Positions 1 to 54,957 of a stretch of 54,957 bases of DNA are shown piece after piece. The stretch spans positions 1 through 54,957 of the forward strand of contig CAZESS010000015.1 of NCBI GenBank assembly GCA_964514975.1, read 5' to 3'. Numbering within the stretch: the stretch's first letter is position 1; each line of letters opens with the position of its first letter. Source of the DNA: an uncultured Thermoplasmatales archaeon. Lineage in GTDB: Archaea; Thermoplasmatota; E2; UBA202; DSCA01. The position numbers were made by a program, and so were the translations under genes. Below the pieces are notes generated by a model. That model had not been told where the DNA came from. It searched no databases and was given only the letters and a program-made list of their open reading frames with translations.

Positions 1-2676
1 CGATGGCACATCGAGCACCATGATGGTGTCGGGTGAGAGATATTTCGCCCAGCAGTCGATGTGCTCGATGTACTGGCCGAGTGCGTCGGGCACCACGTGG
101 TAGGTGCTGATGCCGAGGTAGTCGGCAACAGTTTGATTAATTTCGTCGGGTGTCATACCCGTGTTTTCGTCCCATACGAGCTGCGTTGATACGGCGGTGC
201 CTCGCCCGTCGGTCATGTAGTTGCCGCCCGAATGCATGATAGGCATGAAGACAATGGGGAGGCCTGCATCGGCTGCGTAGGCGCCGGGTATCGCGTCGTC
301 GTCGGGGCGTGACGGCCGGTTGTAGCTGAAGTTGACGACCTGCATGGTGTAATTTGCGCGGTCGGTGTTGTTGAATCGGAACCATGGCCCGTAGTCACGG
401 GTCCAGTAGCTGTTCGAGGGTGCGATGAGATAGCTAGTATGATTGGTGTTCACGCCGTTGCTGGCATACATCGACTCAACGGTGGTCTGCTGGCTGCTGC
501 TGTCGACGATGGTGACGACCTCGACGTCCTCGGCCATCTCGGCGATGGTGGCGAGGCTGATGCCGAAGTCGTTGGTGCCGCCGTAGTTGATGAGGACTTT
601 TTCCATGGGCTCGAACTCCGCTGGGTTGCGGAGCGGCGGTGCAACGTCGAGCGTGGTGATGTAGGGGTTTTTGTTGTGGGCGGTGACAACCAGGGAAACC
701 GTTTCGATGTCCTCGACCGGTGCATCGAAATGGATAATGGTGTCGCCGGTGGCGTCGGTGTAGTTTGCGCCCAGCAGGGTACCGCCGTGTGAGATGGCGC
801 AGAGTGCTGCCTCGACGCCTGTGACGCTGACCTCGTATTCGGTCGCGCCGCTGACCATGGTGTCGTCGTGGTCAACGGTCATATCCGCCGGGGTGTCGGT
901 GCGGATGTGCAGCGAGGGGTCGCCGAAGAACGTCCAGGTCATGACCTCGTCGACGTCACCGGGGTATTCGTCCTGCATGTGCATGGTCCCCGAATAGGAG
1001 AGGCCTCCAAGGCTGTACATGGTGTCGTTGACGAGAAGGTCGACGATTTCGTCCTGGGCGTCCATGGGCGGGCTCCATGACTGCGACTGCGAGGAAGCGA
1101 AGACGCCGATGGCGCCGGCGGGCACGCCGTTGTTGGTGGCCTTCATCCAGGCCTCGGCGAAACAGTCGCTCGAGTAGTCGAATTCGCCGTTGTTACAGGC
1201 GACGCAGACGACGTAGGGAAGCATGTTATCGTTGGTGAGGGCGTTGATGTCGGAGTTGCTGAAGCCGCTGGAACCCCACGAGGTGGGGCTACCATGACCG
1301 CAGTAGTTGACGATGCTCCGCCCGTCGTTGAGGGCGGTGGACACGTCGCTCGGCGACGGGTTGCCGGGGGCATCCTGCCCGCCCTGTGACCCGTCGTAGA
1401 ACTCGTCCACCAGGGTGTAGGTATAGTTGAGCAGGTCGTCTCTGATGATTCGCATGTGCTCGTAGTCGTATTCTCCGTCGTCGCCGGTTCCCTGGGATGA
1501 GGCGATGCCGACGCCCTTGTGGTACCAGTCGGCCGCTGCCTGTGGATATTTTTCATAGGTGATGGAGCGGTTTACCTGCGTCTGCACCTCGGCGGTTGTC
1601 TGCGCTGACATCCGGCCGACGAAGATGTCCTGGTAGTCGTCGGAGCCGACGAGCATCGCGTATTCGGGGTCGGAGGGCTGCCCGCCGTAGGTAAAGGAGG
1701 GAATCTGGCCGATGTCGCCGACGAGGAGCACGAAGGCGAGGTCGGTGGTGTTGTAGTAGTTCCAGATGTAGCTTTTGATGTCGCTGGGGGTGCTCCCGGC
1801 GGTCGAGACGTTGACCATCTCGGTGTGGATACCCTTCATGTTTTTCCAGGTGACGAAGGGCTGCATCGCTGAATAAAAGCTGTCATCGGTGATGACGAGC
1901 ATGTCGCCGTGCTCCGATACGGGGGTGTACCGGTCGCCGCGCGTATCCCCGAAGGCCTCGTTGAAGTTGATGAAATGGTTCCGATAGATGGTCTTGAACG
2001 TGGCGTCCATGGCGGTGAGGGATTCCGTGCGATGATAGACGTTGGTGGTGGCCGGGCCGGTCGGCGTTATCTCGAGGGTGATGTCGGTGTAGACGCGCAG
2101 GGTCTGCTCGACCGGGTTGTACTGGAAGGGATAGATGGTGACGGTCTGCCCGCGGACGTCTCTGGTTATGTATGGTTCACCGAGCGTTGCCATGCCACCC
2201 GGGTAGAAGGCGTCGGTGGCATAGGGTTCTCCGAACTCGTAGGGCACGGTATCCGGGTTGACGTCCCGGGTGATGTCGCCCTTCGATGGGGCGATGGCGA
2301 TGTCGTGGTATTCCTCGTATGCCGTGTCGGTGACGGTGACCGCCATGTCTCTCGCGTCGGGGATGACGATGCTTCTTGTTATTTTCGGCAGGGCGGGCAC
2401 GCCGCGCTCACGCATGGTTGACGTGTCAGGCATATGCAATTTCTGGTAGATGGTGCCCTGGATGGGTACCGGGTCCATGGTGAAATCGTTGACGGCGATG
2501 TGCATCCTGACATGGGACGGGTCTCCGTCCATGAGGCGGACGGCCAGGGGATAAGATGAGCCGTCCCCGGTTGGCTGGGTGCTTTCTGCGTGCACCGCAA
2601 CCGGAAATGCTGCCAGTATCAGGAGTGCAACCGTCAGTACGGTACCGGATATTTTATAAAAACTAGCTTGTTTCAT
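1..2676 (-). CDS. Secreted fusion: gingipain R-like C25 cysteine peptidase (propeptide, catalytic, Ig) plus Porphyromonas-type peptidylarginine/agmatine deiminase domain; 3' end runs off the window
   Basis: Not in the ORF track because there is no stop in the window. Manual translation from ATG 2676 (RBS AGGTGA upstream) is open for 892 codons. It has signal peptide MKQASFYKISGTVLTVALLILAAFPVAVHA, propeptide IAPSKGDITRDVNPDTVPY, maturation site R/YTPVSE, catalytic NYCGHGS and VACNNG, then deiminase motifs PAEFEP, WTRDYGP, GGNYMTDGRGT and EHIDCW. Confidence 0.9.
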   Translation of the reverse strand, partial: MKQASFYKISGTVLTVALLILAAFPVAVHAESTQPTGDGSSYPLAVRLMDGDPSHVRMHIAVNDFTMDPVPIQGTIYQKLHMPDTSTMRERGVPALPKITRSIVIPDARDMAVTVTDTAYEEYHDIAIAPSKGDITRDVNPDTVPYEFGEPYATDAFYPGGMATLGEPYITRDVRGQTVTIYPFQYNPVEQTLRVYTDITLEITPTGPATTNVYHRTESLTAMDATFKTIYRNHFINFNEAFGDTRGDRYTPVSEHGDMLVITDDSFYSAMQPFVTWKNMKGIHTEMVNVSTAGSTPSDIKSYIWNYYNTTDLAFVLLVGDIGQIPSFTYGGQPSDPEYAMLVGSDDYQDIFVGRMSAQTTAEVQTQVNRSITYEKYPQAAADWYHKGVGIASSQGTGDDGEYDYEHMRIIRDDLLNYTYTLVDEFYDGSQGGQDAPGNPSPSDVSTALNDGRSIVNYCGHGSPTSWGSSGFSNSDINALTNDNMLPYVVCVACNNGEFDYSSDCFAEAWMKATNNGVPAGAIGVFASSQSQSWSPPMDAQDEIVDLLVNDTMYSLGGLSYSGTMHMQDEYPGDVDEVMTWTFFGDPSLHIRTDTPADMTVDHDDTMVSGATEYEVSVTGVEAALCAISHGGTLLGANYTDATGDTIIHFDAPVEDIETVSLVVTAHNKNPYITTLDVAPPLRNPAEFEPMEKVLINYGGTNDFGISLATIAEMAEDVEVVTIVDSSSQQTTVESMYASNGVNTNHTSYLIAPSNSYWTRDYGPWFRFNNTDRANYTMQVVNFSYNRPSRPDDDAIPGAYAADAGLPIVFMPIMHSGGNYMTDGRGTAVSTQLVWDENTGMTPDEINQTVADYLGISTYHVVPDALGQYIEHIDCWAKYLSPDTIMVLDVPS

Positions 2677-2780
2677 GTGTTCACCTGCCTGATTAAGAAA
2701 AGCTATCTATTTATAACTTATGAGATGCATGTTAGCATGGTTCACTGTCGTATCTGTGGGATGGCAGCGGTTTGTGGTGC

Positions 2781-3270
2781 CTATGGGGTCCAGGTGCCCG
2801 GCGCGGTGACGTAGACGAACACACCCATGCCCCTGGTGATGGCAAACCCGGGCGGCGGCGTCACACCGACCGTGTAGGACTCAAACGTGCTGCTGGTCGC
2901 ATTCCAGTAGGCAGCGATGCTGCAATAGGGCACCGACGGGGCGAGCGAGCTCGCACTCGTTGCAGCGGCATCAAACCAGCCAATCGTGTTCCATCCCGTA
3001 AACAAATCAACCGCAACAGTTGACAATGGCGCGCCCGTCACCGAAAACGTATCGGACGTGTTCACATACACAAAGTAGCCGACGCCGTCCTCGATAGCGA
3101 AGCCATCCCCGGGTGTCACGCCAACCACGTATGACTCAAACATGCCAGCCGAGGCGTTCCAGTAGGCCACGATTTCGCAGCCCGTAATTGCCTGGCCCAG
3201 CGAGCTCGCAGAATAGTCGTTCTCGACGGGCACCGTTACCAGGTTCCAGCCGGGAGAGAAAGAAAAGATG
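2781..3270 (-). repeat. Shared C-terminal domain, copy A
   Basis: GWNLVTVPV..ASSLGQAITGCEIVAYWNAS..GVGYFVYV..GWNTIGWF..GMGVFVYVT, with high DNA identity to copies B and C. Confidence 0.9.
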
Positions 3271-4457
3271 TGGCGGACCCCGGTAATGGTGAGCGTGCTG
3301 ACCGTAAACATGGTGTTCCCGGTGCCCGCGGACGCGATGACGCCGACGGATGCGATGTCATGTCCCGTTGGCGTGTCGTCGGTCACCACCGGCACATCAC
3401 ATGCAACCGTGTAATTCCCTGATGCGTTGGTGGTCGTGGTCCATGTCATGTCGGCGCGCGGGATGGTGACCGTGACGGTTTCATTCGACACCGGGATACC
3501 GGTGGACGTATTGTAGACACCACCCGTTATCGTGACGGTGTCCCCAGCCTGCGCCGTCGACGGCACGAGGTGCTGGGTTACCGTCACCGGCGGGCTGACA
3601 TGGCTGTACCCGGTAAGATTGGCATGTATCCGCGTGGTTCCGTTCGGCGAGGTACCGTTCACGATGTACCTGGCGGTGTTTTCGGCATCCGGCGAATACC
3701 AGGACTGCTTTGAACCATTGGTGCCGCCCCGGACATACAGCGTGGGCAGTGTCCCGGCGGGAACGGTGACGGTTTCCGTCCCGTTGCACATATGCGGCAT
3801 CGTTTCCTGCTGCTGCCCGGCGAAGGTTTCGTCGACCAGACCCTGCACCCAGATGGAGCCCGACGTGTTGGTCGTTGAAGATACCGTCCAGCTGTCGCCC
3901 ACCTGCAACGGAAAATCATATTCCTCCGCCGGCGGATGCTGCGAGCCGTTCACATGCGCTACGTAGTCGAGGTCGATGACCTGATGGATGACACCGGTGG
4001 AGGTGATGTTGTATGAGATGAGCGACAGGTCCGCCCGGCGCATGTACAGGTCGCCGGTGATAATGCCGTCCATGGGGCCCGACATGCTCTGGTAGGAGAT
4101 CTGGCCGGTTATGTTGCCGGTGAGGTTGAGAGCATATGCATCATACGTGGTGGCATTCTGCGTTACCAGGGTGATACCGGCAACGCTGACGGTGAGGTCG
4201 GTGATGGTGCCGTCGAACGAGCCGTTGGGAGAGTCCAGGTATACGTCGGCGTTGTATGTCCATACGTCGCCGATCGACCATGCCGGCACATCTGTCTCAT
4301 TCGATGCAAAAGCAGGAGCCGAAGCAGGAGAAGAAAGAGAGAAAAAAAGAGGGGGTGAAACGGGGACGGCAGCCGCCGGTATGCCGACGAGGCACATCGC
4401 TGCTGCTACTGCCAGAACTGTGGTAACAGCCGCATGGCGGGATACCTGTCCCTTCAT
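2781..4457 (-). CDS. Secreted protein: beta-rich N-terminal domain with VTVPAGT motif, Ig-like domain, shared GWN-repeat C-terminal domain
   Basis: 558-aa ORF with hydrophobic signal peptide and many N-x-S/T sequons. The C-terminal ~165 aa match three other ORFs in the window. Confidence 0.8.
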   Translation of the reverse strand: MKGQVSRHAAVTTVLAVAAAMCLVGIPAAAVPVSPPLFFSLSSPASAPAFASNETDVPAWSIGDVWTYNADVYLDSPNGSFDGTITDLTVSVAGITLVTQNATTYDAYALNLTGNITGQISYQSMSGPMDGIITGDLYMRRADLSLISYNITSTGVIHQVIDLDYVAHVNGSQHPPAEEYDFPLQVGDSWTVSSTTNTSGSIWVQGLVDETFAGQQQETMPHMCNGTETVTVPAGTLPTLYVRGGTNGSKQSWYSPDAENTARYIVNGTSPNGTTRIHANLTGYSHVSPPVTVTQHLVPSTAQAGDTVTITGGVYNTSTGIPVSNETVTVTIPRADMTWTTTTNASGNYTVACDVPVVTDDTPTGHDIASVGVIASAGTGNTMFTVSTLTITGVRHIFSFSPGWNLVTVPVENDYSASSLGQAITGCEIVAYWNASAGMFESYVVGVTPGDGFAIEDGVGYFVYVNTSDTFSVTGAPLSTVAVDLFTGWNTIGWFDAAATSASSLAPSVPYCSIAAYWNATSSTFESYTVGVTPPPGFAITRGMGVFVYVTAPGTWTP

Positions 4458-4463
4458 CGTTGG

Positions 4464-4965
4464 CTACAGGCCCTGTCCATTCCAGACGCCCGGGCCGGTG
4501 ACGTAGACGAACACACCCATGCCCCTGGTGATGGCAAACCCGGGCGGCGGCGTCACGCCGACCGTATAGGACTCAAACGTGCCGCTCGACGCGTTCCAGT
4601 AGGCAGCGATGCTGCAGTTTGGAACTGCCGGGGCGAGCGAGCTCGCACTCGTTGCAGCGGCATCAAACCAGCCAATCGTGTTCCAGCCCGTGTACAGGTC
4701 AACCGCAACGGTTGACAATGGCGCACCGGTCACCGAAAACGTATCGGAGGTGTTCACATACACAAAGTAGCCGACGCCGTCCTCGATAGCGAAGCCATCA
4801 CCAGGGGTGATACCCACGACAAATGACTGGAACATGCCAGCCGAGGCGTTCCAGTAGGCCACGATTTCGCAGCCCGTAATTGCCTGGCCGAGGGAACTCG
4901 CCTTGTAGTCGTTGTCGACCGGCACCGTTATCAGGTTCCAGCCCACAACGAGGTCGAATTCGACG
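4464..4965 (-). repeat. Shared C-terminal domain, copy B
   Basis: 4747-4957 matches 33496-33706 at 210/211 nt by manual comparison. Confidence 0.9.
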
Positions 4966-5960
4966 GTCTCGGTCGCCGAGATATTCACCGTCGTCGGCGA
5001 CGACCAGTTGCTTTCGACGCCCCATTCATCTTTTGCTTTGACCTTTACGTCGTAATCGCCCGGCTGCGTCCAGGTGTGGTCAGCGGTTGCTGTGGCGCCG
5101 GATGTATATGGCCCGAGCCAGCCGCTGTCCGTGCCGTCGCCCCAGTCAAACATGTATGAAATGTTGTCTCCATCCGGGTCCGTAGTGCTCGCCGAGTAGG
5201 TATAGGACTCGTTGACGAGACCAGTTGTCGGACCGCTGGGTGCCGCCGGCGTGGCCGGCGGGTCTGAAACCGTTCCATGCAGCTGGAACGACCTGTCCTC
5301 CGTTGTATCGGGCGGAGATGCGCCGTCCTGCCAGGAGAATCCGTCGCCCTCTGGCGAGTTCATCCAGAGCAGCCAGTCAGGCCCGTCGGGGTCGTCATGG
5401 CTCTGTATCGCCATCCATCCCTCGCTGAGGGTGAACGGCGTGGAAAAGTTGTAATGGAACTCCCAGAGGCTGAACCCGCTGTAGTCGTCGCCGGTGTCGG
5501 TGTAGGTGACGTTGGCCGCATCCGCGCTGATGTTGGTCACCAGCGTGGAGGGAACATTTGTCTGGTCGTTGATGTCATCAGAATAAAACGTTATCCAGAA
5601 GTTCATCCCGTTTGGGTCTCCCTCAACCCATTGTGTGCCGGTGTGGTAGGCGGTTATCCCCCACCAGGTAACCCCGGTGATGGTGCCGGTTGCGTTCCAG
5701 AAGTTGTCGATTATCTTGTATCCTTCGCCTGCATCGGTGTTGCCGGCCGACCAGCTGCCGCTCGGCGAGGTATAGTTCTGCTGGAACAGTATCTGGCTCA
5801 ACGGCGCCGGAAACGTGACCGGGTCCGCTGATTGCTTTATGCTGGCGGTAGCGTCATCCGTGGTCAGTGCGTCCTGAGAGCGTGCCCCGGCGGCATTGGC
5901 TGCCGTAAAAGCCGCCCCCATCATTACTATTGCAAGTAATATAGCCATGTGTTTTCTCAT
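4464..5960 (-). CDS. Secreted PKD-domain protein with shared GWN-repeat C-terminal domain
   Basis: 498 aa with signal peptide, an uncharacterised beta domain, a PKD motif (YMFDWGDGTDSGWLGPY..HTWTQPGDYDVKVKAKD) and the shared C-terminal domain. RBS GGAGG upstream. Confidence 0.85.
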   Translation of the reverse strand: MRKHMAILLAIVMMGAAFTAANAAGARSQDALTTDDATASIKQSADPVTFPAPLSQILFQQNYTSPSGSWSAGNTDAGEGYKIIDNFWNATGTITGVTWWGITAYHTGTQWVEGDPNGMNFWITFYSDDINDQTNVPSTLVTNISADAANVTYTDTGDDYSGFSLWEFHYNFSTPFTLSEGWMAIQSHDDPDGPDWLLWMNSPEGDGFSWQDGASPPDTTEDRSFQLHGTVSDPPATPAAPSGPTTGLVNESYTYSASTTDPDGDNISYMFDWGDGTDSGWLGPYTSGATATADHTWTQPGDYDVKVKAKDEWGVESNWSSPTTVNISATETVEFDLVVGWNLITVPVDNDYKASSLGQAITGCEIVAYWNASAGMFQSFVVGITPGDGFAIEDGVGYFVYVNTSDTFSVTGAPLSTVAVDLYTGWNTIGWFDAAATSASSLAPAVPNCSIAAYWNASSGTFESYTVGVTPPPGFAITRGMGVFVYVTGPGVWNGQGL

Positions 5961-6008
5961 GTTTTGCCTCCACGTAAGTAATGTGAACTGGTTATATAAA
6001 TGTTTGCG
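5961..6008 (-). promoter_or_regulatory. Archaeal TATA box (TTTATATAA) with BRE-like CGCAAA, plus RBS GGAGG, for the 498-aa gene
   Basis: Minus strand reads CGCAAACATTTATATAACC...GTGGAGGCAAAACATG. Confidence 0.6.
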
Positions 6009-6035
6009 GTTTTGACAGGATATATTCTATGCTCA

Positions 6036-6078
6036 CAAAAATAAAAAAATGGAAAAAAAGGAGGGAAAAGGAGGGGCG
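6036..6078 (-). terminator. Oligo-T/pyrimidine-tract terminator of the giant gene
   Basis: Directly after the stop, the minus strand reads CCCCTCCTTTTCCCTCCTTTTTTTCCATTTTTTTATTTT, typical of archaeal intrinsic terminators. Confidence 0.65.
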
Positions 6079-6081
6079 TTT

Positions 6082-9000
6082 TTAGGGCCCGGCGTTCCCG
6101 AATATCCGTATGTTGAGGATGGTTGCCGTAATCTCTTTCACCGCACGGTTGCCGGCGACATCGTAGGCCTCTATGGTGATGGTGTGCTCGCCGAACAACG
6201 TTTCATCGAGGACGTAGGATATCTCTTCCTGGAACATGCCCTTGGCGGTGCCGTCGAGATACAGGGTTGCACTGTCAACACCGGATGTAGCCGGGTCTGT
6301 GACGCTTGCCTCGATCGAGATCTGCCCGATGATGATGGTGCGTCCACGTGGCAGCGGCATGATCTCCCGGTTGAAGATGTAGAGGTTTCCGCCGGGCTTG
6401 TGCAGCGTTATCTCGGGTGCATCGCCGTCTATCTTCACCGTCTTGGAATGCGGGGTTTCCTCGTTGTCCTCTGTGTCGACCGAGTAGTAGCTGATGGTGT
6501 GCTGGTCGTGCTCCCTGATGGTGAACGGCCCGGTGTACTCGTTCCAGTCGCCGTCGTCGATGCGGTAGTAGGTTGTCGTCGCGTCGCCATCTGGATCGGT
6601 GGCGCTGAGCATCGCCGTCACTGCACCGGTGTACCAGCCGTCGTTGCCGTCGGGCGACGACGGGTTCAGGGTGATGCTGGTCTGCGGTGCCTCGTTGCCG
6701 CTGATGTAGACGGTCGTGCTCGCGGTCGGCGTCTTCTGACCGGTCTGATGGATGCCGTAGTAGTAGATGGTGTAGGTGCCCTCGTCCAGCGTGAATGGGG
6801 TGTAGTAGCGGCTGTATTCACCGGTTATCTGTGTGCCCTTGTTGACCCGGTACCATATCTCCGTGATGCCCATGCCCTGTGCCTTGTCGAAGTCGAAGCC
6901 TATCTTGGTCTCCGTGGTGATCTCGTGTTTGCCGTCAACCAGCTCGTGTGGCCCGTCGAAGAAGATCAGGTCCGTGATGTCTCCCATGGCAACTCTGAAC
7001 TCGATGACATGGTGCGGGGTTTCCTCGTTGCAGGCAAGGTCGACCGCCCAGTATTCCAGGGTTATCTGGCCGGGCGTGAAGTGGAGGTTGACATACTGGT
7101 TGACATCTCCGGTCTTTTCGGCGCCGCCGTTTATCCTGTAATGGATCTGCCAGGGGTTGTCGTCGTCCTCTGCCTTGATGGTGATCTTGGTGTTCGGCGT
7201 GGGGTTGCTGTTCTCTATCCAGGTCGGCGTATGCCAGGAGGTCGGCGGGGTGCTGTCAGACATGTCGCTGGCGACCCAGAAGGTCTCGTTGTCGTAGCTG
7301 ACGTGGCCGAGGCCGTCGGTTGCCCTGATATCCAGCGTGTGGATGCCCGTGGTCGGGAAGTTGAACACATAGGGGTTGGCAACGCTTGTCCAGGCGCCGC
7401 CGTCAAGGCTGTACTGTATCGCCAGCGCCGGGCTTGCATCGGTGGCGCTCAGGATGATGTCGGTGCCGGTTTCCACGACCCAGTCGTTGTACGAGCAGCC
7501 GGGGTCGCTCGGGATGCCGACGGTCTTGTTGATATCCGGCGGGGTGTCGTCGACGATGAAGGTCACGTTGTCGTAGCCGGTGTTGCCGAGCTCGTCGGAT
7601 GCGATGATCTCGAGGTAGTGGACGCCCTCACCGCTAAGGGTGATGGTGTACCGGAGCGGCGTGACGGTCGTCCAGTTCGACCAGCTGCCGTTGTACCAGG
7701 TGCGGTAGGTGATGTTCTTCCAGCCGACGCCGCCGCTGCATCCCTGGTCGGAGGCGGTGAAGTCGATGACGGTGCTGCTGGTGATGTAGTATTTATCACC
7801 CGGGAACACGACGACCTTGGGCTCGCCGACGGTGTTCTCTATCGCGGGCGGCGTGTTGTCGACCTTGACATCTCTGGTGTGATGGGTGCCCTCGTTGCCG
7901 AGGTTGTCGACCGCGTACCATATGAGCGTGTGGTTGCATTCAACCGGGATGCTGAACGTTGTCTGGGTGGCAGCGACGCTGTACCAGCTGGTACCGCCGT
8001 CGTAGCTGTACACAATCTCGGCGATGCCTGAGGCACAGGCCGGATACTCGGTGGTATTGATGTAGATGGTGGTGTCCGAGGTGATCCATTCTGTGGTGCC
8101 GTCGGTATAGTACGGGGTGCCAAGCTCAAGGGTTGCCGTCGGAGCGGTGTCGTCGACGTTGACATCGGTGAAATGATGGGTTTCCTCGTGACCGAGGTTG
8201 TCGACCGCGTACCATTCGATGCTATGGGTGCACTCGTCGGGGATGTCAAACGTCGCCTGGCTGCCAACAACGGTGTTCCAGCCGGCGCCATAGTTGTACC
8301 ATATCTCCGCGACGCCGGATGCACATGCCGGATGATCGGTTGCGTTGAGATATATCGTCGTGTCCGGGGTGATCCATTCCTCGGTGCCATCGGTGTAATA
8401 GGGCGTGCCATATTCGAGCGTGGTTGATGGTGCAGCGTCGTCGACGTTCACCGTCTGCGTATGCGTTGTCTCGGTGTGACCGAGGTTGTCGACCGCATAC
8501 CATTCAAGGGTGTGCGTGCAGTTGTCCGGGATGGTGAACGACACGTCGCCGGACGCGGTCTGCCATGTTCCGTTGTATGTATAGTATATCGTGGCGACGC
8601 CAGAGGCGCAGGCAGGTCCGTCGGTTGCGTTGAGATATATCGTGGTACCGGTGCTAATCCAGGTATCTGTGCCATCGGTGTAATGCATGCCGCCGTACTC
8701 AATCGTGGTCGATGGCGGGGTGCTGTCAACGTTCACGTCGGTGGAATGGGTGGTCTCGGTGTTGCCGAGCTCGTCGACCGCATACCACTGGATGGTATGG
8801 CTGCATTCCGTCGGGATGGTAAACGTCTCGTTGGCATACACGGTATCCCAAGTAGCGCCACCATCTGTGGAATAGTTGATCCAGGCAACACCAGAGGCGC
8901 AGGCCGGATGGTCGGTGGCGTTGAGGTAGACCGTGGTGCCCGTGGTTATCCATTCGTCGCCGCCGGAGGTGTAATAGGGCGTGCCATATTCGAGCGTGGT

Positions 9001-12000
9001 TGTCGGTGGGGTGTCGTCGACATGGAAGGTCTCGTTGTCGTAGACGGTGCGGCCCATCGCGTCGGTGATGGTGACGTTGAGCCAGTGGTCGCATTCGCTG
9101 TCAAAGTAATGCACGTAGGGCAGGCTGCCGGTGATGTCCACCCAGCCGCTGCCGTTGTTGTACATGACGGTCATGTCGCAGCAGCCGGTCTCGGCGTCGA
9201 TGGTGATCGGCGTACCGGTTGTGACGTAGTACTCGTCACCCGGTGTAACCGTCACGTTGGGGTCGCCGACGGTCTTGTAGAGCACCGGCGGGTAGTCGTC
9301 GACATGGAAGGTCTCGTTGTGCCATCCGGATGCCGGCCAGCGGTTGCCGAGGTTGTCTTCGACGTAGAACTCCAGGTAATGGGTGCATTCCTCTGGCAGA
9401 TATATTTCCTCGCTGATGGTACCGCTTGGCACGCTCTCGTTGTAATATGTCCATGAGCCGTTGTACCATATCCTGTAGTGGAGATGCACGGAGCCAACGA
9501 CACAGTCAAGCGTGCCGTTGTCCGTGGCGTTGATCCATATCGGCGTGCCGGTCTCTATGCAGTATTCATCCAGACCGACCATCATCTTGGGCTCGCCGAC
9601 TTCCTTCGTCACATCGGGCGGGGTGTTGTCGACCATGACATGCTGCCGCCATGAATCCTCCATATTGCCGAGGTTGTCGAAGCTACGTATCGAAAACCGG
9701 TGCAAACAGTTATTGTCGTCGCCAAGGGAGGAAAGGTTAAATGCGCCGGTATACGGCGTCCATGCCGTGACGGTTTCCCAGCTTGCTCCGTTCCACCGGT
9801 TGATATAGTATTCTATGTGGTCAACACCTGATGCGCATCCGACAGTGTTGTCAGTCGCGTTCAGATATATCGGTGTTTCAGACGTGATATAGTGGTCAAG
9901 AGTACCAGTAAAGTAAGGTACATTCCAATAGACCGGGGAACCCACATAGAACGGCGAACCATATTCCTTTTCAGTGGTCGGAGGGGTATCGTCAACATAA
10001 TGGGTCTGATAGATGAGGGTGCTTTCATGGCCAAGGTTGTCAACAGCGTATGCCTCAATGGTGTGCTCGCATTCACCGTTCCAGACAAAGTCACCAAAGG
10101 TGAAGGTGGTGTTACCATAGGTCGTATAGGTGTGCCATGAACCGTTATAGTAGATACGGTAATTGAGCTCGGCGATGCCAGAGGAACAACTGCCGGCGTC
10201 GCTGACGTTCAGCCAGAATGGGGTATCAGAGGTGACATTTTCGCCGTACTGCGGCATGCCGACATCCTTGTTGACGGTCGGTTTGATGTTGTCGACATTG
10301 ACGGTATAGTTGTATTCCTCCCATTCGCCCATGTTGTTTGTAATATTGTAGTATATCGTGTGCGTGCAGTTGTCCATGACGCCGATGTCATCAAAAGTAA
10401 AGGTCACGTTGCTGTTCCAGGCGCCAGTATGCCAGCTGCCGTTGTTGACATTGTAGTATATCTGGTAGTTCGTATGTGCCATGTCGCCGGTCGCATTGAT
10501 ATAGATGGGCGTATACTTGGTAATATAGTCCATGTAGTAGGGTGAACCAAATTGCAGGGTGGCATCGGGCAGACCACCGCCAACATGGAAGCCCCATGTG
10601 CGATAGCCGCTGGACGGGAAGCGATTGCCCAGCTCGTCCTCGATCCAGTACTGGAGACGATGCGTACAGTTTTCGGTGAAGTCGATTGAGACGTTGCTGC
10701 CAGATGTGGCCCACGGCGTCCAGGTACCATTGAACTGTGTCCGGTAGTGGATGGTGAAGTTTCCGACCGCGCAGTCCGAGGCAGGCATATCGGTGGCGTT
10801 CAGCCATATCGGGGTATCGAGCGTGACATAGAACCATGAGCCGGACTGGAAGCTCGGGCTGCCAACGTTCAGGTCTTCATCTGGAGCACTATCATCAACG
10901 TATAGCTGTCGGAAGTTATGCGGCGTCTCCTCGTTGCCGGCATAGTCGGTCGCCCAGTACTCGATGGTATGGTTGCATTCCTCGATTATGGTAATGTTGA
11001 AAGGCTGCATCAGGGTGCCGTCACCCGATTGTACCAGCGTGGTGTTGTCACGCCATATCCGGTAATGCATCTCCCACATACCGACAGCCGGGCAGCCGGT
11101 GTCACTGCCGTACATGAGAAGCCAGGTATCGGTCGTGATATGTGTCGCGGTGGATGTGTCATGCGGGTACTTGGGATCGCCAATCTCCAGCGACGACGTG
11201 GGGGGTACGCTGTCGACATAGAATGTCTCGTTGTGCCAGCCAGTTGTCGGCCAGCGGTTGCCGAGTTCGTCTTCCACCCAGTACTCAAAGTAGTGGATGC
11301 AGTCTTCGCTGAAGCCATAGGAGAAATTGGTGTCAGTGGTGGTGTTGACGAGGTATCCGCCATCCCACCAGATGCGGTAGTGCAGTGTCCAGTTGCCCTC
11401 GGAGCAGTCGGGAAGCTCGGTCACATTGAGATAAACGGTGGCATCATGGTTGACATAGTAGTTGCCGGTGCCGTCGTCGTAGCCGCCGCCGACAACCGTC
11501 TTGTTCACCAGCGGGGGCGTAGAGTCAACATGGAAGGTCTCGTTGTCGTACACGGTGCGGCCAAGGCAGTCATATGCCCTGATGTCAAGGGTATGGGTGC
11601 ATTCATCGTTGAAGTTGAACACGTAGGGCACCGTGATCTCCTGCCAGGCGCCGCCGTTAACACTGATTTCCACGGTCATGCCCGGGCAGCATCCCGGATC
11701 GGTAGCATCGATATATATCGGCGTCAGCGTGGTCACATAGTATTCTTCATCCGCTGTCACCGTGATGTTGGGGTCGCCCACGGTTTTGTCGATACTCGGA
11801 CCGACGTCGTCCACGTAGAACGTCTGGTTGTGGACATAGTACGGAGATGGAAGGTCCATCGCTGGCGGGGTTGGCGGAGTCGGGCAGGGTCCAATGCTAA
11901 CTGCGCTGCTCTCCCATGGGTCATAGTCGATGGAGCCGTTGAGCCTGTCCTGTATCTCGCTTTCCACGGTGGTATCCCACCAGTTGTTCTCCGCGTCCAT

Positions 12001-15000
12001 TGTGTCTGTCTCATAGTTCTTTAATGCAAGTGCACCGGGTTCAGCGCCGCCATCGTAGAAGTTGTTGTAGTGGAATTCTATGGTACTGACATCGCATCCT
12101 GTTAACGCACGGGCCGCATTTTCCTCTTCAGGCGAGAAGTTGTTGTAGTAGAAGGTGTTGTATTCAACGCTCACGTTGTGGGAGCCGACCGGTCCGTAGC
12201 TGGTGCCCCAGAGAGCCAGTCCGTAGGACGGGTAGTAGTATCCGGAGTAGGGCCAGTATGGCGAGGGGCCGATGTACTGGAAGGTGTTGTTGGTGATTGT
12301 TCCACCGCGCACGTTTATCTGGGCACCATGGTAGCTGCAGTTTTCGAAGAGGTTACAATGCACCTGAGCGTCAATCAGGTTGTAGACGTTGATACCTGTG
12401 CCGCAGTCATGGATATGGTTGCCCTTGATAACCGGGTTGTGGAACTCGAAATCATTCGGGTCGCCGCCAGCGAAGATACCGTAAGAGCCATCCGGGTTCT
12501 GGATATCGTTGTACGACACTTCAACATCGGTGTAGGTGATGAAATCTGTGAACCCACTGGTGAAACCAAGTTCCGCATTGACATATCCTGGGCCAGGGGC
12601 ACTTGGATTGGTTGCACTGGCGTTAATCCGATTGTGGGTGATGACAATGTCCTCGAAATAGCCGCTTCCCGTGGAATCAGTACCAGCATCCGGGTCATGA
12701 CCCACAGTGATGCCGGACCAGGCATACGTCGAATGGACATAGTTGTACGCCAGGACGACGTTGCTTCTCGTCGCATTCACCGGACCGCGTACATCGATGG
12801 CCGTGTAGAAGTCGATGACTTCAAAGCCGTTAAAGACAACATTGTCTGCCCTTATTACGACGGTGAAACCGGTTGTGGTCGGGCTGGGATCGGCGATGGT
12901 ACTCTCGCCACCGCTCCGGCCGCCCTCTACGGGCTCCACGTTGGCCTGTGCACCGTATAGAGAGAGTTCCTTGTCAATTGTGATTGCTTCGGTATATGTT
13001 CCTGCATACACATAGATGGTGTCGCCGTCGCTCGCTGCATCGATGGCATCCTGGATGCTGTCGAAGTGGGTGACGCCCCAGCCGGCCGTACTGGCATCGA
13101 AGTCATCGTCGACGTAGTAGGTACCAGGTGCAAGGCCATAGTTCCCGAGGTCGTCCACTGCATAATATTCAATGTAATGCTTGCATTCATCGGGTACCGT
13201 GAAGCTCACGTTGGAGTTCAACGGGCCGCTCTGCCATGCTCCCCAGCCACCGGTCATGTCCCATATACGCCAGAAAATCTGGTAGGAACCGACCGCACAG
13301 TCGCCAGCGTCAGTCGCATTCAGATAGATCGGCGTCGTCGTCGTGATACACCGGTTGCCGTCACAGACACCCGTCGGGTTGCCATATTCCTTGGTCACCA
13401 TCGGCGGTGTGTCGTCGACACGGTAGTGCTGATAGTAATGCATGGTTTCCGTGCCCAGGTCGTCAACCACATACCATTCAAGCATGTGCTCGCATTCCTC
13501 GTCAAAGGAAAACATGACGCTGCTGTTCATCGGCCCAGTAGTGAAATCGGGAATCGGGTCGCCGATCTTCCAATAGCGGTAATATATCTGGTAGGAGCCA
13601 ACCGAGCATTTGCTGAGGTTGTCGGTCGCGTTAATCGTTATCTCCGAGGTCGTCGTGACATACGTGGTATAATGGAAGGTGACGGACAACGAAAGCGATG
13701 AGCCAGAGGCACTGCCCGTGAACTCGCCTTCGAAGTACTGGCCATCATAGGTGCCGTCGCCGGTCGCATAAATTCGTCCATGCGTGGTGCTGGGGAATCC
13801 GGTGTGATCGGTGACATAGGTGCCGTTGAACCATCCGCCAGAGCCGTCAGACCAGGTGAAGGAGCCATAGCCGAAGCCCTGGGTCGCATAGGTCCCGTTG
13901 GTCGGTATGAACGAGTTGTGATACATGGTGATCGTACCCACCAGAGCGCCGGTCGTCGTGCCGCTCCATTCCTGTTCAGCCCAGAGGACACTTGTCAGCG
14001 GGTCGGGCAGCACGATGTCGGAGCCAAAGACCTGCGGTATCCAGAATCCCGCTGGCTCACTGGTATACCACTCGGTTTCACTTGACAAGCTGGCGCTCAC
14101 GGTCATCGTCTCGTTTTCCATGTACATGGGACCGTCGTGTTCCTTCCAGGTGACAGGTGGGGTGTTATCGACCATGACATGCTGTAGATGTGATGACTCG
14201 ATATGGCCGAGTTCATCGAAGCTGCGCACCCTGATGCGGTGCAGACAGCTATTGTTATCGCCGATGGATGAAAGGGTAAACGGCCCAGTATATGTATCCC
14301 ACGATGCAACGCCTTGCCAGCTCGAGCCATCCCACCGGTTGATGTAATACTCTATGTGGTCGACACCGGAGGCACACATGCCGGGGTTGTCCGTGGCGTT
14401 CAGATAAATCGTGGTGTCAGACGTGATATAATGGTCAAGGGTACCGGTGAAGTATGGTACATCCCAGTCCACGGGTTCGCCCTCATAATATGGCGTGCCG
14501 TATTCCTTGGTGGAGGTCGGCGGGCTATCGTCAACATAGAATGTCTCGTTGTCATACACGATGTTGCCGACGCAGTCATAGGCCCTGATGGACAGGTTGT
14601 GCATGCATTCATCCGGCATATAGATGGTGTCCGAAACCGTTATCTCCATCCAGCCGGAGTCATAGGTCGCATTCCAGATGCGGTATTCAACGGTCATGCT
14701 CGGGCAGCAGCCGGCGTTGGTCGCATCAATCGTAATCGGCGTGCCCGTGGTCACATAGAAATCTGGCATGCCGCCGCCGGGTATGTTCGGCGTGCCGACA
14801 GTCTTGTCTATCGTGGGAGCCGAATCGTCGACATAGAAGGTGATATTGTGGATGACGCCGTCGCCGTTGCCCAGCGAGTCCTCGGTGTAGTACTCAAGAT
14901 AATGTTTGCATTCCTCGTCAAATGTCAGGATGAGATCCTGGTAATATGTCCGCTGCCAGGTCGTCCAGGTACCGTTCCATATACGGTACCATATCGAGCT

Positions 15001-18000
15001 GTTGTCCGCCGCGCAGGGCGCACCAGGATCGGTCGCGTTGACATAGATGGGCGTGGCAGTGGTGACGCATGCATACGGCGTGTTGGTGGTATAGGTCGCT
15101 CCGTAGATGGTGCCGTCGTTGCCGTCCTCGACATCGGTGGCGGTGGAGCCGCTGCCCTCGTTGAAGTCCCACCATGAGACAAGGTTGGATGTCACAACGT
15201 TCTGATTGTAGTTGTTCTGGACATCGGCAGCAGAGAGCGCATCATCGTAAATGCGGACATCGTCAATCGCTCCCTCGAAGCCTAAATAGGGAGGTGGGCT
15301 GCCGTCAGCCATGCATCCAATGTACAGTTCGTTGCCGGTGGTAACAGCGCCAACTGTGCCGGCTGCGGCACTCGAATCAAGCGAGCCATCAATGTAGAGC
15401 TCAATGGTTCCGCCGTTTCTGGTGGCAACTATGTGGTGCCACTGTCCGTCGTTGATGGTAACACTCGACGTCAGGCTTGCACTGTTCGTACCGTCATCGA
15501 TGAGCCAGCGTATCCGGCCGCTGCTCTGCATCTCAAGGTCATAGGCAGGCTGCCAGTTGCCAATGGCGTTCTTGCGGACGATGCCGCCTCTGCTGTCCGA
15601 GGAGGTCTGAATCCATGCTTCGACGGTCCAATCAGATGAACCCATGTCGAGCGATGCGGCATGAGGGACTTCGACGTAATTGCTGCCATTGAAGTCAAGG
15701 GCGTAGTTGCCGCAGGAGGGCTCGCCTCGCTCGATGGCGCTCGACGGCGGGGTGTCGTCGACATAGAACGACCTGTTGTGTATGGTCGTCTCGGTGTTGT
15801 CCAGGTTGTCAACCGCATAGTATTCGATGTAATGTTTGCATTCCTCGTCAAAGGTGACATGGACAACGTCGCCGATGCCGCCAACCTGCCATGTGGTCCA
15901 TCCATCGGTCTGGTTCCAGAGCCGGTAATGGATACGCCATGAGCCCACGTTGCAGTCGCCATAGATATCCTGAGCGAACAGGGTAAGCTCGGTCGACGTC
16001 GTAATGTAGGTGGCTCCCTGGCTCTGCGGCCACTTGGGATCGCCGACCTGCAGGCCGGACTGCGGCGGGGTGTCATCGACCCGGTGGGTCTGGTTGGTCA
16101 CCGCTTCCATGTTGCCCGCGTTGTCGTCGCTGTAGAACTCGAGGTAATGGATGCATTCACCGCTCAGGGTGAAGTTGCCCGTGTACACCATGAAGTTGTC
16201 GTTGAGACCGACGCCGGTGCTCGGGGCGGGCGTCCATGCACCATTGTACCATACACGATAATAGGTTGCGTTGACGCCGGAGCCGCCGGACGGGTTGTCC
16301 ACGGCGGTGAAGTTGAACTCGGTGCTCGATGTGACGTAGTTAGCTCCACCTGTCGGACCCCATTTGGGCTCCCCAACCGTCTTGGTGGTCGTGGGCGCCT
16401 GGTTGTCGGAGCCGCCGGCCGCATGGGGCGAGAGATGCCAGACATGTGCCCAGACGTAGCCGATGTAGGTGCCATCGAAATAATCGGTGTTCACGCCGGT
16501 GACGTTGCAGAGCTGCCATTCCCCGGCGGTTCCATTCCAGAAGAAGACGCCCTGCAGGTCGCCTTCGTCGAGGCCGGAGGCAGTCAGGTCGGCCGCCGTA
16601 TAGTATATTGTAATATTGATAGGCCAGTCGACACCGCTGGTGTCGTTCATGCTCACGTCGACAAAGGTGCCGTCGAGCGCGTAGCCGCCCACGGCGTCGC
16701 CCTCGGGGTTTTCCTCGTATTTGAGCGTGGTGACGCTTGCGGGAGTCGAGGTGTTCACGGTGACCGTTGTCCCGGTCTCGTCCTTGCCGCCGGTCGTGGT
16801 CTCGGTGCCGGCGGGCACGTCCTCATAGTAGGAGTCCTCGACGCCGGATTCCTGGCTGTTGTTGTAATCGTCGTCAGGCCATGTGTCGTCCAGCCACGGC
16901 CGGAAGTCAACGTTATCGGACACGTTGTCGCCCTGACCGTACGGGGTGTCGGTCGCGTTGTGATACGGACCAGTTGAATGACCCCACCAGTTGTAGGTGG
17001 CGTTAACCACGGTTGCCGCAATATTCAAAACGCCATAGTGTCTGTTTCCGTAGATGTTGTTGTTATGTATCTCCGTCCCGGTGACCGGGTGGAGGTAGTC
17101 ATCTATGCCGCTGCCATTGCCGTTATTATAAATATTATTCTTCTCAACGGTTACATTGAAGGTGTTCAGCAGAACCCCCATCTTGCAGTCGGATACAGTA
17201 TTACCCGATATAAGATGGCCGCCAACTGTTCCGGTTGAGGTGACGCCATCCCCGGTAATCCGGATGCCATATCCGTTATCCAGCGACTCTGGCGGGTCGT
17301 AATACGTTCCCCATGTATAGAAATAATCAACCAGATCTGGGCTCCCGGTAACCGTATTATTGACAATGGTGGTGTTAACCGCATCGTATCCGGCATAGAT
17401 ATTATAATAACATCCGCTAATCGTGTTTTCTGCTATGACGTTATCCTGCTGGCCATCTATATTCGCATCGTCCCACATATTGATGCCATACCAAGCAACG
17501 TCTTTCCCGTCAATCGTATTGTTCACGATGCGGTTGTCGTTACAGGCCACCCCCTGAAGGTCGTATTGCCCGCCGGACAAATGGATACCATAATAGAAGT
17601 TTTCTATAACGTTGTCCATAATGGTGCAGTTACTCGAGCCAAATAAGAGAATCGAATTCATAAGATATGGATTACTAGCTCCGTCAGCATAGATATCTCC
17701 GCTCGTCGCATTCAAAATGACATCTTTGATAGTGAGCCCCTGTATAGTGATGTTGTCACAGCCGCGGATGTAAAACCCGGGATGAACATGCGTGGTCGGA
17801 GAACAAGGAGGTGCCTCGCCTGTTTGTGCCGCATTGATTATTGTACTCCCTGGCCCTTCCACTGATTGTATCGTAATATCTGTCTTATTATCCATATAGA
17901 CGTTTTCTAAGTATGTCCCGGGGTAGATATCGACCATCGTGCTCGTCACGTTGTCAATGGCATCCTGTATGCTAGCCCAGTATCCATCAGCACCATCTAT

Positions 18001-19932
18001 GTTGGCACAATGATAGTAGTCATAAGTGTTGCCAGAAAAGGTGTTGCCGAATATTTCTGCATATACCGTGTCATTCAGATGGACACCAATGTCACAATCT
18101 GAAATCGTGTTCCCCGTAATCGTCGCGTTTTTGCAGTCTCCATGCAGTTCAATTGCTTCAACCTGTTCAGTATGACCAAGCTGCGGAGAAATCGTGTTGC
18201 CTGAAATCATTACATTTTCAAACCCGGTGCCATTGCCATATCTCTTTAACATAATGCCAGCATTGGGATAGATGGGCTCATAGTTGAGATCACCAACGCC
18301 GGAGAGTACGTTGTTTTCTATGACAACATCGCTGTATACTGCAGCAGAGGGAACAAACTGTGGGCCTCCCCAAGTCTCCCAATTTTCGGCTTCCGTTTTG
18401 CTATTAAACATTACCCCAATGCCACCGTTACAGTTCATCGTATTGTTGTGTATCCATTGTGTAGCGGTTACATTGTTGGGTATGAGGAACGGTCCGCTGC
18501 TATTTTCCCAGTACTTAGGAAAATTAGTTATTTTAATAAGCCCGGGGGAACTCCAATTATAGACATCATCGAAATTCATCTCATTATGGCCGATTTCCAT
18601 TGCTCCACGGCATTCCTCTGTGCCAACAGCTTCCCACGGCGTGTTGAACACATTATTGCAGATTTTTATATCGGCATCGGTATGATCGAAATAGATGGTC
18701 CCCATTTCGAAGGTATTGTTCGTAAATGTCCATTGCCCCGGGTTATCGTCGGGCAGAGCCATTGCATCAAAGCCGATGACAGTTGTCCAAGCAGCGCTTT
18801 CAGATGCATCAATAGTGAATCCATCTATGGTAAGGTCACCGTAAGCTTCTATTTTTATCTTTGTACCGCCAGTTAAAGAGGACCCATTTATGATGGTCTG
18901 ATTTGCACCAGCCCCCTGTAACGTAAGCGGTTTATCTATGAGAAGTGACTGGTTGTAGGTGCCGTTGCCGACGCAGATTGTATGGCCAGGGCTTGCTTCA
19001 TCAATGGCGGTCTGTATTGACTGTCCGTCATAGATAATGGCGTCACATGGTCCCCCGGAGATATAGTCGTACCATCCACCCAGGTAAACATGTGTAATCC
19101 TGCCGGCGGTTACGTTGCCATCGATGTAGTTATTTACCATTTCACGTGTAAATGTGCCTCCGCTGAAAACCTGCAGCCAGTATCCAAAGTCAGAGCCGGC
19201 TGCATTGAACACATTGTTCGTCATCTGTATCGGGACCTGCTCCCCGGTTGCATAGAACTCCGTTCCGATAAACATTGTCCGTCTCTCGCTCCACAAGTTA
19301 AATGTGTTATCATTAAGAGATACACCAGTCGCCCCCTGCTGAGCATAGACACCGTACGTCAGACTATAGTTTACATTGGTAAGATCGAAGGTGGAATCGT
19401 TCAACGTCATCTCCTCGCCGTTTTGGACTGAAATGCCGACCAGGTTAACATATTGTGCTGAAAGAGTGTTTGTCTGCGTTATGTCCAGGTTGGTCGCTGT
19501 CAGTGTTCCGCTTCGCACACCGACCACAATCCATTCAGAGCCCGCTGTTGAAAGACCCGACCACGATGAGGTATCTGCGGTAGAGAGATCCTGGATGGTG
19601 AGATTATTGATGACGACGTCAGCGCCGCTTTCAATATCTATCCCTGCATCTATCACCGCGTTGTTGCCCTCGATGGTCAAATCCTTGTCGACGATAATCC
19701 TTGTCCCATCATGCGTATATCCACTGGCGATGTTGATGGTATCGTCAGCAGTGGCGTTGTCTATCGCCTGCTGGATGGTGGGGTAATCGCTGGGCACGTC
19801 AATCGTTGCCGCATCCGCCTGCACCGCTCCAAATGCGAGCAGGGCTACCGCCGCGATGGCTATCGCTGCGAAGATTACACTTCTCTTTCCTACAAAATTC
19901 ATGCTGTGTTGCTTATCGCTTTTGCGTCTCAT
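6082..19932 (-). CDS. Giant secreted/surface glycoprotein (4616 aa): parallel beta-helix (NosD/pectin-lyase-like) domains, ~25 Ig-like repeats, LamG domain
   Basis: Signal peptide; repeated IQxAIDxA..GDTIxV beta-helix caps; repeats starting VD(D/N/S)xPP with YAVDNLGNxE; LamG signature ALDFNGSNYVEVP..WTVEAWI..DGQWHHIVAT..FEGAIDDVRIYD. Confidence 0.9.
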   Translation of the reverse strand: MRRKSDKQHSMNFVGKRSVIFAAIAIAAVALLAFGAVQADAATIDVPSDYPTIQQAIDNATADDTINIASGYTHDGTRIIVDKDLTIEGNNAVIDAGIDIESGADVVINNLTIQDLSTADTSSWSGLSTAGSEWIVVGVRSGTLTATNLDITQTNTLSAQYVNLVGISVQNGEEMTLNDSTFDLTNVNYSLTYGVYAQQGATGVSLNDNTFNLWSERRTMFIGTEFYATGEQVPIQMTNNVFNAAGSDFGYWLQVFSGGTFTREMVNNYIDGNVTAGRITHVYLGGWYDYISGGPCDAIIYDGQSIQTAIDEASPGHTICVGNGTYNQSLLIDKPLTLQGAGANQTIINGSSLTGGTKIKIEAYGDLTIDGFTIDASESAAWTTVIGFDAMALPDDNPGQWTFTNNTFEMGTIYFDHTDADIKICNNVFNTPWEAVGTEECRGAMEIGHNEMNFDDVYNWSSPGLIKITNFPKYWENSSGPFLIPNNVTATQWIHNNTMNCNGGIGVMFNSKTEAENWETWGGPQFVPSAAVYSDVVIENNVLSGVGDLNYEPIYPNAGIMLKRYGNGTGFENVMISGNTISPQLGHTEQVEAIELHGDCKNATITGNTISDCDIGVHLNDTVYAEIFGNTFSGNTYDYYHCANIDGADGYWASIQDAIDNVTSTMVDIYPGTYLENVYMDNKTDITIQSVEGPGSTIINAAQTGEAPPCSPTTHVHPGFYIRGCDNITIQGLTIKDVILNATSGDIYADGASNPYLMNSILLFGSSNCTIMDNVIENFYYGIHLSGGQYDLQGVACNDNRIVNNTIDGKDVAWYGINMWDDANIDGQQDNVIAENTISGCYYNIYAGYDAVNTTIVNNTVTGSPDLVDYFYTWGTYYDPPESLDNGYGIRITGDGVTSTGTVGGHLISGNTVSDCKMGVLLNTFNVTVEKNNIYNNGNGSGIDDYLHPVTGTEIHNNNIYGNRHYGVLNIAATVVNATYNWWGHSTGPYHNATDTPYGQGDNVSDNVDFRPWLDDTWPDDDYNNSQESGVEDSYYEDVPAGTETTTGGKDETGTTVTVNTSTPASVTTLKYEENPEGDAVGGYALDGTFVDVSMNDTSGVDWPINITIYYTAADLTASGLDEGDLQGVFFWNGTAGEWQLCNVTGVNTDYFDGTYIGYVWAHVWHLSPHAAGGSDNQAPTTTKTVGEPKWGPTGGANYVTSSTEFNFTAVDNPSGGSGVNATYYRVWYNGAWTPAPSTGVGLNDNFMVYTGNFTLSGECIHYLEFYSDDNAGNMEAVTNQTHRVDDTPPQSGLQVGDPKWPQSQGATYITTSTELTLFAQDIYGDCNVGSWRIHYRLWNQTDGWTTWQVGGIGDVVHVTFDEECKHYIEYYAVDNLDNTETTIHNRSFYVDDTPPSSAIERGEPSCGNYALDFNGSNYVEVPHAASLDMGSSDWTVEAWIQTSSDSRGGIVRKNAIGNWQPAYDLEMQSSGRIRWLIDDGTNSASLTSSVTINDGQWHHIVATRNGGTIELYIDGSLDSSAAAGTVGAVTTGNELYIGCMADGSPPPYLGFEGAIDDVRIYDDALSAADVQNNYNQNVVTSNLVSWWDFNEGSGSTATDVEDGNDGTIYGATYTTNTPYACVTTATPIYVNATDPGAPCAADNSSIWYRIWNGTWTTWQRTYYQDLILTFDEECKHYLEYYTEDSLGNGDGVIHNITFYVDDSAPTIDKTVGTPNIPGGGMPDFYVTTGTPITIDATNAGCCPSMTVEYRIWNATYDSGWMEITVSDTIYMPDECMHNLSIRAYDCVGNIVYDNETFYVDDSPPTSTKEYGTPYYEGEPVDWDVPYFTGTLDHYITSDTTIYLNATDNPGMCASGVDHIEYYINRWDGSSWQGVASWDTYTGPFTLSSIGDNNSCLHRIRVRSFDELGHIESSHLQHVMVDNTPPVTWKEHDGPMYMENETMTVSASLSSETEWYTSEPAGFWIPQVFGSDIVLPDPLTSVLWAEQEWSGTTTGALVGTITMYHNSFIPTNGTYATQGFGYGSFTWSDGSGGWFNGTYVTDHTGFPSTTHGRIYATGDGTYDGQYFEGEFTGSASGSSLSLSVTFHYTTYVTTTSEITINATDNLSKCSVGSYQIYYRYWKIGDPIPDFTTGPMNSSVMFSFDEECEHMLEWYVVDDLGTETMHYYQHYRVDDTPPMVTKEYGNPTGVCDGNRCITTTTPIYLNATDAGDCAVGSYQIFWRIWDMTGGWGAWQSGPLNSNVSFTVPDECKHYIEYYAVDDLGNYGLAPGTYYVDDDFDASTAGWGVTHFDSIQDAIDAASDGDTIYVYAGTYTEAITIDKELSLYGAQANVEPVEGGRSGGESTIADPSPTTTGFTVVIRADNVVFNGFEVIDFYTAIDVRGPVNATRSNVVLAYNYVHSTYAWSGITVGHDPDAGTDSTGSGYFEDIVITHNRINASATNPSAPGPGYVNAELGFTSGFTDFITYTDVEVSYNDIQNPDGSYGIFAGGDPNDFEFHNPVIKGNHIHDCGTGINVYNLIDAQVHCNLFENCSYHGAQINVRGGTITNNTFQYIGPSPYWPYSGYYYPSYGLALWGTSYGPVGSHNVSVEYNTFYYNNFSPEEENAARALTGCDVSTIEFHYNNFYDGGAEPGALALKNYETDTMDAENNWWDTTVESEIQDRLNGSIDYDPWESSAVSIGPCPTPPTPPAMDLPSPYYVHNQTFYVDDVGPSIDKTVGDPNITVTADEEYYVTTLTPIYIDATDPGCCPGMTVEISVNGGAWQEITVPYVFNFNDECTHTLDIRAYDCLGRTVYDNETFHVDSTPPLVNKTVVGGGYDDGTGNYYVNHDATVYLNVTELPDCSEGNWTLHYRIWWDGGYLVNTTTDTNFSYGFSEDCIHYFEYWVEDELGNRWPTTGWHNETFYVDSVPPTSSLEIGDPKYPHDTSTATHITTDTWLLMYGSDTGCPAVGMWEMHYRIWRDNTTLVQSGDGTLMQPFNITIIEECNHTIEYWATDYAGNEETPHNFRQLYVDDSAPDEDLNVGSPSFQSGSWFYVTLDTPIWLNATDMPASDCAVGNFTIHYRTQFNGTWTPWATSGSNVSIDFTENCTHRLQYWIEDELGNRFPSSGYRTWGFHVGGGLPDATLQFGSPYYMDYITKYTPIYINATGDMAHTNYQIYYNVNNGSWHTGAWNSNVTFTFDDIGVMDNCTHTIYYNITNNMGEWEEYNYTVNVDNIKPTVNKDVGMPQYGENVTSDTPFWLNVSDAGSCSSGIAELNYRIYYNGSWHTYTTYGNTTFTFGDFVWNGECEHTIEAYAVDNLGHESTLIYQTHYVDDTPPTTEKEYGSPFYVGSPVYWNVPYFTGTLDHYITSETPIYLNATDNTVGCASGVDHIEYYINRWNGASWETVTAWTPYTGAFNLSSLGDDNNCLHRFSIRSFDNLGNMEDSWRQHVMVDNTPPDVTKEVGEPKMMVGLDEYCIETGTPIWINATDNGTLDCVVGSVHLHYRIWYNGSWTYYNESVPSGTISEEIYLPEECTHYLEFYVEDNLGNRWPASGWHNETFHVDDYPPVLYKTVGDPNVTVTPGDEYYVTTGTPITIDAETGCCDMTVMYNNGSGWVDITGSLPYVHYFDSECDHWLNVTITDAMGRTVYDNETFHVDDTPPTTTLEYGTPYYTSGGDEWITTGTTVYLNATDHPACASGVAWINYSTDGGATWDTVYANETFTIPTECSHTIQWYAVDELGNTETTHSTDVNVDSTPPSTTIEYGGMHYTDGTDTWISTGTTIYLNATDGPACASGVATIYYTYNGTWQTASGDVSFTIPDNCTHTLEWYAVDNLGHTETTHTQTVNVDDAAPSTTLEYGTPYYTDGTEEWITPDTTIYLNATDHPACASGVAEIWYNYGAGWNTVVGSQATFDIPDECTHSIEWYAVDNLGHEETHHFTDVNVDDTAPTATLELGTPYYTDGTTEWITSDTTIYINTTEYPACASGIAEIVYSYDGGTSWYSVAATQTTFSIPVECNHTLIWYAVDNLGNEGTHHTRDVKVDNTPPAIENTVGEPKVVVFPGDKYYITSSTVIDFTASDQGCSGGVGWKNITYRTWYNGSWSNWTTVTPLRYTITLSGEGVHYLEIIASDELGNTGYDNVTFIVDDTPPDINKTVGIPSDPGCSYNDWVVETGTDIILSATDASPALAIQYSLDGGAWTSVANPYVFNFPTTGIHTLDIRATDGLGHVSYDNETFWVASDMSDSTPPTSWHTPTWIENSNPTPNTKITIKAEDDDNPWQIHYRINGGAEKTGDVNQYVNLHFTPGQITLEYWAVDLACNEETPHHVIEFRVAMGDITDLIFFDGPHELVDGKHEITTETKIGFDFDKAQGMGITEIWYRVNKGTQITGEYSRYYTPFTLDEGTYTIYYYGIHQTGQKTPTASTTVYISGNEAPQTSITLNPSSPDGNDGWYTGAVTAMLSATDPDGDATTTYYRIDDGDWNEYTGPFTIREHDQHTISYYSVDTEDNEETPHSKTVKIDGDAPEITLHKPGGNLYIFNREIMPLPRGRTIIIGQISIEASVTDPATSGVDSATLYLDGTAKGMFQEEISYVLDETLFGEHTITIEAYDVAGNRAVKEITATILNIRIFGNAGP

Positions 19933-19978
19933 GTTTTGCCTCCGATTATAATATGAATGGGCTGTAGATATTTAAATG
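19933..19978 (-). promoter_or_regulatory. TATA box (TTTAAATA) and RBS GGAGG for the giant gene
   Basis: Minus strand reads CATTTAAATATC...TCGGAGGCAAAACATG. Confidence 0.55.
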
Positions 19979-20118
19979 TATTGGCCTGATGTGTCCATAT
20001 GCGTCACCCGTGTTACATTGTCGCAGACCCGACCGTCTCACCGGCGAAACGGCTGCAACGCGGCGGAACAACGACACTATATCAACGACACTATATATTA
20101 CAATACTATATAGGGCTG

Positions 20119-20967
20119 ATGCCAGACACGGACACATTACCGATTTTCGACAACCATCTCCATCTCCGCCGCGATGGCAAGGGCGTCCAGGCCGTCAAAG
20201 AGTTCGAGCGGGCCGGGGGCACCCATCTCGTGCTGTGTCAACTGCCCATGGTTGAACGCGTGATAGAGGGGCAGAGCTATCTGCCGTGCTACATGGACAC
20301 GCTGGCGCTCGCCGACGAGGCCATGCAAGCAACAGATGTCACCGTGTACGTTACCGTGGGCCCGTATCCCGTGGACTATCTCCGGCTGCGCGAACGATGT
20401 GGCCGGGACATGGCGATGGATGTCATGCGCCGCGGTATGGAGCAGGCGCAGCGATTATGCATCGATGGCGACGCGGTTGCTATCGGGGAGATCGGCCGCC
20501 CGCATTTCGACGTCGACGAGCAGGCCTGGCGGGATAGCAACATGCTGCTCCGGTATGGCATGGAACAAGCTGCCGCTGCAGACGTGCCCGTGGTGCTGCA
20601 CACCGAGTCATTGGATCCGGATGGCTTCGCCGGGCTGGCGGGGATGGCCGACAAAGCGGGGCTTGCCCGTGACATGGTGGTGAAGCATTTTTCGCCGCCG
20701 CTCGTACGGCAGCACGAGAACCATGGGTTGCTGCCGTCGGTGCTCGCCGGCGAGACGGCGCTGCGGACAGCACTGGAGAAGGGATGCCGGTTTGTGATGG
20801 AAACCGATTTTATTGATGACCCGTCTCGGCCTGGCGCCGTGCTTGGCCCGAAGACGGTGCCGCGTCGCACCCTGCAGCTTCGCGAGGAGGGTGTGATGAG
20901 CGATGAGGCGGCCCTGATGGTACACAAAAAGATTCCGGAGCGGATCTATGGGATTTGTGTGGATTAG
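20119..20967 (+). CDS. TatD-related metal-dependent hydrolase (archaeal amidohydrolase superfamily)
   Basis: Motifs DNHLHL, AIGEIGRPHF, VVLHTE, VVKHF and METDFIDDPSRPGAVLGP. Start moved to ATG 20119 (MPDTDTLPIFDNH). Confidence 0.85.
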   Translation: MPDTDTLPIFDNHLHLRRDGKGVQAVKEFERAGGTHLVLCQLPMVERVIEGQSYLPCYMDTLALADEAMQATDVTVYVTVGPYPVDYLRLRERCGRDMAMDVMRRGMEQAQRLCIDGDAVAIGEIGRPHFDVDEQAWRDSNMLLRYGMEQAAAADVPVVLHTESLDPDGFAGLAGMADKAGLARDMVVKHFSPPLVRQHENHGLLPSVLAGETALRTALEKGCRFVMETDFIDDPSRPGAVLGPKTVPRRTLQLREEGVMSDEAALMVHKKIPERIYGICVD

Positions 20968-21101
20968 CCGACGGTGCCGAACAGGGTTTCGGCGCTTTTG
21001 GGTGTGACGAGCTCGTTGCCGCAGCCGGGGCAGGTCCAGTAGACCTTGTGTCCCCATTCATGGTGCTTCATGCCGGTTCCACATTCAGGGCATCTCCTCA
21101 T
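20964..21101 (-). CDS. Small CPxCG-type zinc-finger protein (45 aa)
   Basis: Below the ORF-track cutoff. Manual translation MRRCPECGTGMKHHEWGHKVYWTCPGCGNELVTPKSAETLFGTVG has two CPxCG knuckles. Confidence 0.7.
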   Translation of the reverse strand: MRRCPECGTGMKHHEWGHKVYWTCPGCGNELVTPKSAETLFGTVG

Positions 21102-21197
21102 TTTATCATCATTTTGCTAGCATTATAGAACGTGCTTGCTGTATATAAACCTTGCGCATCATGTTTAAAAAAATATGCCGTTTACGGCGTGATAACC

Positions 21198-21668
21198 GTG
21201 CGGCCGACCTATGACGAGTATTTTATGCGCATCGCCTGCATCGTCGCCACCCGCTCCACCTGCCTGCGCCGCCACGTGGGCGCCATCATCGTCAAAAACA
21301 ACCACATCCTTTCAACGGGCTACAACGGCCCCCCGAAGGGCCTGCCGCACTGCGACCAGACGGGCTGCCTGCGCGCCGAGCGCAACGTCAAGCGGGGCGA
21401 GCGCCACGAGCTCTGCCGCGGCCTCCACGCGGAGCAGAACGCCATCATCCAGGCAGCCGTGTTCGGCGTCTCCATCAAAAATGGCACCATCTACTCGACG
21501 CATTTTCCGTGCAGCGTCTGCGCCAAGATGCTCATCAACGCCGAGCTGGAGGAACTCGTCTACCACCAGGGCTATCCCGACGCGCTGGCCGCCGACCTGC
21601 TGAAGGAAAGTAATATAAAGGTGAGACATATGGAGGGGCAATGCGGCAAAGAATCCTCCTCACCATAA
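21198..21668 (+). CDS. dCMP deaminase (ComEB/deoxycytidylate deaminase family)
   Basis: Motifs RPTYDEYFM, RSTCLRRHVGA, TGYNG, HAEQNAI and PCSVCAK. Start taken at GTG 21198. Confidence 0.9.
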   Translation: MRPTYDEYFMRIACIVATRSTCLRRHVGAIIVKNNHILSTGYNGPPKGLPHCDQTGCLRAERNVKRGERHELCRGLHAEQNAIIQAAVFGVSIKNGTIYSTHFPCSVCAKMLINAELEELVYHQGYPDALAADLLKESNIKVRHMEGQCGKESSSP

Positions 21669-22435
21669 GGGACATCGTTGCCGCGGTTGCCATCGTATGC
21701 ATCATTCTCGCAGCATTATGGGCATATACCGGGCAGTTCCCGGACACGCCGATGGTGGTCGTGACATCAGGCTCCATGATGCACGACGACGCCTCCTATG
21801 GAAAAATCGGCACCATCGACCCCGGCGACCTCGTGCTCGTCAAAAAAATCGACGGGCGAGACGACGTCACCCCGCGCGGCGCATCCTTCGCCCCGGAGAC
21901 AGGCCATCGCAGCTACGGCGACTACGGCGACGTCGTCATCTACTACCCGATGGGCAACGAGGGGCGCACCCCGGTCATCCACCGCGCCATCTGCTGGGTC
22001 GAGGTGCACAGCGACGGCACGTACACGGTCAGCGCCTACAACATCACCACCGCGCAGAGCGTCACCATCCCCGAGCTCCAGCTCTCCGGCTACCGGCCCA
22101 CCAACAGCGGCTTCATCACCAAGGGCGACAACAACCGGCTGCCCGACCAGTACCAGAGCGGCGGCATCTGCGCCGAGCCCGTCAAACCCGGATGGATCAT
22201 CGGCAAGGCACGCGGCGAGCTCCCCTGGTTCGGCCTCATAAAGCTCATGATCTACGGCAACGAAGGGGTCTACGGCGAACCCGGCTGGGTGAAAATTGGC
22301 AATGCCGTGGCGCCCAAGGACATCTGGGTCTGCCTCGGCCTGTCATTGCTGGGCATCGCCGCCGTCCCCATCTCGCTCGACGCCTACGAATACTACCGGC
22401 GCCGGCAGAACGAAAAAAAATACGGTGAATTTTAG
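21641..22435 (+). CDS. sec11: Archaeal signal peptidase I (S26, Sec11-like)
   Basis: N-terminal TM helix, catalytic Ser in VVTSGSM, GDLV, catalytic His in VIHRA, FITKGDNN, and a C-terminal TM helix. Confidence 0.85.
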   Translation: MRQRILLTIRDIVAAVAIVCIILAALWAYTGQFPDTPMVVVTSGSMMHDDASYGKIGTIDPGDLVLVKKIDGRDDVTPRGASFAPETGHRSYGDYGDVVIYYPMGNEGRTPVIHRAICWVEVHSDGTYTVSAYNITTAQSVTIPELQLSGYRPTNSGFITKGDNNRLPDQYQSGGICAEPVKPGWIIGKARGELPWFGLIKLMIYGNEGVYGEPGWVKIGNAVAPKDIWVCLGLSLLGIAAVPISLDAYEYYRRRQNEKKYGEF

Positions 22436-23679
22436 AGCAGGCGGGACTGTATCTTCACCTTCAACCCCTGCAGATCCGACACGTCGGGCACGATGTCGTC
22501 ATCCGACAGGATATCAGCGATTTTTTCCATCGAGGTCGCCACCTGTATCTCCTTCGTCCGGCCGTAGCGTCCCTTCGAAATCACGCGGGCCGTGATGATG
22601 CCGAGCATGTCCAGCTCAGAGATAAGGTCGGCGATGCGGCGCTGCGTCAGCACGTCCATCCCCGCCCGCTTGCACAGTTGCTTGTAGACGTTGTACACGT
22701 CGCCCGTGTTGGGCGCGCTCTCGAACACCTGGTTGCCGACGACCGCCGCCGTCAGCACGAGCTTGGACTGCGCGGGCAATGTCAGGATGACCTCCTTCAC
22801 CCGGTCGATCTCGATCTTGTTGACCGCCATCCGGGCATGGCGCTCATGGATGTTCGCCTCGCCGGCGCGGTCCGCGATCTCGGCGGAGACGCGCAGCAGG
22901 TCCAGCGCGCGGCGTGCATCGCCATGTTCCTGCGCGGCCAGCGCCGAGCACAGGGCGGTGACGGAGCCGTCGAGCGCGTTTGGACGGAACGCCTTGGACG
23001 AGCGGGCGCTCAGGATGTTGTCCAGCTGGTCTGCCGTGTATGGCGGAAATATCATGTTTTCCTCGCCGAGCGATGACTTGACGCGCGGGTCGAGAAACTC
23101 GGTGAACTTGAGGTCGTTGGAGATGCCGATGATGGAGGTCTTCGCTTCCTTGAGGTCGTTGTTCATCCGGGAGAGGTTGTAGAGCGCCTCGTCGCCCTTG
23201 AGCTTGTCGACCTCGTCGAGCACGATGACGACGACGCCCTTGCTGTTTTCGATGCGGTGGACGAGCTGCGCGTAAACCTCGTCGGTCGGCCATCCCGTGA
23301 AGGGCACGCGCTCTGACCAGTCCTGGATGAAATGGTTGGAGATGTTCTGGAGCACCCTGTACTGCGTGTCGACGATTTCGCAGTTGATGTAGATGAAATG
23401 GGTGGGCCGCTGCAGTTCCTGCCCTTTTTCGTAGAGATGGGAGCCGACGTATTTGGTGACGGCTGTTTTGCCGGTCCCGGTTTTGCCGTACATGAACACG
23501 TTTGACGGCGTTTCCCCTTTGAGCGCCGGTACCAGTATGGAGGCGAGCTCCTCTATCTGGTGCTCGCGGTGTGGCAAAACGTCAGGCACGTATGAAGGAC
23601 GTAAAACTTCCTTGTTCTTAAATATGTCGCTGGTTCTCAGTAGCGAATTGAAGATGTCATCGGACATTTCTTCCCCCAT
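22432..23679 (-). CDS. cdc6: Orc1/Cdc6 replication initiator
   Basis: LPHREHQI, Walker A GKTGTGKT, Walker B IVLDEVD, GDARRALDLLR, and winged-helix ISELDMLGII..GRYGRT. Confidence 0.97.
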   Translation of the reverse strand: MGEEMSDDIFNSLLRTSDIFKNKEVLRPSYVPDVLPHREHQIEELASILVPALKGETPSNVFMYGKTGTGKTAVTKYVGSHLYEKGQELQRPTHFIYINCEIVDTQYRVLQNISNHFIQDWSERVPFTGWPTDEVYAQLVHRIENSKGVVVIVLDEVDKLKGDEALYNLSRMNNDLKEAKTSIIGISNDLKFTEFLDPRVKSSLGEENMIFPPYTADQLDNILSARSSKAFRPNALDGSVTALCSALAAQEHGDARRALDLLRVSAEIADRAGEANIHERHARMAVNKIEIDRVKEVILTLPAQSKLVLTAAVVGNQVFESAPNTGDVYNVYKQLCKRAGMDVLTQRRIADLISELDMLGIITARVISKGRYGRTKEIQVATSMEKIADILSDDDIVPDVSDLQGLKVKIQSRLL

Positions 23680-23732
23680 TCATCCGAATACGAGGAGGCT
23701 AAATAAACCTTGTGCGTGATGTGTTAGCATGT

Positions 23733-23754
23733 TCGTCAGAGGCCAATCTGACGA
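23733..23754. promoter_or_regulatory. Perfect 8-bp inverted repeat in the cdc6/E1 divergent intergenic region, a candidate regulator site
   Basis: TCGTCAGA-ggccaa-TCTGACGA lies between TATA-like elements at ~23702 (for cdc6) and ~23816 (for E1). Confidence 0.35.
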
Positions 23755-23841
23755 CGGCAACAATTAAAAACGGCGCGATGCAGCCATGGACGAACACCGC
23801 GGGCATGACAAATCCTTTAACGGCCATATCCATGTGCCGGT

Positions 23842-24636
23842 ATGGGCGAGCCAGCACTGCGCCCCGGCGACGCCGACCGTGACAGATACGACCGGTCGAA
23901 ACGCTTCGGCTGGTTTGACCGCGATGCGGTACGCGACGCGGCGGTGCTGGTCGCGGGAGCCGGGGCGCTCGGCAACGAAACATGCAAGGACCTCATCCTG
24001 TCCGGGTTCAGAAACATTTCGCTCGTCGACATGGACCACGTCGTCCATTCCAACCGCAACCGCTGCCTGTTTTTCTCCGATGCGGATGCCCGCCGACGGC
24101 GGGACAAGGCACGGGTCATCGCGGATAAAGCTGCAACGCTTGCGGCCGACGTAACCATCACGCCGCATGTGGAACGGATACAGGACCTGCCGGGGGATTT
24201 CATCGCCCGCCACGACGTGGTGCTCGGCTGCCTGGACAACATCGAGGCGAGGCTGCACGTCAACGCCCACGCCTGCCGTCACAAGACACCCTACATCGAC
24301 GGCGGCACCCGCGGCCTCGTCGGCAAGGTGCAGGTCGTCGTCCCGCCCGACACGAGCTGCCTGGAATGCGGGATGAACGCGACGCACCACCAGGTGAAGG
24401 ACGTCCGCTACAGCTGCACCGGCAACGATGTCACCGTCTACGAGCCGAAGATGGCCTCGGATGTCAACACCACGAGCATCATCTCCGCGGTGCAGGTGCA
24501 GGAGGCGCTCAAGCTGGCGAACGGGCGCCGTGAACGGCTCATCGAAAACATGTTTTACTACGACGGCAACCGCAACGTCGCCGACGTCGTCGAGGTGCCC
24601 ATCGCTCCGGCATGCCCACACCATGATGAGCGATAG
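23842..24636 (+). CDS. Ubiquitin-activating E1-like enzyme (ThiF/MoeB/E1 superfamily, Uba2/Uba3-like motifs)
   Basis: RYDR, GAGALGNE, DMDHVVHSNRNR, CLDNIEAR, IDGGTRGLVG, Zn motif CLEC, putative catalytic Cys in YSCT, and C-terminal CPHH. Confidence 0.9.
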   Translation: MGEPALRPGDADRDRYDRSKRFGWFDRDAVRDAAVLVAGAGALGNETCKDLILSGFRNISLVDMDHVVHSNRNRCLFFSDADARRRRDKARVIADKAATLAADVTITPHVERIQDLPGDFIARHDVVLGCLDNIEARLHVNAHACRHKTPYIDGGTRGLVGKVQVVVPPDTSCLECGMNATHHQVKDVRYSCTGNDVTVYEPKMASDVNTTSIISAVQVQEALKLANGRRERLIENMFYYDGNRNVADVVEVPIAPACPHHDER

Positions 24637-24665
24637 ATATTTATGTGCCTCGATTAATTTATACC

Positions 24666-24902
24666 ATGAAGATAACGGTTAAAGACGCGGAGACCGGCAG
24701 CACGATAGACATGGACGTCGACGAGGACAACACCATCGGCGAGGTCGTCGAAAGCTCCGCCACCTACTGGAACAAGGACCCCGGCGCCTACGTCATCCGC
24801 TTCGGCAAACAGCAGCTCGGCGGCCGGACCAGCATCGGCGGCACCACGATACAAGAAGGCGACGTCGTCGAGCTCATCCCCGACCCCACAGGCGGCCGGT
24901 GA
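24666..24902 (+). CDS. Ubiquitin-like modifier, 78 aa, ending GG-R
   Basis: MKITVKDAETGSTIDMDVDEDNTIGEV aligns with ubiquitin [26 protein letters not shown] (12 identities). Ends PTGGR and lies between E1 and E2. Start moved to ATG 24666. Confidence 0.88.
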   Translation: MKITVKDAETGSTIDMDVDEDNTIGEVVESSATYWNKDPGAYVIRFGKQQLGGRTSIGGTTIQEGDVVELIPDPTGGR

Positions 24903-24908
24903 TACCCC

Positions 24909-25463
24909 GTGCCGCTTCCATCCGACGTCCTGGCGAAACGGGTGAACAACGAGATACGGGAATGCAAACGGGCGTTCGAGCACCATTTCACCGTCACGGA
25001 GCCCGGCCTGCCATCGTTTCCCGTCACCCTACAGGTAAAACTGGTGAACACGCCCGGCCCGGTCATGGACAACGGCCGGGTGCACAGCCGCTACACCCAC
25101 CTGCTCACGGTCACCGTCACCGAAAACTATCCCTACCAGACGCCCATCGCACGGTGGCGCAGTCCCATCTTCCATCCAAACATCATGCCACCCAAAGACG
25201 GCGGCTACATCTGCACCAAGCTGCTCGACGAATGGACCTTCCGGTCTAACCTGCCGGCTTTCATCCGGGGCATTGAATCCCTGCTGCTCAACCCCAACCC
25301 CGACGACCCCTACGACAACGACACCTGCACCCGCGCCGCCGCCTACTTCAACAGCACGTCCTACACGCCGCCGGTGACAGCGCAGCCACAAAAAAGCCAC
25401 ACCAAACCCGTCATCCTGAGCGACAATGATAAAAATCACCGGGGAAACACCCAAGACGCCTAG
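24909..25463 (+). CDS. Ubiquitin-conjugating enzyme E2 (UBC fold)
   Basis: KRVNNE helix 1, NYPYQTP, FHPNI..GYIC (HPN motif plus catalytic Cys), LLDEW and SLLLNPNPDDP. Confidence 0.93.
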   Translation: MPLPSDVLAKRVNNEIRECKRAFEHHFTVTEPGLPSFPVTLQVKLVNTPGPVMDNGRVHSRYTHLLTVTVTENYPYQTPIARWRSPIFHPNIMPPKDGGYICTKLLDEWTFRSNLPAFIRGIESLLLNPNPDDPYDNDTCTRAAAYFNSTSYTPPVTAQPQKSHTKPVILSDNDKNHRGNTQDA

Positions 25464-26079
25464 ACGCCATCCCCCGCCATCATCCGCGGACATCGTCTTC
25501 AGCTACACCCCCGGCATGGATACAGCCGGCGTCCGGGCATACATCGCAGACCGGCTCCATCGGGCGGGCATCGACCGCATCAACGGCGCCAGAGAGCCCC
25601 ATGAAACAAAGGTCACCGCACGCCAGACCAGCGAACGCACCCTTTACATCAGGCAGAAGGTCATCGACGACCTGATCGTCCACTGCGCGGAAATGGCCGC
25701 CGACCGTCTCGAAGCATTGGGCTTCCTAGTCGGCGACCTCGGCCGATGGAACAACACCCCCTTTTCAATGATATATGACCTGGTGACCGGGCAGCTCGAC
25801 GCGACCGCGACATCGGTGCGCTTCCGCCAGGACGCCTTCGAAGACATGTTCGACGCGCTCGACGAGCTGAGCTACGACTACGTGCTCATCGGCTGGTATC
25901 ATTCCCATCCCGGCTACACCAGCTTCATGTCCTACGTCGACCTCGACACCCAGCGGCGGATGTTCAACCAGCCGTTCCACGTCGCGCTGGTCGCCGACCC
26001 CATCAGCCTGGAGCTCAAGGCCTTCCGGCTGCTGGACGACGAATGCGTCGAAATACCCTACGCCGTCGTCAAAAAATAG
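25426..26079 (+). CDS. JAMM/MPN+ (Rpn11/CSN5-like) metallo-isopeptidase
   Basis: EALGFLVG followed by GWYHSHPGYTSFMSYVD (E..HxH-x7-S-x2-D), then ALVADP. Confidence 0.93.
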   Translation: MIKITGETPKTPRRHPPPSSADIVFSYTPGMDTAGVRAYIADRLHRAGIDRINGAREPHETKVTARQTSERTLYIRQKVIDDLIVHCAEMAADRLEALGFLVGDLGRWNNTPFSMIYDLVTGQLDATATSVRFRQDAFEDMFDALDELSYDYVLIGWYHSHPGYTSFMSYVDLDTQRRMFNQPFHVALVADPISLELKAFRLLDDECVEIPYAVVKK

Positions 26080-26886
26080 CTACACCCGGCGGTCTATCTC
26101 CCGCATGACCTCCACCGCCTGCTCCTTGAACGAATCCTTAATCGACTGGTAATACGTATCGGCGATTTTGCCCTTGTCGCGCTCGATTTCCAGCTGCTTG
26201 AGCAGCCCGGTGAGCAGCTTTTTCCGCATCCGCAGCGCCTCCACCGGCTCCTTCTCCAGATAACGGTCACGGCGCTGCCGCCCCATAACAAGCATGAGCG
26301 CGCCGACGGCCAGGCCACCACCAGCCAGCCCGAGGGCGAGATACAGCAGCACGTTACCGCCGTCATCCTCCCCGGGGGCGAACAGGACGGTCACCGTGTC
26401 ATCCTTCCCGAGCGTGGCGTTGCCCGCGTAGACGCCGGCCGTATATGACAATGGCACGCTGCTCCGCACCCACATCCGGCTGTCCACAATCACCGATACC
26501 GGGGCGTCATACAGCATACGGTGGACAATGTCGCCGTCACGGGGAAACCGCGCCACGACAGAAAGATTTTCCCCGGCAGCCACGCTCAGGCCGTTCGCCC
26601 CGAGGTCGACGGTGGCGACGCTATCGTTCCACGACGCATCGAGCGCGTCGCCCTGGCAGGTGAGCACTGCATCGGCGGGCGCCCAGAGCTCAACGGAGCC
26701 ATTGTACCTGCCCGTCTCGCCCGCATACACCATGGTGAGCGTCACCTGGTCGTCGGTGACATGCAGCGTCTCCCCCGCCACCGTCACACTGCTGTGCGGC
26801 GTCGAGCTATCCGACAGGTCACCGTCGGCTATCGCCACCGGCATGAGCAGCGTCAGCGCCAGCATCGCAACAACAATGCGCTTCAT
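26080..26886 (-). CDS. Single-pass membrane protein: signal peptide, extracellular beta domain, TM helix, cytoplasmic helical tail
   Basis: Start moved to MKRIVVAMLALTLLMPVAIA (26895 is an alternative). TM segment VLLYLALGLAGGGLAVGALMLV; tail LKQLEIERDKGKIADTYY. Confidence 0.7.
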   Translation of the reverse strand: MKRIVVAMLALTLLMPVAIADGDLSDSSTPHSSVTVAGETLHVTDDQVTLTMVYAGETGRYNGSVELWAPADAVLTCQGDALDASWNDSVATVDLGANGLSVAAGENLSVVARFPRDGDIVHRMLYDAPVSVIVDSRMWVRSSVPLSYTAGVYAGNATLGKDDTVTVLFAPGEDDGGNVLLYLALGLAGGGLAVGALMLVMGRQRRDRYLEKEPVEALRMRKKLLTGLLKQLEIERDKGKIADTYYQSIKDSFKEQAVEVMREIDRRV

Positions 26887-26933
26887 GAAAATCATCGCTC
26901 TCGCAATAGCTGTCGCTACATAACTTTTTTGGC

Positions 26934-27137
26934 TCATCCCTCGTGCCGCTGCCGGTTGACCTCCGCCACGGCCCGGGCTGCCTCGCGTGCATCCCTCGAG
27001 CGGTAGAGCACCCGGCGCGTCCGGAGCCTGAAACGGGTGCCGCAGCGCTGGCAGGATACCGTTTTGTGGGAGAGGTTGACGGCGCGAGCCATCTCGCAGT
27101 CGGGGCAGACGACGACGCCGTACTCGGTGGGCTGCAT
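26934..27137 (-). CDS. Small zinc-ribbon protein (DUF1922/DUF5817-like)
   Basis: MQPTEYGVVVCPDC..VSCQRCG, two CxxC pairs, 67 aa. Confidence 0.7.
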   Translation of the reverse strand: MQPTEYGVVVCPDCEMARAVNLSHKTVSCQRCGTRFRLRTRRVLYRSRDAREAARAVAEVNRQRHEG

Positions 27138-27178
27138 ACAATACAGCAATAAAGGAGAACTATATGTAGGATGTGGCG

Positions 27179-27793
27179 ATGAAAAAAAAGGAGCTTGAGA
27201 TGCTGCTGCAGGACATCCCGCCGCCGGCGGAGCCGAAGGCATCGCTCGAGCAGTATCAGACGCCGGCGGCCATCGCAGCCGACATGCTCTTCAATGCAGC
27301 AGGTGACATCCAGGGCAACCACATCGCAGACCTGGGATGCGGCACCGGCATCTTCGCCATCGGCGCCGCCATCATTGGTGCCTCACATGCCACCGCCATC
27401 GACATCGACCCATCGATAGTCGCCGTCGCCCGCATGCAGGCCAAGCGATTTGGCGTCAACATAACCTTCAAGGTCGGCGACGTCGCCGAACTGGACATGC
27501 GATGCGACACGGCCATCATGAACCCGCCATTCGGCGCGCAGCACGGCAACCGCCGGGCCGACCGGCTGTTCCTCAAAAAAGCGCTTGAGAACGCATCCGT
27601 GGTACATTCGCTCCATCTCACCAAAACAACGCGGTTCATCCGTCAGCTCGTGACAGCGCTCGAGGGCACCATCACCCACACCACGGCATACCAGTTTTCC
27701 ATCACACCCCGGTTTGTGTTTCACACCAAACGATGCGTCAACGTCGACGTCACCGCGTTCAGAATAACAAAACAGCGTACACAAACGCGATGA
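27179..27793 (+). CDS. METTL5-family N6-adenine RNA methyltransferase
   Basis: Motifs LEQYQTPA, DLGCGTG, MNPPFG and FHTKR. Confidence 0.9.
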   Translation: MKKKELEMLLQDIPPPAEPKASLEQYQTPAAIAADMLFNAAGDIQGNHIADLGCGTGIFAIGAAIIGASHATAIDIDPSIVAVARMQAKRFGVNITFKVGDVAELDMRCDTAIMNPPFGAQHGNRRADRLFLKKALENASVVHSLHLTKTTRFIRQLVTALEGTITHTTAYQFSITPRFVFHTKRCVNVDVTAFRITKQRTQTR

Positions 27794-28505
27794 GCGCCGC
27801 GATGGCGATCGACAGCAGGTTGACATCGCTGTTCGTCAGCACCGCATCCGAGGGAAGCTGCTCCTCCGTCCCGATCTCGCCGCCCTGCAGCGTCGCCCCC
27901 AGCAACGAATCAATCTGGCAGCCGAGAAAGCCGACGGCGACGATGAACGGCAGCCAGACAGGCTCGAGGTCGAGCAGCAGCACCGCCGGAACGGCGATGG
28001 CCAGGCTGCCGAGCAATGCGGCACCCTCGCCGAGCCATGAAACGCCGCCGTTGGTACCCACGTCGGTGCGCTGCAACGAGGTGATAAGATACACCTTTTC
28101 GGAGAGCACCCCGAGCTCCGACGCAAACGTGTCGGCGGTGGCAACGGCGACCGCCACGGCAAACGGAACCGCCATGTCGCCAGGGGAAAACACGGGCGCG
28201 AGCAGCGCGGTCACCGCCGGCATCGTCCCGTTCGCAAGCACGTTGCGGGCCTTGCGCATGCCGTTGCCCCGCTCGTGCAGCCCCCTGCGCTCCTTGTACC
28301 GGGAGCGATACCTGGTGGCGGCGATGCCCAGCAACAAAAAAAGCAGGAGGATGGCGAACCAGGCAATGCCGCCCGCGAAAATGATGACCAGGCCGATGAA
28401 TGTCGCGGCTAGAGTGCCGGCACCGTCGAGAAACTGGAACCGGGTCGAAACAACGGCGAACATGGCGCAGATGCCTATCTTGAGCGCCGGGAGAAACAGG
28501 TCCAT
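27759..28505 (-). CDS. DUF92 (TMEM19-like) membrane protein
   Basis: RNVLANG, ADTFASELG, GTNGGVS and DSLLGATLQ, with several TM helices. Confidence 0.9.
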   Translation of the reverse strand: MDLFLPALKIGICAMFAVVSTRFQFLDGAGTLAATFIGLVIIFAGGIAWFAILLLFLLLGIAATRYRSRYKERRGLHERGNGMRKARNVLANGTMPAVTALLAPVFSPGDMAVPFAVAVAVATADTFASELGVLSEKVYLITSLQRTDVGTNGGVSWLGEGAALLGSLAIAVPAVLLLDLEPVWLPFIVAVGFLGCQIDSLLGATLQGGEIGTEEQLPSDAVLTNSDVNLLSIAIAALIAFVYAVLLF

Positions 28506-28506
28506 G

Positions 28507-29970
28507 TTATCCTTTAACCACGCCGAGTGGCTTCATACGTGCCACCTTCCGGGATATCCCGGCGTTGTGCGTGACATCGACGACGCTGCTCACGTCCTTG
28601 TATGCGTAGGAGGCCTCCTCGGCCACCACCTTCCAACTGTTCGGATGGATGTAGATGCCCCTGTCCTGGAGCTCCCGGCCGACGTCCTTGCCGTGCTTTC
28701 GCTTCCGGGCCTGCGTCCGGGACATCGTCCGACCCGCGCCGTGGCAGGTCGACCCAAAGGTTTCCTCCGCTGCAGCCGTACCGGTGAGCAGATAGCTCTC
28801 GGTGCCCATGTCGCCCGGGATGATGACCGGCTGGCCGACATCGCTGTACCGCTCAGGGATATCCGGGCTGCCCGGGCCAAAGGCGCGGGTGGCGCCCTTG
28901 CGATGCACGTATAGATTGCGGCGCTCACCGTCGACCTCGTGCTCCTCGAGCTTGGCGGTGTTGTGGCAGACGTCGTAGACCACGTCCATGCCCAGCTCGT
29001 GCCCGGTCTGCCCGAGGATGCTCTCAAAGGACTGCCGGACCCAGTGGGTGATGAGCTGCCGGTTGCACCAGGCAAAGTTGGCGGCGCAGGCCATCGCCCG
29101 GAAATATGACTGCGCCTCGTCCGACGATGCGGGAGCACAGGCGAGCTGCTTGTCGGGCAGCGAGATACCATATTTTTTGACGGCTCGCTCCAGTACGCGG
29201 AGATGGTCGGTGCAGACCTGATGGCCGAATCCACGCGACCCGGTATGGATCATGACGGTGACGTTGCCCTCCTCGATGCCGTATGCCTTCGCTGCCTGCT
29301 CGTCGTAGATGTCGACGACCCGCTGTATCTCAAGGAAATGGTTGCCCGCCCCGAGCGAGCCGACCTGAGACTTGCCGCGCTCCATCGCCTTGTCCGACAC
29401 ATGCGACGGGTCGGCTGCGTCCATGGCGCCGTTTTCCTCCAGCACCCTGAGGTCGTCCTGCCAGCCGTAGCCGTTTTCCACGCCCCAGCGGGCGCCGATG
29501 CGCAGGACGTCGTCGAGCTCCGGCTTGCTCAGCCGTACCTTTGCCTTGGAGCCGACGCCCGACGGCACGTTGACGAACATCTTGTCGATGAGCTCCTGTA
29601 TCTCCTTCCGGTCGAGGTCGTCCGCCCGGATGTCGGTGCGGATGAGACGGACGCCGCAGTTGATGTCGAAGCCGACGCCGCCGGGCGAGATGACGCCCTC
29701 CTCGGCATCGGTAGCCGCCACCCCTCCGATGGGAAAGCCGTAGCCCCAGTGCATCTCGGGCATCGCCATCGCCTCGCCGACGATGCCTGGCAGGGTGGTC
29801 ACGTTGGCGATCTGCTCCGGCGCGTTGTCGCCCCTGATGGCGTCGATCATGTCGGAGCTGGCATAGATGACGGCCGGGGCGCGCATCTCCAGATTGCCGT
29901 GCTCCCCCCGGTAGCTCGTTGGAATCTCATAGCGGTAATCATCACGTTTATTGAGCGGTCCCTTCCACAT
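28507..29970 (-). CDS. rtcB: RNA-splicing ligase RtcB
   Basis: HWGYGFPIGGV, GFDINCGVR, GAGNHFLE, HTGSRG, HRKGATRA, STCHGAGR, AYKDV, and terminal VKG. Confidence 0.97.
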   Translation of the reverse strand: MWKGPLNKRDDYRYEIPTSYRGEHGNLEMRAPAVIYASSDMIDAIRGDNAPEQIANVTTLPGIVGEAMAMPEMHWGYGFPIGGVAATDAEEGVISPGGVGFDINCGVRLIRTDIRADDLDRKEIQELIDKMFVNVPSGVGSKAKVRLSKPELDDVLRIGARWGVENGYGWQDDLRVLEENGAMDAADPSHVSDKAMERGKSQVGSLGAGNHFLEIQRVVDIYDEQAAKAYGIEEGNVTVMIHTGSRGFGHQVCTDHLRVLERAVKKYGISLPDKQLACAPASSDEAQSYFRAMACAANFAWCNRQLITHWVRQSFESILGQTGHELGMDVVYDVCHNTAKLEEHEVDGERRNLYVHRKGATRAFGPGSPDIPERYSDVGQPVIIPGDMGTESYLLTGTAAAEETFGSTCHGAGRTMSRTQARKRKHGKDVGRELQDRGIYIHPNSWKVVAEEASYAYKDVSSVVDVTHNAGISRKVARMKPLGVVKG

Positions 29971-29978
29971 AGTATCCC

Positions 29979-30392
29979 TCAGATATCAAACAGGACGTTT
30001 ATCTCAACGCCCTTTTTAGTTCTTTTGATAGCCAGCAGGTGATAGGTCACGGCCTTTACCTCCGAGCCATAGCCATGCCGGTCCCGGCTGTAGGGCTCAC
30101 CCCATGCTACAGCGTGCAACCCGTCATCGATGGTTATGTCGAAGGAGTCGAACACGAGCCCCTCGACGTCGTGCACGTACAGCAGCTCCGACAGCCAGTC
30201 AACCAGCAGCTGCTCCTCGTCCATCGCAGCCTCAAGCGAGATCTCCCGTTTTTCCCTGGCAGATATGTCGCTGCCGTCCACGATAATGGAAAACATGCCC
30301 CGGGCGGCGTTGGCAAACGCCTCCTCCAGCGTCGCGCCTCTCACCTCTATCCCGACGTCGGCCGTGTGCTCAAACGTGTTATACGGCTCCAT
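29979..30392 (-). CDS. Archease (RtcB activator)
   Basis: EHTADVG, EVKAVTYH and C-terminal FDI. Directly upstream of rtcB. Start moved to ATG 30392. Confidence 0.95.
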   Translation of the reverse strand: MEPYNTFEHTADVGIEVRGATLEEAFANAARGMFSIIVDGSDISAREKREISLEAAMDEEQLLVDWLSELLYVHDVEGLVFDSFDITIDDGLHAVAWGEPYSRDRHGYGSEVKAVTYHLLAIKRTKKGVEINVLFDI

Positions 30393-30423
30393 GCCCCTCG
30401 CAACAAAAAGCGCGTATAAAAAC

Positions 30424-31317
30424 TTACATGTGCCCGGACAACGGGTCAACGTGCACCGTCACCACGATGTCATAGCGCTCATACAGCGCGGTTTCTACCC
30501 GCTCCGCGACGGCGTGCGCCCCGCACAGTGGCATGTCATCGGGCAGCCGGATGTGGAGCGTCATCTCCCGGTGGTCGCCATAGCGGTGGAGATGCAAATG
30601 GTGGACGTCGGATGCCTCCGGCGCCACCTCGCCGATGGCCGCAGCAATGCGCTCCCGTAGCTCCGGGCTCGGTCGCTCCCCGAGCAGCGAGGTAACCACG
30701 CTGTGGAGGATGGAGCCCGCGGCATAAAAAATGAACGCCGATACGACGATGCCCAGAGCGCCATCAATCCATGCATACGAGCTGCCGGCCCACGCCCCGA
30801 TGACGATGAGGAGCGAGGTGAGCGCGTCGCTCCGGTGATGCCAGCCGTCTGCAACGAGCACCCTGGAGTCATGTTTCCGGCCGGCGTACATGGATACCTG
30901 CGCCATGGCCTCCTTGACGAACACGGATGCCAGAAAGATGAGAATGGACAGCATGCTGTAGTCGACCGCGTCGCCGGACAGCAGCCTCGCCAGGGAATCA
31001 CGGAGAAAGCTGAACGCAACCACGGCGAGCAATGTGCCAACGACAACGGCCGCGATGGATTCCGCCCTGCCATGGCCGAAGGGATGCTCCCGGTCGGGCG
31101 GACGGGCTGCCATCCAGAAGCCAGCGAGCACGATAACCGAGGTCAGCGTATCGGACAGCGTATGCCAGGCATCCGCCTGCATCGCCACCGAGCCAACGTT
31201 CAGGCCGGCCCAGTATTTTATGACGAAGAGCGCGACGTTGCCGGCGATGGAAAGACACACGGCTGCATAACACAGCCGCGACCGCCGGATGGTGCCAACG
31301 GACCGGCGTCGCTCCAT
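30424..31317 (-). CDS. Cation diffusion facilitator (FieF-like) transporter
   Basis: Motifs ADAWHTLSD, HPFGHGRAE, ADGWHHRSD and VHVDP. Confidence 0.93.
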   Translation of the reverse strand: MERRRSVGTIRRSRLCYAAVCLSIAGNVALFVIKYWAGLNVGSVAMQADAWHTLSDTLTSVIVLAGFWMAARPPDREHPFGHGRAESIAAVVVGTLLAVVAFSFLRDSLARLLSGDAVDYSMLSILIFLASVFVKEAMAQVSMYAGRKHDSRVLVADGWHHRSDALTSLLIVIGAWAGSSYAWIDGALGIVVSAFIFYAAGSILHSVVTSLLGERPSPELRERIAAAIGEVAPEASDVHHLHLHRYGDHREMTLHIRLPDDMPLCGAHAVAERVETALYERYDIVVTVHVDPLSGHM

Positions 31318-31356
31318 ATCATGCTATGCCAGCCATGCTATAAAACGCTGCCGGAG

Positions 31357-32313
31357 CTACTCCTTCTGCGCGACCATCTGCTGCGCCTGCCCCGCGATGT
31401 TCTCCGCCGTCAGCCCGTATTTTTCCATCAGCGCGCGTGCCTCGCCGGACTCGCCGAAGACATCATTGATGGCAACGCGGCGCATGGGCACCGGCCGTTC
31501 GGCCATGGCAGCGGCGACAGCATCGCCGAGCCCGCCGATAATGGAATGCTCCTCGCAGGTGAGAATGCAGCCGGTCTCCTCGGCGGCCCGCTGCACCATA
31601 TCAGCGTCGACAGGTTTCACCGTGGGCATGTGGATAATCCGCGCGTCGATATCCTCCTGCTCCAGCAGGTCATGGGCCTGGAGCGCCAGAGCGGTCATGG
31701 TGCCCGTCGTGATGACGGCGACATCATCGCCCGTGCGCAACGGCACCGCCTTCCCAACCTCGAAGGGGCGATGCTTGTCGAAGATAACCGGAGCATCCGC
31801 GCGGCCCATCCGCACATAGAACGGCCCGGGCTGCTCCGCGATAGCAGGAATCACGCCCTCGACCTCGATGGCATCAGCGGGAGCGATAACCCGCATGTTG
31901 GGCAGCGCGCGCATCAGCGCCATGTCCTCCAGCATCTGATGCGAGGCGCCGTCGCCGCCCACCGAGATACCCGCATGGGTCGCCACGATCTTGACGTCAA
32001 GCTCTGGATAGGCAATCGACTGCCGTATCTGGTCGTAGCAGCGACCGGTCGCAAACACGGCAAACGTCGATGCGAACACGATCTTGCCACAGGTCGCCAG
32101 GCCCGCGGCAACACCCATCATGTTCGCCTCCGCGATACCGAAATCAAAAAACCGGTCGGGGAACACGGTGCCGAAGCGCTTGGTCTTCGTCGACAGCGCC
32201 AGGTCTGCGTCCACGGCAACGACATCCTCGTTGGCATGGCCGAGCTCGATGAGCGCGGAGCTGTATCCATCCCGGAGGTTGCGCATCTTGTCGGATATCT
32301 CGGCTTTAATCAT
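31357..32313 (-). CDS. Transketolase, C-terminal (pyrimidine-binding) subunit
   Basis: Motifs DADLALST, GIAEANM, DGASHQ and EEHSIIGGLG. Confidence 0.95.
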   Translation of the reverse strand: MIKAEISDKMRNLRDGYSSALIELGHANEDVVAVDADLALSTKTKRFGTVFPDRFFDFGIAEANMMGVAAGLATCGKIVFASTFAVFATGRCYDQIRQSIAYPELDVKIVATHAGISVGGDGASHQMLEDMALMRALPNMRVIAPADAIEVEGVIPAIAEQPGPFYVRMGRADAPVIFDKHRPFEVGKAVPLRTGDDVAVITTGTMTALALQAHDLLEQEDIDARIIHMPTVKPVDADMVQRAAEETGCILTCEEHSIIGGLGDAVAAAMAERPVPMRRVAINDVFGESGEARALMEKYGLTAENIAGQAQQMVAQKE

Positions 32314-33148
32314 ACAATTCCTCCTCGATTTGCTCGAGCTCGGTCATCGCCTTGACATACTGCTCATCCGAGGGTGGCTTCCCGTGGAAAGACAGCGTGC
32401 CCTCCATGAACGAGACATCTTTTCCCTTGATCGTATACGCGATGATGAGCGTCGGCCGGTCGTTCTTCCGCGCCTCATGAAGCGCCGACAGAACCTCGTC
32501 CATGTCATGCCCGTCGACGGTGAGCACGCGCCAGCCGAAAGCCCGCCAGCGCCACTTGATGGGCTCCAGCGACAAAATCTCCTCGGTATGGCCGTCGATC
32601 TGCAGGCCGTTCCGGTCGAGAATGGCGACCAGGTTGCCAAGCTGGTGATGCGAGGCAGCAGCGGCGGCCTCCCAGACCTGCCCCTCGTCGATCTCGCCGT
32701 CACCCAGGACGACAAACACCCGGTAGTCCTTTTTGTCCAGCCGGCCGGCGAGCGCCATCCCGATGGCAGCACTCAGGCCCTGCCCCAGGCTGCCCGTGGA
32801 CATGTCAATCCCGGTGACCTTTTTCATGCAGGGATGCCCCTGCAAAAAATGCCCCGTCTTCCGGAGCTCCTTGAGCTCCTCCTCGGGAAAATAGCCGGCG
32901 AGCGCCAATGCTGCATACAGCGCCGGGGCCGCATGTCCCTTTGAAAGCACCAGGCGGTCGCGGTCGGGCCAGCCGGGCTGCTCGGGGTCATGCCGCATCT
33001 CGTGAAAATACAGGCAGGCTAGGACGTCGGCGATGGACAGGCTCCCGCCCGGATGACCGGACCCGGCCCGATACACGGAATCGACGACATGTTTCCGTAT
33101 CTGCAGGGCCTTCCGCCGTAAATCCGTTACCAATGCTTTATCGTGCAT
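32306..33148 (-). CDS. Transketolase, N-terminal (TPP-binding) subunit
   Basis: Motifs SGHPGGSLS, LSKGHA, STGSLGQG and GDGEIDEG. Confidence 0.95.
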   Translation of the reverse strand: MHDKALVTDLRRKALQIRKHVVDSVYRAGSGHPGGSLSIADVLACLYFHEMRHDPEQPGWPDRDRLVLSKGHAAPALYAALALAGYFPEEELKELRKTGHFLQGHPCMKKVTGIDMSTGSLGQGLSAAIGMALAGRLDKKDYRVFVVLGDGEIDEGQVWEAAAAASHHQLGNLVAILDRNGLQIDGHTEEILSLEPIKWRWRAFGWRVLTVDGHDMDEVLSALHEARKNDRPTLIIAYTIKGKDVSFMEGTLSFHGKPPSDEQYVKAMTELEQIEEELYD

Positions 33149-33215
33149 CGTATATGGTATTGCGATGGTATTATTAAGTTATTGTTCGGCGACTGCACGG
33201 GGACAGCAAGACGTC

Positions 33216-33715
33216 TCATCCCTGCCCGTTCCATGTGCCCGGCGCGGTGACATAGACAAACACGCCCATACCCCTGGTAATGGTAAACCCGGGCGGCGGC
33301 GTCACCCCGACCGTATAGGACTCAAACGTGCCGCTCGACGCGTTCCAGTAGGCAGCGATGCTGCAGTTCGGCACCGACGGGGCGAGCGAGCTCGCACTCG
33401 TTGCAGCGGCATCAAACCACCCGACCGTGTTCCAGCCCGTATAAAGGCTGACGGACACGGACGAAATCGGAAGCCCGGTCACCGAAAACGTGCCCGAGGT
33501 GTTCACATACACAAAGTAGCCGACGCCGTCCTCGATAGCGAAGCCATCACCAGGGGTGATACCCACGACAAATGACTGGAACATGCCAGCCGAGGCGTTC
33601 CAGTAGGCCACGATTTCGCAGCCCGTAATTGCCTGGCCGAGGGAACTCGCCTTGTAGTCGTTGTCGACCGGCACCGTTACCAGGTTCCAGCCCACAACGA
33701 GGTCGAGGGCAACGG
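33216..33715 (-). repeat. Shared C-terminal domain, copy C
   Basis: Near-identical at DNA level to copies A and B. Confidence 0.9.
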
Positions 33716-36692
33716 TCTGCGCTGCGCTTATCGTCATCGAAATCGGCGTGGACCATGTGCTTTCGGCACCATGGTTATCCTTCGCCCGGGCTCGCACGAC
33801 GTATGACCCATTGCTCGACCAGGCATGGGAAAACGTGTACGGTGTCCCCGAGGCAAATGGGCCGACCCAGTCGCTGGTCGTGCCGTCGCCCCATTCAACG
33901 TAGTAGTAGAGGTCGTCGCCGTCCGGGTCGGTGGCGCTCACCGTGTACGAATACGTGGTACCAGGCGACCCGCTCGCTGGACCGCTCAGCGACGGCGTGG
34001 CCGGCGGACTGTTGGTGGTCAAGATACCGCCGGAGTAACAGGTGATATGCCCGTCTCTGCCGCCGGCGACCATCTCGGCGGTGCCGTCGCCGGTAACGTC
34101 GGGAATTGCGGCGAGGGCGTCAACGGGAGACGTGTAGGGGACGGGCGTATGGAGCTGGGTGCCGTCGGTGCCGTCGAAGAAATAGCAGTAGTTGTTGCTG
34201 TACAGGGTGCCGATGAAGACGTCGTTGACGCCGTCGCCGGTGACATCTGGTGCAGCGGCAACGGAATGGCTCTGGTCGTACAGGGACTGTGTCCATATCT
34301 GGCTGCCGGTCTGACCGTCGATGACCATGGCCGTGGAACCGGTATGCGATGGAAGGATGTCGGGATGCCCGTCGCCGTTGACATCGCCGAGTGTATCGAA
34401 GCGGAGGATGAGCGTGGAGCCGATGGTGGTACTGTAGAGCTGGCTGCCGTCAGTCGCGTCGAGGCCATAGATGTTGCCGTAGCTGTAGAAGTCACCGATG
34501 ATGACGTCCCGGATGCCGTCGCCGCTGGCATCGTCTATTTCCGCGAGCGCCCAGACCGAGGTGCCGGGAACGGTAATGCTCCAATAGGTGCTGCCGGTGG
34601 CGCCGTCGATGGCGAACACATATCCTGTCGTTTCAGCCTCGTTGGAGGCGCCGGCGATGACGTCCGGCTGTCCGTCGCCCGTGGCATCCTGGATGCCGAT
34701 AACCGAGAACACGGGGCCGCCGAGCGGGCATTTCCAGATGGCGGTACCGGTGAGGCCGTCCAGACAGTAGACCCGTTTGGGTCCGGTGTCGTCGCTGTCG
34801 TCACCGGTGGCGGCGAGAACGTCTGCGACGCCGTCGCCGTTGTAGTCGTAGGTGCAGTCCACGTCATACACCCATCCGCCATTCCCGTATTCATGGGTGT
34901 CATACCGCCAGATGGTTTCACCGGTCCGGGAGGACAGCGTGTAGATTGACTTGTCGCCCCAGGGCGTCCCCACGACGATGTCAGGATATCCGTCACCGTC
35001 GACGTCGGCCTCCGTGGTGGCAACCTCCTCCTGGCGGTAGATGGAACCCGAGTATATCTCTCGCTCCCAGAGCACCGCCGGCTCACCGTCCGCGTTTCCG
35101 TTGAGACAGCGGATGTAGTTGTCCTCGGTGCAGAGAACAACATCTGCGACACCGTCGCCGTTGACGTCGGGGATGGAAAGGATGGCCTTGGCGCTCAGGT
35201 CAATCGGGCCCTCGGGGACGTCATAGTCCCATATCGTCGAGGCGATCGGATATGTCTTGTATTCGCCTGCCCCCTGCACGGATACCAGGTAGGGGTCGTC
35301 GTCCGGGTCGTTGCTGTCGATCGACAGCGTACCCGTATACGTCTCGTTGGCTGCGGGCTGGAACCAGACGGGGATGCCAACGGATTCCAGCGGCTGTAAG
35401 GTCAGCGGAAGTGAGACGGTGTCACCGACGATGAAATTGCTGTCGCTGCTGTTGATAGCCGTGATGTTCAGCGATGCATCGCCATAATTTTTCACGTTCA
35501 TCGTCCAGCGTCGATAGGCGTTGACGCGGATGGTGCCATAGGTATGCGAGGACTCCGGAACATGGATGCCGGGCCCATCATAGGTGCCATGGCCGGTCAG
35601 CGATATCTGCACGGTGGGATGAATCGGGTCGTCGCATGCCACGGTGGCGATCGCATTCAGGTCGCTCACATCGGTAGGCGCATAGTTGAGGGGCACGGAG
35701 AGCTGGTTGTTCGGTGCGATGGTAATCGGGAACGAGATACCACATGACAGGTAGGACGAGCCGGCGCCGCTGAAGGATACACCGGTAAGCTGAAGAGGAG
35801 CACTCCCGATGTTTTTGACCACCGCGTTCCAGGTCGCCTGTGTGCCGATGGTGACCAGCCCGTAGTCATGGCTGGGCGTCAGGAGCTGTATCTCCGGCGT
35901 CCCCCCGCCATAGATATCTATCTTGTACAGGTTGTCCATGCCGCCCTGTCCCTCATCGCAGTACCAGAGATAGGTGCCATCCCAGACCACGCCGGCCGGG
36001 CGGGAATATTCGGATTCATGGCTGTACACGACCGAGCCCGTGCTGGCGTTGACCTGGTACAGGGTGTCAGCCCAGTAGTCGGCCACCCAGAGCGTGTCAT
36101 TGTGAACGCAGAGGTCCCATGGCTGGTCGTCCGGCGCCGGATAATCAGTGAGAATGGTTCCCTGGTCGTCCACCTTGTAGATGTGTCCCTCGGGGTTGTA
36201 ATAGGTGGAAACCCAGAAGTCGCCGTCGTCATGGGCGATACCCGACATATACCGGTCGGGAAGATCAAACGTCGCCGTCTGTGTGCCGTTCATGTCGAAC
36301 TGGATGGCGGTGGCGGGGTCGCTCGGATGGTCAGTGGTCCAGAAATGCGTGCCATCATGGGTGAGGCCGTATGCATCTCCCTGCGGACCGGTGCACTGCA
36401 ACGTGTAGCTGCCCGTGGCGGGGTCGATGCGGTAGACCTGGTCACCGTTTGAGCCATAGATGCCGCAGTACAGATAGGTTCCATCGTAGGCAAGGCCGGA
36501 TGCCCCGTCAGGTATCTGGTATACATCGAGAATGGTCCACGCCCGGTCGGACTGCAGGGGTGCCATCTGGTCCTGCACGGAGGCATCCTCGGCTCTGGCG
36601 CCCATGGGTGCATGTTGCACCGTGTTCGCCAGCACAAAAACAATGCCCACACATATCACAATGCCCAATAAACGAGATGTCTTCCCACACAT
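33216..36692 (-). CDS. Secreted multidomain protein: N-terminal beta-propeller, two ASH/choice-of-anchor-D-like Ig domains, FG-GAP/PQQ-like repeats, PKD, shared C-terminal domain
   Basis: GLAYDGTYL/GLTHDGTHFW propeller blades; KNIGSAPLQLTGV and KNYGDASLNITAI; repeated D(V/A)xGDGxxD(V/I); YYVEWGDG. Start moved to MCGKTS after RBS GGGGAG. Confidence 0.85.
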   Translation of the reverse strand: MCGKTSRLLGIVICVGIVFVLANTVQHAPMGARAEDASVQDQMAPLQSDRAWTILDVYQIPDGASGLAYDGTYLYCGIYGSNGDQVYRIDPATGSYTLQCTGPQGDAYGLTHDGTHFWTTDHPSDPATAIQFDMNGTQTATFDLPDRYMSGIAHDDGDFWVSTYYNPEGHIYKVDDQGTILTDYPAPDDQPWDLCVHNDTLWVADYWADTLYQVNASTGSVVYSHESEYSRPAGVVWDGTYLWYCDEGQGGMDNLYKIDIYGGGTPEIQLLTPSHDYGLVTIGTQATWNAVVKNIGSAPLQLTGVSFSGAGSSYLSCGISFPITIAPNNQLSVPLNYAPTDVSDLNAIATVACDDPIHPTVQISLTGHGTYDGPGIHVPESSHTYGTIRVNAYRRWTMNVKNYGDASLNITAINSSDSNFIVGDTVSLPLTLQPLESVGIPVWFQPAANETYTGTLSIDSNDPDDDPYLVSVQGAGEYKTYPIASTIWDYDVPEGPIDLSAKAILSIPDVNGDGVADVVLCTEDNYIRCLNGNADGEPAVLWEREIYSGSIYRQEEVATTEADVDGDGYPDIVVGTPWGDKSIYTLSSRTGETIWRYDTHEYGNGGWVYDVDCTYDYNGDGVADVLAATGDDSDDTGPKRVYCLDGLTGTAIWKCPLGGPVFSVIGIQDATGDGQPDVIAGASNEAETTGYVFAIDGATGSTYWSITVPGTSVWALAEIDDASGDGIRDVIIGDFYSYGNIYGLDATDGSQLYSTTIGSTLILRFDTLGDVNGDGHPDILPSHTGSTAMVIDGQTGSQIWTQSLYDQSHSVAAAPDVTGDGVNDVFIGTLYSNNYCYFFDGTDGTQLHTPVPYTSPVDALAAIPDVTGDGTAEMVAGGRDGHITCYSGGILTTNSPPATPSLSGPASGSPGTTYSYTVSATDPDGDDLYYYVEWGDGTTSDWVGPFASGTPYTFSHAWSSNGSYVVRARAKDNHGAESTWSTPISMTISAAQTVALDLVVGWNLVTVPVDNDYKASSLGQAITGCEIVAYWNASAGMFQSFVVGITPGDGFAIEDGVGYFVYVNTSGTFSVTGLPISSVSVSLYTGWNTVGWFDAAATSASSLAPSVPNCSIAAYWNASSGTFESYTVGVTPPPGFTITRGMGVFVYVTAPGTWNGQG

Positions 36693-36769
36693 GGTGTAAC
36701 ATCTCCCCGGCATTTTTAACATTTTCTAACGCATAATGAAACCTGCATGATGCATGGATAGAAAAAGGG

Positions 36770-37270
36770 CTATCCTCCACCATGCCACACGCCAGGCTTC
36801 GTCACATAGACAAAGATGCCCATGCCCCGCTCGATGCGGAAGGCAGCAGAAGGTGGACTCACCCCGACCAGATAGGATGCAAACGTGCTGCTCGACGCGT
36901 TCCAGTAGGCCACGATGGTGCAGTTGCCGACGGCGCCGCCCAGGCTGCTGGCATTTGTTGCCGTTGTATTGTACCAGCCGAGGGTGTTCCAGCCCGTGTA
37001 GAGGTCAACTGAGACATTCGATATCGGGTTGTCTACCACGCTGAAAATGCCATAGCAGTACATATAAATGAAGTAGCCCACACCATCATCGATGGCGAAA
37101 CCATCTCCGGGCGTCACACCAACCACATATGACTCGAAGGCGCCAGCAGAGGCGTTCCATCGGGAGACGATGCTGCAGCCCGAAAGGTTTTGGCCAAGGG
37201 AAGCAGCCGTATATGTGTTTCCACCGGGGTTAGTAATGAGGTTCCAGCCATGGGATACATAAGCAGTGTA
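36770..37270 (-). repeat. Shared C-terminal domain, copy D (more diverged)
   Basis: GWNLITNP..WNASAGAFESYVVGVTPGDGFAIDDGVGYF..GWNTLGWY..GMGIFVYVT. Confidence 0.85.
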
Positions 37271-40200
37271 AAACCCGTCATCGATGGTCCAAGCCACAGC
37301 GTCGGCATGCCCGTTTCCAGCATCCGCCGTTAAAACAGCCATTCCATCGGTATGTCCGGAGCTAAACATAACTGACTTTCCCTGTGTCGCATTGATTGAT
37401 GCAGTGGCATCCGTGGTGTTAAGAGACCAGTTGGCATCGACAAATTCGAGGAATCCGTAGGTCGAATTGAAAGCGGCGGCATGACATGAGAATGAACAGT
37501 TGGTTGAAAGGATGCCACTGGCTATTTCGTTTTGGGATTCAAAAACGATGGCTATGCTGTCAATGGAAACTACGACGGCCTGTCGGGCCACGATATCAAT
37601 GGCACCATCGTCATCCATGACGGTGAGCTGTACCAGGTAGGTACCGGCATCAGCATAGCTATGGGTTACCTGCTCACCATACAATACTGTGCCATCTCCC
37701 ATATACCATGTCCAGTTGAAAATTGAGCCATCGAGATCGCTGCTGGTACAATTGAAAAAGACGAGCTCTGAGACAGTTGGATAGCTAGGCTCGAAGACAA
37801 AGCTAGCTGTAGGGGGCGCATTGCTCACGCCGATTATTTGACTGGCAGTATCTGCAGCCCCGCCATCATCTGTTACGGTCAATGTCACATTGTAGCTCCC
37901 GTCATCGGTGTAGCTATGCGTCACCTGCTCACCGTACAGGATGGCACCGTCACCCAGCTGCCAGGTCCAGTTGACAATTGAGCCATCGCTATCGTTTGAT
38001 GTGCTGTTGAAGTAGACCTTGTCAGCCGTCGTTAGATCTGTTGGTTCAACGGTAAACCCTGCAACAGGAGCATAGTTAGGCTCAACTAATGGATGGTAGT
38101 CCCCGTCGTTTTGGATATTACCGGAGTTGTTGTAAGGAAGATAGGTATCCCCGAGGTGGTCACCGTCTGTATCTATGCCAGTGTAATCGCTCCAGTAGTT
38201 GCCGCCGATATATGGCCCTCCGATGATGTTTGCCTCCGACGTTTTGGTGACATTCCATGTATTGTTTCCGGCATCCCATGCATTGCAGGAATTGTTGAAA
38301 TAGTTGTCGTAAAGCAGGTTATGGTCGGCCTGCGGGCCAAGATACACGCCGCTATCGGTATTGCCTGTAATGGTGGTATGTACCACCTCGTTCCATTCGG
38401 AGATGGCGTAAAAATACATGCCATATGAATTATTTTCTGATATGGTGTTTTTTATTAGATTGTAGGAAGAATTCGCAAGGTTTATGCCGATAAGGTCAGC
38501 ATTGACCACGGTGCTATTCGCTATGGTATTATACGGGGAGGTATCAAGATATATCCCGTACTCACCGCCGTGTATCGTATTGTTCATAAGCATGTTGTAG
38601 GAAGATTCGCCGAGATAGATGCTGCTTCCACTGTTGTGCTGCAGACATGTACACGCAAGCGTGTTATTGTGTGAATCAGTCCATATTGAAACACCACCCC
38701 ATCCGTTGTTGCGGACCATGTTGTGGCGGAGAGAATTATTTGATGCATACCGGAGCTGAAGTCCATGGGCATCGTTGTCGTTCGCCGTATTATATTCGAG
38801 AGTGTTGTTTCGTGAAAATGCCGATATGGTGCCATACAATACAATGCCGTCGCTTCCGTACACCGCTTCGCCGCTGTTGTTACATGCGGAATTGTTGACA
38901 AGGGTGTTGTTCGATGAGATATACAGGAAAATACCGTCGTCATAATTGTTATCAGCGGTATTCGCACGGAGGGTATTATTCGACGAATCGATCAGGTTGA
39001 TACCAACCTCATCATTGAAGTTAACCAAGTTGTTTACGAGGGTGTTGTCATGCGAGCAGTAAATACAGATGCCCTTCCCGATATCGTCCCCAAGCACGTT
39101 CCCCGTATGGTGATGTACGGTGTTGTTGGTTATACAGAGGAGGGAGGAAGCATCCAGGTATATGCCATGCTGGGTGTTATTATAAATGGTATTTGCATGA
39201 ACGAGGGCGGTATTGGCCGATAACAGATAGACACCGTCCTCGCCGTTATTGAAAATAGTGTTCGCGGTTATATTCGTACCGGAGGATGTTTCCACAATCA
39301 CACCGTCGTAGGTGTTGTTATAGAGGACATTGTATGCAACGGTGTTGTCGTTGCTATTGGTTGAGATAACGATACCGGCGTCGGCGTTGCCAGAGCATGT
39401 GTTGTTGGCAATGGTGTTGTTACAGCTTGATGGTTCCGCGATAATACCGCTTTCACCGTTGGCATGACAGGTGTTGTTCGCGATAATACAAAACCGGGAA
39501 TGCAAAAGCAGGATGCCCTCGCCGTTGGTACCAATGCCGTTCCAAGAACAGGTGGTTCCAGTGACAAGAGTATAGTTGGCGTACTCCAGCAACACCCCAC
39601 CATAGGAGTTATTATGCATCCTGCAGTTCTCTATCCTGTTGCCCCGCCCGCGCTCAACCAGGATGCCAACGTCGCCGTTACCGGACACTTCCACGTTCTT
39701 GATACTGCAGTTATGTGCTCTATCAAGGTACATGCCCTCTTGGCCGCCGTGCTGTATGAGGAACCCCGAAATGTTCACCCCATTCCCCGTTATTGTGACC
39801 ACGTCACCATTTCCACCGCTATTGACAACGGCGCCATGCGTGTCCTCACCAACCAAATCAATCGTCTTATTGACCGCCACGTTCTCATAATAGGTGCCAT
39901 TGGCCACGTGCACGGTTCCGTTGACGGCAACGGCGTCGATGCCGTCCTGGATGACATCGAACCGGTCGGTCTGCCAGCCAGGCGTCGAGGCATTAAAGTC
40001 GTCGTCGACATAGACGATGGATGGCATGTCCGCAGGCCGTTCGTATGGCCCGATGTCGATGGCGGTGCCCTGCGGCCGGCTGCGGTGGTCGAGGTCGACC
40101 GATGGCGCCATGAGGGAGGTGCCGGCGTCCACCGCCGGGCTACCCGCTGTCAGGTGATAGTCGTAGGTGGAGGCATCGGTGAACAGCGGGTTGGCGTAGC

Positions 40201-42523
40201 TGCTGTTGTAGCCGCAGCCGGAAAGGTTGTGCCATGTTCCGTCGTTGATGTCGTATTTGCTGAACGTCCGCCCGAGGAAGGCGGCGTCGATGACGTCGTT
40301 CTCCCGGTAGGGGTTGTAGTAGAGGTTGTGGTCTGCGGTGAGGCTGACGTTGCCGCCGAGGTAGAGGGTGGTGCCGGCCATGTCGGGGTCGTCATTGTAA
40401 AAAATGGTGTTGCATACGGTGACAGGCGTTGCCGATCCGGTGCTGTAGCCCATTTCGGCGAGGTAGCCGTAGCTGTCCCGGCTGGCGAACAGGCAGTTTG
40501 TGATGGTGTAGCTGCCGCCTGTTTCCAGGACCAGGTTGACCAGGCCGCTGTTGGAGGAAAGACAGTTTGTCAGGCTGCTGTTGTCGCCCCAGAGCTTGAT
40601 GTTGTTGCGGCTGTTGTCCCGGGCGATGCAGCGGCGCAGCGTCGTGTTATCGGATTTGAAGTCGAAGCCGTCTCCGGGGTGGCCGATGGCCAGGCAGTCC
40701 TCAACGGTGACATTGGTACCGTATTCGACGGCGAATCCGTCCACGGCGGTGTTGCTGCCGTTTCCAGGGCCGAAAAATGTGACGTTGCGGATGGCGATGT
40801 TTATGCCCGGGCCGTTGGGCCCGCAGTCGAAGCCCGCGCTGTCATAGGTGTGGGCGGTGATGTTTTCCAGGTGGATGTCGGTGCCCCCCTGGTTGAACTT
40901 GATAGGGGTGCCGACCAGGGAGAACTCGAGGTTGCGGAGGGTTATGTTGGTGCTGCTGTACCACGATACGAAGCCGAAGCCCCGGAGCCCGTTGCGGATG
41001 TAGTCTGTGATTGTCAGGTTCTGGATGACGAGGTGGTCGGCGCCGCCGATGTCGATACCGTACCGCCAGTTCAGGCCGCTGCCGTTCAGAACAACTGTTT
41101 CGCCGGGGTAGCCCTGCAGGGTTATCGGGTATCCGGGGATGCCGCTCGTGTTGGTGCCCAGGTATTCGTTGTAGGTGCCATCGCGCACCAGGATGGTGTC
41201 CCCCACCGTTGCCGTGTCGAGGGCGTGCTGGATGGTAGCCCATGGCTGGGTGATGGTGCCCTGGTTGCTGTCGCTGCCGCTGGTGGCGACGTAGTAGGTG
41301 TGTGCGGTGATGGTGAAGTCGTGGCCGGTGGAGCTGTTGCTGTATCCGAGGGTGTCGTTTACCCATATGGCGTAGGTGTAGGAGCCGGGGAAGGGATAGG
41401 TGGTGTTGCAGTAGTAGGTGCTGCCGGTGACGTTGCCCGTGATGGACATGTTCCGGTTGTATCCACCTGGCCCCATCACGTGCAGATAAACGTCCTGGAT
41501 GCCGTCCGGGTCGGTCACGGTGCAGGATATGTTGACCGCGCCGCCTTCGTCCTGCGGGTCGGGGGATGCCGTGATGTCGGTGATGACTGGCGGCGTGCTG
41601 TCGGAGGCGTTGAACGCGTTCCATGCGGTGTCGATGAAGCTGCCGGGATTGGTGGCATATATCTGCGTTGAGTTCTGGTTGGCAGCGGTGTTTGGATGCG
41701 AGTTGCCGCTTTCGCCGCCGTATTCGGCCCGGAGGCGGTTGGGATGGCTGGTGTGGTTGTCCGGGTAGGCGAGGATGTCGAACCAGTCGAAGACCGCGAC
41801 GTTGTCGAGGGCGGGGTGAGCCGCGTTGTAGCCGGTGAGCCAGTCCTGTTTCAGCCAGGTGTTGAACACCCGGGCGCGGTGTGCCTCGGCATCGTTGGTT
41901 GCGTCTGAGGGAGCATAATGGCGGGGCGGGGCGGTAACGGGGATGAACAGGATGTCTGGATGCGCCGCGAATATGTCCTCGAGCGGCTGGTAGATGTAGC
42001 CGCCGTGGGTGTAGGTGTGCCCGGTGCCGTTGGGATGCCGGTAGACGGCCTTGTAGTTGGCAATGGTCTGGGTGCCGCTGAACGGGTCGCCGGGCTCGGT
42101 GCCGTTGGAGACGATGTTGCTGATGGGGTAGCAGCTTTTGAACATGATGATGTGGTTGACGCCGTCTGCGCAGCCATGGGTATGCACTCCACCGAGGTAG
42201 TCGTTGAACCAGTGTATCCAGTGGTCCATGTCGGTCCGGTCTCCCGGGGCTGGCGCCAGCGAGTCGGGTCTGCCCGTGTCGGGCGGGATGTCCGTGCCAT
42301 AGTAGATGTCGTTGCGTTCGTCGACATAGGTTTTTGCGAGCAGCGCGCTGTGGAGGCCATCGCTGAGCCAGTTCCGGCCGCATGAGTGATGGATGAACAC
42401 CAGGTCGTCTGATGCCCCGCAGGGGTGGCCGTCTTTTTGCATGCCGCTGGTGTGATGCGGGACGAGGAGGGAGAGAAGGAGGACGGCGGCGAGGCAGGCC
42501 GCCACCAGCATCATTTTTTTCAT
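36770..42523 (-). CDS. Secreted multidomain protein (1917 aa): putative SGNH-like domain, Ig, two beta-helix regions, two PKD domains, shared C-terminal domain
   Basis: Signal peptide; YYVATSGSDSNQGTITQPWATIQHA cap; Asn-rich GIxL..SxNN repeats; WTWQLGDG and WTWYMGDG PKD motifs. Confidence 0.85.
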   Translation of the reverse strand: MKKMMLVAACLAAVLLLSLLVPHHTSGMQKDGHPCGASDDLVFIHHSCGRNWLSDGLHSALLAKTYVDERNDIYYGTDIPPDTGRPDSLAPAPGDRTDMDHWIHWFNDYLGGVHTHGCADGVNHIIMFKSCYPISNIVSNGTEPGDPFSGTQTIANYKAVYRHPNGTGHTYTHGGYIYQPLEDIFAAHPDILFIPVTAPPRHYAPSDATNDAEAHRARVFNTWLKQDWLTGYNAAHPALDNVAVFDWFDILAYPDNHTSHPNRLRAEYGGESGNSHPNTAANQNSTQIYATNPGSFIDTAWNAFNASDSTPPVITDITASPDPQDEGGAVNISCTVTDPDGIQDVYLHVMGPGGYNRNMSITGNVTGSTYYCNTTYPFPGSYTYAIWVNDTLGYSNSSTGHDFTITAHTYYVATSGSDSNQGTITQPWATIQHALDTATVGDTILVRDGTYNEYLGTNTSGIPGYPITLQGYPGETVVLNGSGLNWRYGIDIGGADHLVIQNLTITDYIRNGLRGFGFVSWYSSTNITLRNLEFSLVGTPIKFNQGGTDIHLENITAHTYDSAGFDCGPNGPGINIAIRNVTFFGPGNGSNTAVDGFAVEYGTNVTVEDCLAIGHPGDGFDFKSDNTTLRRCIARDNSRNNIKLWGDNSSLTNCLSSNSGLVNLVLETGGSYTITNCLFASRDSYGYLAEMGYSTGSATPVTVCNTIFYNDDPDMAGTTLYLGGNVSLTADHNLYYNPYRENDVIDAAFLGRTFSKYDINDGTWHNLSGCGYNSSYANPLFTDASTYDYHLTAGSPAVDAGTSLMAPSVDLDHRSRPQGTAIDIGPYERPADMPSIVYVDDDFNASTPGWQTDRFDVIQDGIDAVAVNGTVHVANGTYYENVAVNKTIDLVGEDTHGAVVNSGGNGDVVTITGNGVNISGFLIQHGGQEGMYLDRAHNCSIKNVEVSGNGDVGILVERGRGNRIENCRMHNNSYGGVLLEYANYTLVTGTTCSWNGIGTNGEGILLLHSRFCIIANNTCHANGESGIIAEPSSCNNTIANNTCSGNADAGIVISTNSNDNTVAYNVLYNNTYDGVIVETSSGTNITANTIFNNGEDGVYLLSANTALVHANTIYNNTQHGIYLDASSLLCITNNTVHHHTGNVLGDDIGKGICIYCSHDNTLVNNLVNFNDEVGINLIDSSNNTLRANTADNNYDDGIFLYISSNNTLVNNSACNNSGEAVYGSDGIVLYGTISAFSRNNTLEYNTANDNDAHGLQLRYASNNSLRHNMVRNNGWGGVSIWTDSHNNTLACTCLQHNSGSSIYLGESSYNMLMNNTIHGGEYGIYLDTSPYNTIANSTVVNADLIGINLANSSYNLIKNTISENNSYGMYFYAISEWNEVVHTTITGNTDSGVYLGPQADHNLLYDNYFNNSCNAWDAGNNTWNVTKTSEANIIGGPYIGGNYWSDYTGIDTDGDHLGDTYLPYNNSGNIQNDGDYHPLVEPNYAPVAGFTVEPTDLTTADKVYFNSTSNDSDGSIVNWTWQLGDGAILYGEQVTHSYTDDGSYNVTLTVTDDGGAADTASQIIGVSNAPPTASFVFEPSYPTVSELVFFNCTSSDLDGSIFNWTWYMGDGTVLYGEQVTHSYADAGTYLVQLTVMDDDGAIDIVARQAVVVSIDSIAIVFESQNEIASGILSTNCSFSCHAAAFNSTYGFLEFVDANWSLNTTDATASINATQGKSVMFSSGHTDGMAVLTADAGNGHADAVAWTIDDGFYTAYVSHGWNLITNPGGNTYTAASLGQNLSGCSIVSRWNASAGAFESYVVGVTPGDGFAIDDGVGYFIYMYCYGIFSVVDNPISNVSVDLYTGWNTLGWYNTTATNASSLGGAVGNCTIVAYWNASSSTFASYLVGVSPPSAAFRIERGMGIFVYVTKPGVWHGGG

Positions 42524-42642
42524 TGGTTCACGTATACATTATGTGCCCGAGTGAACAAATATTTTTCGAAAGGCATGGCGGCACCGGTTTTCCACATGTC
42601 CGGGCTGCAAATCACTATATAGCATGGGATGATACGGACATC

Positions 42643-43332
42643 ATGAACATCGGCTCGGCGCTGCTTCCCATCGGCATCATCCCGGCGCTGTTCATCCTGT
42701 ATTTCACGCTGGGCGGCTACGAGGAAAAGTTCCAGGATAAATACATTTTTTTGACGTTTCTGGGCGGCATCGGGATGGGCACGCTGGTATATGCGCTGGA
42801 GATATGGTTTCTGACGGCCTTTCAGGGGGTGGTGCTCGGCGTGGTGGACACGATGCTGCTGTTTCCGCTGTTTCTGTCGTTTTTTGAGCATCTCGCCAAG
42901 CTGGTGGTGCTCAACCTCCCCCGTTTCCAGAAGGACGAGGGCGTCGTTTTGTATGGCGCGTCGCTGGGCCTTGGCTTTGCCTCTGTTGCAGGCGTCATCG
43001 TGACGCAGCAGGTGGACTCGCTGTTTTCGGTGGAGGGCGGCTACCGGGCGCTGCTGGCCGTCGGGATGCTGCTGCTGAGCTGCGCGACGGGCATGTGGCT
43101 CGGCGTCGGCGTGGCGATGCGGCGGCGGATGCGCTATCTGGGGCTGGCGACCCTGGGGGGCATGGTGATGTGGCCGCTGGTGCTGTATCGTGCATCGCCG
43201 TATGCGCCGGGGATCGCCATCGTCTATGGCCTGCTGGTGTACCTGTACACCCGGGGTAGCATCCGGCCCTATCTCCTGGGCAGGCAGGCATTGAAGGAGG
43301 CCTACCGGCAGCCCTGGTGGCGACGGCTCTAG
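42643..43332 (+). CDS. PrsW-like polytopic membrane protein with degenerate catalytic motifs
   Basis: About 7 TM helices. FEHLAK and YGASLGLGFA resemble PrsW EExxK and GLGFAxxEN. Start moved to ATG 42643. Confidence 0.6.
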   Translation: MNIGSALLPIGIIPALFILYFTLGGYEEKFQDKYIFLTFLGGIGMGTLVYALEIWFLTAFQGVVLGVVDTMLLFPLFLSFFEHLAKLVVLNLPRFQKDEGVVLYGASLGLGFASVAGVIVTQQVDSLFSVEGGYRALLAVGMLLLSCATGMWLGVGVAMRRRMRYLGLATLGGMVMWPLVLYRASPYAPGIAIVYGLLVYLYTRGSIRPYLLGRQALKEAYRQPWWRRL

Positions 43333-43515
43333 CGGCTGCATGGGACGACGGCAGCTAGGTGTTGCACCTGGCGACTTTCGGCTTGCCTCCTTCCTGCTGC
43401 TGGAGCATGTTTGCAGGGCTATCCGGTGTTGAGGTATCGACCCGAGGTGTCGCGGCGATGCCGGTGTAAGGAAGTTTTAAATATCCATTGTATCATTCTT
43501 ACATAGGCTGATAGG

Positions 43516-44379
43516 ATGGCTGAGACGGTCATGTATGGGAAAGATGTGGAACAGTTGAAACATACCTTTCAACGGGTTTTGTCCGAGCTTGATTCGATGG
43601 AGGAGGGCTCCCAGAAGGAGCAGGAGATGTTCGAGCGGATGAAAGAGCTCATCGACGTCAAAAAAATCGAGCGGCTGCAGCAGATGCTCGACGCGATGCA
43701 GAACAAGGCGCAGGAGGCCGAGGAGCGGGCCATCGAGGCCTACCGCGAGCAGGAGAAATGCCGCAAGGAGCTCGACCTCGAGCAGGAACGGCTGGAAAAG
43801 CTCTGGGACGCCTACAAGCGCCAGGAGGACAACCTCGCCGATATGGAGCACAAGCACCAGCGATGGCGGGAGCGCTGCGAGCAGCAGCAGAGCCAGATAG
43901 AGGAACTGCAGAAACAGGTCGCCACGCTCAAGGAGCTCGAGGAGGACCGGGAAAAGGTCGAAAAGCTCCGGGCGGAGCTCCAGGAGGAACAGGAGGCCAA
44001 GGAGGCGGCACAGCGTGAGCTCGAGCGGGTGAGCGCCGTGAAGGAGGCGCTGGAAAAGGAAAACGACGACCTGCAGCAGTACATCCCCTACAAAAAGGAG
44101 GTTGAGCAGCTGCGGAAACGGGTGCGAGAGCTCGAGCCATTGCAGGACTACGTCAAGTACAAGGAGGAGGCCGAGGAGCTCGAGCGGCAGTACAAGAAGG
44201 AGCAGGAGCGGCTGGCGAAGCTGTACCGCGTATACGAGGACCTCGAGCAGGATTTGGAGACATGCAGGGAAAAAGTCCGGCAGTGGGAGCGGTGGTTCAA
44301 GGACAACCGCGAATATGTTGACAAGGCGGCCTATGCCTTCAGCAAGTTTAAGGCACCCGAGGACCTCATGGAAGAGTAA
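43516..44379 (+). CDS. Coiled-coil protein of unknown function
   Basis: E/K/Q/R-rich heptads throughout. TATA-like TTTTAAATA at ~43475. Confidence 0.8.
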   Translation: MAETVMYGKDVEQLKHTFQRVLSELDSMEEGSQKEQEMFERMKELIDVKKIERLQQMLDAMQNKAQEAEERAIEAYREQEKCRKELDLEQERLEKLWDAYKRQEDNLADMEHKHQRWRERCEQQQSQIEELQKQVATLKELEEDREKVEKLRAELQEEQEAKEAAQRELERVSAVKEALEKENDDLQQYIPYKKEVEQLRKRVRELEPLQDYVKYKEEAEELERQYKKEQERLAKLYRVYEDLEQDLETCREKVRQWERWFKDNREYVDKAAYAFSKFKAPEDLMEE

Positions 44380-44411
44380 AGATTTTATAAACCTGTCAGA
44401 TGTAGGCATGG

Positions 44412-46280
44412 ATGCGCTCTATTGCAGAGGGTCTTGCTAAGAAGCAAAAGGAGATATCCGTTGCTGAGTTTTTCGAGCGAAACAAGCAGATCCTGGGCTT
44501 TGACACCTCGACGAGGGCACTAATCACCTCGGTGAAGGAGGCGGTCGACAACGCCCTGGACGGATGCGAGGAGGCCGGTATCCTCCCCGACGTGTTTGTC
44601 AAAATAGAGGACCTGGGCGACGACGAATACCGCCTGATCGTCGAGGATAACGGCCCGGGCATCGTCAAAAAACAGATTCCGCACGTGTTCGCCCGACTGC
44701 TGTATGGCTCCCGGTTTCATTCGCTGAAGCAGTCACGGGGGCAGCAGGGTATCGGCATCTCGGCGGCGGTGCTCTACGCGCAGCTGACGACGGGGCAGCC
44801 CGCCGTCGTGATATCCAAGGTCGGCGAGGGGTATCCCGCGCACCGCCGCCAGCTCATGATCGACACCAAGAAAAACCGGCCGGATATCATCGAGGACGAC
44901 ATGGTGCACTGGGACAAGCCGAGCGGGACGCGCATCGAGCTGTGCACCAAGGGACGATATGTTCGCAACACCAAGCATTCCATCTATGAATATCTGCGGA
45001 GCACGGCCATCGTCAACCCGCATGCCCGGATAACGCTGGTGGAGCCCGACGCCGAAAAAACCGTGTTTGAGCGGGCAACAGACACGCTGCCGGAGCAGCC
45101 GAAGGAAATCAAGCCGCATCCCTACGGCATCGAGCTCGGCACGTTCATGAAGATGGCAAAGCAGACCGACGCCCGCAAGCTGACCTCGTTCCTGAAAAAA
45201 GAGTTTTCCTCGGTCAGCCACCAGAAAGCCAAGAAAATCCTGGGGACTGCGGAGGTCGACGCATCGCTGACCCCGCAGCGCCTGACCCTGGAGCGAGCGA
45301 AGCGCATCATAAAAGCCTTCGGGCAGGTGAAACTGATGTCACCCGCCACGGACTGCCTGTCCCCCATCGGGGAACTGCTCATCAAGCGCGGGCTCCGCAA
45401 GGAAATGGAGACACTTTCCCCCGAGTTCATCGCAACCGACAAGCGAAGCCCCGCCGTGTTCTCCGGCATCCCGTTCCTCGTCGAGACTGGCGTGGTCTAC
45501 GGCGGCGACCTACCGCGCGACGAACGGGTCGAGCTGCTCCGCTTCGCCAACCGCGTGCCCCTGCTCTACCAGGAGGGCGACTGCGTTATCACCGAGGCGG
45601 TAAAGGACACCAACTGGCGGCGCTACGGCCTCCAGCAGAAGGGCGGCTCGGGGATGCCGCGCGGCCCGGCCATCATCCTGGTGCACGTGTCATCTGTCAA
45701 CATCCCGTTCACCTCGGAGTCGAAGGAGGCCATCGCCAGCGTCGAGGAGATACAGAAGGAGGTCAAGCTGTCGCTGCAGCAGTGCGGCCGGCGGATGCGC
45801 AGCCATCTGTCCAAGCAGAAAAAAAAGGAGAAGGCAAAGACCAAGTTCATCCTCATCTCGAGGATTCTTCCGAAAATAGCCGAAAAAGCGGCCGAAACCG
45901 TCGGGAAACCAACGCCGTCGATAGACGACGTCATCATCAAGATCATGGACATCGTCTGGGTTGATGATAGCATCAGCTATGACGATGGCATCACGACGGT
46001 GACCATCGACGTGACCAACTACAAGGCCAAGCCGCAGAGCTTTGCGCTCTACGCCGCGCTTCCCGACGGCGGCCTGGTCGCCGGAGCATCGCCTGAACCC
46101 GTCGGACAGGCGGAGCTCTACGTCCGCTGGAATATTTCGAAGCTCCAGCCCGCCGAAACGGTGCGGCTGTCGCTGCAGCTCGCCGAGCTCGAGGAGGGCG
46201 ACCTCGACGAGGCGGAGCTCTACGTCGAGGGCATCAACCCGGTCAACGTGATCGGCGTCGAAAAATGGGAGGGAACATAG
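44412..46280 (+). CDS. top6B: DNA topoisomerase VI subunit B
   Basis: Motifs [48 protein letters not shown] and PFTSESKEA. Confidence 0.98.
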
Positions 46281-46281
46281 C

Positions 46282-47376
46282 ATGGAAAAGCGAAAGCAGG
46301 CGGCCATCAGGGAGATGAAAAAGGTGGCCGAGGAGATATATGACGACCTCGATGGCAAACAGATTCCGGAGCTCGAGGTGCCCTCGCGGACCAAGTCCAA
46401 CATCGAGTTCGACGAGCGGCATGGCGTCTGGAAATACGGTAGCAACGTGACGACGAGGAGCGCAACCTCGCTGTCGGGCGCGCAGATGCTGCTCCGCACC
46501 ATCTACACCATCAACTTCATCAAGGACATGATAGAGGACGGCAAGTCGTCGACATTGCGGGAGCTCTACTACATCTCGGAGGGATGGGAGGAGGGCAAGT
46601 TTTCGTCGCAGAACGACTCCGACAAGCTGGCCGAAGACCTTGAAATCCTGACGGAGCATCTCCGCGAGGACATGAGCCTCCGCCCGGAGGAGGACGGCGC
46701 CAGGGTGATGGGCGACCTCGTCGTGGAAGAAATCACCCGGAAGGGAGAAAAGCGGCGTATCCACTGCCAGGATGATGTGGGCGACAGCGGCTATTCGATT
46801 CCCTACAACGTCGAGAAAGAAAAAGTCAAAATCAGGGAGACCGGCGCCAGCCTGGTGATGGCCGTGGAAACCGGCGGTATGTTCGACCGACTCGTTGAAA
46901 ACGGCTTCGACGAATCGACGGGGACCATCCTGGTGCATCTCAAGGGACAGCCCGCTCGTTCAACGAGGCGCTTCATCAAGCGGCTGAACGAGGAACACAA
47001 GCTGCCCGTCTTGGTGTTCACCGATGGCGACCCCTGGAGCTACCGGATTTTCGCATCGGTCGCCTATGGCGCCATCAAAACAGCGCATATCTCCGAGTAT
47101 CTGGCAACGCCATCGGCGGAATACCTCGGGGTGACACCGTCGGACATCCACAACTATGAACTGCCGACGGATGACCTGACGCAGGGCGACATCTCCGCGC
47201 TGCAGTCCGAGCTCTCCGACCCCAGGTTCAACGATGATTTCTGGAAAAACGAGATAAAGCTCCAGCTCAGGATGAAAAAGAAGTCGGAGCAGCAGGCCCT
47301 CGCCAAATATGGCCTCGACTATGTCACCGACACCTATCTCCCGGAGAAGCTCGCGGAGATGGGCTACGACATCTGA
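46282..47376 (+). CDS. top6A: DNA topoisomerase VI subunit A (Spo11-like)
   Basis: TLRELYY (catalytic Tyr), [13 protein letters not shown] and KSEQQAL. Confidence 0.98.
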
Positions 47377-49076
47377 GCCATGTTTTTGGGCGCCCGGAAA
47401 TGCAGTATGCCGCCGATGAGCAGCAGCACGCCGGCCAGTATGAGCAGGAACAACCCGGCGCCCGGCCCCCAGTCAAGATGAACGGTTCCGTATTCTGGCA
47501 GCGTCAGCGATGTCGTGCCGCCCAGCGGCCGCGAGGAAAGCGTCGAAAGGATTTCCTCCATGTCCCCCGACGTGCTTTCTGGGACGCCGGCATCCTCGAG
47601 GTAAAATGCCAGCATCTGGAGCGACATGACCGCGGCGAGGATGAGCACGACCGGCACCCAGAACCTGACGGCACGGGAAACATAGCGTCGTCCGGCGCGA
47701 TGGCGCCCGGCGCCGATGGTACCCAGCACGAACAGCAGGATGCCCGCACCGACGATGAGTGAGAACGCTATCGGGATGGCCCCGATTTGTATCATGCCGC
47801 TGTTTTCCTCGAGGAGATTGACCTGGAAGCCCTCGATGCCGTCGATGGGCAGGATGTCAACCGCGCCGGGCGTGCTGAAGTCCCCGGCGTCGATGTCGGC
47901 AGCCACGGTGTACCAGGGAAAGAAGAGCGCCGCGATGCCGATGATGATACCGGCGACGGCGAGCAGGTTGCCCACGCTGCGGATATTCAGGCCGTCTATC
48001 CTGAGGAGCGAGGTGTACGGGCTGTGGAGCTCATCGCGGCGGTGTCGACGATAGATGATCATGGCGGCGATTGCCACGGCGACGGCGAACAACGCGATAA
48101 ATATGAGGGTGAAATGGTAAAAGATCCAGTCAAACGACAGCATCATGCCGTTGAGCGACGGCAGCGAATCGCCCCATTCGACACCGGCCCACATGTCGCC
48201 GTTGTCCCTGAAGGCGGGGCCGGGCGGTCCGCGCTTGCCCCGGACCTCGTCATCTGCATCGCCGTAGTCACCCCAGCGTCCACCGTAGTCGAGCCAGTTT
48301 TGCCCTGCATCGTGGTTGCCCGCACCTGTCTCGCCGAGCATGACCAGGGTGTAGTCCCCATGCGCGAGAGTGTCGCCGTTTTTGCCGACGTGGTCGCTGG
48401 CCAGCCCGAGCAGTCCCTGGTAGGAGCGGAAGTAGTTGGCGTGGCTGCCCCGGGCGACGTAGACATGGGGATATGTGTCGCTCCGGTCGACCTGGCTCCA
48501 TGATGCACGCTGTCCGTGGAGATGCTGGCTGTACATCGCCTCGACCGGCTCACCGGCGCCGTCGAGCACGACCTGTATCATCTCCCAGTCGCCCTCGTGG
48601 GTGTTGAGTGTACCCGTGTTGAAGGCATAGAAAAACCAGTACTGCACGATGGTGCCCTCGCCTCCAGGGAATACATGGGCGTAGACGACGGGTTCATGTG
48701 TCTCGGCATATGTTTTGTAGTCGTCGACGATGCGCGTGTCATTGATGGTGCCCATGCGGTTGTCGAGATAGTAGGTGCCGACGGCATATGCGCCGAGCGA
48801 CTCTGCTGTCGGCGTCGCGGTTATCAACGTCGAGGTGGCGCCGTCGCTGCGGTTGAGATTCGCATTGGCGAGATGATAGTCAATGGCGACCGGAAAGAGC
48901 TCCTCGCTTCGCTCGAAAAAGAGACGGGGCGCATAGGTTTCCGCCATCTGCTGCTCATCTGCGTCGTCCAGCCCGTCGTTGTCCATGTCGGCGGCGGTTG
49001 CGCTCTGCATCAACATGATACAGCACGCCACGGCAGCCGCCACAAGAAAAAGGCGCTTGAACGCCATAGGTGACAT
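47364..49076 (-). CDS. Membrane protein with extracellular Vps62/NPP1-like domain and C-terminal TM helices
   Basis: Signal peptide, [46 protein letters not shown], then about 5 TM segments. Confidence 0.75.
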
Positions 49077-49128
49077 GCTCCTTCCCCGGTGTATCTCCTG
49101 TTCGCTATTTAAATATATCTAAAAGATG

Positions 49129-50733
49129 CTATTCGACGTGGACGTGCACGACGGGGCTGTACCACCAGAGCCGACCCTGCACTTCTTCCAGGCCATCGGT
49201 GCCCTGCCGCGCCTCATAAAAATCGGGGTCGGTACGCTCCTTCACCAGCCGGAGATACGGGTCGCTGCCGTAGAAGAGGCGGGCGTGCGGCGTGCCGTAG
49301 CGCTGGTCGACCTGTGCCTTCGCCACCACGTAGTAGTCGCCGGGCTGGTCGAAGGATAGGGTGGCGCTGTACGTCATCCCCTGGGTGCTGCCGTTCATGG
49401 CGTTGTGCCAGCCGGTCCCGCCCCGCCAGTCGCCCGCATGCCTGTCGTGGTCCTCCGAGGTGTGGCTGTAGTTGCTGATGGGATCAGGGTCGCTGCCCCA
49501 GTGGAGCATGGTGTGGTCGACGACGAGGCTGCCGTTGACCTGCCATCGAAAGGTATGGGTGCCCGGCTCCGCATGTTCATCGGGCATGGCAGTCCACCGG
49601 ACGTATGGCTGCGCCAGGTCTATCTGGTGGAGGAGGTAGCGCCGTATTTCCATGCCGAAGCCCAGCGCTGTGTCGTTGCCGAGGAGCTCCCACCGGTTGA
49701 TGTGCTTTTCGTAGTCGTAGACCTCGTAGAGGTGCCACATGATGCCCGCACCGGGGTAGCCGCCGTTGGCTTCGTCGTTGACGTAGCGGTCCTCCCGCGG
49801 GTTGGACGCAACATCCGAGCCGTAGGCCCAGCAGACCAGGGCGCCGTCGATGCTGTCAACGAAGCTCGTTATCGGCCCGACGTCCCAGCCAGCGAGGTCG
49901 CCGCCGAAGTCGCCGAGGTAGTCTGCCGCGCGGACCGAGGCCGCGTCGTAGAAATAAAAGTCGGGTGGCGCGTAGTTGTACGGCGTCCAGGTTATCGGGC
50001 TCACGCCCTTGACCAGCCAGTGTGAATTGAACCACGGATACATGAGCTTCCGCAGACCTTCATGGAAGTCGCAGCCCACCCGGACGGTGTGGTTGTTGAC
50101 GAAGCGCACCAACGTTTTGCCGGGCACGGAGCGCCAGCAGGAGGGCGGCCCCCATTCGCCCGGGCCGTTGTAGTCCGCCTCCCGGTTCAAATCCCAGCCG
50201 TTGTGGTCCCACCGCCGGTTGTGGTCGAAGGCCCAGGGGTTGTGACTTATCTCGATGTATATCTCACGGTGGTCTATCAGCCAGCGGAGCCATGCTTTGT
50301 CGTAGCCGGGGCAGGGCTCGTCGGTATACGCCATGCGCATCAGCCAGTCGGTGAACCAGTAGAGGCAGGTGGTGCCAATTTTTTCGACGCCGTGCGGGCT
50401 ACCGAGAAACAGCGCCTCCGGCTTATCCGGTCCGCGGCTTTCGTTGGTGATGCGGACATACCAGCAGTCGTAGCCGCCTGCGATGCGCCCGGTGCCATAG
50501 AGCTCGTTGGCCTTGAACGTTTCCAGGAAACCGGGAAACCGCTGCTCGAGCGCACGGTACCAGCCGACCAGCTGCGAATAGTTCCGGGCAAAGGTGTAAC
50601 CGTCCGGGCCGGCCGTCGCCGGTGCAGCCGGAAAAGATGTAGACTGCTCCACACGCTGCTGCCCGATATGCTGCGCGGATGGCATCCCGATCAGCAGCGC
50701 CATGGCAAGCACCGCCACAATCGCCTTTCGCAC
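49129..50733 (-). CDS. Secreted M14-family zinc carboxypeptidase
   Basis: Start GTG 50733 with signal peptide. Motifs HGVE (HxxE), NP, DLNR, DFH and YPW. Confidence 0.8.
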   Translation of the reverse strand: MRKAIVAVLAMALLIGMPSAQHIGQQRVEQSTSFPAAPATAGPDGYTFARNYSQLVGWYRALEQRFPGFLETFKANELYGTGRIAGGYDCWYVRITNESRGPDKPEALFLGSPHGVEKIGTTCLYWFTDWLMRMAYTDEPCPGYDKAWLRWLIDHREIYIEISHNPWAFDHNRRWDHNGWDLNREADYNGPGEWGPPSCWRSVPGKTLVRFVNNHTVRVGCDFHEGLRKLMYPWFNSHWLVKGVSPITWTPYNYAPPDFYFYDAASVRAADYLGDFGGDLAGWDVGPITSFVDSIDGALVCWAYGSDVASNPREDRYVNDEANGGYPGAGIMWHLYEVYDYEKHINRWELLGNDTALGFGMEIRRYLLHQIDLAQPYVRWTAMPDEHAEPGTHTFRWQVNGSLVVDHTMLHWGSDPDPISNYSHTSEDHDRHAGDWRGGTGWHNAMNGSTQGMTYSATLSFDQPGDYYVVAKAQVDQRYGTPHARLFYGSDPYLRLVKERTDPDFYEARQGTDGLEEVQGRLWWYSPVVHVHVE

Positions 50734-50807
50734 ATCGGCACATCCAGCAATGCAACATAAGTGTTTCCATACCACGCCATATATAAAGCAGGTGATGTTA
50801 TCGCGAT

Positions 50808-51326
50808 GTGCAGCCATCGTATCGTCTGCTGGCCTACCATCTCGACCAGGACGACCCCCGGAAGTGCAGCGCCCGGCGGCTGGCACAGTTCGACCTCGCT
50901 ATCCTTGTCACCTCGCGGCGTGATCTCCCTCGCAGCGGGGTGCTCCTCGACCCACGGGCCGACAAGGCATTGTCGTCAGAGGATGCAGGGTGCGGTGCCA
51001 TCGTCGCCGTGGACTGCTCCTGGAAAAAAGCCGGGGAGGTATTCGGGTCGCTGCAGCGTCGGATGCCCTCGCGTGCATTGCCGTTTCTGGTGCCCGCCAA
51101 CCCGGTCAACTATGGAAAGCCCACACGGCTGTCGACGGCTGAGGCGTTCGCCGCCGCATTGCACATCCTCGGCGACGTGGTGGGCGCCGAGCTGGTGATG
51201 TCGAAGTTCAAATGGGGGCAACATTTTTTGGAGCTCAACCGGCAGCCACTGGAGGATTACCGCCGGGCCACGTGCAGCGCCGAGGTCGTCGAGATGATGC
51301 AGTGGTATCTGCCCGTGGATGATTAA
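50808..51326 (+). CDS. tsr3: rRNA aminocarboxypropyltransferase Tsr3
   Basis: Motifs [34 protein letters not shown] and FKWG. Confidence 0.95.
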
Positions 51327-51364
51327 AGGTTAAAAAACCGCAACGGATATACTGTTGTGATAAC

Positions 51365-51856
51365 ATGGAAATCAAAGAGATAGCGATAGAAAAGCCAGAT
51401 GACATGAACTTCATCCTGGGACAGTCGCATTTCATCAAAACCGTGGAGGACCTCTACGAGGCGCTGGTCAACGTCCCCGGCGCCCGGTTTGGCCTTGCGT
51501 TCTGCGAGGCATCCGGCCCCCGCCTGGTCAGGGCGGACGGCAACGACGAAAAACTGCAGCAGCTTGCCGTCGACAACGCCAGGCATATCGGCGCCGGTCA
51601 TTCCTTCATCGTTTTCCTGGACGACTGTTTCCCCATCAGCGTGCTCAACGCCATAAAAAACGTGCCCGAGGTCTGCCGTATTTTTTGCGCCACGGCAAAT
51701 CCAACAAGGGTTATAGTGGTGAAGAGCGACATCCACGGCGAGACAGGCCGGGGTATCCTGGGCGTCATCGACGGCTACGCTCCGGCAGGCGTCGAGGACG
51801 AGGAGGACGTGGCGGAGCGCACGGAGTTTTTGCGTTCCATCGGCTACAAGCGCTAG
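51365..51856 (+). CDS. Adenosine-specific kinase / AMP-binding family protein (DUF355)
   Basis: Motifs [31 protein letters not shown] and GILGVIDG. Confidence 0.9.
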
Positions 51857-52821
51857 TATCGCAGCTCCAGGTCGGGCAGCTCGACGCCTGTACCCTCGGT
51901 GACATGCCCAACGATTTTGGCGTCCATATCGGAATGGCGGGCCAGCATGTCGAGGGTGCTGTCGGCGTCTGCCGGCTCGACGACCAGGGCGAGGCCCATG
52001 CCCATGTTTAAGGTCTGGTACATCTCCCGGTCGGCGACGTTCCCGAGTTCCTGAACGACCTGGAAGACGTGCTGCGGCTCGAACGGGTCGTCGATGGAGA
52101 AGCAGACCTCGCTGGAGAGACGCTTGAGGTTGCGGAGACCGCCGCCGGTGACATGTGAGATGCCCCTGACGTCGATTTCGTCCCACAAAGCCAGGGTTTC
52201 CCGGACGTAGATACTGGTGGGCTCAAGCAGCACGTCGCCGATTGCCTCCCGGGTGCCGGGGAGGGTATCGTGGTAGCCGTAGCCGTTTTCGGTGAACACC
52301 TTCCGGGCGAGCGTGTAGCCATTGGAGTGAAGGCCGCTGCTCCGCAGCCCGATGATGACGTCGCCCGGCCCGATGTCGCCCGGGAGTTCATGCTCGACGA
52401 CTCCGACGCATGTTCCGGCGAGGTCGAAGCCCCTGATGACCTCTGGCAGGGTGGCGGTTTCGCCGCCCACGATGGGAATGCCGGCCTGGTCGGCGGCGCG
52501 GCGCAGTCCACGGGCGATGGCCGCCGCCTTCTGTTCATCTGTCTGTTCCATGGCGAGGTAGTCGACGAATGCCAGGGGGCGGGCACCCATGCAGAGGGCG
52601 TCGTTGACGTTCATGGCCATGCAGTCGATGCCCACGGTGTCCCACCGCCGCATTATATCGGCGACGATGACCTTGGAGCCGACGCCGTCGGTGCACATGA
52701 CCAGGCGGTGGCCGTCGAGGTCGATGGCCTCGGTATCGCCCACCGCTGACACGATGCCGGCGACGGCCTGCTCCTCCGCGTCGATGTCGACGCCTGCCTC
52801 GGCGTAGCTCATGCGCTTCAT
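51853..52821 (-). CDS. purM: Phosphoribosylformylglycinamidine cyclo-ligase (AIR synthetase)
   Basis: Motifs [40 protein letters not shown] and NMGMG. Confidence 0.95.
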
Positions 52822-52896
52822 ATGCTGACATGCCGCCGTGCCATTTATGTTTATTGCCCGCCCAAACATTTTTTATCAAATATTGCTTCAGGGTGC

Positions 52897-53808
52897 ATGC
52901 AGCTGTACATCCATTTCCTGGGCACCGGGGGGTCCTGGCCGTCGTCGCAGCGCAACGTGTCCGCCGTCGCGGTCAAGCGGGGGAGCAACGTGCTGCTGTT
53001 CGACTGCGGCGAGGGGACCCAGCGGCAGCTGCAGAAGTCGGCGCTGAGCTACATGCAGGTCGACAGCATTTTTATCACGCATTTCCATGGCGACCATTTC
53101 CTGGGGCTGCCTGGCCTGTTTCAGACATTGCAGCTCAACGACCGGCAGCGGCCGTTGCACGTCTACGGGCCACCGGGGATGGAGCGATTGGTGCAGCAGC
53201 TTTTGCACATCGGCTATTTCAAGCCCGTGTTTGACATCCATGGGCACAGCCTGCAGCCAGGCGACGAGGTACGATTTGAGGGCTACGGGGTGACCTGTCT
53301 GTCGGCGAATCACAGCGTGCCCGCCTATTCCTACTGCCTGGAGGAGGACAGCCGGCCGGGCCGGTTTCATAAGCAGCGTGCCCTTGAGCTCGGCGTTCCG
53401 GAAGGACCCCTGTTCGGACGGCTGCAGAAGGGACATCCCGTTGAGGTCGACGGCCGGACGGTGACGCCGGACATGGTGCTGGGACCGCCGCGCCCGGGGA
53501 GAAAGATATCGCTGTCGGGTGACACCGCACCCTATGACGAGTTTGTGGAGTTCGCCCGTGGGAGCGACGTGCTCATCCATGAGGCGACGGCTGATACATC
53601 CCTTGCTGAGAAGGCCAACGAGTACGGGCATTCATCGGCTCGGCAGGCCGCCGAGGTTGCTGCTGCAGCGGAGGTCGACCGGCTCTATCTTACGCATATC
53701 AGCCCGCGCTACCGGGATGCGTCGCACCTGGAGGCGGAGGCCCATGAGGTGTTCCCTGAGAGCACCGTCGCGCATGATTTCATGCAGGTCGAGGTGGAGC
53801 TGAAGTAG
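52897..53808 (+). CDS. rnz: Ribonuclease Z
   Basis: FLGTGG, FDCGEGTQ, THFHGDH, GP-rich exosite, GDT, HEAT and THISPRY. Confidence 0.97.
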   Translation: MQLYIHFLGTGGSWPSSQRNVSAVAVKRGSNVLLFDCGEGTQRQLQKSALSYMQVDSIFITHFHGDHFLGLPGLFQTLQLNDRQRPLHVYGPPGMERLVQQLLHIGYFKPVFDIHGHSLQPGDEVRFEGYGVTCLSANHSVPAYSYCLEEDSRPGRFHKQRALELGVPEGPLFGRLQKGHPVEVDGRTVTPDMVLGPPRPGRKISLSGDTAPYDEFVEFARGSDVLIHEATADTSLAEKANEYGHSSARQAAEVAAAAEVDRLYLTHISPRYRDASHLEAEAHEVFPESTVAHDFMQVEVELK

Positions 53809-53906
53809 CAGGTCGGCGGTTTCGGGGTTTCGTTTCGGTATGTATTTATAGCGATACCGGTTGTTGTACCGGGAGGCGTAGCGGGGCAAAAAGGAGAGGT
53901 ACATAC

Positions 53907-54957
53907 ATGAAAAGAAATGGCATATGGAAACAAAGGGCATGTATATTGACAGTATGTGTCACGTTAGCACTGATTTTGGGGACGCTATCCCCGTCTTTTT
54001 CCGGCACCACCGTGCCAGGTGGAACCACACCCACAGGCGAGGAGCTCAACATCGAGGCGTTCAACGAGGACATCGGCACAGCGCAGCGATATGACACCCC
54101 GCCACCATCAGATGACACCCCGGTGACAGCATCCGACCAGAACGACATCGGGTATCACACCGACGCGGGGAACAACATCTATCTCGCATTGCCCGTCTAC
54201 ATCGGGGAGCCAGTGGACGACCTGGTGCCCGGGCGGGGCCGGACCGGGTCGCTGGCACCCGATGACGGCGACGGCAGCGACTGGTACCTGTTCTCCGTCT
54301 GCACGGGGCAGCAGGTCGACGTATCGGTGGCATCAGACCATGGCTACAGCATAGAGCTCCTCAACAGCAACGCCGAGGTCGTCGCGCATCCTTATACAGC
54401 CACGGTAACCGGCGTGCATTTCTCCCGTGTCTTCGCAACAGATGGCAACGGCGGGGGTGACTACACCCTGGGCATATCCCTGAACGGACAGCAGGATGCA
54501 GGCATGACCGGAGACGCCGGTGACAGCCCGGGAGCAGCGAGAGCCATACAGTCGGGCGAGCACTGCGGCTACATGAGCGAAAGCGACCGGGAGGACTGGT
54601 ACCGTTTCGAGGCGAACGCCGGCGACGGCATATCGATATCGCTGGGCAGCCCTGTAAAATCGGACTACGACGTCACCCTGTACAGTCCCTCCGGCACGGC
54701 CATCCATACCGCATGCTACTACGGCGACGACACGCTGGAATATCCCGCCGACATCACGGGGACATGGAGGATGCGGATACACATGTTCCCGGGATGGGAC
54801 GAGGAAACATGGCCGGATGACTACTTCCGCTACGGGTCGGGCGCCTACACGTTCACGCTCCAGGTAGGGGGAACAGCATCTGCACCGCCCGAGCCTGAGC
54901 CGCAGCCCGACATCACCCCTGTCGCCCGGACCTTCATCGTAAACGATGACCCAGATG
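53907..54957 (+). CDS. Secreted protein with two pre-peptidase C-terminal (PPC)-like domains; truncated by window end
   Basis: Not in the ORF track. ATG 53907 follows RBS GGAGAGGT and gives MKRNGIWKQRACILTVCVTLALILG, then DGSDWYLFSV and DREDWYRFEANAGD..DYDVTLYSPSG. Open to the window end. Confidence 0.8.
   Translation, partial: MKRNGIWKQRACILTVCVTLALILGTLSPSFSGTTVPGGTTPTGEELNIEAFNEDIGTAQRYDTPPPSDDTPVTASDQNDIGYHTDAGNNIYLALPVYIGEPVDDLVPGRGRTGSLAPDDGDGSDWYLFSVCTGQQVDVSVASDHGYSIELLNSNAEVVAHPYTATVTGVHFSRVFATDGNGGGDYTLGISLNGQQDAGMTGDAGDSPGAARAIQSGEHCGYMSESDREDWYRFEANAGDGISISLGSPVKSDYDVTLYSPSGTAIHTACYYGDDTLEYPADITGTWRMRIHMFPGWDEETWPDDYFRYGSGAYTFTLQVGGTASAPPEPEPQPDITPVARTFIVNDDPD

Follow-up and report, generated by a model that had tools for sequence, protein, structure and literature searches.

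The window analysed here is the whole 54,957-nucleotide stretch of contig C15 from an uncultured Thermoplasmatales archaeon. At its left edge, positions 1-2676 of the reverse strand hold a single open reading frame of 892 amino acids. In the ORF listing it has an ATG start and an open 3′ end, because the frame passes window base 1, where the contig stops. From the ORF listing, Pfam and matches to sequences of solved structures, we annotate it as the precursor of a fused C25 peptidase and PPAD-type deiminase, 5′-complete and 3′-truncated. The original prediction, made from the letters of the sequence, had described one continuous frame from a signal peptide through to a deiminase; we indeed counted no stops between the domains. 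Its remark that the ORF track misses the gene also fits, frames that run off the source being listed only as open-ended. The gene carries on off the contig into a collapsed contig, G000:C64 (C64 below).

The archaeal host named in that prediction agrees with the rest of the window, where genes for Orc1/Cdc6, Topo VI-B and RtcB are found, and the same-order relatives are Thermoplasmatota. The host of the fusion is a sediment or mat archaeon.

Domain layout of the precursor

All features of the gene lie on the reverse strand. The protein opens with a signal peptide, MKQASFYKISGTVLTVALLILAAFPVAVHA/E (about aa 1-30, nt 2587-2676), assigned by eye and likely cleaved after VHA. Four Pfam domains follow, all exceeding the gathering score: Propeptide_C25, the gingipain prodomain (aa 53-238, nt 1963-2520; E = 2.9e-36, 125 bits); the Peptidase_C25 catalytic domain (aa 259-590, nt 907-1902; E = 4.5e-59, 201 bits against a cut-off of 23); the Ig-like Peptidase_C25_C domain (aa 596-675, nt 652-891; E = 1.8e-11, 44.2 bits); and PAD_porph (aa 685-887; E = 1.3e-17), matched over profile positions 3-207 of 321. 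The profile search suggested with the prediction, for Propeptide_C25, Peptidase_C25 and PAD_porph, has in this way recovered all three.

By Pfam and PPAD alignment, the N-terminal half of a PPAD-type deiminase catalytic domain occupies aa 685-892 (nt 1-624). The domain begins at about aa 678-685, or nt 624-645, in agreement with the boundary that had been placed at nucleotide ~635 and downward. Homologue alignment marks a linker between the two enzymes, PPLR/NPAEFEP (nt 607-639). Its Arg683 (nt 628-630) is kept in 13 of 13 aligned homologues, stand-alone ones among them, and is a candidate maturation site. Downstream of the window, C64 adds PPAD's own Ig domain, and further Ig/BACON-like modules follow it. 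A PPAD-type deiminase is present in frame with a gingipain-type protease in one archaeal protein.

The protease half resembles RgpB

Among the sequences of solved structures, RgpB (1cvr) matches aa 250-674 with E = 2.6e-78, and the RgpB prodomain (4ief_A) matches with E = 5.9e-38. As in RgpB, a prodomain comes first, then the catalytic domain, then an Ig domain. The conserved Arg-Tyr junction between pro and mature parts is shared as well: it reads DR/YTPV (nt 1918-1935), and aa 250 aligns with residue 1 of mature RgpB. The catalytic dyad is kept, His461 (nt 1294-1296) corresponding to RgpB His211 and Cys494 (nt 1195-1197) to Cys244. In the S1 pocket, Asp404 (nt 1465-1467) aligns with RgpB Asp163, the charge anchor. 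Counterparts of Trp284, Met288, Val242 and Gln282 are kept as well in the 1cvr alignment. For the roles of the active-site and S1 residues of RgpB we follow the accessible part of PMC9559808. By alignment, the protease active site and the Arg-type S1 pocket are intact.

Compared with P. gingivalis RgpB, the host is archaeal, a deiminase follows in frame, Gln395 (nt 1492-1494) occupies the position of Glu152, and Thr209, another residue of the S1 pocket, is changed to Cys. In addition, the 892 + 356 aa assembled showed no type IX secretion C-terminal sorting domain, the true C-terminus of the protein lying beyond the assembly. Models of the PorU sortase were set aside, as they match only via the shared C25 fold (68.7 bits against a cut-off of 420). 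In fused relatives the C-terminus is formed by a dockerin (P0003) or by a twin module that has no annotation (P0002, P0008); 23 ORFs of the present genome carry the twin C-terminal module.

Other C25 enzymes offer partial parallels. The RgpA and Kgp polyproteins of P. gingivalis are likewise single secreted precursors in which domains without protease function are translated behind a C25 protease; in them these are haemagglutinin/adhesin domains, whereas the archaeal protein carries a second enzyme fold. The extracellular C25 peptidases of Thermoprofundales/MBG-D belong to the same phylum and the same peptidase family, have a presumed role in degrading detrital proteins, and many of them share about 55% identity with the protein described here. 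As far as the accessible part of PMC6461988 goes, such "gingipain" peptidases are present and highly transcribed in sedimentary Thermoplasmatota; in its main text, supplementary tables aside, the strings "deiminase" and "citrull" occur 0 times, and a PPAD partner, adjacent or fused, is undescribed there. The fusion protein is one of 28 Peptidase_C25 matches in its 1.96-Mb genome.

The deiminase half carries PPAD residues

The N-half of the deiminase in the window (aa 678-891) matches PPAD (4yt9) with E = 4.9e-50, and the C-half on C64 does so with E = 5.5e-48; PAD_porph scores 64.5 bits in the window and 36.3 bits on C64, against a cut-off of 25. The motifs first picked out by eye as WTRDYGP, GGN and HID were located as YWTRDY (nt 391-408, holding Trp127 and Asp130 in PPAD numbering), GGNYMTDG (nt 205-228) and QYIEHIDCW (nt 49-75, holding Tyr233, Ile234, His236 and Asp238). 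A further motif, YNRPSRP (nt 304-324), holds Arg152 and Arg154, the pair that binds the free C-terminal carboxylate in PPAD (residue roles from PMC4893104). Each of these PPAD residues is kept in the window, and Asn297 is kept on C64, where aa 1-228 align with PPAD chain residues 196-421, including the Ig-like domain. Relative to PPAD, an extra Ser separates the two arginines; the Cys-bearing homologue P0001 shares this insertion. None of the 60 family-invariant positions covered by the window N-half is changed in the homologue alignment.

The likeness to PPAD (4yt9, 4ytb, 5ak7) includes both the arrangement of catalytic domain plus Ig-like domain and the catalytic and carboxylate-binding residues. 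Unlike PPAD, which is a separate protein, the archaeal deiminase forms the C-terminal part of a protease precursor, with no bacterial sorting domain in the assembled part.

Two versions of the nucleophile stretch

C64, a contig of 1,070 nt that contributes 356 aa, is the only assembled continuation downstream of the window. It bears the 3′ end of the gene and is common to the window gene and to a degenerate paralogue on contig C8. By contig comparison, the 55-nt stretch at window positions 1-55 (no strand assigned) is identical to the start of C8 and the end of C64, and makes an assembly-graph vertex at which the contig breaks; from nt 56 on, the window and C8 are ~70% identical. Where PPAD reads TDALHCR, C64 reads TDGLNRR, so that Cys351 is replaced by Arg and the His before it by Asn. 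The C351A mutant of PPAD is inactive (PMC4893104). The original prediction had named the lack of a catalytic Cys downstream as a refutation, and C64 as assembled does lack it, but C64 is a collapsed contig of two copies and a second version of the Cys stretch exists.

In run X1, the probable source, positions 602-876 of C64 occur in two versions at depths of 12.3 and 13.6, with flanks at 22-30, contig depth in this run not being a copy number. The Cys codon region (C64 734-739) lies inside this stretch, and a joint like that of X1 is also found in run X3. Since there are two versions, alike in depth, of the stretch in which the Arg codon stands, the deiminase activity of the window copy is not settled by C64.

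In C8, 18 of 60 invariant positions are changed, including Trp127>His, Arg152>Gln, Arg154>Asp and Asp238>Thr; C64 as assembled has changes at 7 of 56 (Fisher p = 0.005 versus the window N-half). Identity to the same-genus orthologue is 80.1% for the window N-half, 67.4% for C64 and 64.8% for C8. No control pair shows as large a drop as these 12.7 points from N-half to C64; the 55 pairs compared have a mean of -3.4 (sd 3.7). The contrast of 0/60 with 18/60 changes, the loss of identity at C64 and the two-version stretch all point toward a functional window copy. Most likely, the assembled Arg version belongs to the degenerate C8 paralogue and the window gene carries the second version of the nucleophile stretch; this assignment, which has to bridge a 195-nt shared stretch, draws on divergence patterns in contigs and not on reads. 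On these grounds we lean towards the window copy being an active deiminase. The second version may likewise be without Cys. Moreover, the parts common to both copies are altered at three invariant positions (Y>H, E>D and Y>H), and the C-half of the window copy is therefore not pristine.

We searched for the second version of C64 632-779 by several routes. An exact 30-nt anchor search of metagenome contigs gave 0 matches, a protein-alignment scan gave nothing closer than relatives at 53% identity, and among short proteins there were 3 matches. The best of these, P0121 (61% identity, reading TDALHCR), was rejected as the second version: the shared anchor is not identical, marking it as a genus-type relative.

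The main rival to an active enzyme, which we judge unlikely although it deserves serious weight, is that the window deiminase is dead, with Cys351 replaced by Arg as assembled, after a recent gene conversion from C8 overwrote the 3′ half. The gene would then encode an Arg-specific protease with a pseudo-deiminase domain in a structural or otherwise non-catalytic role. That TDGLNRR stands in the sole continuation assembled speaks for it. So does the nature of C64, most of which is common to both paralogues at double depth while its divergence is C8-like; on this argument, conversion from C8 into the window gene has demonstrably taken place around the nucleophile stretch. Pseudo-deiminase domains are also known in fused relatives, namely C8 and a fused Thermoplasmatales protein in L126, in which Cys is changed to Tyr and both Arg residues are lost. 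However, a dead domain with 60 of 60 invariant positions intact in its N-half would be unexpected unless the loss were very recent, and an equally deep second version of the nucleophile stretch in X1 is what selection for one intact copy would be expected to leave. The carboxylate-binding arginines, furthermore, are lost in C8 and L126 too, which leaves a C-terminal-Arg binding role unsupported there; because both lack Arg152 and Arg154, we do not favour a "C-terminal-Arg capture module" as the function of Cys-less domains.

PPAD-type and not agmatine-type

The title of the original prediction had kept agmatine deiminase as an alternative, which we reject. Its rationale would be a deiminase of agmatine or free arginine, serving polyamine or arginine catabolism and accidentally fused to a protease. 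The PAD_porph Pfam does span both agmatine deiminases and PPAD, control genomes match it, and AguA models give weak matches. Against this, the agmatine-deiminase-like structure 1xkn matches with E = 2.5e-7, far behind the two PPAD matches given above. The AguA equivalog TIGR03380 reaches 17.9 bits on C64 against a cut-off of 381.8, and the window protein has no AguA match. The carboxylate-binding Arg152 and Arg154 and PPAD's Ig domain are present; finally, the domain is secreted and physically joined to an Arg-specific protease. Taken with the scores, these features make an agmatine-type enzyme very improbable.

The fusion recurs and derives from a gene pair

The survey across genomes that had been proposed found the same architecture repeatedly: in 9 of the 120 proteins among the homologues listed, in 7 of 80 metagenome loci and, in the species-genome scan, in 4 of 19 Thermoplasmatota genome loci and 0 of 61 other loci. 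Within the same order, the fusion is found in G004, G028 and G037. A FastTree phylogeny with midpoint root groups all but one of the 21 fused rows (20) in a single clade with SH-like support of 98. We reject, as negligibly probable, the idea that assembly or binning joined two separate genes into a chimera: the gene does sit at a contig end and its continuation is a collapsed repeat, but the point where protease gives way to deiminase (nt 600-650) is far inside contig C15 in an uninterrupted frame, and many independent assemblies have the same architecture.

One metagenome scan gave 212 PPAD relatives, and the species-genome scan gave 92. A same-strand C25 gene lies near 44 of 73 stand-alone PPAD-like metagenome loci, within 300 nt in 36 of these 44 as read from coordinates, and the same-strand C25->PPAD pair is found at 10 of 19 Thermoplasmatota genome loci. 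Adjacent C25 genes were detected by phmmer with the archaeal window domain as query, and bacterial counts of "none" may therefore be underestimates. Where the nucleophile motif is readable in other catalytic-domain homologues, it has Cys throughout, save one Tyr; the ORFs in L104 and L106, as well as P0002, are complete fused homologues that bear the Cys. Three metagenome loci read DDAIHCR at this motif.

The fusion is real and recurrent, and derived from a conserved C25->PPAD gene pair; together, its recurrence and the conservation of the pair make it a Rosetta stone of that pair, as had been proposed. A literature search found no publication on a gingipain-PPAD fusion.

Discussion

The pairing has so far been known only from the gum-disease bacterium Porphyromonas gingivalis, where Rgp and PPAD are separate virulence enzymes: the first cuts after Arg, and the second turns the C-terminal Arg into citrulline with release of ammonia. 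We now propose a similar succession within one archaeal polypeptide. The gene would specify a zymogen of several domains, secreted by a Thermoplasmatota archaeon. After a Sec signal peptide and a gingipain-type prodomain would come, in order, a cysteine peptidase of RgpB type with specificity for Arg, its Ig domain, the PPAD-type deiminase, the PPAD Ig domain, Ig/BACON-like modules and an unassembled tail. The peptidase would cut detrital proteins after Arg; the tethered deiminase would then convert the new C-terminal Arg into citrulline, releasing ammonia as Rgp and PPAD do together. For the family as a whole, such a cut-and-citrullinate function is likely, judging from the conserved residues. 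The complete account, in which this secreted zymogen is a coupled protease-deiminase and the window gene has the unseen version of the nucleophile stretch, strikes us as reasonably probable.

A wider reading can be put forward only tentatively, its parts taken jointly. The C25->PPAD pair, adjacent or fused, may be an old and widespread extracellular module that cuts after Arg and then citrullinates. Its users would be anaerobic protein degraders (such as Thermoplasmatota, Bacteroidota and Cloacimonadota), with the Rgp/PPAD virulence system of P. gingivalis as one medically visible offshoot. The fused archaeal forms would repeatedly yield pseudo-deiminase copies, and in this genome gene conversion would have made the two paralogues alike everywhere but around the nucleophile.

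In the accessible parts of medical papers, PPAD is described as unique to Porphyromonas. The loci described here instead reveal that close homologues of PPAD make up a broad family in the environment. The family is coupled genetically to gingipain-type proteases, and in Thermoplasmatota the coupling extends to physical fusion. Among genomic arguments, a fusion speaks most strongly for Rgp-then-PPAD as an evolved functional unit and not the peculiarity of one pathogen, and the single polypeptide offers a biochemical test of this coupling. The Cys-less copies (C64 as assembled, C8 and L126) are naturally occurring pseudoenzyme forms of an enzyme under medical study. For the biogeochemistry of sediments and mats, the prediction is that Arg-specific extracellular proteolysis would be accompanied by ammonia release and by peptides ending in citrulline. 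If the wider reading is true, C-terminal citrullination would be a general step in the breakdown of proteins in the environment, and one that has been overlooked until now.

Domain organisation and active sites

The gene lies in one open frame on the reverse strand, running from the ATG at nt 2676 to nt 1 and encoding 892 amino acids with the 3' end open. Its reverse-strand Pfam matches all exceed their gathering scores: Propeptide_C25 (aa 53-238, E 2.9e-36), Peptidase_C25 of the gingipain family (aa 259-590, E 4.5e-59), the C25 Ig-like domain (aa 596-675, E 1.8e-11) and PAD_porph (aa 685-887, E 1.3e-17). As the last covers only profile positions 3-207 of 321, the deiminase domain is cut by the window's end. 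Inspection by eye suggests a Sec-type signal peptide at the N-terminus. The ORF listing and the profiles thus bear out the single-frame domain order of the original prediction, with the three profiles it named (Propeptide_C25, Peptidase_C25 and PAD_porph) all recovered; its deiminase motifs, and the placing of that domain from nt ~635 downward, were likewise confirmed on the window sequence.

Among sequences of solved structures, the arginine gingipain RgpB of Porphyromonas gingivalis was one of the best matches (1cvr, aa 250-674, E 2.6e-78), alongside its prodomain (4ief_A, E 5.9e-38) and the peptidylarginine deiminase PPAD of the same bacterium (4yt9, aa 678-891, E 4.9e-50). Far weaker matches were obtained to Kgp (E 1.9e-17) and, at E 2.5e-7, to 1xkn, which is agmatine-deiminase-like.

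With RgpB residue roles as described in PMC9559808, alignment to 1cvr places the Cys244-His211 dyad at Cys494 and His461 and the S1 charge anchor Asp163 at Asp404. The pocket residues Trp284, Met288, Val242 and Gln282 are retained, while Cys replaces Thr209 and Gln replaces Glu152. The Arg-type C25 active site of the secreted precursor is intact. Tyr250 aligns with the first residue of mature RgpB and directly follows Arg249, making an Arg-specific, autocatalytic pro-junction plausible.

Because the catalytic and substrate-binding residues of PPAD (roles from PMC4893104) are retained, namely Trp127, Asp130, Arg152, Arg154, Tyr233, Ile234, His236 and Asp238 by alignment and coordinates, the deiminase domain is assigned to the PPAD type, with a predicted specificity for C-terminal peptidyl-arginine. 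One Ser is inserted between the equivalents of Arg152 and Arg154. Of the two domain types originally named, peptidylarginine and agmatine deiminase, only the former stands: the AguA equivalog models reach 17.9 bits, where the cut-off is 381.8.

Recurrence of the fusion

PF01364 and PF04371 occur together in 9 of the 120 best listed homologues of the protein, and TDA[LI]HCR is kept in all eight of these that were fetched. Among 39 same-order genomes, including the source genome G000, five others carry the C-terminal half of the deiminase. In G004 (of the same genus, 67% identity), G028 and G037 it is part of a fusion; in G014 and G019 it belongs to a stand-alone protein that has a signal peptide of its own. 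TDALHCR is present in all five.

A JGI metagenome scan returned 212 relatives. Among the best 80, whose loci were retrieved, 7 are fused and 73 stand alone, and every one has the His-Cys pair. For 44 of the 73 stand-alone loci a separate C25 ORF lies on the same strand of the fetched locus, in 36 cases within 300 nt by listed coordinates, mostly directly upstream.

In a species-genome collection (80 of 92 relatives kept), fused forms are found in 4/19 Thermoplasmatota-titled loci and 0/61 others. Adjacent C25/PPAD pairs occur in 10/19 Thermoplasmatota loci, two other archaeon-titled loci, 7/31 Bacteroidota and one unclassified bacterium; the bacterial counts may be too low because the query was archaeal. 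His-Cys is kept in 75 of the 80, and four yielded no motif, three of them without any PPAD motif and probably matching through the Ig domain only. The remaining locus, the fused Thermoplasmatales L126 (3-4772, forward strand), reads TDAIHYR, with Tyr for the nucleophile Cys, and has lost Arg152 and Arg154 (YNQPMP); it is a second, independent Cys-less fused form.

In a FastTree phylogeny of 159 deiminase domains, 20 of 21 fused rows, some of them identical duplicates between collections, fall in one 32-row clade (SH-like support 98) adjoining archaeal adjacent-pair clades. The other, P0026, groups elsewhere with bacterial rows, suggesting that a fusion arose a second time, independently. L105 is a contig of 3,463 nt under the title Candidatus Bipolaricaulota; its PPAD-like domain pairs with the one in G004 as sister (SH-like support 99) and is 59% identical to contig C64 of the source genome, so that either this short contig was mis-binned or a recent transfer took place. 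Surveyed across genomes as originally envisaged, the architecture recurs in listed proteins, metagenomes and Thermoplasmatota genomes.

Continuation beyond the window and a degenerate paralogue

The window is contig C15 of G000, positions 1-54957, so the gene runs off the contig end. The last 55 nt of C64 (1,070 nt) recur without change at the start of both C15 and C8, another contig of this genome, as their first 55 nt, and the other end of C64 has a 55-mer in common with the end of C47. A single reverse-strand frame of C64, open throughout (356 aa) and also at its end, continues the window protein exactly, overlapping it at CWAKYLSPDTIMVLDVPS. It aligns to PPAD chain residues 196-421 (E 5.5e-48), comprising the rest of the catalytic domain and the PPAD Ig-like domain, and a BACON/Ig-like stretch follows. 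PPAD Asn297 is retained. The nucleophile motif, TDALHCR in PPAD, reads TDGLNRR on C64: Cys351 is changed to Arg and the preceding His to Asn, by plain substitutions without a frameshift.

C8 carries a second gene of the same build (1-2790, reverse strand), a more divergent C25 peptidase followed by the N-terminal half of a deiminase. C15 and C8 are identical over exactly nt 1-55 and about 70% identical thereafter. We aligned 13 homologues and followed 111 invariant columns. The N-half in the window has none of 60 invariant positions changed; that of C8 has 18/60, including Trp127>His, Arg152>Gln, Arg154>Asp and Asp238>Thr, and looks like a pseudo-deiminase. C64 has 7/56, including the His>Asn and Cys>Arg changes, and differs from the window N-half (Fisher p = 0.005); its changes fall at 3/22 invariant positions in the shared part (847-1070), 1/12 in the bubble flank, 3/11 in the bubble core and 0/14 in the rest. 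In a leave-one-out control the other rows showed 0-6 changes of about 95-117 positions, with the exception of P0026 (17/128).

Identity to the same-genus orthologue of G004 is 80.1% for the window N-half, 64.8% for the C8 N-half and 67.4% for C64. In 55 control pairs, C-halves average 3.4 points less than N-halves (sd 3.7, minimum -12.2); the 12.7-point drop is beyond this range, so that C64 is atypical as the C-half of the window gene and fits C8.

Logan contigs of four sequencing runs were aligned on C64. The best-matching run, X1 (0.89 of sampled words), is not independent, since it is possibly the source sample. It has single pieces at 1-377 (depth 29.9), 456-631 (24.2) and 847-1070 (22.3), and two pieces each at 348-485 (11.4 and 13.8) and 602-876 (12.3 and 13.6). 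The alternative piece at 602-876 has the same length, 275 nt, but its core (632-779) diverges too far from C64 for alignment at 85% likeness, and it is within this core that C64 has its Asn-Arg codons (734-739). Run X3, from another study, has a similar joint (634 to 780) alongside a C64-like piece.

The additive pattern, contig depth not being copy number, fits two paralogous 3' ends that gene conversion has presumably kept identical over most of C64 and that differ in two patches, of which one contains the nucleophile; the assembled C64 would be the version kept by the assembler. The second version of the core was not found in metagenome contigs, the relatives scan or short proteins. The catalytic Cys expected downstream is thus Arg on the assembled C64, and a second version of the same stretch exists in X1. 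Divergence patterns incline us, with moderate confidence, to give the Arg version to the degenerate C8 gene and the unseen one to the window gene.

Genomic context and secreted neighbours

The window contains archaeal Orc1/Cdc6, Topo VI-B and RtcB genes, and the fusion gene comes last in a same-strand series encoding large secreted proteins. Gingipain-type peptidases are very largely expanded in this 1.96-Mb genome, with 28 Peptidase_C25 matches, all above cut-off; PAD_porph matches occur on C15, C8 and C64 only. Directly upstream in this series is a giant ORF of 4,616 aa (6082-19932, reverse strand) that matches Laminin_G_3 and NosD/beta-helix models. A homologue of Peptidase_M14 zinc carboxypeptidases (49129-50886, reverse strand, E 6.8e-08) may be of interest, since the C-termini of peptides are the target of carboxypeptidases too.

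A twin module of ~140 aa, in which the motif GWNL.TVP...ASSL...GC....W.A....F.SY.VG..P..F.I..G.G.FV occurs twice, is found at 2781-3230 and 4464-4900 (reverse strand), and also on the ORFs at 33216-36722 and 36770-42523. It is borne by 23 large ORFs of the genome, including two C25-family paralogues (on C9 and C7), and lies within 0-7 residues of the C-terminus in 21 of them. Two fused homologues, P0002 and P0008, terminate in it as well, and so do the PPAD-like proteins that stand alone in G014 and G019. No Pfam or NCBIfam model matched it, and its position recalls a sorting or anchoring domain. Antisense ORFs at 2772-3023 and 4434-4715 (forward strand) have near-identical translations and are shadows of the very similar C-terminal modules of two neighbouring genes, which suggests gene conversion there as well. 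Dockerin type I repeats close the fused P0003 and P0007 (in P0003, PF00404 at E 2.4e-4, just under the cut-off), a hint that some archaea attach such proteins to a scaffold bearing cohesins.

Proposed function and relation to known systems

C25 'gingipains' of sedimentary Thermoplasmatota have been published and reported as highly transcribed (PMC6461988), in an article whose main text mentions neither deiminase nor citrulline. One of the C25 genes highly transcribed there shares its scaffold with locus L118, in which a PPAD-like gene adjoins a C25 fragment, and we infer that the two C25 genes are one. Among open-access papers and preprints we found none that describes a fused C25-PPAD protein or a PPAD from archaea; the combination may be listed in domain-architecture databases. 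The abstracts found still describe PPAD as unique to Porphyromonas.

After export and prodomain removal, the peptidase would cut proteins after Arg, and the tethered deiminase, its pocket recognising the free C-terminal carboxylate, would convert the new C-terminal Arg to citrulline and ammonia. For the window's own copy this combined activity is a candidate function, since the codon for its nucleophile falls within the paralogue bubble. Linker Arg683 could permit self-cleavage into two enzymes, a weak proposal because this residue is conserved in stand-alone homologues too. Possible benefits include nitrogen release, altered peptide uptake and removal of a positive charge by which the product might otherwise rebind the S1 pocket.

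The fused form is a variant of the known C25 and PPAD two-enzyme system. It is genuine, it recurs and it is meaningful in evolutionary terms, and the C25 and PPAD-type families show a conserved genetic coupling.

Follow-up and report, generated by a model that had tools for sequence, protein, structure and literature searches.

What is the use of one and the same C-terminal domain to exported proteins that carry different cargo at their N-termini? The question is raised by a contig of an uncultured Thermoplasmatales archaeon, the whole 54,957 nucleotides of which (the window, in what follows) were analysed here and hold the archaeal hallmark genes for Cdc6/Orc1, topoisomerase VI and RtcB. Uncultured Thermoplasmatota of sediments are thought to feed on detrital protein with the help of extracellular peptidases (PMC6461988). 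Four minus-strand genes of the window, ending at positions 2781, 4464, 33216 and 36770, share a C-terminal domain of ~165 residues, which we call the tail. The genes and their tails are as follows.

2781..4457, minus strand: gene 1, exported protein of 558 aa, cargo of no clear family (sub-threshold CarboxypepD_reg match only), sequon-rich at 3.6 per 100 aa
2781..3299, minus strand: gene 1 tail with stop codon, the domain reaching the last residue (own profile, E 8.7e-100; alignment)
4464..5960, minus strand: gene 2, exported protein of 498 aa, PKD domain and tail (Pfam search)
4464..4994, minus strand: gene 2 tail with stop codon, the sequence that was modelled (own profile, E 2.7e-104)
33216..36722, minus strand: gene 3, exported protein of 1168 aa, FG-GAP/beta-propeller, choice-of-anchor D Ig-like and PKD domains and tail (NCBIfam choice_anch_D, 80.2 bits, cut-off 45)
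33216..33743, minus strand: gene 3 tail with stop codon (own profile, E 8.4e-103)
36770..42523, minus strand: gene 4, exported protein of 1917 aa, NosD-like parallel beta-helix, two PKD domains and tail (NCBIfam choice_anch_Q, 41.8 bits, cut-off 25)
36770..37297, minus strand: gene 4 tail with stop codon (own profile, E 4.1e-94)

A preliminary description of this DNA had claimed a shared, two-fold repeated terminal domain on these four proteins, and it was right on both counts. The last ~170 residues of the proteins align from end to end, and their resemblance is far beyond chance, since a profile built from the four tails and run against the genome's 20,329 six-frame ORFs returned them at E values of 1e-94 to 1e-104. 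Relative to the tail of gene 2, the other three are 60-89% identical at the protein level. Each tail consists of two repeats of ~83 residues; repeat 1 can be aligned with repeat 2 over about that length, with 26-49% identity to the first repeat-2 sequence, and the motifs GWN, ASSL, C, WNAS, F.SY.VG and G.G.FVY occur in both halves. All four proteins finish in PG(T/V)W followed by 2-5 polar residues (PGTWTP, PGVWNGQGL, PGTWNGQG and PGVWHGGG), and, again as described, the four tails are devoid of a hydrophobic helix, a PGF motif and a basic tail. In DNA the tails of genes 1 to 3 share 86.5-91.2% identity over 465-501 nt, while that of gene 4 gives only patchy matches (72-87%) and represents a second sequence subgroup, 60% identical to the first tail in protein and on a separate branch of the tree. 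Between genes whose tails did match, the cargo DNA gave no match other than a single stretch of 98 nt (76.5% identity) in the PKD-coding parts of genes 2 and 3. To call the four cargoes unrelated is nevertheless to go a little far: they differ from one another, but are not wholly unrelated, because PKD domains lie just upstream of the tail in three of the four. Two of the cargo domains are members of the "choice-of-anchor" families of NCBI, which are defined by their co-occurrence with alternative C-terminal anchors.

The tail is by no means confined to the window. The profile search detects it in 23 ORFs of the 1.96-Mb genome, four in the window and at least 19 elsewhere, and in every one of them the domain stops 0-11 residues short of the end of the ORF; in one case (contig C46) the contig breaks off inside the domain. 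All 21 carriers whose N-termini are intact begin with a signal-like hydrophobic stretch, as compared with 214 of 1024 other ORFs of at least 300 aa in what is a rough control, and N-glycosylation sequons number 0.9-4.5 per 100 aa in carriers against a background of 0.58. Within this genome, then, the expectation of a tail that is always C-terminal and always on a signal-bearing protein is borne out. Beyond it the family comprises 4554 clusters at 50% identity, with tails in 42 genomes of a 301-genome sample of the phylum, a related genome giving up to 56 matches, and its cargo ranges over C25, S8, M14 and M28 peptidases, PAD, beta-helix and propeller proteins. Here strict terminality gives way: among the best 150 representatives the tail is C-terminal in 138 and internal or N-terminal in 12, with two copies in 8 and an accompanying C-terminal membrane helix in 1. 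One representative is laid out as Cohesin-tail-Dockerin, another bears two N-terminal copies on a membrane-anchored stalk, and there are small proteins that consist of little beyond two tail copies. Such internal, N-terminal and double-copy layouts are as readily reconciled with a ligand-binding or lectin-like head as with an anchor.

No entry of Pfam, NCBIfam or the PDB sequences matched the tail, whether the four whole proteins were searched (Pfam to E 0.01, NCBIfam to E 0.1) or 21 isolated tails (Pfam to E 10). That includes the characterised carbohydrate-binding and catalytic families of Pfam and NCBIfam, a match to which had been named beforehand as grounds for abandoning the idea of a tag; the nearest lectin-type row, Lectin_L-type_dom, came up weakly (E 0.078) with a single member of the 21 tails. 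The 30 nearest clusters in the ESM Atlas had no Pfam family in common, and a full-text literature search yielded no paper describing the domain. Structure prediction, which the preliminary description had recommended, delivered a confident model and no clear fold match in the PDB. The AlphaFold2 model of the gene 2 tail (pLDDT 93.4, pTM 0.86) predicts two beta-rich repeats of ~83 residues, each containing a helix, that pack together as one unit. Foldseek searches of the PDB with the whole tail and with a single repeat found nothing at E 0.001 or better, and VIA-align against 48,161 chains reached no higher Z than 2.8 with the whole tail and 4.2 with a single repeat, the latter for 4ei2_A (67 aligned residues at an rmsd of 3.2 A). 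Among the rows, jelly-roll capsid proteins and RCK_C domains appear repeatedly, at noise level only; RCK_C-type domains make up 17 of the first 27 single-repeat rows, but none reaches Z 5 and the tail has no Pfam match to RCK_C / TrkA_C. Structures of T9SS C-terminal domains (CTDs) are absent from the lists, an absence that does not exclude a likeness. A single model in BFVD does match, with E 2.5e-5, 15% identity and a query-based TM of 0.64; it is A0A8D9C8P8, named "putative hemin binding protein" and derived from an uncultured marine phage.

We consider it probable, with a good deal of room for doubt, that the tail is a portable module for non-covalent retention at the cell surface, i.e., a docking module. 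Cargo would be exported through its N-terminal signal peptide, and the two beta-rich repeats, acting as one unit, would bind some component of the envelope of their own cell that is specific to the lineage, for which the archaeosortase-processed S-layer glycoprotein or its glycans are likely candidates. Peptidases, deiminases, adhesin-like beta-helix and propeller proteins and a cohesin scaffold could in this manner be kept on the surface without a membrane helix. The binding, the identity of the ligand and the persistence of the tail on the mature protein are all things that we infer. The idea of a modular docking tag had been advanced in the preliminary description; the terminal position, the signal-like starts of the carriers, the near-absence of C-terminal membrane helices from the best representatives, the choice-of-anchor cargo domains and the equivalence in position to a membrane helix, a dockerin-like tail and a T9SS tail speak for it, and the partner that it calls for was not found. 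Unassigned ORFs flanking the tail genes of the window have no paralogues beside other tail genes, and 17 metagenome loci, mostly from one close relative, revealed no new neighbours. Phylogenetic co-occurrence, which had been suggested as a route to the partner, led nowhere in the case of archaeosortase A, the presence of which does not discriminate tail genomes because it is encoded by 218 of the 301 sampled genomes and by 41 of the 42 that are tail-positive.

Positional equivalence is seen among the cohesin proteins. The genome encodes 7 dockerins (Dockerin_1 profile) and has 8 Cohesin matches, its cohesin genes adjoin genuine dockerin genes, and in four gene pairs a dockerin-bearing gene is followed by a cohesin-bearing gene. 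Three of the four cohesin proteins of these pairs terminate in a membrane helix and basic tail. The fourth (contig C14, 1862-aa ORF; Cohesin 39.9 bits), which is 59% identical to a membrane-anchored paralogue over the first 281 aligned residues, has the two-repeat tail at its end instead. The tail is thus positionally equivalent to the membrane helix of a paralogous cohesin protein, and, as it ends a protein that itself bears a cohesin, it is placed below the cohesin-dockerin layer.

Similar substitutions are seen among fusions of a gingipain-like peptidase with a deiminase, a member of which opens the window.

1..2676, minus strand: Peptidase_C25 (gingipain-like) and PAD_porph fusion, cut by the contig start (Pfam)

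Ten of 26 full-length C25-PAD fusions end in the two-repeat tail and four in a tandem domain that resembles it remotely (hhalign probability 92.3%); two have a sub-threshold Dockerin_1 match at the very end and one more appears dockerin-like by eye. The T9SS tail PF18962 is assigned, in precomputed Pfam annotation, to 34 of the 120 homologues listed, those named being bacterial. In homologues of this protein the tail accordingly stands where others have dockerin-like or T9SS tails. The truncated gene had been predicted to end in the tail as well, and on indirect evidence it is a probable further carrier. Besides the ten fusions just mentioned, the gene continues into contig C64 through a 55-nt overlap, and the assembly graph points onwards to an orphan fragment of a tail, with the connecting sequence missing. 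The three orthologues known from related genomes likewise run off the ends of their contigs, an exact search of metagenome contigs with the 55-nt overlap gave no match, and the metagenome loci contain no full-length C25-PAD gene.

The tails show concerted evolution, genome by genome. They group by genome and not by cargo: in a tree built with 62 tails, drawn from 7 genomes, for which the best-scoring copies of each genome were used, six genomes form one clade each (SH-aLRT 95-100), the tails of G000 fall into several groups, and the genome label changes 6 times, the minimum possible, where shuffling gives a mean of 36.4. Comparison of orthologous C25 proteins from different genomes gives 65-68% identity for the cargo and 34-42% for the tail, and two of these proteins (G022 and G034) have tails that share 65-78% identity with tails borne by different cargo in their own genome. 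Homogenisation of this kind is expected if all the tails of a cell have to fit one co-evolving partner; gene conversion alone could also be the source of the genome-wise clustering.

These observations bear on the strongest of the other readings, namely that the tail resembles a carbohydrate-binding or lectin-like module and serves to attach its proteins to particles of detritus, to polysaccharides or to other cells and not to the surface of the cell that makes them. The many nearly invariant aromatic residues (W, Y and F) of the alignment would suit such a role, as would the adhesin-like character of the beta-helix and propeller cargo, the near-two-copy proteins, the pair of N-terminal copies on a membrane-anchored protein, the other internal or N-terminal placements, and the Cohesin-tail-Dockerin protein, which is built like a scaffoldin with a binding module. 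No carbohydrate-binding family of Pfam is matched in sequence, however; in the fold searches such modules appear in noise-level rows only (CBM11 1v0a, Z 2.8; CBM_E1, E 1.3). Tails that outpace their cargo in divergence between genomes, and are homogenised within them, are not what a common environmental polymer would lead one to expect, and neither the position of the tail at the site of a paralogue's membrane helix nor the catalytic disparity of its cargo favours a substrate as the ligand. We regard attachment to substrates as unlikely, though worth keeping in mind.

Less likely again, and in our opinion improbable, is that the tail is a true sorting signal, recognised and removed by an export or sortase-like machine, in the way that the T9SS CTD is removed by PorU and PGF-CTERM by archaeosortase. 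Its C-terminal place in most representatives and in all 23 carriers of the genome, the T9SS tail on bacterial homologues of the same cargo, and the archaeosortase A of the genome (ArtA, 166.5 bits) are compatible with removal. Against it are the representatives with two copies or with the tail away from the C-terminus, and a size of 165 residues in two repeats with a confidently predicted compact fold, far above the known tripartite signals and twice that of a T9SS CTD. The tail also has no membrane helix or basic tail of its own, no recurrent gene for a processing enzyme was seen in the flanks of the window's tail genes, and an archaeon with one membrane has no need of a second translocation step. 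The weakest element of the original proposal was the parallel with the T9SS CTD, understood as an export signal that is cleaved off: the exceptions in layout, the want of a profile match and the archaeal nature of the organism tell against it. Nor is the organism short of other means of anchoring, given archaeosortase A and three PGF-CTERM candidates elsewhere in its genome, among them ORFs of 1185 aa on contig C12 and of 880 aa on contig C5. Very improbable, finally, is an intramolecular stabilising or self-assembly domain, for which one might cite proteins of little beyond tandem copies and weak rows to the C-terminal beta-jelly-roll by which the Thermococcus subtilisin Tk-SP is stabilised (3afg_B, Z 3.5; 9ues_B, Z 3.2), but these scores are within noise (best Z overall 4.2), a close M14 paralogue in the window lacks the tail, which is hence dispensable for the M14 fold, and the replacement of a membrane helix would be left unexplained.

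Retention at the cell surface by docking is the reading that we prefer, and it matters because neither Pfam nor NCBIfam nor the PDB contains this domain, which forms 4554 clusters and stands at the end of 23 exported proteins in a single small genome. If the tail is an anchor, it explains how these archaea retain gingipain-like and subtilisin-like peptidases, metallopeptidases and a cohesin scaffold; it would serve as a simple marker for predicting their surface proteome and as a new handle for protein display, the receptor of which can be sought by pull-down. More tentatively, and with the balance slightly against us, we suggest a widespread and structurally distinct archaeal surface-display system with a co-evolving, lineage-specific receptor, forming the base layer of a cellulosome-like protein-degrading assembly in sediment Thermoplasmatota. 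Such a system would be an archaeal counterpart of SLH with its cell-wall polymer or of cohesin with dockerin.

Comparison with known systems brings out the particular combination of features in the tail. The T9SS type A CTD (Por_Secre_tail, PF18962 / TIGR04183), a single Ig-like beta-sandwich of about 70-100 residues borne by gingipains and PPAD of Bacteroidota, is likewise a C-terminal add-on of many unrelated secreted proteins, and PF18962 ends bacterial PAD-type homologues where the tail ends archaeal ones. The tail differs in being internally repeated, larger and not strictly terminal, in giving no Pfam or NCBIfam match to PF18962 / TIGR04183, and in belonging to an archaeon with no outer membrane to cross. 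A search of the genome with PF18962 gave no hit, and neither did its control. The PGF-CTERM/archaeosortase A system (TIGR04126 / TIGR04125), which is present in this genome, resembles it as an archaeal means of retaining exported glycoproteins; PGF-CTERM, however, is a tripartite signal of ~25 residues with a membrane helix, cleaved and replaced by lipid, whereas the tail is a folded domain of 165 residues without a helix and the four proteins have no NCBIfam match to it. Dockerin type I (PF00404; cohesin PF00963) differs in length (~60 residues against ~165), and the Dockerin_1 model that recognises the genome's own dockerins does not match the tail. Like the tail, dockerin is a duplicated C-terminal module on catalytically diverse secreted proteins; dockerin-like tails occupy the same position in homologous C25-PAD fusions, and the lineage-specific sequence pattern is as expected for the matching of partners. 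The SLH module (PF00395) has three helical repeats where the tail has two beta-rich ones of ~83 residues and no PF00395 profile match, and the tail's archaeal host is without peptidoglycan-linked polymers. SLH is nonetheless similar as a terminal module of tandem repeats that holds diverse exoproteins non-covalently on the envelope, as is proposed here, and that is mostly but not only at one terminus; it is borne by S-layer-associated enzymes and anchoring scaffoldins of Firmicutes, such as those of Clostridium thermocellum, just as in our archaeon a cohesin-bearing protein ends in the tail.

The source genome comprises 1.96 Mb in 66 contigs, one of which, C15, is complete in the 54,957 bases of the window. 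The window encodes Cdc6/Orc1, topoisomerase VI A and B and RtcB and is therefore archaeal, and the few relatives of its proteins that are named come from Thermoplasmatota or Thermoplasmatales MAGs. Four of its genes end in the C-terminal domain of ~165 residues that we refer to as the tail, preceded by an N-terminal remainder that we call the cargo:

2781-4457, minus strand: tail carrier 1, cargo without a clear family (CarboxypepD_reg match sub-threshold only, Pfam)
4464-5960, minus strand: tail carrier 2, PKD cargo
33216-36722, minus strand: tail carrier 3, FG-GAP/propeller cargo with Ig-like domains
36770-42523, minus strand: tail carrier 4, NosD-type beta-helix cargo

The common C-terminus reported for these four ORFs in the preliminary description is borne out by a profile built from the four tails, which recovers all four at E 1e-94 to 1e-104; a comparison of the repeats with each other confirms that the tails are internally duplicated, and a terminal hydrophobic helix or PGF motif is indeed absent from all four tails. 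The view that the cargoes are unrelated stands as far as their differing families go, but three of the four have a PKD domain directly before the tail. Two cargo domains of these carriers are assigned by NCBIfam to "choice-of-anchor" families. The tail DNA of three of the genes is 86.5-91.2% identical over 465-501 nt; outside the tails, the only match was a 98-nt stretch, 76.5% identical, where two of the genes encode PKD.

When the six-frame ORFs of all contigs were searched with the four-tail profile, 23 carriers were found in the source genome, and in all 23 the tail ends 0-11 residues from the end of the ORF. The proposal that the carriers are exported agrees with the signal-like hydrophobic start of all 21 that have intact N-termini (two lack theirs, one at a contig end and one at an N-run), a feature that a rough control detects in 214 of 1024 other long ORFs; N-glycosylation sequons number 0.9-4.5 per 100 aa in carriers vs a background of 0.58. 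The tail is present in 35 of 41 related genomes, each giving between 1 and 56 matches, and in 42 of 301 genomes sampled evenly across the phylum, including all 20 sampled from the window's own order. A profile from 21 tails (alignment A1), run against 1.84 billion representatives, gathered 4554 clusters with E no higher than 0.001 (1364 at 1e-10 and 272 at 1e-30), and in 138 of the 150 best-scoring representatives the tail lies no more than 15 residues from the C-terminus. Cargo families on carriers include Peptidase_C25, S8, M14, M20/M28, PAD_porph, beta-helix, FG-GAP and PKD.

No family in Pfam (searched with whole proteins and isolated tails) or NCBIfam covers the tail, no PDB sequence matched it at E up to 10, and its neighbours in the ESM Atlas are without a Pfam family; the tail family appears to be undescribed in the domain libraries and literature searched. 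AlphaFold2 gave a confident and compact model (pLDDT 93.4, pTM 0.86) of two units, in each of which a helix follows two strands and precedes four more, and a single repeat modelled alone also folded (pLDDT 90.3). Foldseek found no match in the PDB at E 0.001 or better, and the best VIA-align Z scores were 2.8 for the whole tail and 4.2 for a single repeat, with none at Z 5 and RCK_C-type domains in the top rows; one match came from a viral library of predicted structures. As modelled, the tail fold is without a recognised relative among solved structures, which is no proof of a new fold.

In a tree restricted to the best-scoring copies of each genome (62 tails, seven genomes), the tails of six genomes each group together in a single supported clade, and the source genome's own tails divide into several groups; the genome label changes 6 times, the minimum, compared with a mean of 36.4 after shuffling. 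Across genomes, orthologous C25 cargoes are 65-68% identical and their tails only 34-42%, while two of these C25 proteins, from genomes G022 and G034, have tails that share 65-78% identity with those borne by other cargo of their own genome. Judged from the tree and these identities, evolution of the tails is concerted within genomes.

The preliminary description also predicted that the window's gene for a gingipain-like Peptidase_C25 and PAD_porph deiminase fusion (C25-PAD; 1-2676, minus strand), which extends past the contig start, would end in the tail. The assembly graph can be followed from contig to contig, since the overlap between contig ends is exactly 55 bases. Window positions 1-55 and the first 55 bases of a C8 paralogue both match, without a mismatch, the terminal sequence of C64, a collapsed contig of 1070 bases on which the two paralogues (42% identical) converge; C64 extends the reading frame across what is left of the deiminase and an Ig-like region. 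The last 55-mer at its far end recurs in a further C25 gene, the third, which lies on contig C47, and beyond this point the assembly breaks. Contig C7 ends with an orphan ORF in which Pfam finds no family; it has an unassigned stretch of ~60 residues, by eye like the segment preceding the C-terminal domain in full-length fusions, and then a tail. C25-PAD orthologues in three relatives are cut likewise, which fits a repeat downstream, and C25-only genes in four relatives end in the tail. Together, the C64 continuation, the C7 tail, these truncations and the tail-ending C25-only genes make it likely that the window gene ends as predicted.

Among the homologues listed for this gene are 26 full-length fusions, of which ten end in the tail, four in a remotely similar tandem domain (hhalign probability 92.3%) and six in another domain without a family match; two have a sub-threshold Dockerin_1 match at the extreme end, one more is dockerin-like by eye, and three look truncated or odd. 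A T9SS tail is found on 34 of 120 listed PAD homologues (counted from a precomputed Pfam column), the named ones bacterial. The remotely similar tandem domain, a second C-terminal domain without a family assignment, has W-N-x-I-G-x-P ... P-G-x-A-Y-W-x-Y twice and is found on four proteins of other organisms (P0182, P0183, P0187 and P0188). Its remote relation to the tail hints at a wider superfamily that may embrace both; a profile from these four found no match in the source genome.

Elsewhere in the window there is a compact operon of ubiquitin-like modifier type (23842-26079, plus strand):

23842-24636, plus strand: ThiF-type E1
24645-24902, plus strand: 85-aa ORF ending in ...PTGGR, candidate ubiquitin-like protein from size, position and C-terminus alone
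24909-25463, plus strand: UQ_con E2 (E 1.7e-13)
25426-26079, plus strand: JAB/MPN protease

To our knowledge, eukaryote-type E2 proteins are uncommon in Thermoplasmatota genomes, and a Vps62 family member is unusual for an archaeon; a 570-aa protein (47364-49076, minus strand) matches that family (PF06101, E 1.9e-8) and has a signal-like start and five more hydrophobic segments. The contig end truncates another exported protein (53907-54956, plus strand), which has neither a Pfam family nor a tail; contigs C3 and C5 encode two paralogues, about 1230 aa long and ~51% identical to it.

We favor a docking or anchoring module as the best-supported reading of the tail, and consider it moderately probable. 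Sorting of the T9SS kind is less likely; the exceptional layouts of the present tail argue against a cleaved sorting signal. It lies away from the C-terminus in 12 of the 150 best-scoring representatives, and such proteins include one of Cohesin-tail-Dockerin order, a membrane-anchored one with two N-terminal copies and others in which the tail is followed by an additional CarboxypepD_reg-like domain; two copies occur in 8 of the 150, and some small proteins consist of little besides two copies, the last C-terminal. These same layouts leave room for a ligand-binding head.

With regard to docking or anchoring, neither gene neighbourhood nor co-occurrence yielded a partner. A giant exported protein (6082-19932, minus strand; 4616 aa) opens with a signal-like sequence and carries 120 sequons, a Laminin_G_3 domain and a NosD region, with neither a C-terminal helix nor a tail. 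An M14 carboxypeptidase-like gene (49129-50886, minus strand) is 52% identical over ~499 residues to a tail-ending M14 protein on contig C9 and stops just where the tail would start, which makes the two a natural with/without pair. The source genome also encodes archaeosortase A and three PGF-CTERM candidates, so the tail would be a second system and not the sole one.

Profile searches of the source genome gave eight cohesin and seven dockerin matches, including four adjacent gene pairs (loci L090-L093, on contigs C4, C5, C14 and C16) in which a dockerin-bearing gene is followed by a cohesin-bearing one, a cellulosome-like arrangement in an archaeon with peptidase-rich exoproteins. Of the four paired cohesin proteins, three have a C-terminal membrane helix and basic tail; the fourth, on C14 (Cohesin, 39.9 bits), ends in the tail studied here and is 59% identical over 281 aligned N-terminal residues to a membrane-anchored paralogue, so that the tail occupies the position of the paralogue's anchor. 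Tail and C-terminal membrane helix are combined in only one of the 150 best-scoring representatives. The layout of the C14 protein, cohesin followed by tail, resembles that of the SLH-bearing anchoring scaffoldins.

Follow-up and report, generated by a model that had tools for sequence, protein, structure and literature searches.

A conserved E1-Ubl-E2-JAMM operon in Thermoplasmatota and a candidate membrane-anchored RING partner

Introduction

Discussions of E2- and RING-dependent ubiquitylation in archaea usually place it on the lineage towards eukaryotes. To our knowledge, Caldiarchaeum is the only archaeon for which it has been reconstituted, and it has also been studied for Asgard archaea. 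Haloferax-type sampylation by SAMP, UbaA, and JAMM1 combines a MoeB-size E1 and a JAMM protease with a beta-grasp modifier whose C-terminus is GG, and it has no E2.

The relevant sections of PMC5654768 and PMC6043591 describe a cluster in Caldiarchaeum subterraneum that consists of ubiquitin, E1, E2, srfp (RING), and Rpn11 genes. In its section on prokaryotic JAMMs, Fuchs et al. (2018, PMC6043591) defined a JAMM-3 group, whose genes share operons with homologues of Ub, E1, and E2 but not with an E3. A Methanomassiliicoccus Rpn11-like protein was also named in earlier literature. In the E2 tree of 10.1101/2023.07.25.550441, a Thermoplasmatota E2 clade takes a deep position among the archaeal E2s and is separate from those of the Asgard and TACK archaea.

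In the present study, we analysed a window of 54,957 nucleotides (contig CAZESS010000015.1, assembly GCA_964514975.1) from an uncultured Thermoplasmatales archaeon. An earlier note on this DNA had proposed a eukaryote-like E1-Ubl-E2-JAMM cluster, possibly new, in a lineage without characterisation. Literature searches agreed with the latter point, as no experimental characterisation was found in the phylum. The novelty was overstated, since the sections cited above show that the Thermoplasmatota E2 clade (10.1101/2023.07.25.550441) and JAMMs of Ub/E1/E2 operons (PMC6043591) are already in print.

Results

Architecture of the Locus

According to the ORF list, four tightly packed genes on the + strand occupy positions 23842-26079 of the window and encode an E1, a Ubl, an E2, and a JAMM. 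The features of the locus are as follows.

22432..23679, - strand: Orc1/Cdc6 gene, divergent neighbour of E1 (Pfam Cdc6_C, Cdc6_lid, AAA); genomic context only
23842..24636, + strand: E1-like Ubl-activating enzyme, ThiF-type, 264 aa, MoeB-sized, without a C-terminal ubiquitin-fold domain
24637..24665, + strand: spacer between the E1 and Ubl genes, 29 nt, AT-rich
24666..24902, + strand: Ubl modifier precursor, ubiquitin-fold, 78 aa from ATG, ending in PDPTGG and one extra Arg
24909..25463, + strand: UBC-fold E2 conjugating enzyme, 184 aa, GTG start, HPN motif, Cys102
25426..26079, + strand: Rpn11-like JAMM/MPN+ metalloprotease, 217 aa

The gap between the Ubl and E2 genes was 6 nt, and the start of the JAMM gene overlapped the 3' end of the E2 gene by 38 nt. 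An alternative Ubl start, a GTG at 24645, would yield a protein of 85 aa, and the spacer upstream of the Ubl gene is a possible internal archaeal promoter. Rfam and tRNA scans across the window gave no match. The claim of four co-oriented genes with intact catalytic motifs was confirmed by the ORF list, the Pfam matches, and the retention of the motifs in relatives.

Conserved Residues and Structural Relatives of the Four Proteins

The window E1 matched Pfam ThiF with 155.9 bits (E 1.2e-45) over residues 26-252 of 264, and it carried the motifs GAGALG, CLEC, and YSCTG. In an alignment of 22 sequences, residues G39-E46, C173, C176, C192, C258, and H261 were invariant. Among these, C192 in YSCTG is the candidate catalytic Cys, and C173/C176 together with C258/H261 form a putative Zn site. 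A phmmer search of the PDB yielded the eukaryotic UBA1, UBA7, UBA3, and SAE2 as top matches (E 4.5e-22 to 1e-18), with MoeB (3e-16) and ThiF (3e-15) ranked below them. Pfam revealed no domain beyond the ThiF core, and hence no ubiquitin-fold domain for E2 recruitment.

The Ubl scored 15.9 bits against Pfam Ubiquitin (E 0.011), which was under the cut-off of 25.4, and showed a weak match to ThiS (E 0.077). Its AlphaFold2 model (pLDDT 91.6) displayed a beta-grasp fold, and the best Foldseek matches in the PDB were ubiquitin (TM 0.82-0.86, 26-28% identity) and SUMO1. Caldiarchaeum ubiquitin (6fnn_C) was matched with a TMq of 0.88, and neither MoaD nor ThiS was among the Foldseek matches listed (ranks to 50). 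Across 33 orthologues, P72-D-P74 and G76-G77 of the PDPxGG end were invariant, and the GG was followed by 0-10 variable residues.

The E2 matched Pfam UQ_con (PF00179) with 50.8 bits (E 1.7e-13), above the cut-off of 27. Residues H89, P90, N91, and C102 were invariant in an alignment of 39 sequences, the C-terminal tail was of low complexity, and the top PDB matches were UBE2A/Rad6 and Ubc13 (about 1e-9). The JAMM matched Pfam JAB with 39.7 bits (E 4.7e-10), above the cut-off of 22.5, and its top PDB matches were yeast Rpn11 (5.5e-13), the Caldiarchaeum Rpn11 homologue 6fjv (1.8e-11), CSN5, and AMSH. The window protein carried the metal-site motif GWYHSHP..S..D; Glu-96 of the E..G motif, GWYHSH, Ser, and Asp were conserved in at least 90% of 30 sequences, and the N-terminal extension of about 70 residues was poorly conserved. 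The four eukaryote-like enzymatic roles that had been assigned were thus upheld, as the best relatives of solved structure were eukaryotic E1s, Rad6/Ubc13, Rpn11, CsRpn11, and CSN5, and not MoeB, SAMP-system proteins, or JAMM1. Judged from the sequences, the four genes very probably encode an E2-dependent conjugation system.

Alternatively, the proteins could serve purely as a sulfur-carrier or SAMP-type system, in which thiocarboxylation of the Ubl by the E1 would serve to thiolate cofactors or tRNA, with the E2 and JAMM being accessory or inactive. The MoeB-like size of the E1, its sub-threshold matches to MoeB and ThiF models, and the weak ThiS match of the Ubl are consistent with this reading. 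The E1, though, reached 67.6 bits against the SAMP-activating E1 model NF047750 of NCBIfam, whose cut-off is 450, and the JAMM reached 24.9 bits against the desampylase model NF041370, whose cut-off is 130. Throughout the phylum, the E2 Cys and HPN motif are invariant and the metal site of the JAMM is conserved, and the fold of the Ubl leads to ubiquitin, SUMO, and CsUb. Moreover, the same genome already holds a better ThiF adjoining a ThiS, in addition to a second JAMM:

C5:89584-90270: ThiF, beside ThiS, 232.6 bits
C5:89324-89554: ThiS, beside ThiF, 59.3 bits
C8:52115-52420: second JAMM, Prok-JAB

A purely sulfur-carrying role is therefore extremely improbable.

Distribution and Synteny of the Operon

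The E2 family PF00179 was found in 95 of the 401 sampled genomes of the phylum and in 0 of 14 control genomes, and the window E2 protein was present in 30 of 41 relatives. Named homologues came from Thermoplasmatota, Thermoplasmata, and Thermoplasmatales MAGs, which supported the assignment of the contig to Thermoplasmatota. A profile built from the E2 alignment gave 171 matches, of which the best 120 all belonged to the same family. A contig scan with the single E2 returned one Bifidobacterium stretch (40% identity over 48 residues), which was dismissed as irrelevant.

The colinear order E1-Ubl-E2-JAMM was observed in 19 of 49 fetched loci, spread over nine families. These families include f10 and f44, and McrA was detected in all three of their genomes tested. 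In family f2 and in genome G006, the E1 was non-adjacent, and an orthologue with 49-61% identity was located on another contig in 5/5 genomes tested. Within the family of the window, the order Orc1, E1-Ubl-E2-JAMM, membrane protein was kept to the extent covered by each locus of about 3.5 kb (L003-L009). In other families, the neighbours of the operon were the ribosomal L18e-L13-S9-RpoN genes, as spotted by an all-against-all clustering of stop-to-stop ORFs that merged overlapping frames. Both are housekeeping settings.

Because the E2 occurs in 95/401 genomes and the gene order recurs, the cluster is no local oddity, and the Pfam E-values together with the conserved synteny exclude chance. 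The rarity implied by the earlier note was accordingly too strong a claim, since the module is present in that many genomes and homologues are already annotated as 'ubiquitin-conjugating enzyme E2'. In summary, the four genes are likely to be a chromosomal, vertically inherited, eukaryote-type module for Ubl conjugation and deconjugation; this assessment covers the module plus the RING tail described below as its most likely E3.

The same synteny bears on the possibility of an anti-virus defence module like Bil (BilABCD) or CBASS Cap2/Cap3, which would conjugate the Ubl to phage or defence proteins. The E1 and the JAMM had weak PADLOC matches, the former with Cap2-type 'E1-E2' models (37.3 bits at most) and with BilD (19.6 bits), the latter with JAB (22.9 bits) and with BilC (21.6 bits), but the Ubl and E2 matched no PADLOC model. 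The E2 is a canonical UQ_con protein, of neither the Bil nor the Cap2 type, and the ORF list of the window contains no CD-NTase or effector gene nearby. Since the operon keeps its place next to Orc1/Cdc6 or to ribosomal protein genes in the different families and its inheritance looks vertical, a defence role is very improbable.

A Candidate RING E3 Elsewhere in the Genome

No RING, HECT, or U-box gene was found in the operon neighbourhood or the window. The genome search for RING and HECT proteins proposed earlier delivered the former and not the latter: one RING was found, on a contig other than that of the window, and no HECT match. The HECT negative shows little, because the search also matched no control genome. 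A U-box profile search of the genome gave no match either. Separately, a RINGv match at 42359-42427 of the window, at the N-terminus of a 1917-aa protein, was rejected as an E3, as it scored 14.9-16.9 bits (cut-off 21.6) over 23 of 47 profile positions. The RING protein of the genome is as follows.

G000:C26:90-3158: RING-tailed surface protein, about 995 aa, with Cohesin, four PKD, and CARDB domains

Its RING domain (C4HC3, Prok-RING_1-like) is a C-terminal tail right after a single transmembrane helix. Prok-RING_1 was reportedly described by Burroughs, Iyer, and Aravind in 2011. The tail scored 26.8-27.0 bits against Prok-RING_1 (PF14446), under the cut-off of 29.1, and about 21-23.7 bits against zf-RING_2, also under the cut-off, where it was the sole match in the genome. 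It was also the sole credible RING-like motif among four regex matches, the other three being Cys-rich short frames. In 19 of 41 relatives, the RING copies exceeded the Prok-RING_1 cut-off. Across 28 orthologous tails, the Zn ligands C76, C79, C92, C94, H99, C102, C109, and C112 were invariant, with cross-brace spacing, and 24 of these tails had a hydrophobic, transmembrane-helix-like stretch just upstream of the RING. A model of the tail (pLDDT 87.6) gave, among the PDB fold matches listed, nearly all eukaryotic RING E3 domains (TMq 0.6-0.7); owing to the domain's length of just 49 residues, the E-values were no better than 0.02-0.17.

A profile of the RING family matched 111 of the 401 genomes of the phylum, namely 84/95 E2+ genomes versus 27/306 E2- genomes, counts that run across kin and are non-independent events. 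In family f10, the E2+ set and the RING+ set were the same 29 of 48 genomes. Conversely, 11/95 E2+ genomes showed no match to the RING family, and 27 of the 111 RING+ genomes had no E2. Five such RING+ E2- genomes (95-99% complete) also lacked matches to family-specific E2 and Ubl profiles, indicating that the RING family does not need the conjugation system.

The RING gene lay directly upstream of operon genes, on the same strand, at L033 (RING>Ubl>E2>JAMM), L041 (RING>E2>JAMM), L042 (RING>E1>Ubl>E2), L044 (RING>E1>Ubl>E2>JAMM), and L058 (RING>E1), and the coordinates in G054 showed the same arrangement. These five or more loci come from several families other than that of the window; in the genome of the window, the RING gene is unlinked to the operon and has unrelated neighbours. 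In methanogen lineages, the RING proteins were small (about 170-260 aa), with an N-terminal anchor in 4/5 ORFs and extra zinc ribbons in 5/5.

A complex of E2(1-152), 2 Zn, and the RING tail was predicted with a score of 0.53, the best of three controls scoring 0.00, which is weak support; in this score band, predictions that lack a good prior are wrong more often than they are right. Of the solved complexes, 58/80 reached the mark, as did 2/110 mismatched pairs, and scores of 0.60 or less comprised just 7/80 solved complexes plus both passing mismatches. The runs agreed in at least 96% of contacts, with a partner pLDDT of at least 74. The pass may stem from likeness, because E2-RING complexes have already been solved. 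Taken together, domain order, co-occurrence, and gene order lean slightly towards the C26 RING tail acting as a cytoplasmic, membrane-anchored E3 for the operon.

The competing reading is that of a minimal system in which the Ubl is conjugated by no enzymes other than the E1 and E2, whether through auto-modification of the E2 or through direct transfer, and in which the RING proteins are unrelated or merely substrates or docking sites. The earlier note had leaned this way, describing the cluster as having no visible E3 and as possibly E3-independent. Such a system would fit the absence of RING, HECT, and U-box genes from the window, the lack of HECT and U-box matches in the genome, the unlinked RING gene, and the genomes that carry only the E2 or only the RING. 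It also fits the part of PMC5654768 in which the Caldiarchaeum E1 and E2 auto-ubiquitylate without an E3. That same part reports that the RING protein was needed for substrate modification in the reconstitution. Together with the conserved membrane-anchored RING, its co-occurrence with the E2, and its place beside operon genes in other families, this makes E3 independence unlikely, although it keeps an appreciable chance.

Discussion

Based on the conserved residues, a mechanism can be proposed for the likely conjugation module. The Rpn11-like JAMM would remove the lone Arg that follows the GG in the Ubl precursor of 78 aa, and the MoeB-sized E1 would adenylate the exposed Gly and take the Ubl onto Cys192. 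The Ubl would then be handed to Cys102 of the E2, a transfer that is merely assumed because the E1 has no ubiquitin-fold domain. The E2 would move the Ubl to target lysines, and the same JAMM would take it off again. If the RING tail, on the cytoplasmic side of the transmembrane helix, is the E3, conjugation would occur on the inner side of the membrane. The separate ThiF and ThiS pair and the second JAMM would take care of the usual SAMP or sulfur-carrier chemistry. We tentatively suggest, at somewhat less than even chances, a complete ancient five-part system in Thermoplasmatota, with a membrane-tethered RING E3, E1, Ubl, E2, and Rpn11-like DUB, in which the ligase is the tail of large or giant surface proteins or, in methanogens, a small anchored RING/zinc-ribbon protein.

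These results widen the picture: about one in four sampled Thermoplasmatota genomes carries a conserved E1-Ubl-E2-DUB operon whose inheritance looks vertical, and its E1 is a simpler one without a ubiquitin-fold domain. If the RING link is true, it provides an E3 anchored in the membrane, with gene order as a guide to its likely partners. If the five-part reading is true, RING-dependent ubiquitylation exists outside the Asgard/TACK lineage, and ubiquitylation on the inner side of the membrane would be tied to surface events or to the fate of the surface proteins. It would also be testable in growable organisms, provided that the McrA-bearing lineages include cultured strains. Some operon-carrying lineages are methanogens with closed genomes, which may be far more tractable for experiments than Caldiarchaeum or Asgard archaea. 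Even without the RING link, the operon would serve as a natural system in which to test E3-independent conjugation.

Comparison with Known Systems

The candidate RING protein would work like eukaryotic transmembrane RING E3s such as PA-TM-RING RNF13, which ranked 24th among the fold matches of the C26 RING model. Both place a RING at the cytoplasmic membrane face, next to a single-pass anchor and a large extracytoplasmic part. MARCH-type RING-CH ligases are another eukaryotic example of transmembrane RING E3s. The PKD, CARDB, and Cohesin ectodomains differ from these, and no homology is claimed beyond the RING fold. With Haloferax-type sampylation, the operon shares a MoeB-sized E1, a beta-grasp GG modifier, and a JAMM; unlike it, the operon has an E2, and the genome has its own ThiF/ThiS pair.

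The window JAMM agrees with the JAMM-3 group in being nearer to Rpn11/CSN5 than JAMM1 and JAMM2 are and in lying in a Ub-E1-E2 operon without a RING, a fit to the group's description in a section of PMC6043591 that names no organisms. The Asgard systems, as described in the relevant parts of 10.1101/2023.07.25.550441 and PMC13037920, are likewise eukaryote-like Ub, E1, E2, and RING sets in archaea; they are tied to ESCRT and UEV-Vps23, a link not seen for the window system. With the Caldiarchaeum cluster, as far as the sections of PMC5654768 and PMC6043591 describe it, the operon shares precursor residues after the GG, a ThiF-type E1, a UBC E2 with HPN and Cys, an operon-adjacent Rpn11-like JAMM, and the coexistence of a separate SAMP-type system. 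The Ubl superposition on CsUb and the JAMM match to CsRpn11 given above point the same way. In comparison with those sections, the window operon has no small soluble RING, the candidate being a membrane-anchored, unlinked C4HC3 RING; its Ubl precursor carries an extension of 1 residue versus 9; its E1 has just 264 aa and nothing beyond the ThiF core; and it runs E1-Ubl-E2-JAMM on one strand in a host of a euryarchaeal-grade phylum. Of the parts that mark the Caldiarchaeum/Asgard kind, a RING in or beside the operon is absent from the window, and the Ubl, E1, E2, and JAMM are all present. In kind, the Thermoplasmatota system matches those of Caldiarchaeum and the Asgard archaea.

Genomic Organization and Sequence Features of the Operon

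An earlier note, made from the sequence alone, had claimed four consecutive co-oriented genes at 23842-26079. The ORF list bore this out, with all four genes at exactly those coordinates:

23842-24636, + strand: E1, 264 aa, as in the ORF list
24666-24902, + strand: ubiquitin-like protein (Ubl), 78 aa, or 85 aa if the upstream GTG at 24645 is used
24909-25463, + strand: E2, 184 aa, GTG start
25426-26079, + strand: JAMM protein, 217 aa

The genes were tightly packed: 29 nt separated E1 from Ubl and 6 nt separated Ubl from E2, and the last two genes overlapped by 38 nt. The Pfam search placed the E1 (ThiF, 1.2e-45), the E2 (UQ_con, 1.7e-13) and the JAMM protein (JAB, 4.7e-10) over the cut-off, and the Ubl gave a weak ubiquitin match under it (0.011). 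No NCBIfam model reached its cut-off on the operon proteins; the SAMP-activating E1 model scored 67.6 bits against the 450 needed, and the desampylase model 24.9 bits against 130. PADLOC returned weak matches for the E1 and JAB only, with the Ubl and E2 unmatched.

We then compared the four proteins with solved structures. The E1 was nearest to the active adenylation domains of eukaryotic UBA1, UBA7, UBA3 and SAE2 (4.5e-22 to ~1e-18), and among all solved structures compared by sequence, MoeB and ThiF ranked behind these (~1e-16 to 1e-15). The E1 was MoeB-sized, and its ThiF match took residues 26-252 of 264, leaving no room for a ubiquitin-fold domain. By sequence, the E2 was nearest to Rad6/UBE2A and Ubc13 (~1e-9). 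The JAMM protein was nearest to yeast Rpn11 (5.5e-13) and the Caldiarchaeum Rpn11 homologue (1.8e-11), followed by CSN5 and AMSH. The Ubl bore only a faint sequence likeness to ubiquitin; its AlphaFold2 model (33 orthologues, pLDDT 91.6) was a beta-grasp fold. The best PDB folds for this model were ubiquitin (TM 0.82-0.86), SUMO1, Hub1 and Caldiarchaeum ubiquitin (TMq 0.88), and MoaD and ThiS were absent among the matches listed, which reached rank 50.

The orthologue alignments revealed that the nucleotide loop, C173/C176 with C258/H261, and C192 were all fixed in the E1, as were HPN and C102 in the E2 and Glu-96 (E..G motif), HSH, Ser and Asp in the JAMM protein (window numbering). The Ubl orthologues ended in a fixed PDPxGG followed by 0-10 variable residues, a pattern that would be expected of a precursor trimmed at GG. 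Judging by its sequence, the mature Ubl would yield a 23-residue tryptic remnant rather than di-Gly, which would put its conjugates out of reach of standard K-GG proteomics. Judged from sequence, the operon very probably encodes an E2-dependent conjugation module.

Distribution and Genomic Neighbourhood

The assembly containing the window was 1.96 Mb in size and 98.9% complete, and the window was one entire contig. Named E2 homologues came from Thermoplasmatota, Thermoplasmata and Thermoplasmatales MAGs and from two bins labelled "Euryarchaeota archaeon RBG". One further homologue (P0006, 62% identity) carried the source label "Nitrospiraceae bacterium"; given all other names, it probably comes from a mis-binned archaeal contig. 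Counting the window's own genome, the E2 protein was found in 30 of 41 relatives (8/12 in family f1 and 21/25 in family f2). Across the phylum, PF00179 was present in 95 of 401 genomes (94 over the cut-off) versus 0 of 14 control genomes.

We fetched 49 E2-centred loci, including two short ones that duplicated longer ones. The colinear E1-Ubl-E2-JAMM order was observed in 19 of the 49, spread over families f1, f4, f10, f37, f44, f49, f50 and f51. One f32 locus ran E1-Ubl-E2 to the contig end, and eight distinct loci carried Ubl-E2-JAMM without an adjoining E1. An E1 orthologue (49-61% identity) lay on a separate contig in 5/5 tested genomes lacking an operon-adjacent E1. McrA was detected in 3/3 tested genomes of f10 and f44 and was absent from the window's own genome and one other; thus the operon is present in methanogenic lineages, several of them with closed genomes. 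A divergent cluster type, ordered E2-JAMM-E1 or E2-E1, was also observed in loci L023 (genome G159), L035 (G047), L037 and L038 (both G056) and L053 (G177). Its E2s were much less similar to the window E2 (E 1e-4 to 1e-12), and it is possibly a distinct system.

In the window, the operon was flanked by the following genes:

22432-23679, - strand: Orc1/Cdc6, divergent from the E1 gene across a 162-nt spacer (23680-23841)
26934-27242, - strand: DUF5817 zinc-ribbon protein, next to a single-pass membrane protein gene

The Orc1/Cdc6 layout was kept in the window's own family, and a replication origin may lie near the spacer. The membrane protein gene (26080-27242, - strand) is convergent with the JAMM gene, an arrangement also kept in the family; as listed, from a TTG start, it runs into the zinc-ribbon ORF, and translation probably begins instead at the Met near 26937. 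In f2, f10, f44, f50 and f51, the operon neighboured ribosomal L18e-L13-S9-RpoN genes. Such housekeeping neighbours favour a vertically inherited cellular system and count against a mobile defence island.

A Candidate Membrane-Tethered RING E3

Prokaryotic RING families were reportedly defined by Burroughs, Iyer and Aravind in 2011. No RING was found in the window. HECT and U-box domains were unmatched in the genome, and the HECT search shows little, since it matched nothing in any genome. The window also encodes three large predicted surface proteins, none of which has a RING tail:

6082-19932, - strand: 4616 aa, laminin-G and NosD/beta-helix
33216-36722, - strand: 1168 aa, FG-GAP and PKD
36770-42523, - strand: 1917 aa, beta-helix and PKD

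Low-GC stretches (0.47-0.49 versus ~0.60) at 18-20 kb and 38-40 kb fell inside two of the large surface-protein genes.

A six-frame motif scan of the genome gave four RING-like sites, one of them credible: the C-terminus of a ~995-aa protein on another contig (G000:C26:90-3158). This protein comprises a signal-like N-terminus, Cohesin, four PKD domains, CARDB, a transmembrane helix, a basic linker and the RING-like tail. The tail scored 27.0 bits for Prok-RING_1 (cut-off 29.1) and 21 bits for zf-RING_2. In orthologous tails from 28 loci, the eight zinc ligands (C4HC3) were kept in all, and a transmembrane-like hydrophobic stretch lay immediately upstream of the RING in 24. The tail model (pLDDT 87.6) matched almost only eukaryotic RING E3 domains in the PDB, including RNF125, RNF165, Arkadia, RNF4, gp78, RNF12 and RNF13 (TMq 0.6-0.7), with E-values of only 0.02-0.17 because the domain is very small.

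Structure prediction for a complex of E2(1-152), two zinc ions and the tail lent the pairing weak support. Its score of 0.53 (best of three controls, 0.00) fell in the range up to 0.60, which held only 7 of the 80 solved complexes yet both mismatched pairs that passed, and it may reflect likeness only, because solved structures are rich in E2-RING complexes. The mark itself was reached by 58 of the 80 solved complexes, as against 2 of 110 mismatched pairs. The contacts agreed by at least 96% between runs, with partner pLDDT of at least 74.

At E<=0.01, Prok-RING_1 (PF14446) was detected in 36 of 41 relatives, 19 of which exceeded the cut-off; at E<=1e-4, it was detected in 40 of the 401 genomes sampled across the phylum. 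A 49-residue RING domain profile matched 111 of the 401. When these matches were crossed with the E2 list, RING and E2 coincided in 84 genomes, while 11 had the E2 alone, 27 had the RING alone and 279 lacked both; the counts overstate independence since they were made across kin. In f10, the 29 E2-positive genomes were the same 29 that bore the RING (of 48), and in f44 the same six genomes bore both. The earlier note had suggested a possibly E3-independent system with no visible E3; the RING-tailed protein in the genome and the RING family in 84 of 95 E2-positive genomes speak against this.

Gene order lends the link independent support. In loci L033 (RING>Ubl>E2>JAMM), L041 (RING>E2>JAMM), L042 (RING>E1>Ubl>E2) and L044 (RING>E1>Ubl>E2>JAMM), a RING gene immediately preceded the operon genes on the same strand; in L040 and L049 it was 1.1-4.6 kb away. 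The RING was therefore adjacent or near in 6 of 49 E2-centred loci, besides L058, where RING>E1 overlapped on the same strand. Coordinates in genomes G054, G072, G102, G119 and G188 indicated the same adjacency. The RING gene of the window's genome, by contrast, was not linked to the operon and had unrelated neighbours (a PKD protein, Kae1/TsaD and an unassigned ORF); its orthologue in G003, of the same genus, lay among GTPase, Thi4 and radical-SAM genes. In methanogen lineages, the RING proteins were small (~170-260 aa); all five ORFs read combined the RING with several zinc ribbons, and four had an N-terminal membrane anchor.

Some findings count against the tail as the E3, the missing linkage in the window's genome among them. 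Eleven E2-positive genomes gave no RING match, and the 27 genomes with RING and without E2 indicate that the family can serve another purpose. In five of these RING-only genomes (95-99% complete), family-specific E2 and Ubl profiles were also unmatched. Collectively, the operon probably has a membrane-tethered RING partner, and we lean slightly towards the C26 tail as its candidate E3.

The RING also ends ~1450-1620-aa proteins in lineages without a UBC E2, namely f34 (G090, G160, G182, G381), f40 (G112, G249) and 15 of 24 f23 genomes; f34 held the phylum's highest Prok-RING_1 scores (52-60 bits). Genomes G110, G116, G174, G188 and G198 (3.1-5.5 Mb) each gave 14-17 RING-domain and 2-7 UBC E2 matches, some of their ORFs carrying two or three tandem RING domains. 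The RING protein directly upstream of the Ubl in L033 (G043) is a 3155-aa giant, and the operon JAMM ORF there (8505-9431) ends in a hydrophobic, transmembrane-like stretch. In f30 (L041 of G086, and G072, G102 and G119), a giant RING gene directly precedes E2 and JAMM; the Ubl query detected no Ubl between the RING gene and E2, and the f30 Ubl may lie elsewhere or be too divergent for detection.

Comparison with Known Systems

The available text of Grau-Bove et al. (2015) reports ubiquitin toolkits in Aigarchaeota, Crenarchaeota and one marine group II euryarchaeote, listing RINGs and UCH for the last, not an E1-Ubl-E2-JAMM operon. The E2 tree of Lu et al. (preprint 2023; Cell Rep 2024) includes a deeply branching "Ca. 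Thermoplasmatota E2" clade among the archaeal E2s. Fuchs et al. (2018; PMC6043591) describe a "JAMM-3" group, nearer Rpn11, whose genes share operons with homologues of Ub, E1 and E2; their text leaves the organisms unnamed. Fort et al. (2015) suggest that an MPN protein of Methanomassiliicoccus luminyensis could be an Rpn11 orthologue, and a figure of Hennell James et al. may already show a Thermoplasmata-type cluster. The available sections of Koonin (2015) and Makarova et al. (2024) leave the Thermoplasmatota system unmentioned. Our full-text literature search found no experimental work on it and nowhere a tie to a membrane-anchored RING.

The high novelty proposed in the earlier note was not upheld. 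The module belongs with the eukaryote-like systems already known from archaea, as a variant whose E1 is minimal and which, in this genome, lacks an in-operon RING. Given its conservation across the phylum, its presence in methanogen lineages and its association with a RING, it merits further study. Elsewhere in the genome, contig C5 carried another ThiF with a stronger match (232.6 bits) and, immediately adjacent, a ThiS (59.3 bits), and contig C8 carried a second JAMM protein of the Prok-JAB type; we regard these as a parallel sulfur-carrier or SAMP-type set. Work on Caldiarchaeum likewise describes a ubiquitin-type system alongside a separate SAMP-type set.
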